This document shows positions 1 to 64,000 of a stretch of DNA of 64,000 bases, piece after piece. Numbering within the stretch: the first letter of the stretch is position 1; each line of letters begins with the position of its first letter. A program made the translations under genes and the position numbers. The DNA comes from Paraspadella gotoi (taxonomy: Eukaryota; Animalia; Chaetognatha), in assembly GCA_051294375.1 (NCBI GenBank), contig CM119265.1, positions 16,622,005 to 16,686,004 of the forward strand, in the 5' to 3' direction. The notes under the pieces were generated by a model. That model had not been told where the DNA came from and did no database searches. It saw only the letters and a program-made list of their open reading frames with translations.

Positions 1-1651
1 TACGGATATCGGCTGGGCTGATTGAGACGAGACCAAAGCCCAGTCCTAAACGATATCCGCTTGCCACGATGATAAAGATGAAGACTACAAAAACGGCGAC
101 TGGCCATAGATGAATCGGGATGTCTCTGAACACGCCTAAAAACCATAGATGTATTTTTAAAAAAAAAAGACTGAAGTAAAGATTTTTAGATATTAAAATA
201 ATATTAAAATATATTACCAGATATGAACTTTCCCAAGGCGTTTCCAAGAAATTCCAACGGCTCAAACATCATTTGATTAATGGTGAAAACGAGGACTCGA
301 ATCGGAGTAACCTCCGTAATAACATCGACCTGATAGGCATGGTGGAAGCGGCGACAGGCGTCTTGCTCTGGGTCGCCGAACTGAAAGGGTCTCGCCAAAG
401 ATTTCCAGACGTCAGTGAATACGCTCAAAAAAAAGGAAGAGGAGTCTTCTTCGTTAAAGGAGGAATGGCATTGGGGGGGCAACTTTTGTGAGCGATCGAC
501 AGCCTGATTTACTTGAGCCTGAGGAAAAATGGGAGCAAAGAAAGATTTTAATTTTAGAAGAAAAGTGACTGGTCAACTAAGAACTTACCTTTTGATAAAG
601 GGCCACGCCGTTCCAGGGAAGACTGACGATAAATAGAATGACGTACAATAAAACAAGAAGCTTCAAAGCGTCAGAAAAGCAAAACGAAGAGATGCACAGC
701 CTTCGAAGGAACCAAATGCCTGAAAGCGAATTGTTGGTAATTAGGACCAGCTTTATTTTAGTTCGTTTGGAAATTTAGATTAATGTAGTTGCAAAAAAAT
801 AATAATATTCAAAATTACTCGTATTCTTCAAAAAATTAGAAATATAAAGTTATAGATATAACTTCTAATAGATTTTAAGTTAATTAATAATTAACAATCA
901 CTCGATTAGATTTACCCCAAATCCCAGCGAATATTGGAACTAGCCAAAATAGATTTTGACGATTTTCAAAGAGTGCGGCGTAAGAAGGACGAGAAGAATG
1001 AGTCTCAACATCGTTTTCATCCGTCTCCCAGCGCACCTTAACCATCGCTGCGGAAAAATGCTGCAGCGCCCACAAGTTGTCCCTGCAAGCTCGGTCGTCT
1101 TTCGTTTTCGTCGTTCGCGAAACCACGCGACGCAGAAGGTCGAGATGGACGACCGGGAGACGAATGTCGGCGCGGAGGACGATCGCGTCGGTGTCCTCCG
1201 AATCTAGCCGCCCATCCGACGGAACGACGTCAAGAATCTGTCGCATGAGTTTGTAAAATGTCGAGACGCAGACGAGAGACAGTTGGGATTCGGTTTTGCA
1301 AGTTGAATTGATCGAGACGTTCGCGGAAAATGCGTCGAGGGAGGGAATGGATCCTGGAGCGTCCGGCGCTTCGATCGTGGGTTCTTTCATCGGGGAATGG
1401 TTCACGGACTGCTCTTTGTTCAGACTCTCCTTCGTCGCGTTGGGACAAACGCAAGGCGGGCAGGGGGATTCAGGTTTGGAAGGTTTCATGGTTTTTGTGC
1501 TGCTGTCGTAGTTGAACATGTCTCGATAGTCGACGTAATTCTCAGGCAAATCATCATCAAGGTAATCGACGTTCGATCGTCGATCGCCGAGGCAAACAAT
1601 TAAGTTTAAAAAAATTAGACATATTGAGAGTTTCAAGCCGATCCGAGCCAT
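1..1651 (-). CDS. CLCC1: Chloride channel CLIC-like protein 1 (3' end beyond window); spliced
   Basis: Signal peptide then YVDYRDMFNYDSSTKTMK (cf. CLCC1 WIDPTDMLNYDAASGTMRK); SLPWN TM segment; EPLEFLGNALGKFI...DIP. Exons approx 1651-916, 719-589, 518-218, 135-1 with GT-AG ends. Confidence 0.8.
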
Positions 1652-1845
1652 GACGCTCAATTTCTCTCTAAATATTTAGAGGTAATAATTATATGAAAAC
1701 TTTGATATTAAACCTCATATTTAAAATTAAACATTTAGCAGCTTGAATAGCCACGAAAAAAAAAATAAATAGTAAAATCAGAAATAACGGTTGTGGCATA
1801 GATGTTAATGACACATGGTTCTAATTTGCAGGAAAAAACAAAAAT

Positions 1846-3510
1846 TCAAACACTCATATTAATTAATGCGTCCTTATCAGCCCTTGCGCTCTTCTCGTTC
1901 TCGATGTGATAAAGCACGTCGGCGAGTGCGGCTTCAACGTACGAGAGTTCCACGTTGTCGCTCATTGGCCGCCACGAAGAACGGTCCATGTCTTTCGGGG
2001 CGTGACGGAAGCGCGGCCCAAAATTGGCCTTGACCACAGCGCTGCGATACAAACTGATGGCTGGGTAGTACGTGCCTTTATGAGCATTGTCAAAAGCTTG
2101 GCCCAGGTTCTTGCCGTTGAGGTACCAAGAGATTATCAGTCCCGGATGGGGTTTCAATTTTTTTTCCTCGATCCCCGCGTTGTCTTTCTCCTCATAATAG
2201 AGGTAACTCTTAAACTTGATCAGCGGCTTGTCCTTGTAAGTCGCCGGGAGAACCTCAGGGTAAAACTTAGTAGGCAGCTGGATGTAGCAACCGAGAATGT
2301 CGCCGGCGCCGAACTCTCGTCCGTAACTCTTGCCGTAGCTTTGGTGGAATCGCGTTCCTTTTCGCGAGCGAATCGCGTAGGAAAACTTATCATAACCGCA
2401 GGGAGCCTGCACCTGACCCAGTGCCTGTGACCAGCCGATGCGCGCGTGAGCGCCGTCGGGCAGGTCTAAGATAGTAACTTCAAAGTACCAGTTGCCGCGC
2501 GAGACGCCATGAGTGGCGCGTATCATCGAGTAGCCCTTCTCCCCGGTGACGGTGAGCCGGTCATCGTGAACCTTGAGCTGGTGAGCACGGTCGTTGAGTG
2601 AGAGGCGTACCCTCGGCTCGACAAAGCGTCGGTAGAGGTAACCGGGGATGGGTTTGCCTGCCCATTCGGCAGAGTCCTCGAATTCTTGCCGGTTGGGCGC
2701 GTGGGGGTCAGGCTCGGCCAGAAAGTACCGGTAGCCGTCTTTGTTGAAGGGATGCTCAGTCGGGTACATGGAAGGCGACTTGCCCGGCAACGAGGTGTCT
2801 TGAATCTTGTTCTTTTTCTCCCTAAACTCGCGGTTAGCGTTCTCCGCGGCCTTGCGCTTCACACCGCGTCCCGTCTTCGCCGGCGGGTCGGCCTTTTCCG
2901 CCTTTTCTTGTTTGGGCTCTCTCGGTCCGGCCGAATAGCCGGACGGGTTGAGAAGCGACGACTTAAGTGTATCGTAGTTAGGGCCGATTTTGGCCAAGTT
3001 GCCATTGACCAATCCATACTTGAGGTCGCTTAGGTCCGTCTCGTCAATTGTGAAGACATCGTTGGTCTTGAAAAGCGTCTTGGAGACGGTAGTGTGCCAG
3101 GTGTTCTTCACGCGTCGCGGCGTGGTCGTCAATGCCTCCCAGTGTTTGTCGACGTAAGGGATAATTTCTTTGTCCTTGGAGTACATCTTGCCCTCGGTTC
3201 TGTCTTTGTCCAAAGCCATCAGGTTGGCAATAGCGGTAAAACACATTTGGCCGAAACTGGCCTGCTTTTTGTTGAAACTCTCCTGTCCGGTGGAGCTGCA
3301 GAGTTTGCAGAAGAACTGGTAGTTGGTCATGAAGCAGACGCAGGGGTCCACCGGGCAGGAAACGCAATCCTTGTGGTACCATCGCTGGCAGATACCACAC
3401 TGTAGTTCGACGCTGCCTACAGTGCGTTTTTTGTTGCAATAGCAATCAATAGAGTTGGCTCCCTTGCTGGACGATCCGCCGCTTAACAGGCCGCTCGGTC
3501 CTTCGGCCAT
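1846..3510 (-). CDS. ASH2L: Set1/COMPASS subunit ASH2-like; intronless
   Basis: N-terminal atypical PHD (CYC..ELQCGICQRWYHKDC), winged helix, EHPFNKDGYRY, SPRY domain (LSLNDRAHQLK, GYDKFSY), C-terminal DPY30-binding helix. First ATG at 3510. Confidence 0.96.
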   Translation of the reverse strand: MAEGPSGLLSGGSSSKGANSIDCYCNKKRTVGSVELQCGICQRWYHKDCVSCPVDPCVCFMTNYQFFCKLCSSTGQESFNKKQASFGQMCFTAIANLMALDKDRTEGKMYSKDKEIIPYVDKHWEALTTTPRRVKNTWHTTVSKTLFKTNDVFTIDETDLSDLKYGLVNGNLAKIGPNYDTLKSSLLNPSGYSAGPREPKQEKAEKADPPAKTGRGVKRKAAENANREFREKKNKIQDTSLPGKSPSMYPTEHPFNKDGYRYFLAEPDPHAPNRQEFEDSAEWAGKPIPGYLYRRFVEPRVRLSLNDRAHQLKVHDDRLTVTGEKGYSMIRATHGVSRGNWYFEVTILDLPDGAHARIGWSQALGQVQAPCGYDKFSYAIRSRKGTRFHQSYGKSYGREFGAGDILGCYIQLPTKFYPEVLPATYKDKPLIKFKSYLYYEEKDNAGIEEKKLKPHPGLIISWYLNGKNLGQAFDNAHKGTYYPAISLYRSAVVKANFGPRFRHAPKDMDRSSWRPMSDNVELSYVEAALADVLYHIENEKSARADKDALINMSV

Positions 3511-3726
3511 GACAGCGAAGGACAAAAGGGACTAAAAAAACAAAAAAAAAACAAAGCTCTAATGAAACACGTTTTGCACAAAACCGCAAAGAAATTTTAA
3601 TTTTTTAACAATATTATATTTTTCATCTCAGCCATGACAGCAAAAGACAGTAAACAAAAAAATCAGAGCTCTCAAGCAGCACGTGTTGCACAAAGCCTCA
3701 AATAAATCTTAATTTTCTAACAAATT
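3506..3726. repeat. Degenerate tandem duplication (~120 bp) of the ASH2L upstream/start region
   Basis: gccatgacagcgaaggaca...agctct...cacgttttgcacaaa...ttaatttt (3506-3612) recurs as gccatgacagcaaaagaca...agctct...cacgtgttgcacaaa...ttaatttt (3631-3725). Confidence 0.8.
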
Positions 3727-4175
3727 TATGAAATTGGTACATTCATTTCGGAATCGATGGATTCGCGAGAAGGAACTTCAACGGGTTTTCGCGGGTTAAA
3801 TAACCAGTCCCAAATAACCCAGCCACCGAAAATAATTAAACCAAAAGTTTCAAACGGGAAATTGAATCTTTCCGACAACCGCTTCGACTTCACGGTGTGA
3901 TATATTTTTTCTCGGATCGCAGCAGCGCGCTCCGCCTCCTCCGGACTTAGCTTCTCTAGCTCCTCCATAGGGATGTTGTGATCTAGCCAGTCCAAATTCG
4001 TCTCGGAGCCAACTTTTTCTCTCTCTTTACTTTCGCCAAGCTTATTGGGAGGAAGATTTCGCGATGCCAAAGACCTCGACGGTGCCAATGGAACAATCGA
4101 GGGTCGCGAGACGAGAGACACAATGTGCAGAGGCCTTGAGCCACGGAGAGCGCGAATTATCATTGGAGTATACAT
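3726..4175 (-). CDS. Small unknown protein, probable mitochondrial single-pass membrane protein
   Basis: R/S/L-rich N-terminus free of acidic residues (presequence-like), one hydrophobic helix FGLIIFGGWVIWDWLF, GC-rich coding-like composition. ATG at 4175 (or 4163) follows a GCTTTAG acceptor. Confidence 0.6.
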   Translation of the reverse strand: MYTPMIIRALRGSRPLHIVSLVSRPSIVPLAPSRSLASRNLPPNKLGESKEREKVGSETNLDWLDHNIPMEELEKLSPEEAERAAAIREKIYHTVKSKRLSERFNFPFETFGLIIFGGWVIWDWLFNPRKPVEVPSRESIDSEMNVPIS

Positions 4176-4323
4176 TATAGTAACTAAAGCAAAAAACAAA
4201 ATATAATAAAAAACTAATCGAAGCATCGCAGAAAAATCAGGGGAAAAAGTGGGAACTCATTGAGCTATTTTTAAAATTGAATAAAAAGAAAAAAAGAAAA
4301 AAGTACTTCGAACATGATATAAT

Positions 4324-12254
<7,931 letters not shown>

Positions 12255-12557
12255 TGTTTTTATTTCACTTTCGAGAACAAATATATTTTAAATCTTAAAG
12301 GCATAGGCAAAAAGATGCTAAAAATCAAAACTTAAGGTGACTACGTTTGAAACATGATTCGTCTATGGGTTGTATGATTTAAACTTGAAGGGTTGTTTGG
12401 GGAAAATTGTATGATTTAAAGGGACGTTATTATTGGCTCATTTTAACCGCTCTTAAATAAATTAAATAAAAAAAATAATAATTACAAGATAATTTAACCG
12501 CTTTATTCGTTTGACTAGGATACATTTTTCTGAAACCTTCTTCCAGAAGTTCTCTGA

Positions 12558-13213
12558 CACGGATTTCAAATGGGAGTGAAATGAAAGGATCAAATACTGT
12601 GGCTAAATAATTCAGATTTTGCACTCTGGTAGAAAAATTGCTGACGTTTTTTATTTTCCAACTCCCAGTAGTCCAGCTTGCTTACTTTCTTAGTTATGGG
12701 CTCATGAATGGCATGGTCGAATTTCAAAAAGCAAACTTTTTTGCATTTGAATAGGACATTCCTGTTATAAAATATATTTTTATGAAAAAAATGTAAAATG
12801 TTTGAAAATGTTGGTTCATCTTATGACAACCATTTTCATTTTATACGTTTTCTCTTTAAAGCTTATAAAAAATACAAATTTTAGCTTTGAAAAATAATTG
12901 GAAAAAAACAATGATCTGGCAAGTGCCTGTTGCCTAACTAAACCTTAAAATATATTAATGAACAATTTTTTGCATGCTCCCGAAACATTATACTAAATAA
13001 TAAATGTAAAAGAAATAGAAATTTTCGTATCATTTTTTTTCACAATGAGTTTAAAAGCGCACCAGTTGCTGTGATGTAAAGTATTATCAATTTGCTTTAT
13101 AGGAACATAAACGTCTGGGAATTTTCTAACTAATGAAGAACAAATATTATTCACATTCAGTCAGTTAAGAGTTATATCAATTCTTTTCATTTCACTCCCA
13201 TTTGAAATCCGTG
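12558..13213. mobile_element. Non-autonomous TIR element with CACGG ends in the YME1L-RECQL gap
   Basis: cacggatttcaaatgggagtgaaatgaaa versus tttcatttcactcccatttgaaatccgtg (~29-bp TIR); TSD degraded. Confidence 0.8.
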
Positions 13214-13353
13214 TAGACTTAATCAAGTTAATGCACTCAGTGCAAAATTGAGATTCTGATTCCTGGTCTTGAGCAAGTCCGTTTTTCGAAAACGTTAACA
13301 TTCCTTAAATATCAGACTTAATTAATACTAAATAATATTATTTATTAAAAAGA

Positions 13354-16300
13354 CTATTTCGTTTGTTCTAACTTCGGTTCGGATATAAAAACTAGGGGGG
13401 ATTTAGTTTTCCTGTTCGACTTAGTTGAAAAATGATTAGCGTCCTTATCAGCGCATGTTGGTTGATGGTCGAGACAAAACTGGCAAACGTTTTTGCCTTC
13501 GTCGACTCCGACAAAGACAGGGGCGAACGCTGTTGTTGAGGCTGCCCGATGACGAGAGGCCTCATCCTCCAAAGCCTTTAACTCTGAGGACCCCTTAGAG
13601 TCCTTTTGGTTAAGGATGGCCTGCCATTCGGCCTCGTCGAGTTTGTCATTCCTCTCTGCGGCAACGACGCTACTATCAACATCCTTAGGAGGCGTTTCCG
13701 TCGGAGCGGACGCTCCCGAACTATCCACAGTCTCGTCATTGTTGGAATTGCGACTGACGATCTTCGCCTCTTTCACTGGCGCGAGGTCGACTACACCGCC
13801 AGCCGCGCCAGCCGGTGCCACAGAGGAAGCGGAAGAAATCATCTTGACTGCGCCGCTTCGGTGCGTGGGGGTGTTTTCTGAGTCTTGATACTAACAAGCA
13901 ACAAATGTTGTATAACCACACAGTCATTGATTAATAATTTATTAAATAACTCAAAGGCCATACTTGACACGATTTTACGACTTTGTCAATTTCTTCGCCG
14001 TCCAAAGTCTCGTATTTGAGGAGGGCTTCGGCCAGCGCCTTGTGTTCGCGGTGATACTTAAGCAAAAGTGATCTTGACCTTTCGTAAGATGCTTCCAAAA
14101 GCCGTTGAACCTCCAAAAATGTATTTAAAAAATGATTCCTTAAGCTTCATTGTACTCGGTGGTAATTTAATGGTAAACAAGTACCTCGACATTGATGAGC
14201 CTAGCAAATGACGCGTCAAGAGTGACGGCATCAGTGTCGAACGACCGGCATTTAAATCGCGTAGTCATTCCCCATGTCTTTACCATCCCCGCTGCGATAT
14301 TGGTGGCTTGTTTGAGATCCCCTAAAGGCAGAAGTTTAAAGAAAAGAATCATTGGCCGCAAGACATCGATTCCAACGGCTTTCTATCAACAAATCATTAA
14401 TACATGTATCGATTTTTTTAAAATTTGGTCTTTCATCTCATCCTTGCTTAATAAGCTTATGCATTGCTTATGAATTCTCGGGTCAATCGCCCGCCTCGTA
14501 CCCTTCGATCTTGTGGATACAAGAGCATCCCCATAAACGATCTCCTCGGCGATCCTTCCAGCGAGAAGTCGATCCATCGCCGTCATCAATTGACCCTTCG
14601 TGTCGGAATAAAGCTCCGCCTCGGGAATGTAAGACGTGTAACTGATGGACAGAAAGTCATAAGACTGTATATGAAATGAATCTTAGCAAAACAATTGGCA
14701 TTGGAATTTCAAAAGAATTTTTTTGGTCATTTTATTTTCTCTCCACTCTTACAAGAAGGGATAATTTTTGTATTGTTTGTAGGTACTTACCAATTTCCCC
14801 CCAAAAAATTATCTTTTTAAAATAGCGTTTAATATATATTTTAAAGCGAACAAATTTACAAGTTTAACCATTGAACTCACCCCAAATCGCTTTCCCTAGG
14901 AATGATAGTTAATCGATGAATCGGGTGAGAGTGAGGAGAGAAAAGGCTGACGACGGCGTGACCTGCCTCGTGCCAGGCCGTCACTTCGTTGGTAAACGAG
15001 TCAGGCAAACGTTCCTGGGATGGATGGAACGTTTCATGGATTTCATAACCAGCTCAAACCGCCCAAACAACTTTTTACTCTTTCACCTTGTGCATGTGGC
15101 CAAGAATTTGATCTTTCGCCCATTCCAAGTGCTCCAGGGCAACACCTTCCTTTTTGTCTAAAAGAGCTTTGGAAACGGCCATGTTGACCAAACGCTCCAG
15201 CGTGCCTGCGGTAAAACCGGATGTGCCACGAGCAAGAAACGTTAAAAGGCGAGAATCCACGAAGCCGTCTTTGGAAGATGAGCTTTCGGTAGATGGAATG
15301 TGGCCGGTGCCCACCGACGTGGAAGGATCCATTCTTATTTCATTGAGATACCTTTGGTAATAACGATGAAAAGCAAATTATGAGTCAGTGACTCAGTGTC
15401 CATTACATTGAGCATATTTTCCCACAATTCTGGATTAATCAGCGGCTCTGAATTAGAGTTCCGATAACCGTTAATTTTTTAGGAAATTTCGGCTTAACCG
15501 TTAAAACTAACATTTTTAAACGGTTAACCGTTAAGATCGGTTAATTTTATATTCAACTTTAAATTTAAAATATTAAGATTTAAACAAAATAAAGTATTTA
15601 ATGGTATTTTCTTTTAACTCTGGCTCTTGAATGCGCTGATAAAGACTTGAAACAGAGTCGAAACATGTCTATTTTTATGTCAAATAAAATTGTTGTTGTA
15701 ACAAAACAAATATTTTGCTAATCTCATAACACAACGAAACGAAAGGATACCATCAAATTCTAATTCTATATTTTGTTTTCTCTTTATCTCTTTTTGCTTT
15801 CTCTTTTTCTTTCTCTACTTCTTCTATTCCCCATTATTTTTGTAGTTGTTAGTTTCTTAAACGCTTGTTTTCTGTTGTTAGTCTTTCATAAACTATGACC
15901 AATGGTCATTGACCATAAATATAAATATGAATTTTAATTTATTGATAGACTGGTTGATTTATCGATTGATCAAAATATTTATTGATTAATAAATATATTT
16001 TTCAGTTTAATTAAAAAGTATATCATCATTATTCTTTTTTATGTCTTTTTTAAGATTCGTTCCCTCTATTATTAATTTTTAAATTTTTTTAAAATAATTT
16101 TTTTATTTGGTTTTTATTCATTTTTTTCATTCATTCGGTTTTATTTCATTTGCTTCTTTGTTAATTTTAAAGAGGGAAAGAAAAAGAGAGAAAAAGTAAA
16201 ATAGGGATTATTTATTTTTAGCTAAATTGAATATATATTATTGCATGAAAGGGCAAAAAAAAGGAAAAAGCAAAACGGCGAAAAAAAGAAAGAAAAAGAA

Positions 16301-18208
16301 AGGGGGAAAGAAGGGAAAAGTGAGAAAGAAAAGAAAGGAACAGGAGATAAATAAAGGGGAAGAATGAGAGAGATGAGGATAGAAAAAAAAGGAGAAAATA
16401 ACAAAGGAAAAAAGCAGGGAAAAATTGGAGAAGAGAGAGAGGGGTAAAAATATGGTGAGAAGGGGAGAGGAGAATAAGAGAGAACATAAAAAAAATAGTT
16501 TTTTTTTTAAATTTAAAGATTTCATACCAAAAAATGAAAAAAAATCACATTTGAAAATTAACCGAATTTAACCGTTAAAATGAATATATTAACGGTTAAG
16601 TTAAAATTATTTTTAACCGTTAATAACCGTTAAGAAAAAGGGTCATTCAATCAACTTTAAAATAGGCTAAAATGGAGTACAAATTCAGAAAGCTGAGCTC
16701 TGGCGATTCCGAAAATGTATTTACTTTAAGCATTTGATGCATTCTACCCCATTTTATATCGGTTTTAATTATAATATAAATAATAAAAGAAACCTATCTG
16801 AAGAGTTGCAGATCAAACGAAAAGGCCAATCCACCTGATATTTTTTATGAATTTTTTATTACTGAATTAGAAAATGTAATAGAGAGACATTTTTAAATTT
16901 CAACTTGTATCCTTGAAAATGATACGTTTTTAAAACTTTAACCCTGAATTCTTTCTAACTGGAACGCGTTTATCAAAATGTCTCTCTATTACATTTTACA
17001 AATGTTTTTAAGATTGCTAATCAAATTTTTAATTCAATATTATTGCAGTCGTTCTAGGCTGCAAATCGTCTTCAAATTCATGTGTAGATTCATTGTAGCT
17101 CGAATTTCTTTATCATCATATTTAACTGAAGATTTGTTCATGACTGGAAAACCAACAGAGTAAACTGAGATTAATTGCTTAATTCTCCCCTTCTAAATTA
17201 TCCTATACCGTGATTTAACTTCTTACCTAGAATTTCGTAACAACCAGATTGAAAAACAAATCTTTAGAAAATGTGCTTACCCATTTAACTTAACAATTTT
17301 GTTATTTACCCATTTAAAAAAAATTATTGAAAATGGAATGTTTACATATAAATAAGAACTTATTTTTTTGTGATTACTGATGACTATAATGTATTTCTCG
17401 ATATATTAGCTCTAACACATCAATGATTACGTATTGTTATGCTGAAAGACCTTTCCTCTTAACACTTAACGGTTATCGGAACACTACTCTGAATATATCC
17501 TAGCAGTCTTTATATTTCTTATTATTATCTAATCAGGTGATAATGAACTACGAAATACAATTTTAATTCCATAACGAATCACGCCAATGTCAAATTCGGG
17601 TACAGCGTACTAATAACTTAAAAAAGGGTGCTAAAGAGATTTTGGTCACAAGAAAGACTATTCTCTATAAAAATACTATAAATCGACGCATGATGATGTT
17701 CTCCATTCCCACGAGAGGGAATCTGGGGGATATGTCGTAGCAAGGGGAGGAGGTAGCTTGTTGACTACCTCTCGCTTCTTTACTTTTCCGATATCAAGTT
17801 ATTTATAAAGATTTATCACTGATGCTCTCAGTGGCTGCCATTGGCGAAACTATATTTATCGAAAATTTAAAAGATACGTACTTTTATAAATATCAGATAA
17901 GGATCAAGTCTGTCATTTTTTCTGGTTTTTTAACCGTTTACATATCAATAAAATATTTTTCAAAAAAACAAAGGATTTCATCTGTAAAAGCTACTTTTAC
18001 ATGCACCTGGGGTTCCCCCGCATTATTACAGTCTTTATATGGCGACTTACGACCGGTCTCTCCCGAAACCTGATCCACTTTTATCAACTTTTTTTGTTGG
18101 TCAAAAAACAATAGCAACCTCACCATGACCAAATCTGGAGGGAAAAAAGCGAAGGGGTTTGTCCCACGATTCGCCCCTCCGACTAATTCTCTTCTCTCCT
18201 CTCCTCTT

Positions 18209-18253
<45 letters not shown>

Positions 18254-21200
18254 AACAAAACAAAAAACCAACAAAAAAACCGACGCAAACGCGTGCAAAG
18301 ACTAAGTTGCGAAAAAGGGAAATGTAAAAAATTATTAACTGGCCACAACATTCATACGACAAATTTAAAAATCATTATAATCATCTAATACATGTAAATA
18401 CCAAAACACTTGACAGAATTTTAATCTTTTTTTTTTTGCTCTTGTTCGAAGACATCAAGACATCAGCGGTAAGTCCATGGGGAAGACGGGGGTCGCGGAG
18501 GGAAGGCATCTCTGCCGACGAAAGATTTCCGAGGAAGAGGATAATATTTAGAAAGGGTCAAAGGGGAACGAGAAGAGGCTGATCGGTCGGAAGAGCGAGG
18601 ACGCCGACGAGGGAAAGGTCCTCCCTCCGTCGGATAGAAAAAGGTGAAGAGGCAAATTCGTCACATTAGTCTTGCGATTCACATCGTCTTGGTCACTCGA
18701 AAACTTAGTTCAGAAAAAAAAAATTTCTACATTATTTATCACGTTTGACTCGTTCGCTAAAATGGAAAACAACGACATAAAGAAAAACGGGCCAAACATT
18801 ACGAAAACTCTTGAAAAAAAAATCCTTGCTTACAATGCTTTAAGGTAAGTTGTTTGTTAAACTATGTATGCAAAAATGAATGTACATAATACTCTGACTA
18901 TTTTAAAATGATACGACAAAAATAATTATTATTAACAAATCTTTGACACCAGACTAAATATTAATCCATAATTAACGATTGGTTAATAAAATAAATATTG
19001 AAAAGAAAATAGTTCGTAAAGATGCTCGAAATAATTGAGACCAACTTGCCAAAAATTTTTTTATTAAAATTTAGTTTAGTACGGTAATTTTAACAACTTA
19101 GGTAAATAACAAATTTTTAAAAAAACCCTGACGATTTAATTTATATACATGGTGACAATTTAACAAGCGCCGGTAGAAATATGCTGTCATTTGCAAGCCA
19201 GTGGTTATTTCATTGATTTTAAAAATTAGTTTAGTAGAAAATACTAAAACTATTTATATGTTAAAATTTTATATTGATCAGTTAATATATGCATTGACAA
19301 TGAGTGGAGAAAGTTGGCTTTTCAAATCGCGTTTCATTTTTCAACTCACCGTTTTTAAATTCAATTTTTTTTGGGAACTTTTAGCACTTTTTTAAATAAA
19401 GTATTTATTAAAATATTAATAATATTAATATCCTCAGAATATGAAGAGATTGATATACTTACGAAAGCTCTAACATAAAAAGTAAGCTGCCCAGCCTTGG
19501 TTCAATTAAGAATATTAAAAGTGAATTATTTAAAATTTTAAATCTTTTTTCAAAATATATGACCTGCTTAAATTATTATAACAAAAAATATTATTATTTA
19601 TATCAGTATCATGAAAAAGCCAGAGAAAAAAAGATTTAAGATAGCCAATCACAATTTGATAAAAATCATAGATTTACTCTCCAGCTAAAAAGATGTCTCG
19701 TTTTTGAATATTCTAATTAAATTAAAGCTGGGCCAATTAAATTTTATACTACAGTATTTGTAAGTATATAATTCTCTTCATATTTTTAAAGGCTTTCTGA
19801 GGATATTAATATTGTTAATATTTTAATAAATACTATGTTTAAAAAAGTGCTAAAAATTCCAAAAAAAAATTGTATTTAAAAACTGTGTTGGAAAATGAAA
19901 CCCGATTTTACAAGCCAACTTTCTCCACTCATTGTCAAGGCATATCTTAACTGATCAATAAAATTTTAACACATAAATAATTTTAATATTTTCTACTCAA
20001 CTAAATTTTAAAATCAATGAAATAACTACTGGTTTGCAAATGACAGCGTATTTCTACCGGCACTTGTAAAATTGTCACCATGTGTTTTATTCGTTTACAA
20101 CAATTAGTTGAAACAGTACATTCAAAAGGGCATACAGCTTTACACCATTACAGATAAACACTTAAATTGTACAGTTTACAATTCAACAAAATATAATCTT
20201 AAACTTAAATTTATAAATGATATCCTACTTAAAACGAACAACGTTAGTCTAACAAATAAAAAAACCAAAATTGATATTATTGAGGAAAGAATGTTAACTA
20301 TTTTTTTTGTATTACTGTTTTGATTCTTTCTATGTAGCATTAAATAAGAAAATTTTGTTTGTTTTCAGACAACAAATTTTTTCTTATTATTAGTAATAAA
20401 AAACGGACATGTTTCGGGTAGCCTTCAACCAAATCTTGCGCTAATGAAGGCTCGCAATATAGCCGAAACGTGTCCATTTTTTTTTAATAATAATAAAAAT
20501 TAAATCATTGTCTGAAAACAAAAAACAATTTTTCTCATTGTATTACTCTAAAACGAAAACAGGGTATGTAGTACATCGTTATAAAAAATATAAATACAGA
20601 GAAATTTGTTACAAAATCATCATTTCACAAGGCAGCAACTATGTTTTACGTAACTGTTGACAATATATTAATATATTGACGATCTTATGTCTTTTCATGC
20701 CATTTACAGTTAGATTGGATTTTGAACGTCAAATATACATGTATTTTACCTTAACTTTTGTTCTCTTTTTTTCAGAGATTCGGCACCCCGAAAGACCTGC
20801 GACGGCATCAGGTCATCCACACCGGCCAGAGGCCTTACCGATGCAAGCATTGCAAAGCCGATTTTACGCAAAACGGCAATATGCTGCGCCATGTGAAAGC
20901 CAAGCACCCAAAGGAGTATTCAGAGATTCGAAAAAACAAATCTGCAATCAGCAACAAAGAAAATCCTCCAAAAAAGACTTACCGTCACCTACAGCCCACC
21001 TCCTGTCAAGTTTGCCATATAGTTATGGACGATCCAGAAAAGCTCAAGGAACATGCATGCCCTACAACCGTTTATTACCAATGCCCACATTGTGGCACGA
21101 GTCATAACTTAAAAGAGATGCAGCAACACCAATTTATTTATAAGGAAGCCATTTTTCCTTGTGACGAATGCCACTTGAAATTTAACAGTCAATGTTACAT

Positions 21201-24200
21201 AATGCAGCACTACTGCGCCAAGCGACAATCGCAGATGGCTCAGGAGAAGTTGATTTATCAGCCTCCCGCTCCAAAGTCAATGCAACTTTGCCCAAAGATT
21301 ATGGCCGGATCGACTTTCACTTCACCTGCGACAGCGTTTACGCAGACTGAATCGTCCAGCACTTTCACTCTCAACAGGACCTCTGAAGACGCAAACCTCT
21401 ATCTTAATCAAGAACACGAGATGAAACCGCCGGCGGATCTACTCGAATACCTCAACGATTTCGGCAAAACCGTGATGGAAGACCCGAGTATTTTTTGTGG
21501 CGAACCAGCGAGCTTTGAAAATCCAGTTCCTTCGCAAAATTTCTACGCTCCAATGACGACGTCTGTTGCCGCTCCCTTTCAGCAACATCAGGTTCCGTCT
21601 TCAAATCAGATTGCTCCCAATCATCTTCCCAATGTCCCAATGCACTTCGCCGGACAAGATTTCGCCACGGCACCTTGTCACTCGTCGTGGCAAACCGTGG
21701 CGACACCTTCCCCCGTCTTTAGCGACCAATCAAGCATGACCCCTTCGCCAGGTTCAGAGGCGCTGAATTCTTCGGATGCCACCTATCAGTCGTTTGACTT
21801 TACCATCGCCAGCTTCCCTACTATGAACCAGGACCCGTGGATCGTTAAACACGGGGAAAATGTACAATCGCAAAATTGAAATTACCAGAATTCTATTGTT
21901 TTTCTTTCTGTAAATACCGTTATAATTCGTTTTATTTATATTTGATTAAATTCTATACAGTTGTTATTGTAAATATATATTTGTTCGTTAATATTAATTT
22001 GTTTTTCAATTAAAAAAAAAACGCAGATAAATACTAGTTAACATTTTAGCTACCTTCCAAGTATGCTGCGCCGTTCGGCTTGGTTCGGCGGGTAAAGTTT
22101 TATTTCCAACTCCATGAATCCCGAATTAAGAAGCGATTTATCGAGTTGATCTCGTTTTCGCGCAGCGGTCATGACAACAATTCCGCTGTCCGACGGAATC
22201 GCCGACATTTCCTAAGAAAAAAATAATTTTAGTAAACTAAATATATAGAGGATATATAATGTTTTAAGTAAAAATGTGTGATAGTTATATTTCTTCCTGA
22301 CCTAGTTTTCTAAATAGATGAGTAGAATAGATAATCCCTCTATTTCCAAAAGAACAATAACAACCCTCTCCTATTAATATTATAATAGTTTTCAGATTTA
22401 GTAATAAAAAACCAAAATTATTAAAACTAATATATATATATATATATATTCTTCGACAAGTTATTTTTCTGTCTATCATTTTAAGGTTAATCAGATTCGC
22501 CTAAAATTCTTCATGATTGAGTTTGACCGGTCTTTTTTGAGTCCCGTTATTTGTTTGACCGTCATAATGTTGGACAAACTCTTGTAGTTCGTCGATTTTA
22601 TTTACCTTTTGTAAAAGTGTTTAAAACAAACAATTGATAATGTCCGATTTGCGTGGCTTAGCCGAGCTTAACTGAGAGATCATTGCTATATTGATTGCTT
22701 ACCGATGCTTCCTTTTGCTTACCTCCAGTTTTAGTTAATGCTTGTTCCAATAGACTGGCGTTTTACCTGATTACTATCTGCGATATTGATACTCTCAGAG
22801 GGTGAGCGAGAGACGGAAAACCCGGCTCATCAATAATTTGGAGAGATACGAGACTATTTTTTAGTTCTTATTTAGACTCAGCAAAGAAACGATTCGTTCG
22901 TCCCTAATACAGTTTTATGGGGCAACTTATGGATATTTTACTGAAAATAAAGGCTTAGCATTTGATTCGTGATTTTTCCTTCAAAATTGACCACGTGATT
23001 CAGCGGAAAATTCAGCTAGTTTTCCATATAGCTCCCTTGTCAAATTACACAGAACCAGCAACGTCTCGAAGGCGCTACTCTGCGGACGTGAAGCATAAAC
23101 GAAACGAAACGAAACGAAAGGAAATTATCCAAATCTAAAACTCAAAATAGCGAAACATGTAATTTTCCAATTCTCATTTTTTGGCACCTGTTTTAGTTGC
23201 ATACGAATGCCGACATTATCCATAAGGCCGTCGCCGTCTACAAAGAGAACGCAAGGAGCACGGGCCTTAGCCACTGCGAAGGCGCGTTTTAAAGTCTCCG
23301 CGTCGCCGCCTTCCACTTTGACAAAGGGGACTTCCGCTTCGCCGGCGACTGCGCGTGCAAATGTCTTCTTGCCGCAAGATCGGGGTCCTTGAGTCATAAG
23401 CGAAAAAGCAAGCGCTTAAAAACTAATATGTACCATTGTACATTATACATGGTCAAGAGGGTGATGTGAAAGTTTTGAATCAAAATTTAGCAGATATATC
23501 ATATTAGTGAATACTATTTTGTAATTATTTTTCTTTTTTTACATATATAATAGCCCAGTCAGCTTATTTTGTATATAATACTACCCTTATATAATGTCAA
23601 AATTTCGAAAGAATTTTTTTTAAATTCTGAGAACAGATTCAAATTCCTTGTAAAAAGTTGATAAAAGAATATATAAACCTTTTTCAAAAAATATGTCATT
23701 AAGTAGGTTAAAATTTTAAAAAACTATATTTTTAAACTGGAAATTAAAAATCGGCGTTTTAAATATAGTTTTTTACATTTTTGACCAACTTAATGAAAGA
23801 ATTTTTAAAAAGGAATTATACTTTCTTATATCAACTTTTTGCAAGGAATCCAAATCCGATCTTAAATTTTAAAAAATTGCATTTTGAAATTTAAGCCTCT
23901 TATATACTTATTACTATATATAAATATAGCTCACTGGTGCCCACTTATGTATAAAATTAAAAAGTAAATTTACCAAAGTATTTTTATTGGTTTTTATTTT
24001 TATATTTTATATACTAAATTTTAATTTTCTAAAATTTTATCATTTTCAAATCACTAATGGTCATTGGTCATACAGATCTTGTCGGAGTTATAAAACTATT
24101 TTTTAAATTTTTGTCAATACCATTCTCAGATTAGGTTATCGTCGGAAAATGATACAAAATTATTTTAATAAAATTATTTTACTATCGCCAACCGGGGTTG

Positions 24201-24273
24201 GGGGGGTTTAGGGTAAAATTGCGATCTTGTGGCAGTAACCACACGTGACCTTCTGCGATCGACCAACTTATTC

Positions 24274-24305
<32 letters not shown>

Positions 24306-27300
24306 ACATGATTTCACCGGTTTCGTATTTGACCTTATAATGTCTCATTGTTTAGACTTAGTATCAATTGTTATTGTTATTATTTTATCGTTGGAGAATA
24401 AACCATTCTCGATTCAAACCTCGTGTCGTAAACAACTCCTGCCACACGTGGTAAGCCACGACGTTACAAAAGAAAAAAAAAATCCAAATCAAAAACTCTC
24501 ATAGTCTTCTCCCCATCGGGTCGAAGCCTCGGTGAGGGGATGTGTGGCAGTAACCACACGTGACCTTCTGCGATCGACCAACTTATTCAAGAACTCTCTC
24601 TCTCTCTCTCTCTCACATGATTTCACCGGTTTCGTATTTGACCTTATAATGTCTCATTGTTTAGACTTAGTATCAATTGTTATTGTTATTATTTTATCGT
24701 TAGAGAATAAACCATTCTCGATTCAAACCTCGTGTCGTAAACAACTCCTGCCACAATCTCAACTTTTCCCCGATGCTCTTTTGTTCTTTTTTACTGACAT
24801 AGAAAATGCCTCCGTTTTAGCGATCACAGCGACATCTTTAGGATCTTTTGTTAATACTTAAGTACAGATTTCCGAAGGCAGTGCACAGCTGATTCTGATT
24901 GGTTCCCGTGATTTCGATAGATTCTAATCAAATTCTGTTGAAATCTTTTAGTCTTTTAGTTGTCACTGGGTTTTTAGTGCCTTTTTAGAGCAGTTTAAAC
25001 TCTCTTTAGATATCTCGGAATTCTTATTTTTTGTATGATCGCTGGATTGGTGGACTTTTCTATGATAGAAGCAACTTTTTTCGTTATTATTGGCTTCAGA
25101 AACAAGTAAGAAAAGACACTTTAAACTTATACAGAAGGCTTCATATTATAAAATGAGGTACCCCTTTTTTGTGACCAGAGCTCGTTCCGAGAAAACTACT
25201 GGACCAAATTTATTAAAATTTATAATGAACGATCTTTATGTGAATACTAATAAAACTATCGAGGCGAATTTCAATATTTGACCGCTGAGCCGAGATATAT
25301 TTTTTTATTATTTTTGTTTTGAACAGTTGCAAAGACGATTACTCTTCCACAAAAACATATTTATTACCTCAAAAATATTCATTTATCTTAATTTTTAGCT
25401 TCATGAACATCAGCAGTTAAATTCAAATTTGGAATAATTTGAAAAAATTGGATGAACCATGCATCTTCAACCATGCTTAATTATTGCAAATTTATCCATT
25501 TTAGTTCTAAAATGTTTTTTTCTTATGTTTAAAACGTCAATGCACCTGATGCTACTAAAAAATTTGGAAAAATGAAAAAAAACATTTTTAAAATTTCTTG
25601 GCCCCCCAGGGGTCCACCCCCAGGGCCCTGTATCTCTTGTCAGGGGTTGAATATCAAAATTCGCCTCGATAGTTCCATTTATATAGTCATTAGCACTCTA
25701 AATGTAAAATTTCATTAAATTCGATCAGGTAGTTTGGTGGGAACAGATTCTGGTCACAAAAAAGGGGTACCACATTTTATAATATGAAGCCTTCGGTATA
25801 TATATTTGCTAAGTTTTGTATTAAATGTTTTGTTCCTTTGGCCCAGAACTTCTAACACACAAACACACGTCACTGACACTTTCGTCAAGTCCTGGGCTTC
25901 GCAGTTCGTCGTTCTTCGGCCTTAACCAACGTCGTTCTGCTGAGACTTTGTCGTCAACATCTCCAGGGCGTTTTGACCGGCGCCATCGTCTCTTGTGCGC
26001 CATTTATACCCGAATTATTCTGGTCTTGAATGCGCAGAATTAGTCTTGACAGTTAGAAATCAACGACAGCCACTTAGTTACAGGTGGTTTAGGGGTGGGT
26101 GAGGGTTAGGGTTAAGAGGATTTAGGGTTTCGTTAGGAAAGAAAGTCCTGAAATTTTACCAATTTTTGCGGACTCGCTGCGGACTCTTTGCGGATTTTTT
26201 GCGGACTTTTTTTTAAAGTCTGTCGAATTCTAAAAAAAATGTAAACGTCAACTTTTTTATATTGGAATATCATTTAGAATTGAATTTTTTGTTCTGATTT
26301 TGAATTTCCATCGCAATATGACTAACTGTAATATGCAGATTAACTTAAAGTAATGGCAAAATTTTTTTTTTTCTTTTTTCAATCAAAAAATGTTTTTTGA
26401 GAGATACGAAATGGATTTTTTGATCTGATTTTGAATTCCCAACGAAATATAACTAACTGTAATATGCAGATTAGCATAAGTATAGGCAAATTTTTTTTTT
26501 TTTTTCAATCAAAAATTTTCTTTGAGAGATTCGAAATGGATTTTTTGATCTGATTTTGAATTTCTATCGCAATATGAGTAACCGTAATATGCAGATTAGC
26601 ATAAAGTAATGGATTTTTTATTCTTTATTTCAATCAGAAGAATCAAAATAGATTTTATTGATCTGATCAGATTAGCATAAAATATAGTCAATTTTTTTCT
26701 TTTTTTTTTCAATCAAAAATGTTCTTTGAGAGATTCGAAATGGATTTTTTGATCTGATTTTGAATTTCTATCGCAATATGAGTAACCGTAATATGCAGAT
26801 TAGCATAAAAGTAATGGGATTTTTTTTATTCTTTATTTCAATCAGAGAGATTCGAAATAGATTTTTTGATCTGATCAGATTAGCATAAAATATAGTCAAT
26901 TTTTCTTCTTTTTTTTTTCAATCAAAAATATTCTTTGAGAGATACGAAATGGATTTTTTGATCTAATTTTGAAAAATTTCCATTGCATTATGACTTACTG
27001 TAATATGCAATTTTATGTATTATGACTAATTATAATATGCTAAATAGCATAAAGTATATGCATTTTTTCCCTCTTATTCAAAAAATCATCTTTAAAACTT
27101 TAAACTGATTTTTAATTCTCAAAGCATTATAACAAATTGTAATATGTAAATTAAAAGAAAATCTAATTTTTTTTTTTTTTTAAATAATAATTGAGAGATA
27201 CGAAATGACCATCTTGATTTGATTTTTAATTCTAAATACATTATGAATAAATTTATGTAAATTATCTTAAAATAAAAATTATAATGAGGGTTAGATTAAC

Positions 27301-30300
27301 TTATATTTTTTTTATCAACTTGAGTTAAAAAAATCTAACAAAATTCAAATCCATATTATACAACTTTTTAATATGACAACTATAATTTTAAAAAGCAATT
27401 TGTTTGAAACTGTTTTTATAAATTATTTCATAAATTATATATTTTTAAATTACATAATACTACTATTTAATATTAAATATTAAAAAATTATTCCTAATAA
27501 GAATTACATATTAGAAATTGCATTCATCATAACACAATTAGAATTAAAAAAATTTAGCAGCTGATCAGATAAACTTTTATCATTGTCTGATTAATGTTAA
27601 GTTAATTTAGTAGTATATTTTTTTTGCTATTTAGGTTTGTTAAAAGTAATTTAACAAATTATTTTTTAAGTTAATTTAGTAAGCGAGAATATATTATTGA
27701 GAATTTAGTTGTAAATATTCAGTTTTAAAAGTTCAGTTCATACAACGGCTTTCAAAATACCTGCCTATTTTAACATATTGAATTACACGTTTTAGATATT
27801 TAGCTATATTTTTTGAAATTTTTTAAAAAAGAATACAGCTTTTTATAAGCTTATATTCTTAGTATGTAACAGGATAAAAGATAAAAATAATAAGTTAAAT
27901 AAAAAAACAATAGTTATGTAGCTCTATTAGATACACACTCATATAAAACTTATGAGATTGTTTACCAAGTTATTTAGAATTTTTGAATTTATCATTTGCG
28001 TTCAATATTAAATTTTTCATCTTCCATTAAAATCCTTTTTTTTTTGTTTTTATTGTTCTATAATAAGTATTGATGATTTTCGGTTTTTTAAGTTTTAGAT
28101 ATTTTGCTTTTACCAAAATGACACTTTAAAATCATGGTGTTACCACGAATATTTAAATCGATTTTGGTTCAAAAACCTCAAGATGCCGAGGATGTGGTAC
28201 GAATCAGTGCATCATCTGATTTAAAGTGTCAGGACACATCATGCAAATCACTGAACTATGTTCAACGTTTAAGTAAGTGTTAGAAACATGTTCATGTAGA
28301 TTTATATATCAAATTGTATTATATGATCAATTGTAAACAATATTTATGCGAACAATAAATTTTAGCTTTTATTACTCTTAAATTGCAAGAATAACTATTT
28401 TAAGTGGTTTATTACAAATTTATTAGGGATAAATTACTCTTCTCTGGTGGCATTCTGCTCAACAAAATTACGTGCAAGAAGCCAACATATTGAATTGCAT
28501 TTGGATGCCGGGCAACCTCTGATTGATGGTACCGGTTCGCGAATAAACAACTGTATTGACTCCCAAGGTGAATTGACAATTTTTTTATTAGGAAGTACCA
28601 AATATCACTAAATTACATATTTTTCAGGCCGGTCATTGAATTCTTTACAAAATGCAAATCCATCAACGTTTAGTCTTAACTCTCGACGAGTGGAAGATGT
28701 TATGATAAGATGCCCCCATTATGGATGGAGAAGGTAAATTTATATTATGGTTAACGAAGTAATTTTTTAAACTTTTGACTTTTTTTTCATTAGGGAGGAA
28801 TCCCATGTTCGCGGAAAGTTGAATTCTACAAAGAACCTTTCCAAGGCGTCCTCCGGTCAACAAACTAGTGTTTTATATAGAGTTTTGCATGGACCTTTAA
28901 ATGATCGAATTTTCTCACGTCAAAGATCACGTTTAATTTTCTGTCCTTTTGGCTGTATAAATGGCGGATGTCTTTAGTAAGAATTCTCTACTATTTCCAA
29001 CTTTATTCTTTAATCTAAAATATTTATTTGTCGGATCTGCTTATCAACAGATCCCGACTCTATAATTCACTTTGTCGGTCCGCCCCCTCAATATTGTCGG
29101 GCAAAACCCCAAAACCCCGGTCGGCGAAAGTAAAATTAAAAAAAAAGGTCAAAACAGAAGACTAAGTCTAGAAGCGATGACTAAATAGGCTATGTGTGGA
29201 ATTTTAATTGAGATATTATGGCAACGGGAGGATTGCCTGTGATACCCGGGGCGCGGGGTATCTCAACAACTGGCGTAGGGGCTGCGGAGTGCGGACCCTC
29301 AGTGACCGCCACCTGTCACAGGCATGTTTAAACCGGGTCCGTCAAATTCAAGCCAGAACCGGGATACCCAGGAATTGAACCCGGTTGCAAAGAGATGATT
29401 TTGCCTGCTCAGCCATTGAGATGAGGCTGAGGACGGACAGCAGTGAGTCAGCTTTAAATCGTACTGCCACAATGTATTAATACCCTTAAAAGTGTTAAGT
29501 ATTGTAAGTATTTTAAAGCGTATTAGATGATTAAATACGATACTTTATAAAAATGTAAAATAAAAAAATATTATATATTGAATATAATAATATTTTTAGA
29601 TGAAAACTTAAAAAAAAACAACAAAAAAAACAGCATCAATATAAAATACAACCGCATCTCACAAAGGATATTTTAAACTCACCAAAAAAAACTACCCCTT
29701 TGGGAGGCTTTCCTCCCAGTCTTTTCGCCATAACGTCTGTGTTTTTAGGTTCCTTGAGCAAGTCAACGATTCCTTGCAAATCCTTCTTCACTTTGATATA
29801 TCCACGAATATCCTTGAACCTGACGACGTTGTTATCATGTTTGACAGGAACTGGATCAGGCGATCCGCTGACGAGTTCGCTTTCAGGAGCTGATTCCGTC
29901 GGCACCTCGGTCGGTACTTCCTCATTGGGTTGTTCTTCCTCCAGAATGACGGCAGGCGGCGCCGCTACTTTCTCTTCGTCCGGCTTGAGCGACTCTTCGA
30001 CTGGTGAGTCGTCTGGCGCCAATGGGGGAACCACTTCTGACGCCGTCGATGGATCAACCTCGGATTTACCTAATGCGCGAAGAAGATCAATCAGGATCTT
30101 ACACAATTTGAGCTATTTGAGTAATGAGTATTCAATTCGAGTTGGGAGTATCTTCTGCGTATAACTTATTTTCTGCTTAAGAGACTTTCTAGTTTCTACC
30201 AGAATAACTCATATTATCGTTTAATCATATCGCACTTGGATAAACTTAAAATAAGCTAAAAGGTTGTAAAGTTGATAAAAAAAGAAGAAATTTTGACCTG

Positions 30301-30811
30301 AATCGAGCAGCGTTTCTGGAACGACTCCGACGGGCACATCGCCAGTTTCCCCCGGCAACGTCTCCACCGAATCTTTAAGGAGATCTTCGGTAGATGGCGC
30401 CTCGTCACAGCCCCGCTCCGATGAATTCTGCTGTTCGGAAACCACCAAAGCAGAGGAATTGAATGTATGGCTTGGGGTCGAGGTAGCAATCTTTTCCACT
30501 CGCTTAAGGCGCTGGTTGTCGTAAATCAAGTAACATATCGCGACCCCAAGGGCCAACGGAACGGCCTGGCGTTGCCACTTTCCCCGAATTACTTCCTCTT
30601 CAGGAGTTTCCGAGGTGTTAAGATGGCGTCTGAGGTAGAGAAAGAAGTTCTTGCGTCGCAAAGGCGTCGAAGGCAAAGGACCAACTGAGCGAGTAACCGA
30701 ACGAAAAGCGGCTGACATTGTTAGAGATCTTCCACGAGGCAATTGGTTATTGAGGGTATAAATAGAGGATCGCGATAAAGGCGATGTACAAAACTTACTC
30801 AAAACCCCCAT
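13354..30811 (-). CDS. YME1L/FtsH-like mitochondrial AAA metalloprotease paralog with degenerate ATPase motifs; ~10 exons
   Basis: Presequence plus TM; [93 protein letters not shown]. Exons approx 30811-30298, 30069-29683, 23387-23188, 22211-22054, 15351-15087, 15014-14881, 14641-14502, 14320-14184, 14110-13964, 13890-13354. Confidence 0.88.
15454..17486. mobile_element. Non-autonomous hAT element (2.0 kb)
   Basis: TIR TAG(A/T)GTTCCGATAACCGTTAA; perfect 8-bp TSD CTCTGAAT (15446-15453, 17487-17494); repeated AACCGTTA motifs; purine-rich low-complexity core. Confidence 0.92.
15636..15669 (+). ncRNA. Decayed minimal hammerhead-ribozyme-like motif (Penelope-type)
   Basis: CTGATAA-a-GACT..AGTC-GAAACATGTC; core G8 is A, so probably inactive. 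Confidence 0.45.
18762..21879 (+). CDS. C2H2 zinc-finger transcription factor nested antisense in a YME1L-like intron
   Basis: Exon 1 18762-18844 (..CLQCFK|GTAAG), exon 2 20776-21879 ([26 protein letters not shown]..., further CxxC fingers, P/S/Q-rich tail). Needs one extra A in the A9 run at 18814-18822 to be in frame with ATG 18762. Confidence 0.85.
19148..20082. mobile_element. Palindromic foldback MITE (~935 bp)
   Basis: catggtgacaattt..gccggtagaaata versus tatttctaccggc..aaattgtcaccatg; arms complementary over most of the length; TA on left flank. Confidence 0.9.
20350..20535. mobile_element. Inverted Penelope-like terminal-repeat relic with hammerhead-like core
   Basis: Palindrome (tgttttcagacaa / ttgtctgaaaaca; ggacatgtttcgg / ccgaaacgtgtcc) enclosing CTAATGA-a-GGCT..AGCC-GAAACGTGTC at 20441-20474. 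Confidence 0.5.
23457..24056. mobile_element. hAT-type palindromic MITE
   Basis: Imperfect 8-bp TSD ATGGTCAA/ATGGTCAT; homologous to 7121-7440 and related to the 33738, 37187 and 38728 copies. Confidence 0.8.
24228..24755 (+). mobile_element. Complete TRIM (miniature non-autonomous LTR retrotransposon)
   Basis: LTRs 24228-24446 and 24543-24755, each TGTGGCAG...CTGCCACA with TATAA and AATAAA; 96-bp interior with PBS-like TGGTAAGCCACGACGT and PPT GGTGAGGGGA; 4-bp TSD ATCT. Confidence 0.92.
25132..25796. mobile_element. Tc1/mariner-type MITE
   Basis: TIR C(A/C)GAAGGCTTCATATTATAAAATG..GGTACCCCTTTTTTGTGACCAGA; TA flanks on both sides. Confidence 0.88.
26265..27230. repeat. AT-rich tandem array (~120-bp units with shorter variants)
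   Basis: Recurrent gagat(a/t)cgaaatggattttttgatctgattttgaattt..aatatgcagattagcataa. Confidence 0.85.
28134..28977 (+). CDS. Putative 4-exon, 189-aa gene or pseudogene nested in a YME1L-like intron (weak RPA/MEIOB OB-fold resemblance)
   Basis: Exons 28134-28272, 28427-28567, 28628-28733, 28794-28977 joined at GT-AG sites give 570 nt with no internal stop; GC-richer than flanks. Confidence 0.45.
29029..29135. mobile_element. Helentron/DINE-like (HINE) fragment
   Basis: gtcggatctgcttatcaacagatcccgac hairpin plus tctataattcactttgtcggtccg; inverse copy at 35465-35540; aaccccggtcggNgaaagtaaaatt shared with 48044, 48108 and (inverted) 24172. Confidence 0.6.
29195..29471 (-). mobile_element. Solo-LTR-like or tRNA-derived SINE-like element
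   Basis: TGTGG...CCACA ends; minus-strand A-box-like TGGCTGAGCAGG and B-box-like GGTTCAATTCC; core shared with 11434-11504. Confidence 0.4.
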
Positions 30812-31193
30812 TATGTCGAATCGAGTTTCAATCTTGAATTTTTTTCAATTTTTATGTTTTAGTTTCAACACAAACATACATTTTTTCCTTCCTAAAATTG
30901 TAAACGTTGACGAAAAAGTAGAAAAGCGAATATGTGAACGGTTTTTTTATAAAACAAAAACTTAACATAACTGATAACTCAACATAAACCGAAAAGAAAC
31001 CGCGACATGGCCACGAAGAACTGTAAAATATGACGCTTATAAAAATATAAAAACAACAGACTCCGAATAAAAAAAGACGTTAATAATACATAATATCGCG
31101 GAATGCACGATAGTTTTCTGTGAGATAAATTTCTTCATCTTCGTAAAATTTAAACATTAGGCAAACAATAGAAATATTTTGATCAAAACTGTT

Positions 31194-38221
<7,028 letters not shown>

Positions 38222-38392
38222 CTTAGTTTTACAGCTTGATAAACTTAAAAACAAAAAAAACCTGTAAAGAGCAACAATGATCAACGATAAAAGTATCACT
38301 AGTTACAGCAAAAACTACTCGATCTTTAAATAGGACTGAGTCAATGAAAGTATATGAAAAAAATACTGAAAAAAATTCCAGGACGAAAGAAT

Positions 38393-40189
38393 TCACGCAC
38401 GTGAAGTGGAGGGTTCATCTCCCCGAGTTGAACCTTTCTCCTTGGCGCCGCGCATTTCCTTGGGGCGTTGAATGGTGGCATGTTCAATCTTGTAGACATC
38501 GATAATTTCACGCCACTGCGGGTAAGTTAAGCCGACGGCCACTTGACTAAAAAGTCTCGTATTTCCCATGACGGGGTTGCCGTCTTTGTCCACTTGTCGC
38601 TCGCAGGGTTCTATAACCGGAAGCTTGTCGTCGTCTAGGAAAACCTTCGCCATTCCTTTAAACGTCATTTTAAAGTAAACAATGATTTATTTCAGACTAG
38701 GTACGTTCTAAATACTAGTATATTTACTAAGGCGTAGTAAAATTTCCAAATTTAACTTTAATTAAAATTCTAAAAGTGAGGAACGAACAACATTATACTA
38801 ATGAACATTTATGTATAAAAAAAATTTATCATAAATTTTACAATTTACGCAGTAGGCCATATTTATACTAGTACTAATCGAATAAATGTTAAAATTTCAA
38901 AACAGTTTTTTTAAAGATTTTTTTGCAGATTTGGATTCGTCATAAAAAGTTGATAAAAAGAAATATAACTCTTTTTGAAAAATTCCTTCATTAAGTGGGT
39001 CAAAAATTAGAAAAAGTTATATTTGAAGCTGAAAATTAACTTTTTATATATTAAATATAGTTGTTTTAATTTTTAACCCACTTAATGAAAGAATTTTTAA
39101 AAATGATTTATATTTTCTTTTATCAACTTTTGACGAGGAATTCAAATTTGCAATCAAAATTAAAAAAAGCCTATTTTGTAATTTTTAGATTTTATAAGGA
39201 TAGTACTATATATAATTATAGCCTACTGCGAAAATTAAAAAACAAAATAATTTTTTTTTACAAATTAATGTTCACTGATGGTATGTTGTTCCTAATTGAC
39301 TTTTAGAATTTCCGTACGTAACTTTCAATACGCTCTAATATTTACCTTCTCTGACTAAAAACGAAAGGTAGAAAATGTTTTCGACCGTCTTTCCGAAAGA
39401 ATTGGGGTCACAAATGAATTCGAAATAATCGATGGGCTCTTCGTTGTAATTTCTGTAATATTTCTTGAGTTGCGAGTGGACGAACTCAGTCATTTTGGCT
39501 GTCGTCTCCTCGTTCGTCGTCTCTACCCGATCCATTTCCTTCACTTGAGTTTTGTTGTTAAGAAATTCGTCTTTGTCAACCTTGTTACGCTGCTTGACGA
39601 CCTTTTCCTTTCCCACATAGGCAGATCGTTCGAAAGTTCCCAGCATGCAAGTGTAAGAGGGAGCTGAGCGGAAGTATTTGCTCACCCTCTGACCCAATGT
39701 TTTCCACTTTGTCGAGGGAATTCCCTCCCCGCGCTTGGAGCCAACAAAAACAGAGAGACGTTGGGCAAAGTCAGTCGAGTGGAATGTAAACATATCTGTC
39801 TTGAGGGCCTGAGCCTTTTGCTTTCCCAGCATAGCGATGTGCGCGATGGTACTAGAATCCATGGCCGCCTCACGCGTCTGGGTCACCGAATTGTATAGTT
39901 TATCGACTTGTAAGAGCTTTTCGGTGATATTAAAATTTCCGTGGTCGACGTATTCTTTAGCATTGACGTGAAGATCCTCGAGGACGTCTCGGTATTGGTT
40001 ACGGACTTGGCGTCGAAACGTTTTGGAATCTGCCGGATCAGAGCCCCCGCCCTTTCCATTGCCACGAGTGACATCGAGATTTAACGTTTCTTCGGTTATA
40101 TGGTTCTTGTTTTTACACACTGAAGGCTTAAATTTTTTTCTAGAACGACGGGGACTTTCTTCGTCAGAGTTTTCTGAATTTTGGCTCAT
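38393..40189 (-). CDS. NSMCE4A: SMC5/6 kleisin NSE4; 2 exons
   Basis: RRQVRNQYR, VTQTREAAMDS, MLGT, YFEFICDPNSFGKTVENIFYLSFLVREG; intron 39345-38658. Confidence 0.92.
38728..39337. mobile_element. hAT-type MITE (copy B, inverted relative to copy A)
   Basis: Reverse complement of 37187-37804; perfect 8-bp TSD ATATTTAC. Confidence 0.93.
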
Positions 40190-40358
40190 TGTTTTTTTTG
40201 CAATTGAAAATTATTCTGAAAGTACAAAAAACTTAACAACGGTCTTGACACGACAGACTATTCACTACCAACGATCTATAACAGGACAATTACATAGTCG
40301 AATTTCATTCTCGAGTATCTTAAATATCAATCCTCTCCAAGCGACACATTAAACATCA

Positions 40359-41991
40359 TTACTCCTCATCCCCTGGTGTTTCTTCCATCTCTACGTCGTC
40401 GTTTTTCTCGTTTCCCGATAGTCCGACTCCGTTAATTGTCATTCCAAGGTGTTCTTTAGCCAAAGTCTTAACATTCACTCCCTCCACCTCGTCCCCTCTT
40501 CTTCTTAAAGTCACGATGAGGACGACATTCCTGGCTTCCTTGACCCGCCACCATCTGCCGAGTCGGTGCTCCTGGCCGAGACCAGCCACCAAAATTCCTC
40601 CATCAACGGAAAATTTCAATGAGTTGACAAATCCCTCGGCCGCAATCGTAAATTTCAGTTTGGTAAGGTGTTTGAAGCCTTCGGCGCATTTCCAAAGTCG
40701 AATGTGGCCGTCGCTTGAGCCGGACGCGACAAGATTGGAACAAGGCATTGCTACATCATATAAAAACATAGTAATCGATTAATAATGAAAAGTAACCTTA
40801 ATAATGATAAAAAAATGAAAAATAATAATAATTACCGGCAACGGCTGATATCCAGTGCGTCTGCGTTCCCGGTGGTTCCATGCCGTCAGGGGTCCAAATC
40901 GATCGCAGTTTCTTGCCAGAGTGTGCTCGAGCAAATTGCGTCAACGGCTTCTTCTTGCCGAGAGTCCAAAGAGCAAGGCTTCCCTCGTCGCTTCCCGTGA
41001 CCCATGTCTCCTCGTTGACGAAAGCCGCGCAGTCGAGAGAACCGGTCGTGCCTGTGAAGACGAGCTGGGACTCTTCCACGATTTTCCAAACGCGACAAGA
41101 CCCGTCCGTGCCTCCGACCGTCAACGCGCGTTCCTTGAACAAGCTGTCGATGGCCATGATGCGATTCTGGTGGCCGAAGAGAGTTTCCACGTACGACATC
41201 TGATCACAGTTCCAGACTTTGACGCAGCGATCGGCAGCGCAGGAGAAGAGCTGGCCGGATGCGCGGCGTCGAAATGCGAGGCCGTGAACCGGTCCTCGAT
41301 GACCCTTGAAGACGTGGAGAAGGGAGAGATCGACGGGGTTCCAAACCATGATGGTTTTAGCGGCGTCACCGCTAGCCAAAAAACGGTCGTCGTCGGACAC
41401 CGCCAAGGAGAGTACGATCGCCCCGTGACAATCAGGGGCACCTTTTTTTCCTTGCAGCTTTCCGAGTCTACAGCCCGAAGCGACAGACCACTTCACGATT
41501 GAAAAATCTTTACCGGCGCTGAAGACCCACTCAGCTTTGGAGGAGATGACCACGCATGTCACGCTCCTTCGATGACCCTTTCCATTTTTGTTCAGTATCT
41601 TTTGGTCCTCGGGTCCGGGTTCGATGACGTCGTCGGCGACCGCCTTGACCCGCCGGCCCTTCTCGTCGTCGAGGTCTCGCTTCAAACGATGAGAGATGGC
41701 GTCGTGAACTAGAGCCTTGTCTTCTGCGGCGTCCTCCTCGTGCCGCTTCAAGTCTTCCAACATGAGCTTTGCCAGGCGGACCTTCTTCTCTTGTGCGGTT
41801 TCAGGGTCTCCTTCGTCAACGTCTCCGACGTCCTCAGCTCGAATTTCTTCATCGCCGGAAGGCAATTCCTCGTCGCTCTCGATTTCAATGTCTGCATCTC
41901 GTTTTTTGTCTCCGTTTTTAGTTTTGAAGTCACGTTTGGGCGAGTGAGCCCGTTTACGTTTGTTGTGCCCGGGGCGAATGAAAAAAGACAT
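40359..41991 (-). CDS. RRP9: U3 snoRNP WD40 protein U3-55K; 2 exons
   Basis: MSFFIR start, ETAQEKKVRLAK, YVETLFGHQ, WKIVEESQLVF, GQEHRLGRWW; intron approx 40835-40752. Confidence 0.95.
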
Positions 41992-42261
41992 ATTTGACCT
42001 GCTGTAAGAAAAGAGAAAAAGCTCGAAAAGGTTTATACTTGTGAATGCGTTGAGTCAACGCAGACAAAACATAGCAAAAATCTAAACTACATAAATAGTT
42101 ATAAAAAGGAACAAATGGCGTTTTCTTGCTATTATGAATCGACTTTTCAACTTCAATTAAGTAAATCGGTGTAGATTTGAATTAAACCAAACTTGTAACA
42201 CATATTAAAGCAAAGAAAAAAAAAATAAAGGAACTCTTTTACTTTTGTCACCGCGGAAGTC

Positions 42262-43994
42262 CTACTCATTCCAAGCGCCTACGTGCTCTTCGCGCCTTTC
42301 CACTGGCAAATCGAATACGGCGACGGCCTTCTCGACGCTTTTGCGCATTCTAGGAGTTTGCTCTAGACCCCAAGGCTGGTCGTTTGGAGTTTTGAGAATC
42401 CAGACTTCGCGCATTGGATACCATCCGTGAGTGCCGTCCTCAAAAAAAGAAACGTGGAGATACCCGCTAACGGAATAGATCGTTTTGTCGAGATTTTCCG
42501 CGAAGGTATCTTCGGCACTGACGAGACCAGGATCGAACTTCTTCTTGTCAACGATTACGACGTCGCCGAGGTTAATTTTCTCGGTACCTCGGTTGGGCCT
42601 GTACTCGATATCTAGTGGAAGTCGTTCCTCGATCAAAACGATTTTCCAGAACCTTTCCTCCATTGTAAGCATAAACATCTCCTCGGCGATGTCGATCGCC
42701 GCCTCCCAATCCCTGCGCCGCCGATTTCTCGGAACTCTATCTTCGGCGCTCTCGCGATCTTTCCATTCCACGACGGAGGCTTCATCGATATTGGCGAAGG
42801 AGGTACGAGTTCGACCCGAGACCCCCTCCCAAAATTTTACTCGAAATAGTTTACAACGACGGAAACTGGATGTTGCAGACATTAAAAAAATTAATAATTT
42901 ATTTTCTTTTAAATCATGAATAATCAAGACTGCTCTTACCTTTCTTTGCACTTAGGTAACGAAAAAAATGGCCAAAGTTTCTTATATTTATATATATTTA
43001 TAAATTCTTTAATAAATTTCACCCATATGTTTAAGAGTAAAGTTAATAGTCATAGGATATTAATGGATTTATTAATAAAAATTAATTAATAGTGAACACA
43101 TTTTTTTTTCAAACGAACTAAGGCCATTTCAATCATTACCATTTCATCCTCAGGAATACTGACGACAAGACCGGGCCAAAACGGATAATTCAAATATTTC
43201 GCCAATACGACTGTGCCGATATCAATGTCACAGGAGGAAAATTTTGCTTTTTTCTTGACTGACGAAGCCAAATCACTAGCAGGTCTAATGCCAATCTTTT
43301 TCGTTATCCCCAGCCCTTCTGGATAACTATTCGACAAAGAATGCGAAATGGGTGCGTTCGTCGGCGACTGAGGGTTCGTGTCTTGATCTAAGCAGCTTTT
43401 CGGCTTCGTCGAATTCTTCGAACTGGAATGACTATTGAGAGCGACAAAAAGAGCTTTGGACCGAAACACGTTATTACTCAGATCCGGATAGGAAGGAGAA
43501 AGTGGAGTCGACGGCGCCGGATCCAGCTTAGCATCTCGCGAGGATTTCGCTCGGGGATCGGCTGACTTCGCCGCCACAGACTTCAACGACGCCAGAAATC
43601 TTGGAGTCGGCTCGGCGCGGCCGGTTGTGGAGCGCGCTTTTTTTGCAAGGAGAAGGGACGGTGCCTCAGAAGCTCCTGCTACCCCGGGCGGCTTTACCGT
43701 GCCGGTGAAATAAGCAAACTTAGATGGGCTCTGCTCCTTACGCTGCTTTGCTGCTTCGCTGAGAACGTAACTCTGCGCCTCGCAAATGGCATTTTTAAGA
43801 AATCGAATGCTCTCGTTATGTTTTTCCTCTATGGCGTTGTTTGCCACTTCAACGTTCGCCGATTCGACTTCTTCCATGAGACGAAGGAAGTTGTGGAGAC
43901 TCTGGTAATCTTTCTTAAACTTTTCCTTGAGGCGTTTTGCGCGAGCCATCGCCGCATCTTGGTCTGGGAAGGTCGAACTGACCCCGTTTTCCAT
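42262..43994 (-). CDS. Unknown protein with PWWP domain and a second PWWP-like repeat; 3 exons including an 11-nt microexon
   Basis: GTVVLAKYLNYPFWPGLV...FRVKFWEG; second unit GDVVIVDKKKFDPGLV...YLHVSFFEDGTHGWY. Exons 43994-43140, 42950-42940, 42865-42262. Confidence 0.7.
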
Positions 43995-44094
43995 GTCCTA
44001 GTTTTGTCTGTGCACCACCAAAAGAAGGCCTGTTTATTTTGGTTTGCCGAACAAAGATATGAGCAAGACAGATTTCCAAGTCAGCAAACGTCAC

Positions 44095-46589
44095 CACGGT
44101 TCTTTTTATAGGAGGAAAAAGAAAATGGAAATATACCATCTCTGGAATGATAAAAACCTGAAAGGTTGCTGTCTGGACAAGAGCTTAGGCTAAGTCGAAA
44201 AATTTGTCCAAACTCAGTTTTTTTTTAAATTGCAGTTGAAGTTGGTAAGTTAATTTTTGAAAAAATTTGATAACTTTTGTACTAATTTTGCAAAATATAG
44301 ACTCAATTCAAACATCTATATGTCAAACGATATCAGTAAACCGAGAGCTTTAATTTAAGACCACTCCCAACTTTCTCCGACTTTTGGTTAAAAAGTTATT
44401 AATCAAAATATATTATTTTTCTTTAAAAAAGTAATGAAATGATGAGTATTATTGAGAATATAATAAGACTTTAATCTAAAAAATTGAGGATACCAACGAG
44501 TTCTATAGACAGTCTTCTTTCAATTAATTCATAAATAAAATTTTTCTTCAAGCTTAAATATAGGTACATCATCCCCCAAAAATTTAAAAAAATATAAATT
44601 AAATTTGTAAATAATTTACCATAATGATTTTATATAATTTTACTTAATATATATGGACTAGAAACTATAGGATGTGACCTTCATTTTGAGCCTATTGTCA
44701 ACTCTTTACGATAAATATTTATTGAGATACTACCAAAGAAAGCCCCAAAAATCTTTAAAAAACGTAATTTTTAATTTATTTAAGTCATATCTCGGTGAAT
44801 ATATAACTTATTTTAAGTCAAATGATTTTATTCAGCAGATTAAAGTGTAAGGCACATATTAAATACCATTAGTTGTATTATTTTATCATAATTTAATCAG
44901 GACACTTAATTTTCAGACAATTTTTACCAAATTTACATATACTTTTGGTTTTTACAGCAACAAAGTACTAAAACAGGTAAATAAAAATTGATGATAAAAT
45001 CTGTAAGCCAAAAGACCTTAGAATGTATAATATAGGTTTAAAAATTTTTCTCATAAAGATTTAATGATATAATGACAATAAAAAAATAAAAAAAATTTTA
45101 TATATAAATTAAAGATTGAAGAAAAATAATGATATTACAGTTAGTTTTTTATGATTATTGTAGTGCTTGTAGTAGTAGTCGTGGTAGTAGGGGTCTCAGT
45201 GGTTGAGGTTTCTTTGTGTTTGGTGTGGGAATAATTTTTTTTGGTCATTATAATTGTTGTGGTCAATATTGTTATCATGGTTGTTATTATAATTATAATA
45301 TATTTTAAATAGATATCATATAGTAGTCATAGTAGGTGGTTGTAGCTATTATATCTGTAATAGAACTGAGAATTATGGTATGAATGTTGTGATTGTTTAG
45401 AGTGTAGGAAATATGTTTTTATAATATAAAATTTTTTTTAAATTTACCTACTCTTTTAAGTAAATAAAACTTTTAATAATTAGTGGTTTAAGAATATGGC
45501 TATCTTTTTATAATATAGAATCATGATAAATAAGAAAAAACTAACTGTAATATCATTATTTTTCTTCAATCTTTAATTTATATATATAATTTTTTTTATT
45601 TTTTATTGTCATTATATCATTAAATCTTTATGAGAAAAATTTTAAACCTATATAATACCTTCTAAGGTCTTTTGGCTTACAGATTTTATCATCAATTTTT
45701 ATTTACCTGTTTTAGTACTTTGTTGCTGTAAAAATCAAAGAATATGTAAATTTGTTTAAAATTGGCTGAAAATTAAGTGTCCTGATTAAATTATGATAAA
45801 ATAATACAACTAATGGTATTTAATATGTGCCTTACACTTTAATCTGCTGAATAAAATCATTTGACTTAAAATAAGTTATATATGCACTGAGATATGACTT
45901 AAATAAATTAAAAATTATATTTTTTAAAGATTTTTAGGGCTTTTTTTGGTAGTACCTCAATAAATATTTATCGTAAAGAGTTGGCAATAGGCTCAAAATG
46001 AAGGTCACATCCTATAGTTTCTAGTCCATATATATTAAGTAAAATTATATAAAATCATTATAGTAAATTATTTACAAATTAATTTATATTTTTTTAAATT
46101 TTTTGGGGGATAATGTACCTATATTTAAGCTTGAAGAAAAATTTTATTTATGAATTAATTGAAAGAAGACTGTCTATAGAACTTGTTGGTATCCTCAATT
46201 TTTTAGATTAAAGTCTTATTATATTCTCAATAATACTCATCATTTCATTACTTTTTTAAAGAAAAAATAATATATTTTGATTAATAACTTTTTAACCAAA
46301 AGTCGGAGAAAGTTGGGAGTGGTCTTAAATTAAAGCTCTCGGTTTACTGATATCGTTTGACATATAGATGTTTGAATTGAGTCTATATTTTGCAAAATTA
46401 GTACAAAAGTTATCAAATTTTTTCAAAAATTAACTTACCAACTTCAACTGCAATTTAAAAAAAAAACTGAGTTTGGACAAATTTTTCGACTTCGCCTAAG
46501 CTCTTGTCCAGACAGCAACCTTTCAGGTTTTTATCATTCCAGAGATGGTATATTTCCATTTTCTTTTTCCTCCTATAAAAAGAACCGTG
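44095..46589. mobile_element. 2.5-kb foldback element, Chapaev-like (CACGG ends, 4-bp TSD)
   Basis: ~1.05-kb near-perfect inverted arms (44095-45150 / 45535-46589); TSD TCAC on both sides. Confidence 0.93.
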
Positions 46590-46814
46590 TCACATATTTT
46601 ATTTCTTGACTTTTATATGACACCTTTTATGATTGTAATTCAGTTAAAATTGTGTCGGGCCAATATATATATTTATAAATATAATTATCCCTCCGTTAAT
46701 AATCACATAATTGCAAAAATATGATAACTTTCTACCAAATATAAACCTAATTGGGCAATGGGCATTCCTAGAGATTAATACGCTCCAGAGGTTTATGGGA
46801 AAATGAAGAGCAAG

Positions 46815-47422
46815 TATAAGGAAGGAACTTTTGATACAACCAAGAATGAGATTGAGTTCATCAATCTCATTTGCATATTGTCGTATTGACATTGACTTGT
46901 CATAAATTCTGTTCCTGTATCATTTCATGTTCTCATTTCACGAATTCACTTTTGTCATTAGTGTAGCTATTGATGATAGTAATTGATTAGAGAGTTTGGG
47001 ACATTTATTAATAATAATTATCAATTAAACTAACTTATAAATATTCTTATTGGAACCCACTCTTAGGTATTTCAGTTACAGTTTAAAGCTTCAGGATGAA
47101 TTCTATGCTTTAACTTGGAACAGAGTTGGCTTCCAATATGGCAGTCCCATCCTCTCTGGTCTTAGTTCTTACTTATTGGGTTAGGAATTATGTTAGAAGC
47201 ATTTTATATATGTTTATTAATAAAGACTCTTTCTTTCCTCCATAGGGTATCTATGCTTATGACTTTACTTCCCTTAAGCTAGCTATATGCCTCAAGCATT
47301 CTACTACTGAACCACAGCAAGTTAGCATCTCTTATTCTACAAGTAAGTTAATTGGTATGTTTATTGGAAATACTACTAGAGCTAAGTTTACTGTTATTTT
47401 AGGACCAAATAGCTCGCTTACA
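46815..47422. repeat. Dispersed repeat (copy 2 of 32298-32850)
   Basis: Near-identical sequence with small indels. Confidence 0.85.
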
Positions 47423-47769
47423 CAAGGTTTTTTTAATAAATTAATGGAATAAGAAGAAGAACAAGAGAGGAAAATTTCTCAGAGGAAAAAAAATTTAAAG
47501 AAATTAGATATATTCTGATATAATATTTTTTCAATATTTGTTATTGTTGTTATTATATTAATGTTTGGGTAATAATTATATTAAAATTGAAATTAAGTTA
47601 AATTAAAGTTTAGAATAAATTAAAATTATTATATAAATTTAAAAAAATCTTAAAAGCATAAGGATCGTCGCAATCGCATAAGAAAAATCAGGATGGACGA
47701 CAAATTTTGATATTAAAAAAAAGAAAATTTGAGAAAAGAAAATTAATTTATAAACAGAAAAAAAAATTA

Positions 47770-48240
47770 TATATTGCGATTGTCAATTAAAAAAAATAAC
47801 AAAGTACCGAGGAAAATTAAAGTTACAATTTATAAAAAAAAAAAAAAAAACTTTTTCATTGACAATAAAAAAATTTTTTTTGCGATTGTCAATTAAAAAA
47901 AAATAATAAAGTACCAAGGAAAATTAAAGTTACAGTTGTGTGAGACTCGACGCTTGAGGGAAAACAAAATTAAATGGATTAACAAAGCACCGACTGGTGG
48001 TACCTTAGGTTGGTTGCAGACGTCGAATAATAAAGTTACCCCGTAACCCCGGTCGGGGAAAATAAAATTATGCTTAAATATATTTAAGTAGTTTTTCAAA
48101 TGATATCAAAACCCCGGTCGGTGAAAGTAAAATTTGGCCATTTTACCAATATTTAACATGTAATTGGGAAAGACCAACGGACCGACAGGCCAAAAAGTGA
48201 CTTATAGAGTTGCACTGCGTGTACTCACAGCTCAACGTAA
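47770..48240. mobile_element. Helentron/Helitron-like fragments with internal duplication
   Basis: tgcgattgtcaattaaaa..gaaaattaaagttaca duplicated; aaccccggtcgg motif twice; cggaccgac..aaaagtgacttatagagt matches the 35480 family. Confidence 0.5.
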
Positions 48241-48691
48241 TTTTCGGTCAATTTCAAACAGAAAACGCTGAAAAATCAGTTTCAAATTAGAGAAAAAAAA
48301 TATTTATAAACAAAGAATCACATGTAGGCAGACAATTTTAATTCACGTACATGAATAGATTGTTCTTATTTTCAAAACGAGGTACAAACTTTTAAGAACA
48401 AAGAGAAAAAGGAAGCCACTCCAAACTGTAGCAGATGATTTTCTGTTAAAATTAAAAGAATGATATTTTAATCAAAGTGGCACAAAAATTAAGGCAGAGG
48501 TATGCGGCGTAAATTCGCTTGCAATAAAGTAATTTGCAAATCGAGTTAAAGTTAAAAATAAATTCATGCTCAATTTGAACTCCAAGAAAATTTAAAAAGC
48601 GTCCTTCAAAACAGCCTTCACGGTGTCACATGTTAGATTAAACAGATTAACCTAAAAGAAACAGTCTTAAAAACTAAACGAAATAAAAATA

Positions 48692-49616
48692 TCAGGCCGC
48701 TAACTTACTCGTCCCGGCGACTGTTAGGAGATTTGTTTTAACCGCTGCCGGCGAATCGATGCTCATCTTTCGCCCAATGCAGTCACGGTATAACCGGAAA
48801 GTCTCTTCCGCAGCGTGGGAACACAAGCTGAGACATTCATGAAGTTGATCGTCGGAGAGTGCTCCACCATGCCGCCCGCTAGAGTGAGAAGCGACGACAC
48901 GATTTTCTGTCGATTCAAAGGCGAAGGTGAGAACAGCGACGGCATCGCGCTCTTCAGCATCCGTGGGGTCCACGACGACGCGGGGCTCGGTCACAGGCGC
49001 CAAGTTGGACTTGGACTCTGCGTCGTCTTCAGGAGAGCGAAGCAAATAAGCGCAAGAGACTGCGGCGAACATCGCGCGCATAGGAACGCCAGCATCGAGA
49101 AGCGCCAGACAACAGGCGTTGATGCTGGCCGAAAGTAGGCTGCCGCTGGTCGATCCATTACCCTATTACACATCACCCTATTTTTTTAAAAGAACGCAAT
49201 GAAGAAAATATTTTTGATCATGACCAACTTGAACTTCTTGAACAACGACATTCAGGGCGGTGCGAGGATGCAATCGGCCGATAATACATGAGTCAATGGA
49301 GTTTCGTATTATTTCTTCTTTCAACTTTGAAGCGCAGCTCGACATCCCAATCTTAGGTTTAACGAGAACCTGAAGTCATTAATATAAATTTCTCGATTAC
49401 GCATAACTAGAAACAGTACCGTCTCAAACCACAAAACCCTACATCGACAGTAGCCCGGTCAATCCGTTCTTTTGAAATACGGACGTCCGTCGGCCCATAA
49501 ACGGAAGCTATGACAGTCGTCTCATCGCCGCAGTGGAAAGAGGCCGACCCATCGGCTCTAGAAATTAGTGACAGTTCACACGACATCGATCTCATCAAGA
49601 CCTGAGGGGCTGACAT
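48692..49616 (-). CDS. EXOSC5: Exosome complex component RRP46; 3 exons
   Basis: SRADGSA, SVYGP, HPRTALNVVVQ, GSLLSASINACCLALLDAGVPM, VDPTDAEE. Confidence 0.93.
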
Positions 49617-49786
49617 TTTAAGTTCGTGAAAATCGTGAAACTTCTGGCCGAATTGTTTCAAACGAGGCAATCTTAAGCAAAAAGAGAGAACAAAATACAT
49701 AAAAGAAAACTTTAATCAAGTCTCATCGAGGCAATTGACAATAACAACAAAAAAAAATTGAATTTTGTTAAAACCAATCGGTCCAA

Positions 49787-50066
<280 letters not shown>

Positions 50067-51085
50067 CTCTCAACGTTTACTGTTTGACCGTTATTGATTT
50101 TTATTTAAATAACCCAACTTTCTGTAGGTCAAAAAAGGTTTTGAGCAAAAACAGCATGATTACGTTGGTAAACGTTACATTCATATCATCATAAGCGAAC
50201 ATCTTTTTTCACTGTATTTTGATGTGGCACCAAATGGGAATTTATAAACTCGAGCCATTGATATGGTCTCAAAGACATCACAGAAAAATGCTAAGGAGAC
50301 GACGTTGAGAAAAAATCCTTAAGCAAAAATTGAAGATACCGAATTACAGAACTTATCATTTAACTATGGTAGCCAGTTTTGGACAAATGAAAGTAAATTT
50401 TAAAGGTTATAATTATAATATATAGATATAGTAAGTAATTCACATAATCATCACACGATTTTTTTTGGGGTGAAGGTGTTTTTTTAATTTTAAATGATTG
50501 TCTAAATAAAATCCTAAGTCTGAATCACACGTAGACGATTGATAGGTGTACGTATGAAAGGGTACTTATTACACTCATATAGATTGTAACTATTAATACA
50601 TATGCTGACGACACAAACGAATTACGCTGGTAATATTAGCCTCAAGTTAGGTAATACTACCAATAGCAATAAATGGTTAGTCATTTAGCCATTAAACCCG
50701 GCAAGAACATTTAGAGCTCATGCTAATGATTGAACTTCCCTTGTCTTCATTATCGCGGTTATAAAAAAAATGTGGACCTATACTTTAACAATTATTCAAA
50801 TTAATCAATTTAAAAATCAATCGAGAGCCATAATTAAAAAAAAGAAGAAAAAAAAGAGAAAAAAAGAGAAAAAAAAAGAATTTCCTATCGCCTTCAAATA
50901 TAGAAGAAAAAAGTAATCCAAGCCACGAAGCGGTTCATCGCGAAATCCTTCACTCACGACGCAGTCTCAAAATCAACTTCACCGCGAATCTCAACAAAAA
51001 AGAAAGTCCTAATAGCGAGTGTGTATCGGAGAATCTTTGTTGGACATAAACCCGGCACATCATCATCACGGCCGCAATCAATTCA

Positions 51086-53216
51086 CTAACGTCTCACGTA
51101 AAAAAGAACGTAGGCCTCGGGGGAGACAACGTCATTCGGGTCACGGATGCGCGAAACCATGCGGTCGTTGAAGGCGAACCAACCGTCCAGCGTTCGGCAA
51201 GCGGCGGTGTAGTGTCCCCTCGATAAACTTCCGAAATGATTTGAAACGCAGTAAAGGTCGTAAACGCAGATGTGTGCGGTTGACTCGCTCTTCGAGGCCG
51301 GTCGTGTGAACGAGAGATCGAGGCCATCAAGTGGGAAATTAACCAGGTCGTTGACTTTTTTCGGTCGCGCTCCGTGATCCGACGAGTGAAATCGGTTAAG
51401 AGAAACGACGAGAACTTCTGGCAGTCGGTGGAGATCAATTTTCTTGGAAAAGTTCCGCGGCATCTTGCACTTCGGGCACCTCCATTTGCAAGAAGGGGAT
51501 GCCGGAGGCGAAGCGTCGCCGACGACGCCTGTACCTGCGGCGCACTCTGTGCGAGACCCGACGATTTCGCGAGAGAGGTAGGCTCGCAGACATTCCTCCA
51601 CCGTGACGGCGCGTTTGGGAAAAGAGGACTCGGGGATAGGAAGCGCGAGGCATTGAAATTGTTCGTAAGTCGAACTCATGGTGCCGCAGGTGAGGCATTC
51701 GAGCGTAGAGCAACTTTGACCGGAAAAAAGATCAGTGACGATCGAACGTCCGTTTTTCAGCAGTTGCGATTCCCAGAACTTTTTGGCAAGCAACTCCCCC
51801 TTGTTGTTGTTCCCATCAACCACCTGAGAAAAGCAAAATAAATTCATTTTAAATAAAGCAAAATAGTGAACGTTTAAAACCGAATTACAATGAAACTTGT
51901 CTCACCTGAGAGGACCTCATGGTGGTAGCTGTAAGGGTGAATCTCTCACCCTCCCTCTTATGGGAGAGATCTTGGTGCAAGGCGTTCAAGAACCAGACGA
52001 GAAATTCGGACGAGTCCTGCTGCTTGTTCTTGGGAAAAGGAAACCCGAAGGCGGGTAAGGCCTCGATGAAATCGTCCGGATCGACGGAGGGTTCCTCGCA
52101 GGACCAAAGGCGCCGAGTTAAATTTTGATACTCGACCGAAAGAGGGACGTCGTCGCGTGAGAGCGGCGTTTGTAGAACCCAGCGTTTCAGCCGCGGGATA
52201 TTGGACAAGCATTGAATAATGCTGTTCATGTAACAGTAGAAGCTTGGATTGCGCAGCCCCGCCGTGACGGGCCTCGTCGCGGCGTCCACATGAAAAACTG
52301 ACGAGGCGAGTGGCGACGGAGGTGGTTGAGGCCGGCCTGGCGAAGATTTTAATGATTCAAATTTGGAACGAGGCGGTGTGGGAGTTAAGCAGTATTCGTG
52401 GTCGCGCATCGGAGGAGTCACGAGAAAGGACGTTTCCTCCTCGTCCAAGTCGTCAGCTTCGTCGCCGTTAACGACTTCTCCCGGGGACTCTGGAGGCGTC
52501 TCCAAGGGGATATCGGGAAGCGGCGGCCGCTTCGCCCCGGAAAGGACTGGATTGACCGATGCTTTTGGAGGCGTAATAGGAAAAATGATGTTGGCCGAAG
52601 GGGGCGGGGTGTCCCTGGCGGCGTGGTCCCTCTCCACCTCGAAAGGATCAAGGGGAACGAAGTTGTTCAAAAAATCCTTGGTAGGGCCGCGGCGTGAAGG
52701 CCCCAACTTGCGCCTTTTTTCGTTGCGCGTCTCGCCGGCCGAAGCGGCGGCTAGAGCGGAAAGCAAAGATCCGTGGAAGGCCAAAGTAGTTTCGATCTTT
52801 CTTGTTGTCGGGAAGAAATACTTACCCGGGTCTCCACTTTGAACGGTCGGGTCTTCTGAATCTCTCTTAACGGATGAATCCACAGGCTCGACGATATCTT
52901 TCACAGAGCTCGACCCATACCCTTTCCGTTTCTTGACATTGCTCCGGCCCTTCGGACTCGTCTCGCCAAGATCCACCCCTTTAAAGAGGTCTTCGACAAG
53001 GAGCCCAACGATTCTATTCTTTCTTGCCTTGGGATTTAGCTCCACGTTACGCAGTCGGCACATCTCTTTGAGTTCGTACATATCGCACTGTTTGTGAAAG
53101 CATTGGGCGACGTGGTGCGAGAGCTGAATCTGCCGTTCCTTCTCATTTTTAACTTGTAATTCTATGGCAGCCAGCCCAGTTGTCATGAATACATTGATTT
53201 TACTGATTGGGTCCAT
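51086..53216 (-). CDS. Ubiquitin-specific protease (USP2/8/21-like) with unusual N-terminus; 2 exons
   Basis: Cys box GLRNPSFYCYMNSIIQCL, QQDSSEFL, His box HFGSLSRGHYTA..FNDRMV; intron approx 51904-51824. Confidence 0.88.
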
Positions 53217-53300
53217 ATTGCTATAGAAATCAAAATAAAATTAATATACATATGAAAAGAATAAATTAAGAAAAAACCGGCAACAATGGTTAACTGTTAT

Positions 53301-54950
53301 TCATTCGATCTTCAAATCTTTCAACAATGATTCCCTCGCTTCTACCATTCTCGATCGGGCTTGCTGAAAGGCCTGGACGACGCTGATCAAATGAAACATA
53401 CCACCATGCTTTTCTTTCGCCCCGTGAGCGACGTTTCCGAAAAAGGGCGTTCCCGATTTGGAACGGAGTGACTTCGAGGAGCTCACGAGCGATTGCGACT
53501 GAAAAACCAAATTCATACGCACCCGAACTGATCCGGTTGAGATTGTCTGTAAACCAAACTGGTTCAGGTGAAATACTTCGGACTCGAAATTTTCAACTGA
53601 CGGTTTGGCAATGTAAAAGGGATCGTCCAATTCTGGCGATCCTCCCACGAAGTAACGACGCAGTTCGTCAACGGGACCGCCGACCGGCCTCCAGCAATGG
53701 ATGTCGAGTGAATGGGAACCAGGCCGAGTCGGCAGTGGAGTGACTCCATATCCCTCGGTTCGCGTGCGGTGCCATGAATCACGAGACATGACCTGTAACA
53801 ACAACTGTGGCCACTCCTCGAAAGAAAAGGAAAGCTCCGAGGCCTTTAAGCGATTAGTTTTGCACGGGCGGGCATCTTTCTTTTCCCCAAGATTCCGGTA
53901 GACCAAGTCCAACTCGAAACACTCGCCAAACATGGCCATTCCGGATCTTCTCACGCCGCAGCAATGAGTCGACCCAGTCAAGACGGAGTCCAATTTCGAG
54001 TCGGATTCCGCTGAGGACGACCACCACCATTTACCGGGTACAACGCGCCAGGCGACGTAAAGCCGGTCGTATTCAAATCCGCGGGCGGAGACAATCTCGC
54101 CAAAGCAAGTAAGTCGTAGCCCATCCGGAGGCGGAACCTCGAAGTCGACGCCGACAAGGGTTTCGCGCGCTTTTGCGTGTCGCTCGTAGAAGCGGGCAAG
54201 AATGTTTGATTCTTTTACCATCTCTTCACGCAACATCGGTTCGCTGGCGTTTTCTAGGTAAATTTCCCAAGAGTCGAGGCCACCGAGGGATTCTACGCGG
54301 TAGGGCTGCTTCTGCTCCAAAGGATTGAAGTCCGGGTCGATAATGAAAGTTCCGTTTAGGTTGTAGTGTAGGGTGCAAAGGACGACCTGGACTTCGACGC
54401 CCTCTTCTGCCGGATCAGCTTCTTCCGGAGTTAGATCGGCTACGATTCTCATCGTCCGCCAAACTGATCCCTGCTTAGTTTTTCCACCCATTACGGAAAA
54501 TGATTCGACCGACATAGGGCGCGGAATTTCTTCATCGGGTGATCTGATCAATGAAACGTTGGCATCGAGGGCGGCGTCAACATCGACGTAAGAAAATATC
54601 CGGTTGGTCGGATGGGGTTCGCCCGCGTTGCGAATAGCCGCAACCGACTTTCGGTACTTTTCCACCAGGGGTGTGTCGTTGGGGGAAGTGGGTCGTCCGT
54701 ATTCGACAAATTCGCGGCGGCTAAATATTTTTTGTTGCCAGGAGACAAGTCGAGTTTCTGGCACCGAGTGAGTCTCTAGCTGACGCATCTGTTTAAGCTC
54801 AACTTCGTCGCCTTGCTGCCGCGCCATCTCGAGAAACAATGAAGAGGATGTAACTCGCTGAAGTCGAACGCGTAAACGGAAGTTTGAAATGGCGTCGCGT
54901 GACCGGTAGACGGCCGTCGATCGCTCACGCTGCGTCGGGAGGGACGGCAT
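53301..54950 (-). CDS. MKS1: Meckel syndrome type 1 (B9-C2 ciliary transition-zone) protein; intronless
   Basis: AVYRSRDAISNFRLRVRLQ, SWQQKIFS, GEIVSARGFEYDRLYV, DSWHRTRTEGYG, LRRYFVGGSPEL, AFQQARSRM. Confidence 0.93.
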   Translation of the reverse strand: MPSLPTQRERSTAVYRSRDAISNFRLRVRLQRVTSSSLFLEMARQQGDEVELKQMRQLETHSVPETRLVSWQQKIFSRREFVEYGRPTSPNDTPLVEKYRKSVAAIRNAGEPHPTNRIFSYVDVDAALDANVSLIRSPDEEIPRPMSVESFSVMGGKTKQGSVWRTMRIVADLTPEEADPAEEGVEVQVVLCTLHYNLNGTFIIDPDFNPLEQKQPYRVESLGGLDSWEIYLENASEPMLREEMVKESNILARFYERHAKARETLVGVDFEVPPPDGLRLTCFGEIVSARGFEYDRLYVAWRVVPGKWWWSSSAESDSKLDSVLTGSTHCCGVRRSGMAMFGECFELDLVYRNLGEKKDARPCKTNRLKASELSFSFEEWPQLLLQVMSRDSWHRTRTEGYGVTPLPTRPGSHSLDIHCWRPVGGPVDELRRYFVGGSPELDDPFYIAKPSVENFESEVFHLNQFGLQTISTGSVRVRMNLVFQSQSLVSSSKSLRSKSGTPFFGNVAHGAKEKHGGMFHLISVVQAFQQARSRMVEARESLLKDLKIE

Positions 54951-55530
54951 TCTTTTTTTTCCGTCGCTTACAACCACCAGACGCTAGCTACAGTAATAGC
55001 TAACTGAGTTGGCATAATTTTCTGCTAGATAAAAAAATATAATTTTTATTTCATTCAAAATGATGCGCGACAACAAAAATTTAAGGTGACTTTTCAACAT
55101 ATTCGAAAAACAGAAGTATTTTTTCACGAAACTAATCCAGTGCTTGAAAGGAAAAAGAAAATATTGGGTTACTTAAAACCTGTACTTTATAATACATGAA
55201 GGCGAAAAACAGCATTTTATCTAAGCAATACGCATTTTTCTAGTGCTAATCAAATAGTCACCTCATAACGGAGGACAGATCTGGAATTTGAGAATAATAA
55301 TTTACATTTGAACACAAAAATTAAAAAAGGAGTTCTATGGCTACCAGACATTCAAAAACGTATAAAATATGATGGTAAATATTATTCTTAGTTTTGAATC
55401 ACTACCCTGAACTACATATGACATAACGTCAGGCACAGCGGCAAAAGAATGGAAAAAGAATGTTCGTCGGAGGCTTTTTTACTGCAATTGACTAGAAGAC
55501 TCTTGAATCCTTGGCTAGAAAAAAAATCCT

Positions 55531-58500
55531 TTATATCTCTTCCATTTGTAAATCAAAAGCGTCTTCGATTTCCGCTTCGTAGTTGTAAAACGCAGCGTGC
55601 ATTACAATGAAAACGATAGAGGCCCCTATCACCCAAAAGACGGCCGTACCAGCACCTAGTGTCGGAGTAAAGTGTAAACGTCACGTTATATAATATCATA
55701 ATATCTACAATAAATGAGGAGATAGTGTGTCCCAATGGTACTGTCTGTTAAGAAAACCTTACCAGATCGAAAAGAATTTAATTAATTATAGGATACGTAA
55801 ATTGAACAAAGCAAACTCCTGTACAATTTATGCGTTTATCTGTAATGCTGTATGTCCTTTTGAATGTACTGTTTCAACTAATTGTTGTAAACGAATAAAA
55901 CACATATATTACATAAAGCAATTGGTAATTTTTTTTTTCCCGTGATTTTTTATATGCAGGACATTAAGAAACTACCTCATATTTTTAGTTCCAGAGCTTT
56001 TATAATGCAGTAATCATTTTTTAAAAAAAATATCTACTTAATTTGTTCATATTACTTTTTAATTGATTTAAATCGTCGCTGCCTGACCCAAGCCTGATAA
56101 GTTCCATCACTCTGGCTTCTCAAAATCCTGAAGATCAATGACATGCCAATGATAGCGGTAGCCGTCCAAATTCGAACCATGAGTAATTCGCTAATTAAAA
56201 TTAGTATATTGCTATATAATGTTAAAATCTTTTTTGGAACATTTAAATTTTTTTTTAATTGAAAAATGTAATTACAACTTTTTAAAAGTTTGATGTTTTA
56301 TTACTGAAAATTAGCAAAAACTGCTAAAATCATTGGATGATGACGATGAGGATGATTTTTTTAGGTTTTTTCCAATTTTGACCCACTTATCATCAAAATA
56401 TTGAAAAAAGAATTATACTTTGTGTGGACAACTTTTTATAAGCTATCTGAATCTGCTTTTAAAAATATAAAATTCAAAAAATTTTTTTTACATTTCCTAT
56501 CTATAAATAAATATTAAAAAATTAATTACTAGTGCTTCATACATTTCTGAGAAAACTTTCAATGGACCAAAATTTTCTAAAATGGCAAGAAGTTTAATTT
56601 GGGAAGGTTCTCAAATAAAACTTCTGACCCACCCCATTGACAAAGTTTGGCTCTACCAATGACTCGGCTCATCGTCACTACCCCATCTAGGGGGCCAGCT
56701 TTATTTTGAGCTCTTTCTTTTTCTTATCAGAGGAGGATTTAGCCTGCCGTCCAATTCTCCTCTTCCTCTTCTTTCCTCCTCCTCCTGCCCCTCAGTATAT
56801 TTTTTCTTGCAATACATTCTCTCGTTTCTACACTTCACGAAATATACCATTATTTTCCTCTGTTTCTTCACGCCTTCAATTCCCCTGGAGCTTATCTTTC
56901 ATTGCGATTGCGACGATAAAAATGATGTTTGTCTGTCCGTCCCCCCTTAGCATTAAACTCCAATAACTCGTGATTGGATGGATGGATGGATTGGAATGAA
57001 ATTTTGTGTGTGGTTAGGAAAGTGTGTGATTGAGATGGATATAAATTTTCGATGGAATCGTCCGAGTGGAAAAGGGTTTAAATGGAAAAAACAAAAGTCA
57101 TGTTTACTTATAATTATTATATTTATTAAAATTGGATAGATAAATTGAAATGAAATTTTGTGTGTGGGTAGGAAAGTATGTGATTAAGCTGGATATTTAT
57201 TTTTGATATAATTGTAGGAGTGGAAAATTCAAATAAATGTGTCTTTTGGTTTTCTATCTTAAAGTTTCTCTCTTTCTCTGATTGATTGATTTACCAAATT
57301 ATGCCAATTGATAAATTATGCCAGTTGACCAAATTATGTCAGTTGACCAAATTTAGCAAGTGGACCAAATTATGCAAGTAGATTAAATTATGCAAGTTGA
57401 TTAAATTATAAAATTTGATCAAATTATGCCAGTTGACCAAATTATGCGCAGCTACTGGTAATGATTGATAGATCAATTGAATTATAGATTTTTTATAGAT
57501 TTATTATGAAGTCTGTTATGATTTGTTTTTTTACGATTTGTTATGTTATAATTTGTCATGCTCTGTTAAGATCACAAATTGAAATTCAGATTTATCATCG
57601 GATTAGCTTATAACCGCTTAATTATCGTAGGCAGATCCGACATTGTTTGCTCAAACTAGTTTTAATATTTGTTTATTTCTTTTTATTAATGTACTTATTT
57701 TATATAAATTAAAATTTAAATAATTTATATCTATTTAAAATATTCTTTTACATAATTTTTTAAATAAAATAAAAAAAACTATCTAGAAATAAAAAAGTTA
57801 GAAATGAGCACTCATTTAAATTGAATGTTCTGCAAAGAAAAATTGATAAAAATTGTATTCGAAATATAGTATCATAAATGGTAAGAACTTATCTTGATAT
57901 TGTTATCTCAGAAATAAGATTTAATAACACAGTTCCGCACAAGATGTAAAAGTTAACCGACAGTACCATTGGGACACACTTTAAAGAGAGAGACAAAAAG
58001 AGAATATAAGCTTGAACGAACCAGCGAGAATGAAAATGGGAATGGAAGTGATCCCGACGCCGGTGTACTGCTGCGCGAGGGAGACTTCCTTTCCCATAAA
58101 GCGCATCTTTCTTTCCTGGTTCTTCAGCTGCAAAATATAGCAGGCGCCAAGCGAGGCTCCGATGGCGATCAGCAGCATCGGAGACGTTAACAGGCAGTAG
58201 GCGATCAGGACGACGAAAACGAAAATATAATTGCTCTGGAAGTGATCGATGTTGCGCGCCAAACGACGACCGAGTTTAGGAATGGTGTTGGGAGGCGCAA
58301 ACCTAAAAAATTAACATACTTATTATTAAAGTGAAAACAAAAGAGAAGTAAATAAAATAAATTACCTCTTAGTGTTGACGAAATCTCCCCAGGGCTGTAC
58401 TTTTTGACGACGATCGCTAACCCACTGACGCATGGCACTTCCGGCCGGGGTGGTTGCCATTGACATTATAGACGAAGCGATTGATGGAGAAGAAACCGGG

Positions 58501-58583
58501 GAGCTACTTTTTCCGGCGGAGCCTTCATCATCCATGAGTGGTATTTTGATCTCCATGTCGCCGCTTAAGTCGTTAGAAGCCAT
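55531..58583 (-). CDS. RABAC1: Prenylated Rab acceptor 1; 3 exons
   Basis: QPWGDFV, RNIDHFQSNY, AGAGTAVFWVIGAS..HAAFY, acidic end LQMEEI; exons approx 58583-58366, 58302-58022, 55655-55531. Confidence 0.93.
55723..57981. mobile_element. TIR element filling most of the PRA1 large intron
   Basis: agtgtgtcccaatggtactgtcNgttaa at both ends in inverted orientation; flanks TGAGGAGA/TAAAGAGA match 6 of 8 (possible decayed hAT TSD). Confidence 0.75.
56895..57659 (+). mobile_element. Non-autonomous Helitron-like element with internal 18-bp tandem repeats
   Basis: gtctgtccgtcc near 5' end; (ttgaccaaattatgccag)n at 57290-57450; 3' hairpin followed by CTAG|T. Confidence 0.65.
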
Positions 58584-59353
58584 GGTATATATGTTACTTC
58601 TCAATGATCTAAAATTATAAAAAGACACGAATACCGGTAATTGTAAAAAATTTTCTTTTGCTTCAGAGAAACTACTTGATCTTTTCATTTCCATAATATC
58701 AAACAAACTTAATGAACAGCTTAGAAAAAATCAAAAGACCAAAATTATATTTAAAAAAAAAATAGTGTGTTTATCAACTGATCACTTCAGCAACCCAAGC
58801 TATTATGGTTTGATTTAAAGCCACGAAAAAAAATGCCCATTTAGCTTTTTAAATAACAATACTACGTCTGATGAGACAAAGTTAATAGATTCTGGAACCA
58901 CAATAAAAATTATGCTGTTTAGAATGCCTCGCCTCGGAAAAAGTAAATCTGTAAATATAAAAACCTGCATTTGTATTATCTGTTCTAGACCTCATTTGAC
59001 TAGTAAACAAGCAAATATATAAGTAATAAGAAGATCTATGAAGTAACATATCCATAAAAAAATTCAAAAAATAAAAAAAACGGCCAAAAGAAGGCAACCC
59101 CATCACAGACCAGTAGAACAAGTAACTAAGCGCATTGATATATTAGCTGAATACTTCACATGGAATAAAATATACAAAAAGTTTTAAATTTCAAAAAAAC
59201 ATTTTTCTACCACCCAAAATCTAAATTGTGACAACTTCACTTAATTCAAAATTAAATATTCAGCAACAAATGACCTACTTATTTGGCAGCTACGTAGCAA
59301 ATAGGGCTCCATCTGACTGCGCAGAGCCAATATATTACAAGAATTAAAACTTC

Positions 59354-60928
59354 TTAGGGTCCCCGCCAGTTGTAAACTTCTCCGGAATAAACGTATCCGT
59401 TGGCCTGAGCGAGTTCGTCGTTTTCCTTCGGTCCTCTGGTTCCGTAAACGTACGGAATGGGCTTCGGCTTTTCCCTCTCGATGCGATGTAGAAGAGGAGT
59501 GAAGATACGCCACGCCTCAACCAATTCGTCGGAGCGAACGAAGTGAATCTGGCTGCCGCTGAAGACGTCGAGGATAAGTCGCTCGTAGGCGTCCGGGAGC
59601 ACGATGCCTCCGTACCGATGCGAGTAGGTAAGATCGAGCTCGGTAAGCTCGCACCCAAAGGTCATCCCCGGTTTTTTCGTCATCACCTTAACGTACACGG
59701 CTTCGTTGGGCTGGACGCGAATTACGAGCTCGTTGCGCTGCACATCGGGACCGAAGATATCGCCAGAGACGTCCTTGTATTGAATGCGAACTTCGGCCTT
59801 TCTCTCGTTGAGCGCCTTGCCGCACCTCAAAATGAACGGCACGCCCTCCCATCGCTCGTTGTTGACGCGGATGACGGCGGTGGCGAAAGTAGGGGTAGCA
59901 GAGTTGTCGGGTACGGTTGGGTCATCCCTATACCCTTGACGGGTTTCGCTATCGGCCGGAGCGTCAGGATTGCCCACGTACTGACCGAGAACGCAATCCT
60001 TGAGTTCGATCGACGGTACAGATTTGAGAACCTTTACTTTTTCGTCGCGAATATCTTCCGCGTTCAAGGAAGGTGGTTTCTCCATAGCGACTAGTGTAAG
60101 GATCTGCAGAAGGTGGTTCTGCATGACGTCGCGAATGATGCCGAAGCCGTCGAAGTAGCCACCGCGACCCTGCGTTCCAAAAGGCTCCTTGAAAGTGATG
60201 ACGACGGAGGCGATGTTGTCTCGGTTCCAAGTCGGTGCGAAAATGCGGTTGCTGAATCGCAACGTCAACAAATTCTGAACCATCTCTTTGCCCAGGTAGT
60301 GATCAATTCGATAGATCTCATCCTCAGCGAAGCGCTCCTCTAAGTGCCTCGAGAGTTTTAGAGAGGATTCGGAATCGTGACCAAACGGCTTCTCCACGAT
60401 CAACGAGATCTTCCCGTGGCCCTCGCGGCAATTTTCCGAGACGAGAGCGGACACGGCCAAATAAACGCTCGGGGGCAAAGCCAAGTAAAAATAAACTCGC
60501 TTGTTCTTATCCTTGCAGACGCCGTTGATGTGGTCGTTGAGTTTAATGAAATCCCCGGCCAAATCATAACTTCCCTTTACGTACGAATTGATAGCAAGAA
60601 ACTGGGAAAATTTATTCCCGTTATTTTTTTGCTCTTCTATAGTAAGTTTAGAATGTGGCGCTATTCTCGCTCCGATGTCGGCGACGGTCAAATCGGACCG
60701 AGCGTAGCCAACGATGCGAGAGTTCGCCGGAAGGAGTCCATCTCGGAAGAGCCACCACAACGTCGGGTAAATCTTCTTCTTGGACAGGTCACCCGACGCT
60801 CCCAGAACGACAAAGATGTGCACTACTTCCTTCTCCACCGAGACTGTCTCCCGGACAGCGGCGATGCCGGAAGCACGATGCTCTTGTGAGCCCTTCTTGT
60901 GACGAGTTTCGGGTTTGGCGGAAGACAT
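59354..60928 (-). CDS. G6PD: Glucose-6-phosphate dehydrogenase; intronless
   Basis: [33 protein letters not shown]. Confidence 0.98.
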
Positions 60929-61269
60929 CTTTGATCGTGAGACTCGTTGGAAGCTTCGAAAAATAAGTTACCCGCGACTGACGTTAGTTAATAGTGTATG
61001 GACCTGCCTCTCTTAAAATGAAAGTAAACGTAAAAAAAGAACAAAAAAAGGAGAAGAAAACTAAAATTAACTATTTTATTTAAAAAAAAAAACAACAAAA
61101 AAACCACAGGCAATGGAATAAAAATTAAGAAGAATTTAACTCAAAATGTTTAATAAATCATTATGATTGTCATATAAAATTGTTAACGAGTTTTTTTTAT
61201 TAATTTCAATCTCAGCACAATAATCTATTTGTTTTTAAGTTAACTCTTTTTTGTTTTACTTCATAAATG

Positions 61270-62391
61270 TTAAAGTCTTTCCTCGCGTCCGATATACATT
61301 TCAATGAGTTCGTCGGCCGCGTCGGCGGGAGCGAGACGACCATCGCTCACCCTACTCTCTATGTCTCTCGCCGAATCCTGACCCACTCTCGCATAAAACA
61401 ATTCTAAGAGTCTAGAGTTCACTCGGTTCCACATCCAAACCTTTAACTGTTGCTTCCTGCGCGCCTGAAACTCTCCCGATTCGATCATGGTCATTCGAAA
61501 CTTCTCCATCAGATCCCAGAGATCTTCGAGGCCATCGCCGGTTTTTGACGAGACTCGTTTGACGCAGGGTCGCCAGGACGAACTCCGCGGTCGCACAAAT
61601 TTGAGGGCGGAGGTGTACTCGGCGGAGATCTTTCTGGCGGCGTCAATGAGATTCCCGTCGCTTTTGTTGACGACGACGACGTCGGCGAATTCAATGACTC
61701 CTTTCTTGATTCCCTGAAGCTCATCACCGCCCGCCGGCGGAATGATCAACACGAACATGTCGACCATGTCGGCGACGGAGACTTCGCTTTGACCGACGCC
61801 CACAGTCTCCACGATTACGATGTCAAATCCACAGCATTCTGCCAGAGTGACGCTTTCGTTGGTGACGCGAGTGACTCCGCCTAAGGCGCCCGCATTAGGT
61901 GAAGGCCGGATAAAGGCGCTAGGATTGACTGAGAGTTCTGGCATCCGCGTTTTGTCGCCCAGAAGAGACCCGCCTGAGGTAGTGGAGGAGGGATCAACGG
62001 CAAGAACGGCAAGTTTGTAGTTCTTACCAATCAAAAGTTTGCCAACTGACTCGATGAAGGTGCTCTTGCCGGCCCCGGGGGGGCCCGTCAGTCCAATCCG
62101 AAATGACTTGGGGACGTCGAGATTGACGCGACGATTATGCTCGAGCACCATGGAAAGCAATTTTTTGGCATCAGCACGCTTGCGAGGGTGCACTGATTCC
62201 ACCAAAGTGACACTGCGCGCGAGTGCGGCACGCTCCCCCCTAACGATACCCTCAAAAAGATCGTGGACACTTGGTTGTTTCACTTTGAAATGGGAAAAGT
62301 TTGATTCCCACCGTCGAGCACAGATTGGGGTGTTCGGCAGTCCCTGATGAAATCGAAAAAAACGATTTGCCGGGAAGCAGATTTTCGACAT
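61270..62391 (-). CDS. MMAA: Mitochondrial methylmalonyl-CoA mutase GTPase chaperone; intronless
   Basis: Presequence; GPPGAGKST, VDPSS..GGSLLGDKTRM, ETVGVGQSE, GDELQGIKKG, NKSD. Confidence 0.96.
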   Translation of the reverse strand: MSKICFPANRFFRFHQGLPNTPICARRWESNFSHFKVKQPSVHDLFEGIVRGERAALARSVTLVESVHPRKRADAKKLLSMVLEHNRRVNLDVPKSFRIGLTGPPGAGKSTFIESVGKLLIGKNYKLAVLAVDPSSTTSGGSLLGDKTRMPELSVNPSAFIRPSPNAGALGGVTRVTNESVTLAECCGFDIVIVETVGVGQSEVSVADMVDMFVLIIPPAGGDELQGIKKGVIEFADVVVVNKSDGNLIDAARKISAEYTSALKFVRPRSSSWRPCVKRVSSKTGDGLEDLWDLMEKFRMTMIESGEFQARRKQQLKVWMWNRVNSRLLELFYARVGQDSARDIESRVSDGRLAPADAADELIEMYIGREERL

Positions 62392-62441
62392 TTTTTAAAA
62401 TCCTGTACATGTATATGACTATGAATGAGAATGAGATAGAT

Positions 62442-63722
62442 CTAGGTAAGTGTAACGTTTTTTATTTTTTCTAAAATCGTCCCTATGATCTTATTCAAGT
62501 ACTGTTCGGTATTTTCATCTTTGATGAACGAGGGAAAAACGTTGAGTGTAAAATCGGGTCCAAAGCGCTCAAACTCGGAACATTCTGCAGGGACTTCTTC
62601 GGAAATTTCTTTCTCCAAAATTGCAGCTGTCAATAGGGTCCAGCATTTGGCAGTATTCACGTGATTATAACCGCCTCCGCCTAAGACTAAAGTAGGAACT
62701 GGGCAAAATCCTCTCAATGACTCCAAACAACGCCGCATGCCTAATGGAGTAAGATTAAAGGCGAGGTTGGGATCGCCGGAAATGCAATCAGCGCCGCACT
62801 GTACGACGACGGCATCTGGTAAAAATTTTTTTGAGACTTCGCCGACTATTTTACAAAAAGTATAGACATATTTGTCGTCCCCGATTCCGTTTTTAAGCGG
62901 AACGTTTACGCAGTGACCCAGACCCTTGCCGATACCCTCCTCGTCGACGCCGCCGGTGCCAGGAAAAAATCCCGCCTCAAATTTGTGAAGCGAAACCGTG
63001 AAGACCGAGTTAGTGTGCCGAAAGGCTTCTTGCACGCCGTCGCCGTGATGAAGGTCCAAGTCGATGTAAAGGATTCGATTAAAAGTCTTTGACAACTCGT
63101 GAACGGCGATTACGACGTCGTTTGCGTAGCAAAATCCCGAGGCTCGATCCCGGTGTGCGTGGTGCCAACCGCCCATCCAATTTATGGCGATACCGCACCG
63201 ACCTTGCGTAAGGGAGCGGGCAGCCGCTAGGGAAGCGCCGACGCAAAGTTGGACAAAATCAAACGTTCTCTTCGTCGGGGGACAGTCGTAGGCCAAACCG
63301 AAGTCCTCGCCGGATTGGTCGACGTCGTCGTCTTCGTCAGCGGCGTTTGAATCGCGTAAGTAATTGATGAATGACGAATCGTGAAAGGAAATCAATTCGT
63401 CGTAAGAAGCCAAATCTGGTTTAATGATCCTCGTCTCCTTCAGCAATCCGTAACTCTGAACGAGCGAATGGAGCAAGAGTGCTCGACCGGTAATTTGTAC
63501 CAACCCGTTGCACCGCAAAAATAATCGCTCGGAGAAGACGTAGCCGACTGATGATGGAGCTAGATAAGGTTTACTAACTGTGAGGGACGGTAGAAGGACT
63601 GGAGTGTCTCGAGAGTAATTTCCGATTTTTTTACGAAACCGCCCATCGAATGAGCCATTATTAGCAAGAACGTTTTCGTCGTCGTCGTCGGAATTTAAAT
63701 CGTATGCACTGCAATGGGACAT
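62442..63722 (-). CDS. HDAC8: Class I histone deacetylase 8; intronless
   Basis: FGLAYDCP, GGWHHA, DLDLHHGDG, HKFEAGFFPGTG, GGGGYNHVNTAKCW (HDAC8-type); ATG 63722 directly after TTCCAG. Confidence 0.92.
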   Translation of the reverse strand: MSHCSAYDLNSDDDDENVLANNGSFDGRFRKKIGNYSRDTPVLLPSLTVSKPYLAPSSVGYVFSERLFLRCNGLVQITGRALLLHSLVQSYGLLKETRIIKPDLASYDELISFHDSSFINYLRDSNAADEDDDVDQSGEDFGLAYDCPPTKRTFDFVQLCVGASLAAARSLTQGRCGIAINWMGGWHHAHRDRASGFCYANDVVIAVHELSKTFNRILYIDLDLHHGDGVQEAFRHTNSVFTVSLHKFEAGFFPGTGGVDEEGIGKGLGHCVNVPLKNGIGDDKYVYTFCKIVGEVSKKFLPDAVVVQCGADCISGDPNLAFNLTPLGMRRCLESLRGFCPVPTLVLGGGGYNHVNTAKCWTLLTAAILEKEISEEVPAECSEFERFGPDFTLNVFPSFIKDENTEQYLNKIIGTILEKIKNVTLT

Positions 63723-63903
63723 CTGGAATAAGCCCAACTCTGAAATCTTTGATCGAATATCGTATATTGTAAAAAAAGAGTAGATAAATTCCTGGCACAA
63801 TTTGATAATTTAATTTCATGATTAAAAAAAAACGAACCCAAACGCCAAAAAAAGTTTTATAAAACATCACATTTTCAGTCTGTTAAAAGAAAAAAATGGA
63901 GCT

Positions 63904-64000
63904 TCACTTGCAGATGCCGATGACCCCGCAAGCCAGCCTGGCGCCAGCATTCCCTGTAATGAGGCTAAGATCATGGCCTCCTTTGCCAAGATCGTCGACG
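63904..64000 (-). CDS. SOD1: Cu/Zn superoxide dismutase, C-terminal end
   Basis: [31 protein letters not shown]-stop. Confidence 0.93.

Follow-up and report, generated by a model that had tools for sequence, protein, structure and literature searches.

The window analysed here, which is the whole 64,000-nt stretch of DNA, raises the question of what is joined to the AGs resembling 3' splice acceptors that lie just upstream of start codons on its minus strand. Over positions 1..64000 this strand carries 18 co-oriented genes arranged head to tail in a run that is open at both window ends. All 18 genes lie on the minus strand, which has a chance of 8e-6 under independence, and the sole plus-strand gene found is nested inside an intron. 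The stop-to-start gaps in the run are as short as 50 nt, 9 of the 16 measured stop-to-ATG gaps are below 250 nt, and gaps of 580-4700 nt precede PRA1, MKS1, POLR2K, a PWWP-like gene and RECQL. AATAAA is present in 1 of 12 short gaps and is neither enriched nor depleted (2 copies vs 2.1 in shuffles). We estimate the probability that the AGs are SL acceptors of chaetognath operons, in which genes are co-transcribed and a leader is trans-spliced to the downstream AGs, at roughly 85%, and the 18-gene run likely represents one or several such operons.

The initial annotation listed nine acceptor motifs and described most of them as following U-rich tracts in short gaps. All nine were found, all on the minus strand, with their AGs 0-40 nt 5' of the ATG and no ATG in between; the short ASH2L and CLCC1 motifs have 6 and 8 matches within the window, respectively. 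The short gaps are borne out for eight genes (84-270 nt from stop to ATG) but not for PRA1, and the tracts for seven, with 9 or more pyrimidines among the 12 nt preceding the YAG, while HDAC8 and CLCC1 reach 8. Further candidate sites were noticed before MMAA, G6PD, MKS1, POLR2K, EXOSC5, an FtsH-like gene and RECQL (Table 1). The search for homologues of the 149-aa ORF gave one uninformative match among representatives and Atlas leads below 0.9, to complex I subunits, none of them confirmed.

Table 1. Candidate acceptors and the spliced-out segment on the minus strand of the window.
Feature	Position	Motif	Strand	Remarks
Histone deacetylase gene (HDAC8 in the initial annotation), candidate acceptor	63723..63737	63731-63720	-	Abuts ATG 63722; upstream gene stop 63904; weak tract
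MeaB/MMAA candidate acceptor	62403..62417		-	11 nt before ATG 62391; 50-nt gap
G6PD candidate acceptor	61012..61026		-	ATG 60928; position uncertain because of other AGs at 61004 and nearer the ATG
PRA1 candidate acceptor	58609..58623	58621-58609	-	25 nt before ATG 58583; gap 770 nt
B9-domain (MKS1-like) candidate acceptor	54988..55002		-	37 nt before ATG 54950; alternative AG 55022
USP candidate acceptor	53221..53235	53229-53214	-	4 nt before ATG 53216; 84-nt gap
POLR2K candidate acceptor	50122..50136		-	55 nt before ATG; gene 50066-49787
EXOSC5 candidate acceptor	49672..49686		-	55 nt before ATG 49616; 170-nt gap; orthologous gap of relatives carries chaetognath leader
RRP9-like (WD40) tandem CAGCAG acceptor	41999..42013	42012-41989	-	7 nt before ATG 41991; top score; RNA contig reads through
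NSE4 acceptor-like site	40216..40230	40230-40216	-	26 nt before ATG 40189; RNA contig reads through
NSE4-MCM6 139-nt GT-AG segment	38262..38400	38271-38262 (MCM6)	-	Last NSE4 codons to MCM6 acceptor G 38262; spliced out in RNA
FtsH-like candidate acceptor	30892..30906		-	80 nt before ATG 30811; upstream ATG in between; G 30892 is the computed RNA contig 3' end
RecQ helicase (RECQL) weak candidate acceptor	12294..12308		-	39 nt before ATG 12254
149-aa small ORF candidate acceptor	4184..4198	4193-4184	-	8 nt before ATG 4175; 148-nt gap
ASH2L candidate acceptor	3532..3546	3540-3532	-	21 nt before ATG 3510; gap 215 nt
CLCC1-like weak candidate acceptor	1668..1682	1675-1668	-	16 nt before ATG 1651; gap 194 nt

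An acceptor-like site precedes downstream ATGs of the run and is enriched over shuffles, the single sites being uncertain. A YAG no more than 60 nt from the ATG with at least 9 pyrimidines in the preceding 12 nt is present in 9 of the 17 genes that have an ATG in the window, compared with 4.3 in dinucleotide shuffles (p 0.006), and in 2/17 antisense and 7/61 intron-interior windows. This excess of pyrimidine-rich YAGs near the ATG is modest (p 0.006-0.116 under six settings). Scored with a matrix derived from 26 cis acceptors, the sites show an excess with p 0.01 over all 17 genes and p 0.056, not significant, over the 8 genes outside the picks of the initial annotation; against intron-interior windows, where AG-less windows distort the mean, a rank test gave p 0.018. 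By matrix score, the HDAC8, CLCC1, USP, PRA1 and RECQL sites are no better than their own shuffles. The acceptors had also been described as apparently unpaired: 15 of the 16 sites indeed lack a strong donor (none scores above 5.6 at 55-250 nt), but the description is not borne out for MCM6, whose AG is joined in RNA to a weak donor at 38400 in NSE4 that scores 3.5 vs 1.4-10.9 for cis donors. Because a donor this weak is used, sequence alone cannot settle the absence of a partner donor. Two stop codons also overlap a donor-like GT: that of POLR2K, with a score of 8.0, and that of the gene preceding HDAC8, with 5.6.

The RNA comparison covered positions 38150-44400 and thereby RRP9, NSE4 and MCM6, i.e., three of the nine sites listed initially. 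The identification of the contig set as RNA is borne out by its spliced joints; two other sets contributed 3 records each. A single spliced RNA contig extends over four genes and bridges 3/3 junctions, although a contig does not prove one molecule. At RRP9 and NSE4 it continues past the AG without splicing; at MCM6 it shows NSE4 cis-spliced to the AG, which is therefore a working, spliceosomal 3' splice site and not strictly unpaired. Read-through and cis-splicing from upstream are the two observations that the initial annotation had named as refuting its reading, and this single assembled contig contains both. The leader was seen at none of the three sites in RNA contigs, which drop side branches. 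Across the sites of RRP9 and NSE4 the bin depth is constant (186.9), and thus there is no side contig there (16 of 104 loose ends are listed). Both cis-joined and read-through forms are on record for systems with SL operons (PMC1488885, PMC12582326), and contig assembly loses side branches; these results therefore weaken the term "unpaired" more than they weaken the mechanism. The 3' end of the RNA contig, calculated from record coordinates with the letters unseen, falls at 30892, the G of the FtsH-like acceptor; the gap has 382 positions, including 13 AG ends, and the calculation depends on the MCM6 gene model and on the contig containing neither poly(A) letters nor indels.

The leader is found, in translated form, on records of relatives, at the orthologous position before EXOSC5, a site outside the nine listed initially. 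Four of the 23 spliced-type EXOSC5 records of relatives extend before the start Met, and all four begin with [L/M]FK. One of them, P0316, starts with LSSFNLFK, identical (8/8 residues) to what the final 24 nt of the chaetognath SL2.0 encode, and a leader-like start occurs in just 1 of 312 other proteins compared. P0302, P0293 and P0297 match the genomic record P0278 of the same species up to a Gln/Lys codon, where the leader peptide takes over; the switch codons are compatible with CAG/AAG and are located in the POLR2K-EXOSC5 gap. Because P0278 runs from the last POLR2K exon across 213 nt into EXOSC5, the gene order is conserved with the window, whose EXOSC5 has leader-bearing records as its top matches and has in common with the relatives both the POLR2K-EXOSC5 order and the intron position. 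This evidence consists of protein translations from relatives for one gene in two species clusters, the EXOSC5 proteins being 51-78% identical by exon. An in-frame POLR2K-EXOSC5 fusion, possible on paper given a donor and an open linker, was ruled out: P0278 is a genomic stop read-through and 0/23 spliced-type records are fused. The reading of the AGs as SL trans-splice acceptors is supported by the translated leader on relatives and by published SL operons of chaetognaths (PMC2481426, PMC12460157). The window G6PD and ASH2L fall in clades with relatives at a support of 100, and ASH2L groups weakly (83) with rotifers. The orthologues appear to group with records carrying the chaetognath-specific leader, and placement in Chaetognatha, an indirect one, is likely. 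The leader match makes an origin in gastrotrichs or catenulids unlikely, and the literature searched gave no relevant SL report for either group.

If the AGs are SL acceptors, the co-oriented genes would likely be transcribed together, from a promoter that the run would share, and a leader of 36 nt with TTTAAA at its end would likely be trans-spliced onto each downstream AG, including the window's own sites, to yield single-gene mRNAs, while upstream 3' ends would lie at the acceptor. Where the upstream donor is weak, as in NSE4, cis-splicing appears to compete for the same AG. A highly improbable alternative is stable polycistronic or cis-joined mRNAs, in which the AGs either go unused or serve as cis acceptors for weak donors close to the preceding stop codon, and downstream cistrons are translated by reinitiation. 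The unspliced passage through RRP9 and NSE4 and the NSE4-MCM6 splice would fit it, as would the donor-like GTs at two stops and the depth arithmetic, which leaves no room for a further contig on the skipped 139 nt but is not proof that the unspliced form is absent. A contig across genes, however, does not prove a single transcript, and all 23 spliced-type EXOSC5 records lie on contigs of single-gene size (911-1375 nt), with the leader on those that extend upstream and with no POLR2K fusion. Moreover, spliced downstream cistrons are expected to trigger nonsense-mediated decay. Least probable is that the genes are independent, with short promoters of their own overlapping the upstream 3' UTR, and that the AGs arose by chance, for although the gaps contain 44% T and YAGs after T-runs are therefore common, five sites do not exceed their shuffles and the five long gaps offer promoter room (single genes after such gaps may indeed be independent), the enrichment over composition-matched shuffles, the 50- and 84-nt gaps, the proven use of the MCM6 AG, the leader on the orthologue and the common orientation of the run all argue against it.

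An Rfam scan of the window gave 0 matches, and a 20-nt piece of the leader gave none in the window at 3 mismatches; the SL RNA gene is not expected there. A metagenome scan with the G6PD alignment found no clade member among the 80 loci listed and none with the exact leader motif, and a scan of prokaryote genomes gave no match. We found no report on intron loss in chaetognath operons in the literature.

SL trans-splicing and operons are described for Spadella cephaloptera and Flaccisagitta enflata (PMC2481426) and for Paraspadella gotoi (PMC12460157). About half of P. gotoi genes are given there as trans-spliced and 18% as being in operons, the longest comprising nine genes under a 250-bp rule (PMC12460157); in the RPS14-PCNA operon of Spadella, 3 nt separate the poly(A) site from the acceptor (PMC2481426). 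The window resembles these operons in the leader end on relatives' transcripts and in its co-oriented housekeeping genes with short gaps. It differs in that the co-oriented run, known as a gene layout and not as one unit, contains at least 18 genes rather than nine, and in that an operon acceptor is cis-spliced from the upstream cistron, which the available portions of PMC2481426 and PMC12460157 do not mention. In Ciona intestinalis operons without intercistronic DNA, poly(A) is added at the acceptor G of the next gene (PMC1488885). The calculated MCM6 3' end on the FtsH-like acceptor G would resemble these and C. elegans SL1-type operons, and unresolved dicistronic RNAs are detectable there too; the phylum and the leader are different, our case is one junction placed by calculation, and Ciona operons are mostly dicistronic. 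In flatworms, cis- and trans-splicing can share an AG, and chimeric gene models arise over operons (PMC12582326). The MCM6 AG may likewise serve both reactions, but cis use is very rare at flatworm operon acceptors, whereas the path assembled for MCM6 is the cis-spliced one.

Since SL-resolved operons are already known for chaetognaths and the mechanism is published for arrow worms, our finding mainly adds a well-defined locus: 16 candidate acceptors, a conserved POLR2K-EXOSC5 operon junction and an apparent site of competition between cis- and trans-splicing (NSE4-MCM6). It is conceivable, though we consider it unlikely, that all genes of the run belong to one polycistronic unit, which would have 18 or more genes and exceed 64 kb, and in which the trans-splicing cut, and not AAUAAA, would make each upstream 3' end and a weak donor, as at NSE4-MCM6, would give a cis-joined two-gene mRNA. 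If true, such a unit would be twice the longest chaetognath operon reported. The locus therefore bears on the length that chaetognath operons may reach and on a possible Ciona-like origin of their 3' ends in the trans-splicing cut.

All nine candidate 3' splice acceptors that the initial annotation placed before the start codons of HDAC8, PRA1, USP, RRP9, NSE4, MCM6, a small ORF, ASH2L and CLCC1 were found on the minus strand, and ORFs and Pfam matches place their owners in a run of 18 co-oriented genes. We consider it probable (about 0.85) that these AGs are spliced-leader (SL) acceptors of chaetognath operons, with RNA split by leader trans-splicing. The polymerase would transcribe through several genes, and at each T-rich AG the spliceosome would add a capped leader to form the 5' end of the downstream gene, which would free the upstream RNA, possibly at the same G. 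Unresolved precursors would be the source of junction-bridging contigs in the assembly, and the weak NSE4 donor could capture the MCM6 acceptor in cis.

Features of the window, with the stop-to-ATG gap before each gene; labels more specific than a Pfam family come from the initial annotation or are our assumption
Feature	Position	Strand	Gap before (nt)
Gene without name, first of run	stop at 63904	minus	
Histone deacetylase		minus	181
MeaB/MMAA		minus	50
G6PD	59354-60928	minus	341
PRA1		minus	770
B9-domain (MKS1-like) gene		minus	580
USP		minus	84
POLR2K		minus	1019
RNase PH (EXOSC5)		minus	170
PWWP-like gene (label presumed from a motif; without Pfam match)		minus	4697
WD40 (RRP9-like) gene		minus	270
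NSE4		minus	169
MCM6		minus	171
FtsH-like AAA/M41 gene		minus	382
RecQ helicase (follows FtsH-like gene, whose end is uncertain)		minus	
149-aa ORF	3726-4175	minus	148
ASH2L	1846-3510	minus	215
MCLC/CLCC1-like gene		minus	194
C2H2 zinc-finger ORF	20755-21879	plus	
2.5-kb element	44095-46589		
Repeat, two copies	32160-32850; 46640-47420		
Micro-exon, 11 nt	42940-42950	minus	
Donor-like GT, POLR2K stop	49790	minus	
Donor-like GT, stop of gene before deacetylase	63907	minus	

A 4.7-kb gap with a transposon-like element divides the run into two sets of nine genes. This 2.5-kb element, which we take to resemble Chapaev-type DNA transposons, is bounded by terminal inverted repeats of ~1 kb, ends in CAC/GTG, is flanked by a 4-nt duplication and lies ~100 nt before the PWWP-like ATG; a repeat recognized by eye occurs both in the EXOSC5-PWWP gap and in an intron of MCM6. 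The FtsH-like gene, whose 3' end may include an in-frame last exon reaching 13354, holds in an intron the C2H2 ORF, the only plus-strand gene found. The 149-aa ORF is without a confirmed homologue, and its Atlas leads (0.87-0.88) are to small mitochondrial complex I subunits. G6PD and ASH2L lack introns in the window, while relatives' genomic fragments of both break at shared positions resembling introns; MMAA, the deacetylase gene and the MKS1-like gene lack introns as well, and this suggests in-place intron loss in the window's lineage.

Because the initial sites were picked by eye, every gene whose ATG lies inside the window, 17 in all, was tested. In 9 of them the 60 nt before the ATG contain a YAG whose 12 preceding nt include at least 9 pyrimidines, where dinucleotide shuffles give 4.3 (p 0.006; 0.006-0.116 over six settings). 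The same rule holds in 2/17 antisense windows and 7/61 intron-interior windows, and for just 6 of the 26 cis acceptors in the window itself. A matrix built on these 26 gave p 0.01 for all genes, 0.018 for the annotated nine and 0.056 for the remaining eight genes; taken singly, RRP9, MCM6 and NSE4 alone stand out. The acceptor signal is real and modest in size. No donor above 5.6 bits lies within 55-250 nt of 15 of 16 sites, whereas 21 of 26 cis donors score at least 5.7. The donor-like GTs over two stop codons resemble the used donor at the NSE4 end.

The contigs of X1, an RNA run matching the window, were compared over 38150-44400, which covers three of the nine sites, and are RNA-derived, skipping introns of NSE4, RRP9 and the PWWP-like gene; in the last, the 11-nt micro-exon is supported by RNA letters that lie between the two flanks of a joint. 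A single contig of 7572 nt stretches from the PWWP-like gene through RRP9 and NSE4 into the start of MCM6. It runs gap-free across the RRP9 and NSE4 AGs, where depth equals that one contig, so no leader-bearing side contig aligns there; the loose ends listed were 16 of 104, contigs drop side branches, and one contig does not prove one molecule. At the MCM6 junction it skips 139 nt, from GT 38400, which lies within the final codons of NSE4, to AG 38262; the join drops the NSE4 stop, brings in a new one a few codons on and does not keep the MCM6 frame. It shows that the MCM6 AG works as an acceptor, although in this RNA form the site is not unpaired. The initial annotation had called the acceptors apparently unpaired and named read-through and cis-splicing as what would speak against it; the unspliced passage at RRP9 and NSE4 and the cis-join at MCM6 both go against that wording. 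Two rival readings, cis-joined polycistronic mRNA and independent genes, are both improbable.

Evidence on the lineage and the leader comes from relatives, which are 74-78% identical in G6PD (named animals at most 67%) and 84-88% in ASH2L (at most 54%). In trees without flatworm, nematode or named chaetognath rows, each protein forms a 100-support clade with the relatives on a long stem; the ASH2L clade lies within the spiralians, where it groups weakly with rotifers. Searching with the 5' region of EXOSC5 yielded 8 matches, with 36 of their 40 cluster members listed. In one translated record, P0278, genomic sequence reads on from the final POLR2K exon across 213 nt to the first exon of EXOSC5, so the gene order is conserved. 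Among the matches listed, 4 of the 23 JGI/Logan EXOSC5 records, called spliced-type because they run across intron positions, reach before the start Met. P0302, P0293 and P0297, protein translations from one species whose three short matches are not independent, agree with P0278 as far back as a Gln or Lys codon, beyond which they read [L/M]FK. P0316, also a translation and from another species cluster, begins with LSSFNLFK, precisely what the final 24 nt of the published leader form SL2.0 encode (Table 3 of PMC2481426), where the listed forms except SL1 share the same LFK-coding end; such a start occurs in 1 of 312 other proteins compared. We read these translations as probable chaetognath leader trans-splicing at the orthologous POLR2K-EXOSC5 operon junction, and take the window itself to be probably chaetognath DNA. 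Compared with P0278, the three records of one relative have the leader peptide attached at two positions before EXOSC5 that differ by 15 nt, which points to alternative trans-splice acceptors. The GT over the POLR2K stop would join in frame to EXOSC5, a join not seen in relatives.

The RNA contig extends 2884 nt past 38259. Walked along a 12-intron MCM6 model (one open solution, its boundaries compared only with human MCM6), this length ends at 30892, the G of a T-rich AG located 80 nt upstream of the FtsH-like start codon. The computation assumes no poly(A) letters or indels; the gap has 382 positions, 13 of them the end of an AG, and the match to one of these was noticed post hoc. We infer that the MCM6-side RNA may end on the FtsH-like acceptor G. 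In Ciona operons poly(A) is added at exactly the downstream acceptor G (PMC1488885), whereas in the window such an end is computed for a single junction, MCM6 to the FtsH-like gene.

Two reports describe the leader together with an operon, RPS14-PCNA, whose poly(A) site lies 3 nt from the acceptor (PMC2481426), and 10,197 trans-spliced genes, with 18% of genes in operons (PMC12460157). Because of these reports the SL-operon system is already known and the locus is a further instance, which may already be in the PMC12460157 operon table. The longest operon given there has nine genes, whereas the window holds an 18-gene co-oriented run; as far as the passages compared go, this run, the 3' end computed to fall on an acceptor and the junction spliced in cis go beyond the published accounts of chaetognath operons.

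Follow-up and report, generated by a model that had tools for sequence, protein, structure and literature searches.

FtsH-family proteases are defined by an ATP motor coupled to a zinc site. YME1L is normally needed, and both natural subunits of the m-AAA protease carry recognisable motor motifs. The FtsHi proteins of chloroplasts have lost the zinc motif and kept the motor. In a 64,000-nucleotide stretch of the Paraspadella gotoi genome (the window), we analysed a YME1L-like gene whose protein shows the opposite pattern, with the motor motifs lost and HExGH kept; the original prediction, made from the same DNA, had drawn this contrast with FtsHi.

The zinc ligands of the family are HExxH plus an Asp, and the DGF motif and both Arg fingers act in trans between subunits; m-AAA forms AFG3L2/paraplegin hetero-hexamers (PMC12994072). 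In human YME1L, D677 lies at H599+78, and an inter-domain bridge, D575-K618, is needed for degradation (10.1101/2025.01.30.635686). In AFG3L2, a Gly lines the S1' pocket, to which the adjacent subunit contributes a residue, and a Walker-B-dead form is reported to cleave small peptides although it hydrolyses no ATP (10.1101/551085). Casein is hardly cut by E. coli FtsH when Walker A is mutated or ATPgammaS is the nucleotide (10.64898/2026.05.06.723347); motor loss is therefore not in itself enough to make a protein-degrading enzyme. LonC is reported to degrade unfolded proteins without ATP (PMC3391209).

Gene structure, origin and conservation

The gene extends over 13354-30811 on the minus strand and consists of 10 exons encoding 872 aa in one stop-free frame; its 9 introns are all GT-AG. 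The span given before, 14881-23387, lies inside the gene but covers exons 3-6 only. The motifs quoted with it are all present in the window on the minus strand, and two further 5' exons encode the presequence, membrane anchor and acidic linker.

30298..30811, minus strand: exon 1 (aa 1-171), start codon, predicted mitochondrial presequence, weak anchor, start of the acidic linker
29683..30069, minus strand: exon 2 (aa 172-300), acidic linker rich in Pro, followed by the beginning of the AAA domain (VRFKDI..LGGK.PKG)
23188..23387, minus strand: exon 3 (aa 301-367), Walker A, pore loop 1 deletion, Walker B, shortened pore loop 2 region; Pfam AAA match E 1.7e-6; same motor changes in P0001
22054..22211, minus strand: exon 4 (aa 368-420), DGF motif, sensor-1 and Arg finger positions, all changed
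15087..15351, minus strand: exon 5 (aa 420-508), AAA lid with insertion, D500, linker Gly
14881..15014, minus strand: exon 6 (aa 509-553), HEAGH (H523, E524, H527), R542, edge-strand region PRESDLG; Pfam M41 E 8e-11
14502..14641, minus strand: exon 7 (aa 553-600), GRIAEE helix and TRSK with R597
14185..14321, minus strand: exon 8 (aa 600-645), D601, M618, K623 (Gly at K623 in canonical proteins)
13964..14110, minus strand: exon 9 (aa 646-694), helices at the C-terminal end of M41; Pfam M41 E 3e-8
13354..13890, minus strand: exon 10 (aa 695-872 and stop), tail with little conservation
13186..13353, minus strand: 3' untranslated stretch in the same spliced contig; the record ends at 13186

In contigs of one run, presumed to be RNA and covering exons 5-10, the last five introns were spliced exactly as modelled with 0 mismatches; none of the listed runs is annotated as RNA. 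From the length of the spliced contig and from the ortholog P0001, we infer that exon 4 is in the mRNA. Runs X2 and X3 gave no cover of the locus, which does not prove absence. Searches of the window with four canonical proteins (tblastn) and a canonical-only profile in six frames matched only modelled exons and showed no alternative exon with canonical motifs; the profile gave 8 matches at E<1e-4, all in modelled exons, and the next at E 8.3. The window contained no canonical YME1L copy and no Rfam match. The gene is not a pseudogene.

A full-length ortholog, P0001, and further fragments carry the same changes; besides P0001, the orthologous sequences comprise P0282 and genomic fragments. Judging from the contigs and these relatives, the protein is expressed and conserved, with its changes fixed across several species. 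The best matches were animal YME1L at 39-44% identity, and Pfam on exons together with PDB sequence and fold matches gave the chain order AAA domain, then M41 peptidase domain. TIGR01241 scored 255 against a cut-off of 600 (fly control, 620). A first tree placed the pair on the animal side with a support of 100, a second gave a 100/100 split and wider sampling 88/96; the stem is long, and an AU test did not reject placement outside the animal set (p 0.113). In the wider tree the pair fell in a weak polytomy (55/71) with arthropod and other animal sequences, which points to an invertebrate, perhaps an ecdysozoan, and no canonical sister sequence was resolved in the trees. Similarity ranking agrees with the proposed YME1L origin, and descent from an animal YME1L is the probable reading of these comparisons.

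Between the species, 178 of 184 residues (97%) are identical in M41 and 135 of 160 (84%) in the AAA domain (p 9e-5). Ordinary YME1L shows the reverse: among 4113 canonical pairs of comparable distance, none had M41 above AAA (pairs non-independent and mostly from flies). Selection has moved to the protease domain. A long stem (1.4-1.9 changes per site) followed by short tips (0.04-0.05) fits a change of function and then stasis. The JGI metagenome scan yielded 2 loci, both canonical, and an Atlas search with the core returned only generic bacterial AAA+M41 clusters. Of six single-exon proteins encoded nearby, 0 had a match in the sequence collection searched.

Motor domain, protease site and termini

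Walker A reads GPRSCGKK at aa 301-308 (first base 29683, rest 23387-23365), with Thr replaced by K308; this variant, GPR[SC]CGKK, was found in 3/3 sequences covering it. Pore loop 1 is deleted by 9 aa (10-residue segment at aa 324, 23319), and the pore loop 2 region is 11 aa shorter in the alignment. Walker B is LFVDG at aa 348 (23247), with Glu replaced by G352. In the 18-residue segment at aa 383 (22166), the sensor-1 Asn has become R385; the Arg fingers are replaced by N396 and F399, and the inter-subunit DGF motif by EMSAI / EMANI. Both species retain G301, G306, K307 and D351 and share the identical replacements K308 and R385. The features of an ATP-dependent protease (Walker A GxxGxGKT, Walker B hhDE, sensor-1 Asn, Arg fingers, DGF, aromatic pore loops) were thus not found. 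All seven motif patterns were matched by 125/125 canonical relatives, and only HExGH by the window protein and P0001. Seventeen other proteins in the motif screen miss one or two patterns.

Conserved columns were defined as at least 90% identical in 71 canonical representatives. Both species keep 29/65 in the large AAA subdomain, 11/15 in the lid and 21/27 in M41 (Fisher p 0.005), and the lost columns include every one of the six named motor residues (chance 0.024). The lid contains a family-specific insertion of ~23 aa, and exon 5 occurs in 8 distinct versions among 13 rows. The predicted AAA fold matches 5ubv with Z 25.2 and rmsd 2.2 Å over 225 residues. The degeneration noticed earlier (changes in Walker A and B, sensor-1 and the Arg fingers, and deletion of pore loop 1) proved to extend to the DGF motif and pore loop 2. 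By its motifs, the motor is dead.

The protease site keeps HEAGH at aa 523 (14972), with H523, E524 and H527, and the third zinc ligand position, D601 (14319), at H+78 as in human YME1L. HEAGH and the Asp of GDLKQAT had both been listed as retained, correctly; GRIAEE (aa 581, 14559), however, had been mistaken for the third ligand, which in this family is the Asp, here D601 (PMC12994072). The inter-domain salt bridge survives as D500-R542, and the linker Gly is kept. Retention of E524, the two His and the Asp is not significant alone (chance 0.34 given 21/27 M41 columns kept).

Near-invariant M41 columns are changed at G597R, A598S, G549E, G580A and G623K, and in five of the six M41 losses a bulkier residue has taken the place of Gly/Ala close to the cleft or the ring base. 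G597 and A598 (at least 90% conserved in the 71 representatives) are changed in 5/5 covering rows, with RSKGD in place of G[A/C]xxD; R597 occupies the position of the S1'-pocket Gly (mapped from 10.1101/551085). Because this near-invariant Gly is Arg in all five covering sequences, the site, described before as intact, is so at HEAGH and D601 but not at these columns. Counted by offset, K623 corresponds to G671 of AFG3L2, a position at which R/E substitutions make the ring unstable. In the monomer model, pLDDT is <50 for the edge-strand region.

Residues 1-65 include 11 K/R and 0 D/E, a presequence-like composition. The anchor (aa 83-100, 30512-30565) has a hydropathy of 1.5, versus 2.8 in fly YME1L, and with so weak an anchor the localisation is uncertain. 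P0282 likewise has the start MGVLSK and the anchor; a presequence-like N-terminus and a weak hydrophobic segment are conserved in three sequences. An acidic tether of ~150 aa separates anchor and core, and the exon 2 linker holds conserved blocks (23 residues). AVPL at aa 83 was rejected as an IAP-binding motif; it is conserved in neither P0001 nor P0282 and also precedes the anchor. At the other end, exon 10 encodes 178 aa with CQFCLDH at aa 830 (13485). The ~175-aa tail of the original prediction is therefore present, but its CQFC..H..C motif is absent from P0001 and a zinc-binding tail was rejected. The tail is 35% identical to that of P0001, has pLDDT mostly <50 and gave no Pfam or Atlas match, a blank that shows nothing.

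A proposed peptidase without a motor and its alternatives

We predict, with a probability of about 0.5, that this expressed and conserved YME1L descendant is a LonC-like zinc peptidase independent of ATP hydrolysis and of altered specificity. The parts for splitting ATP and for pulling are lost and the zinc site is kept, so the protein likely cuts peptides or unfolded proteins without energy. By composition, the presequence and one weak anchor would import the protein and place its core in the intermembrane space on the 150-aa acidic tether. The AAA domain, with its predicted fold, the P-loop G..GK and the Walker B Asp retained, probably remains a static, perhaps nucleotide-binding collar on the protease ring, in which K308 and R385 possibly give in cis the positive charge of Mg2+ and the Arg fingers. 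With both pore loops deleted, the channel would be wider, and peptides and unfolded chains could diffuse in to be cut by the H523/H527/D601-bound zinc with E524. With R597 in the S1' pocket, the preference for an aromatic P1' residue would give way to another, most simply to one for acidic residues. Because the cis and trans motor residues are both gone, a ring of like subunits is favoured over a partner powering canonical YME1L. Of the two roles first suggested, an ATP-independent peptidase thus appears the better, and a subunit of a hetero-oligomer is weakened by the loss of the trans-acting Arg fingers and DGF motif along with the cis parts. A literature search that reached neither subscription papers nor bioRxiv supplements found no account of a motor-dead YME1L, which does not prove its absence from print, and nothing on the cleft.

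R597 could also plug the S1' pocket, which argues against a peptidase. R597/K599 and E549/D551 would then close the cleft of a doubly dead pseudo-enzyme that binds zinc and serves the intermembrane space as a holdase, a scaffold or a trap for substrates. The change of G597 and A598 in every covering row, at the pocket lined by the equivalent Gly in AFG3L2, points this way; the retention of the four catalytic residues is compatible with chance, and the 97% conservation could reflect binding surfaces. Yet a catalytic Glu without structural need survived the stem on which all catalytic motor residues were lost, and the salt bridge needed for degradation is kept. FtsHi pseudo-proteases, moreover, lose the zinc motif itself. 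We consider a doubly dead protein unlikely.

A canonical copy probably exists, because YME1L is normally needed, and the protein might join it in a mixed i-AAA ring, adding a second cutting specificity or a brake on the ATPase of its neighbours. The m-AAA hetero-hexamers, the S1' pocket that takes a neighbour's residue, and the fold and most ring-forming helices kept in the predicted model are consistent with this. Against it, the DGF motif and the two Arg fingers, whose action is in trans, are lost, so that every subunit of this kind would silence the one next to it; the anchor is ~150 aa farther from the core than in canonical YME1L, K623 alters the ring base, and the trees resolve no canonical sister. 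Such a ring is doubtful.

Quite improbable is a bolder form of the peptidase reading, that this is the sole YME1L of its lineage, the ATP-driven i-AAA motor having been given up for a tethered processing peptidase that is acid-specific, needs no energy and is built on a self-contained nucleotide site without hydrolysis. Should these animals lack any canonical YME1L, the intermembrane space would prove able to do without quality control driven by ATP.

A rewired active ATPase, in which K308 and R385 stand in, in cis, for Mg2+ coordination and the Arg finger, so that slow hydrolysis gates the protease, would agree with the P-loop residues and D351 kept in both species, the identical replacements, the Walker A variant in all three covering sequences and the 84% identity of the AAA domain. 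However, the Walker B Glu has no acidic replacement, hydrolysis could not drive translocation because both pore loops are deleted, and LonC with the same losses is described as binding ATP without splitting it (PMC3391209). We regard this as very improbable. A pseudogene, a wrongly joined model or overlooked alternative exons carrying canonical motifs can practically be dismissed: the read comparison covers exons 5-10 in a run presumed to be RNA, but 872 aa run without a stop, five joints are spliced without mismatch, the orthologs are uninterrupted with the same junction sequences, and the window holds no canonical exon.

Comparison with known systems

YME1L/Yme1 (i-AAA; PF00004 + PF17862 + PF01434, M41) shares with the window protein the domain order, a presequence and a single, here weak, anchor (both predicted), the AAA fold, the HExxH + Asp zinc site, the linker Gly and the inter-domain salt bridge. 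Here, in contrast, all ATP-hydrolysis residues, both pore loops and DGF are lost, the S1' Gly is Arg, an early anchor and an acidic tether of 150 aa take the place of the canonical N-terminal region, and a lid insertion and a ~180-aa tail are present. The m-AAA hetero-hexamer (AFG3L2/paraplegin) shows that mixed rings occur and, in a Walker B mutant, that peptides can be cleaved independently of ATP, but it faces the matrix with two anchors and is not the nearest family. Some of the natural changes fall at positions tied to human AFG3L2 disease (G671 and Arg-finger equivalents).

LonC of Meiothermus (MtaLonC) has the same degenerate Walker A/B, replaced sensor-1, lost Arg finger and retained protease site (PMC3391209). 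It is a bacterial soluble Ser-Lys Lon protease with an unrelated catalytic domain, whereas the domain here is M41, so the likeness is one of working only. The gene most likely works like LonC; the activity was shown in LonC, and what is shared here is the motif pattern.

FtsHi and the Ycf2-FtsHi chloroplast import motor (structural matches 8xku and 8xqw; 20-24% identity) are likewise FtsH descendants minus one of two activities, but they are plastid proteins that lose the protease and keep the motor. The known natural uncoupling drops the protease; the window protein would be its mirror image in an organelle of eukaryotes, one that several species share as a fixed state, and a natural test of how far M41 proteolysis depends on the motor, of the role of the AAA domain once hydrolysis and translocation are gone, and of one S1' residue setting specificity.

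Gene structure and splicing

The window is gene-dense animal DNA, with Pfam matches to Ash2, RQC, MCM, Nse4, WD40, RNase PH, UCH, B9, PRA1, G6PD, MeaB and histone deacetylase domains in the neighbouring genes. The YME1L-like gene has a stop-free frame of 872 amino acids, and two of its nine introns exceed 6 kb. The span originally predicted (14881..23387) falls inside this gene but takes in exons 3-6 alone.

30811 to 13354, minus strand, YME1L-like gene, ten exons and nine GT-AG introns
1849-3531, Ash2 gene, single long uninterrupted frame
53304-54983, B9-domain gene, single long uninterrupted frame
59357-60967, G6PD gene, single long uninterrupted frame
61273-62394, MeaB/MMAA-like gene, single long uninterrupted frame
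62445-63809, histone deacetylase gene, single long uninterrupted frame

The compact style of the single-frame genes contrasts with the intron-rich YME1L-like, RecQ-like and MCM genes. Two kinds of repeat fill both large introns (19147-20083, 25128-25800, 23555-23937, 26235-27255): long, MITE-like inverted-repeat elements whose arms are 74-92% complementary, and a degenerate tandem array with a unit of 125-200 bases. Intron 2 also carries a near-identical tandem duplication (24228-24755; spacing ~310 bases; identity 100% over 72 nt and 99% over 162 nt), which either arose recently or is an echo of the assembly. Intron 4 houses, on the opposite strand, a C2H2 zinc-finger gene (20755-21879, plus strand; 374-codon frame; Pfam zf-H2C2_2, E 2e-7) with a possible 5' exon near 18762-18844; a join tried for this exon did not stay in frame.

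Exons 1-2 encode a basic, acid-free N-terminus (11 K/R versus 0 D/E in aa 1-65), a single weakly hydrophobic segment (aa 83-100) and an acidic linker of 150 aa. Short linker blocks (29 protein letters; window 29970-30310) are near-identical in three sequences and are candidate docking or processing sites; outside them the linker is acidic and fast-changing.

The 3' region of the gene was present in one of the three listed sequencing runs, which we presume to be RNA. In contigs of this run introns 5-9 were missing, each with precisely the length given by the model (72, 239, 180, 74 and 73), and the exon pieces displayed had no mismatches to the model. Depth was ~200-230 on exons versus 4.6 for a contig covering an intron. 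Introns 5-9 are thus spliced as modelled. One contig extended beyond the 5' end of exon 5 by 187 letters. Exon 4 would account for 158 of these, and the 29 left over match the overlap at another joint; the length of this extension, rather than its letters, suggests that exon 4 is included in the mRNA. Alternative exons with canonical motifs, the possibility held against the original prediction, were sought with canonical proteins and a canonical-only profile, and none was found in the window.

Family and descent

The protein belongs to a small conserved family. With exon 5 as query, six of 195 candidates matched, among them P0001, an uninterrupted 881-aa ortholog. Identity between P0001 and the window protein was 135/160 in the large AAA subdomain, 85/98 in the lid and 178/184 in the M41 peptidase domain, but 69/150 in the linker and 63/180 in the tail. 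A full-length query returned no further member in the best 120 of 3658 matches, the remainder of which were arthropod-type YME1L (39-41%). A search of shorter proteins gave six high-identity fragments among the 120 matches listed, expanded to 16 sequences; the fragments run into introns at the intron positions of the window gene. Eight distinct exon-5 versions occurred in the 13 rows compared, a set that left out two further exon-5 members (P0247 and P0248). From 150 listed matches of a representative search, 149 sequences were taken; these added P0262 and P0282. P0262 is the first exon of the P0001 type; P0282, an N-terminal piece of 312 aa, represents a third form, which has the start MGVLSK, anchor, exon junctions and Walker A variant in common with the others.

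Three genomic fragments (P0217, P0254 and P0255) continue across the intron 7 position and end at intron 8, which shows that those relatives lack intron 7. The lid bears a family-specific insertion of ~23 aa (window 15240-15320, aa about 428-452), in which STSVGTGH is invariant in 13/13 rows despite low-confidence prediction; it is possibly a binding or regulatory loop. Elsewhere in the searches, P0256 has an internally duplicated SRH-to-protease stretch, possibly an annotation artefact, and P0257, an FtsH, carries three AAA modules.

The protein probably descends from YME1L. In three trees, it and P0001 fell among animal YME1L (support 100 in the quick tree, a 100/100 split, and 88/96), with a stem 1.4-1.9 changes per site long and tips near 0.05. 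One tree placed them sister to arthropods (94/84), which became a weak polytomy under wider sampling; no canonical sister was resolved in the trees, so the gene may be either a paralog or the sole copy, and a position outside the animal set remained acceptable in an AU test (p 0.113).

Motor and protease site

Seven motif patterns were matched by 125/125 canonical rows; the window protein and P0001 matched HExGH only. Lost are the Walker A Thr (K308), the Walker B Glu (G352), the sensor-1 Asn (R385), both Arg fingers (N396, F399) and the DGF inter-subunit motif (roles as given in PMC12994072, according to which the fingers and DGF serve the adjacent subunit). Pore loop 1 is lost through a 9-aa deletion, and 11 aa are missing from pore loop 2; G301, G306, K307 and D351 are retained. 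Judged by sequence, the motor is dead. Against 71 representatives (drawn from 221 canonical among 238 proteins), conserved columns were retained at 29/65 in the large subdomain, 11/15 in the lid and 21/27 in M41. The AlphaFold2 model of P0001 has a mean pLDDT of 61, most of the core lying at 80-95 and the linker and tail scoring low. It matched T. maritima FtsH 2ce7 (Z 32.6) and 5ubv, an i-AAA ATPase domain (Z 25.2, rmsd 2.2 A), which suggests that both folds are retained, in a model leaning towards the canonical alignment used.

Conservation between the window protein and P0001 was reversed, M41 (97%) exceeding AAA (84%; p 9e-5). The same order occurred in 0/4113 canonical pairs at similar distance and in 296/7750 overall, these pairs not being independent. 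H523, E524, H527 and D601 are spaced like human H599, H603 and D677 (10.1101/2025.01.30.635686); all four would be kept by chance with probability 0.34 at the overall rate of retention. The third zinc ligand, originally assigned to GRIAEE, is Asp D601, at the spacing of human D677; the AFG3L2 ligand is D649 (10.1101/551085).

The protease site called intact keeps its zinc and catalytic residues but is remodelled at six conserved M41 columns: K542R, G549E, G580A, G597R, A598S and G623K. The human D575-K618 bridge, required for degradation (10.1101/2025.01.30.635686), corresponds to D500-R542. The AFG3L2 S1' pocket comprises V571, L603, G645 and the neighbour's L615 (10.1101/551085); by offset, G645 corresponds to R597, an Arg in 5/5 rows, and G671, at which R/E substitutions make the ring unstable, to K623. 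Given R597, K623 and the other M41 changes, cleavage specificity is likely altered, and a blocked site is possible.

Mechanism and relation to known systems

Walker-B-dead AFG3L2 cuts small peptides without hydrolysis (10.1101/551085), and ATPase-blocked E. coli FtsH hardly cleaves casein (10.64898/2026.05.06.723347); what the motor provides is access rather than chemistry. Loss of both pore loops would be expected if substrate access had turned passive. On these grounds, and with LonC as precedent, we favour an ATP-hydrolysis-independent peptidase at a probability of about 0.5, and we infer its localisation, oligomer state, nucleotide binding and activity likewise. This was one of two options in the original prediction.

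A doubly dead scaffold, with the peptidase silent as well as the motor, seems doubtful. The second original option, a subunit of a mixed ring, is equally doubtful and ranks below the peptidase: its missing trans-acting residues would silence the neighbours. A rewired ATPase is improbable for a motor with these losses, and an artefact is scarcely credible.

Plant FtsHi is the mirror case of this protein. Although probably descended from YME1L, the window protein lacks the motor features that define an ATP-dependent i-AAA protease. A literature search outside subscription papers and preprint supplements found no description of such a protein. LonC has the same motor losses, binds six nucleotides and, without ATPase activity, degrades unfolded proteins (PMC3391209). 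By analogy, the window protein most likely works like LonC without being one.

What the first reader, a model, noticed from the sequence alone, without database searches (positions are those of the whole stretch)
62380..62445. 50-nt HDAC8-MMAA gap leaves no room for a 3' UTR plus promoter
Seen: on the minus strand the HDAC8 TAG is followed by only 50 nt (..CATGTACAG|GATTTTAAAAA-ATG) with no AATAAA. The MKS1-USP gap is similar at 84 nt (..TTTCTATAG|CAAT-ATG). Inference: upstream 3'-end formation may be directly coupled to, or compete with, downstream trans-splicing (cf. SL1-type operons of C. elegans). Alternatively the mRNA stays dicistronic.
Basis: partly seen in the sequence, partly recalled or inferred. 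Interest (0 to 1): 0.7.

Follow-up and report, generated by a model that had tools for sequence, protein, structure and literature searches.

The report
Tight operon junction, likely trans-spliced
Two housekeeping genes of an animal genome sit only 50 bases apart in a long run of same-direction genes, most likely an operon whose transcript is split into separate mRNAs by spliced-leader trans-splicing, an arrangement already known from sea squirts, arrow worms and nematodes.

Summary
The 50-nt HDAC8-MMAA gap (62441-62392) and the 84-nt MKS1-USP gap are real. Both genes are whole, no fusion is possible, and one contig of run X1 bridges the junction. The gap is the shortest of 16 scored junctions in a run of 18 minus-strand genes; 9 of the 16 are under 250 nt. 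Acceptor-like AGs are strongly enriched just before the start codons as a set. The MMAA AG alone is only modest. 'No AATAAA' is true of the gap but uninformative. Best reading (0.62): an operon junction resolved by SL trans-splicing at AG 62404-62403, with the HDAC8 3' end made within the 38 nt before it. Cleavage at the in-CDS signal is slightly preferred over Ciona-type tailing at the AG. No spliced leader or poly(A) site was seen, because only contigs of uncertain kind were available. The phylum is unresolved; chaetognath is a guess (about 0.6). Operons with 0-30 nt between cistrons are published for Ciona, Oikopleura, Spadella and C. elegans, so this is a new member of a known kind.

The parts
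63904..64000 (-). 3' end of a Cu/Zn superoxide dismutase (SOD1) gene, upstream member of the cluster; runs off the window
   Evidence: Pfam Sod_Cu E 1e-4 on 31 aa, below the gathering score as a fragment
62442..63722 (-). HDAC8 CDS, 426 aa, one open frame without introns; 181 nt after the SOD1 stop
   Evidence: Pfam Hist_deacetyl; HDAC8 384 bits vs HDAC1 313 bits; start matches relatives
62461..62466 (-). AATAAA inside the last HDAC8 codons (K-I-K), candidate poly(A) signal
   Evidence: 1 of only 2 AATAAA in 14,692 nt of CDS; 14% of local shuffles contain one; use is inferred
62392..62441 (-). 50-nt stop-to-start gap; unstructured
   Evidence: sequence; MFE -3.2 kcal/mol, 200 of 200 shuffles fold at least as well
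62425..62435 (-). two tandem CTCAT, candidate branch points (A at 62432 and 62426, 29 and 23 nt before the AG)
   Evidence: the consensus is recalled and only 3 of 28 cis introns here show such a motif, so weak
62408..62410 (-). out-of-frame upstream ATG opening a 53-codon frame that overlaps the MMAA start; it would be removed by splicing at 62403
62403..62404 (-). candidate trans-splice acceptor AG for MMAA (a weaker AG is at 62420-62419)
   Evidence: 1.69 bits, top 4.5% of 3339 minus-strand AGs, at or above 7 of 28 cis acceptors; shuffle p 0.056
61270..62391 (-). MMAA (MeaB-family GTPase) CDS, 373 aa, one open frame without introns
   Evidence: Pfam MeaB; homologues
59354..60928 (-). G6PD CDS, next gene, 341 nt downstream; membership of the same unit not shown
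   Evidence: Pfam G6PD_N and G6PD_C
53301..54950 (-). MKS1-like (B9 domain) CDS; AATGAA overlaps its stop
53217..53300 (-). 84-nt MKS1-USP gap with U-rich tract and candidate acceptor AG at 53222-53221
   Evidence: acceptor score only 0.05 bits, shuffle p 0.47
51086..53216 (-). ubiquitin-specific protease gene (two exons)
   Evidence: Pfam UCH on both exons

Best explanation
HDAC8 and MMAA lie 50 nt apart on one strand and are likely neighbouring cistrons of an operon (SOD1-HDAC8-MMAA, perhaps longer) whose precursor would be resolved by spliced-leader trans-splicing at the AG at 62404-62403, with the HDAC8 mRNA likely ending within the 38 nt between its stop and that AG. Shown: the spacing, the intact reading frames, the closed MMAA frame upstream, and the enrichment of acceptor-like AGs before start codons across the window. 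Inferred: co-transcription, leader addition and the poly(A) site. I slightly prefer cleavage directed by the AATAAA in the last HDAC8 codons (62466-62461). That would cut at about 62441-62431, give a 3' UTR of 1-11 nt and leave a spacer of about 27-38 nt that keeps the candidate branch points, so one precursor could yield both mRNAs. The near-equal alternative is tailing at or next to the AG, as in Ciona and the Spadella RPS14-PCNA operon, where the two mRNAs would compete.
For: 18 of 19 genes recognised in the window are on the minus strand (models by eye). Of 17 junctions 16 were scored: median stop-to-start 205 nt, 9 of 16 under 250 nt, this one the shortest. The best AG within 100 nt of the start codons sums to 37.6 bits, against -20.4 +/- 12.9 for non-coding controls on the same strand (0 of 20,000 draws), -9.1 +/- 14.8 on the other strand (p 0.0006) and -21.9 for the opposite strand of the same stretches. 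Splicing at 62403 would remove an out-of-frame ATG at 62410. One 3166-nt contig of run X1 bridges both the SOD1-HDAC8 and HDAC8-MMAA junctions. 6 of 7 close MMAA relatives lie on contigs with only 116-642 nt of non-coding room, the seventh has no contig length; this fits separate mature mRNAs. In-CDS AATAAA: 1 of 2 in 14,692 nt of CDS; 5 of 16 upstream genes have AATAAA or AATGAA at -30..+10 of the stop against 1.56 expected, p 0.013. Precedents: PMC1488885, PMC2481426, PMC12460157.
Against: No spliced leader, poly(A) tail or splice joint was seen, though contigs drop such forms. Run X1 is only guessed to be RNA, may be the window's own source, and a contig across two genes shows no single transcript. 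The MMAA AG alone is not significant: p 0.056 by shuffle, matched by 11-17% of control 50-nt windows, with no pyrimidine tract directly before it. The USP AG is unremarkable (p 0.47). 5'-UTR cis-introns would give the same acceptor enrichment in the longer gaps. The acceptor matrix rests on 28 introns picked by eye. The in-CDS AATAAA arises in 14% of local shuffles because the HDAC8 CDS end is 72% AT; the hexamer set and window were chosen after seeing the data; the K-I-K that spells it is absent from the 5 complete unnamed relatives. The short contigs of relatives may reflect a different gene order or fragmentation, and one HDAC8 relative has 3565 nt of room. The phylum, and so the presence of trans-splicing, is not established: ASH2L groups weakly with rotifers (SH-aLRT 83, quick tree), HDAC8 weakly near an insect.
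Confidence: 0.62

Rival explanations
1. MMAA has its own promoter inside the HDAC8 coding sequence (with a colinear 5' UTR, or a short outron trans-spliced at the same AG), and the two genes are merely packed, with the HDAC8 3' UTR short or overlapping the MMAA 5' end.
For: Nothing in the sequence forbids a promoter in an upstream CDS (general knowledge). The in-CDS AATAAA could end HDAC8 independently. The AG alone is not significant.
Against: A colinear 5' UTR longer than 18 nt would carry the out-of-frame ATG at 62410, whose frame overlaps the MMAA start. The window-wide pattern of one strand, short gaps and unpaired acceptors fits co-transcription better. For a chaetognath 3-nt junction the authors exclude re-initiation (PMC2481426).
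Confidence: 0.17
2. The mature mRNA stays di- or tricistronic (SOD1-HDAC8-MMAA) and MMAA is translated by re-initiation after the HDAC8 stop.
For: One contig bridges all three genes with no joint or loose end at the gap. The gap is unstructured and short, and has no canonical poly(A) signal inside.
Against: Contigs cannot tell precursor from mature RNA or RNA from DNA. A re-initiating ribosome would meet the out-of-frame ATG at 62410 first. Close MMAA and HDAC8 relatives mostly lie alone on short contigs. Unresolved dicistronic cDNAs occur as precursors in Ciona operons (PMC1488885).
Confidence: 0.1
3. The AG is the acceptor of an ordinary cis-intron in the MMAA 5' UTR whose donor lies in or upstream of HDAC8, so MMAA is an alternatively spliced product of a shared promoter.
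For: The AG scores within the range of cis acceptors; six GTRA-type sites exist in the HDAC8 CDS.
Against: Those sites lack the AG|GT context that most of the donors printed show; no joint was listed (weak); an in-frame TAA between the AG and the ATG rules out a fusion protein.
Confidence: 0.06
4. The short gap is an assembly or gene-calling error.
For: None found.
Against: Both gene ends match homologues and a contig of X1 has the same spacing.
Confidence: 0.02

Closest known systems
Chaetognath operons (Spadella cephaloptera RPS14-PCNA, PMC2481426; Paraspadella gotoi, PMC12460157)
   Same: Same-strand housekeeping genes at very short distance; 3 nt between poly(A) site and acceptor in RPS14-PCNA; P. 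gotoi operons were called at under 250 bp (2,151 candidates, 1,470 with a leader). 9 of 16 gaps here meet that distance.
   Different: Leader addition is shown there and not here. The window's phylum is only a guess. Whether this gene set is among the published operons could not be read (spreadsheet too large).
Ciona intestinalis operons without intercistronic DNA (PMC1488885)
   Same: Poly(A) added at the acceptor G in 19 of 19 mapped cases; 16 of 18 lack AATAAA within 40 nt; competition between the two mRNAs was proposed there.
   Different: Mostly dicistronic in Ciona, while this cluster looks longer. Here an AATAAA 58 nt upstream of the AG offers a separate cleavage site.
Oikopleura dioica operons (as cited in PMC1488885 and PMC7986045)
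   Same: Intercistronic regions of 23-30 nt, the size predicted here (about 27-38 nt) if the in-CDS signal is used.
   Different: Oikopleura upstream cistrons are said to lack AATAAA; the primary paper was not held.
C. elegans SL1-type operons (as described in PMC1488885 and PMC9258526)
   Same: Little or no spacer, so 3'-end formation and trans-splicing overlap.
   Different: They carry a canonical AATAAA for a poly(A) site adjacent to the acceptor; here none lies within 40 nt of the AG. The SL1/SL2 contrast is nematode-specific. The primary paper was not held.
Nematode SL2-type operons (PMC7668243)
   Same: Upstream cleavage and downstream trans-splicing on one precursor.
   Different: Spacer median about 124-129 nt with a Ur motif about 50 nt upstream of the acceptor; at most 38 nt are available here and no stem-loop forms.
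Poly(A) signals overlapping stop codons in Giardia and other diplomonads (PMC9014877)
   Same: Signal at or in the coding end, giving very short 3' UTRs.
   Different: Different hexamer (AGURAA); not described as operons in the passages read; here the HDAC8 hexamer lies wholly inside the CDS, 16 nt before the stop.

Membership tests
SL-resolved eukaryotic operon | Same-strand genes at very short distance | tested here: met
   50 nt; 9 of 16 scored gaps under 250 nt
SL-resolved eukaryotic operon | Unpaired 3' splice acceptor just upstream of the downstream start codon | tested here: inconclusive
   Strong as a set of 16; this AG alone p 0.056
SL-resolved eukaryotic operon | Spliced leader on the downstream mRNA | tested here: inconclusive
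   No loose end at 62402 in contigs, which drop such forms; the metagenome scan returned no close relative
SL-resolved eukaryotic operon | Polycistronic precursor RNA | tested here: inconclusive
   One contig bridges the junction, but the run may be DNA
SL-resolved eukaryotic operon | No promoter of its own for the downstream gene | not testable with these tools
   Needs CAGE or chromatin data
SL-resolved eukaryotic operon | SL RNA gene in the genome | not testable with these tools
   No genome held; no Rfam hit in the window; a chaetognath leader start motif matched 2 times against 2.29 expected
SL1-type / Ciona-type operon (no intercistronic DNA) | Upstream poly(A) site adjacent to the trans-splice acceptor | not testable with these tools
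   No raw reads available
C. elegans SL1-type operon | Canonical AATAAA placed for cleavage at the acceptor | tested here: not met
   Nearest AATAAA ends 58 nt upstream of the AG
Nematode SL2-type operon | Spacer of about 50-200 nt with a Ur element | tested here: not met
   At most 38 nt between stop and AG; no stable fold; the stem-loop form of Ur is recalled
Stable dicistronic mRNA | Mature poly(A) RNA holding both CDSs, both translated | not testable with these tools
   Needs long reads and ribosome profiling
Phylum Chaetognatha (host) | Proteins group with named chaetognath sequences | tested here: inconclusive
   No named chaetognath protein among the listed hits; long isolated branch, weakly with rotifers for ASH2L, unresolved for HDAC8

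The most novel reading that the evidence does not exclude
In this lineage the poly(A) signal of upstream cistrons has moved into the last codons or the stop codon (HDAC8, MKS1, MCM6, RecQ-like, orphan gene), so HDAC8 has almost no 3' UTR, possibly with its stop completed by the poly(A) tail, and the remaining 30-40 nt serve only as branch point and acceptor; or else SOD1-HDAC8-MMAA persists as a translated tricistronic mRNA in an animal.
Probability: 0.1. Interest if true: 0.6.

Novelty: new member of a known kind. Interest (0 to 1): 0.25.

Why it matters
As a junction it is ordinary for trans-splicing animals with operons. Its value is as a test case. How operons with little or no spacer make both mRNAs was left open in PMC1488885, and my one search for chaetognath intercistronic data (3 papers hold both terms, 2 listed, listings only) showed no genome-wide mapping of poly(A) sites against acceptors in that phylum. 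Here the two models predict poly(A) sites about 30 nt apart, so one 3' RACE decides between them. If coding-sequence poly(A) signals are general in this lineage, codon choice at gene ends would be under RNA-processing constraint.

Tried and rejected
No RNA holder listed: the run search returned one holder, X1, of guessed kind, and two runs of the same study with next to none of the words. X1 gave no cover at 61150-61228, its contig stopping 41 nt after the MMAA stop; with a share of 0.93 this would fit an RNA end, but a hole proves nothing and I do not use it. The contig starts 404 nt beyond 63990, near where a SOD1 start would fall if the gene has no intron (SOD1 length recalled, outside the window, not checkable). 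The MKS1-USP junction and all introns remain unchecked against the run, so X1's RNA status is open. Metagenome scan with the MMAA alignment: 80 loci kept of 398 confirmed, best 60% identity, none of the close lineage; 0 of 80 had HDAC8, G6PD or SOD1 nearby and 0 of 80 a chaetognath leader motif. Cluster look-up gave no named member among the 32 read. Stop read-through or fusion: rejected; read-through is out of frame and the MMAA frame is closed by TAA two codons upstream. IRES-like or Ur-like structure: none. Rfam: 0 hits. Supplement PDFs of PMC12460157: no mention of HDAC8, MMAA or G6PD; the operon spreadsheet could not be read and may bear on whether this cluster is already listed. Earlier findings of the scan: none. 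Rows dropped: 1 of 29 candidate introns had no AG at the site; the 4.7-kb EXOSC5-PWWP junction was left out of the 16; the orphan ORF start was taken at its second Met (gap 148) and at its first (gap 97); partial P0003 was left out of the contig-room count. The ASH2L tree is the quick tree, as the careful search did not finish. The bacterial promoter scan was not used, as it does not apply to an animal.

Full report
1. Observation. The MKS1-USP gap is 84 nt with an AG 4 nt before the ATG. The gene names hold: HDAC8 scores 384 bits against human HDAC8 and 313 against HDAC1, aligning to residue 424 of 426; MMAA has the MeaB domain and the same length as seven close relatives. The MMAA frame is closed by TAA two codons upstream, so neither read-through nor cis-splicing to this AG can make a fusion. 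One 3166-nt contig of run X1 covers 61229-63990 with 2 differing letters and no gap, so the spacing is not an assembly error. X1 may be the window's own source and is not independent support for anything beyond that.

2. Context. I recognised 19 genes by eye, 18 on the minus strand: SOD1, HDAC8, MMAA, G6PD, PRA1, MKS1, USP, RPB12, EXOSC5, a PWWP-like gene, RRP9, NSE4, MCM6, an AAA protease, RecQ, an orphan, ASH2L and a last unnamed gene. The labels RecQ, AAA protease (YME1L-like), RRP9, EXOSC5 and MCM6 are my reading of translations or of general Pfam domains, not orthology tests. Of 17 junctions I scored 16, leaving out the 4.7-kb EXOSC5-PWWP gap. Their stop-to-start distances are 50, 84, 148, 169, 170, 171, 181, 194, 215, 270, 341, 382, 580, 770, 1019 and 1099 nt. 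The finding is the short tail of a window-wide pattern.

3. Acceptors. A matrix from 28 cis-intron acceptors of the window (leave-one-out median 3.6 bits) gives the MMAA AG 1.69 bits: top 4.5% of 3339 minus-strand AGs, but at or above only 7 of 28 true acceptors. Alone it is not significant: shuffle p 0.056, and 11% or 17% of control 50-nt windows do as well. The USP AG scores 0.05 (p 0.47). As a set the signal is strong: the best AG within 100 nt of the 16 start codons sums to 37.6, against -20.4 +/- 12.9 and -9.1 +/- 14.8 for non-coding controls on the two strands. Cis-introns in 5' UTRs could give the same result in the longer gaps, but not inside a 50-nt gap. An out-of-frame ATG at 62410 opens a 53-codon frame over the MMAA start; splicing at 62403 removes it, while the weaker AG at 62419 or a longer colinear UTR would keep it. 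Two tandem CTCAT put candidate branch adenosines 29 and 23 nt before the AG; only 3 of 28 introns show such a motif, so this is weak. The stretch does not fold.

4. Poly(A) signal. AATAAA is absent from the gap, but only 9% of 50-nt non-coding windows contain one and none of the 9 gaps under 250 nt holds one wholly inside. There is one at 62466-62461 inside the HDAC8 CDS, 1 of 2 in 14,692 nt of CDS. With the usual 10-30 nt to the cut (recalled), cleavage that keeps the stop would fall at about 62441-62431. Against it: the CDS end is 72% AT, 14% of local shuffles make the hexamer, and relatives do not keep K-I-K. For it: 5 of 16 upstream genes have AATAAA or AATGAA within -30..+10 of the stop against 1.56 expected, p 0.013, chosen after seeing the data. 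At MKS1 an AATGAA overlaps the stop and a U-rich tract follows, an ordinary geometry with a spacer of about 50-70 nt.

5. RNA evidence. Only contigs were available and the run's kind is a guess. The contig bridges SOD1-HDAC8 and HDAC8-MMAA with no joint or loose end at the gap. That neither shows one transcript nor excludes leaders and tails, which contigs drop. Among close relatives, 6 of 7 MMAA proteins lie on contigs with 116-642 nt of non-coding room (no length for the seventh) and 4 of 5 complete HDAC8 proteins with 139-553 nt; the fifth has 3565 nt. This fits separate mRNAs but also a different gene order. A metagenome scan for leaders on relatives found no close relative.

6. Host. The closest proteins are unnamed (ASH2L 84-88%, MMAA 67-72%, HDAC8 56-57%) and form a long, fully supported branch with the window in both trees. 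Named spiralians follow at about 54% for ASH2L. ASH2L groups with Brachionus at SH-aLRT 83 in a quick tree; HDAC8 is unresolved, weakly near an insect. One MMAA relative comes from a source labelled 'merc', which I recall as a marine plankton eukaryote catalogue. A chaetognath fits all this (about 0.6) but no named chaetognath sequence was among the listed hits.

7. Mechanism. Shown: spacing, intact frames, collective acceptor signal, in-CDS hexamer. Inferred: one precursor from a promoter at or upstream of SOD1; leader addition at 62402 giving MMAA a cap and an 11-nt genomic 5' UTR; HDAC8 3' end within 38 nt of its stop (0.62 overall). Within that, cleavage at the in-CDS signal and tailing at the AG are about equally likely; I prefer the first slightly. 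Rivals: internal promoter 0.17, stable polycistronic mRNA 0.10, cis-intron 0.06, artefact 0.02.

8. What is known. PMC1488885 (passages and sections 14 and 17 read): in 19 of 19 mapped Ciona operons the poly(A) site abuts the acceptor, 16 of 18 lack AATAAA within 40 nt, mutual exclusion is proposed, Oikopleura spacers are 23-30 nt, and C. elegans SL1-type operons carry a canonical signal. PMC2481426 (passages including the operon section, and section 12): 3 nt between poly(A) site and acceptor in a Spadella operon, no position-specific leader. PMC12460157 (passages; 3 supplement PDFs searched; spreadsheet unreadable): 18% of P. gotoi genes in operons called at under 250 bp. PMC7986045, PMC7668243, PMC9258526, PMC9014877: passages only. 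The primary SL1-type and Oikopleura papers were not held and are known here only through these citations. The junction works like a short-spacer SL-resolved operon; membership is likely but not shown, and the SL2-type and strict SL1-type geometries are not met.

9. Verdict. Observation confirmed, interpretation partly supported, new member of a known kind, interest 0.25. The most novel open reading, poly(A) signals inside coding ends of upstream cistrons or a stable tricistronic mRNA, has probability about 0.1 and would merit 0.6.

Noticed in passing
window 1-64000, minus strand: 18 of 19 recognised genes lie head to tail on one strand, most with an acceptor-like AG shortly before the ATG; SOD1 to EXOSC5 (64000-48692) is a run of nine genes with gaps of 50-1019 nt.
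   Followed up: yes
window 53300-53305, 31193-31198, 4323-4328 and near 3745, minus strand: AATGAA or AATAAA overlaps the stop codon of MKS1, MCM6 and the RecQ-like gene, and AATGAA lies in the last codons of the orphan gene.
   Followed up: partly
window 3726-4226, minus strand: Orphan ORF without Pfam match; the true start is likely the Met at 4175 or the next one, behind a U-rich tract and AG, giving an N-terminus that looks like a mitochondrial targeting peptide and a hydrophobic stretch near the C-terminus.
   Followed up: partly
window 63723-63724, minus strand: An AG directly precedes the HDAC8 ATG (TTCCAG|ATG); better-scoring AGs lie 69 and 157 nt upstream, the latter followed by three upstream ATGs.
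   Followed up: partly
window 20697-21879, plus strand: The only plus-strand gene seen, with Cys/His zinc-finger-like motifs (no Pfam hit on the frame tested), nested antisense in an intron of the AAA protease gene.
   Followed up: no
window 59354-63722, 53301-54950, 1846-3510: HDAC8, MMAA, G6PD, MKS1 and ASH2L coding regions are single open frames without introns, while MCM6, the RecQ-like and the AAA protease genes have many introns, some several kb long.
   Followed up: no
window about 13354-30811, minus strand: The AAA protease (FtsH/YME1L-like, label recalled) looks divergent in its P-loop and protease motifs and has a long low-complexity C-terminal exon; it may be a degenerate paralogue.
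   Followed up: no
window about 44100-46600: A long AT-rich inverted repeat, arms at roughly 44100-45150 and 45550-46620, seen by eye, in the 4.7-kb gap that breaks the gene run; likely a foldback or MITE-like element. A shorter one lies at about 37200-37800 and 38700-39300.
   Followed up: no
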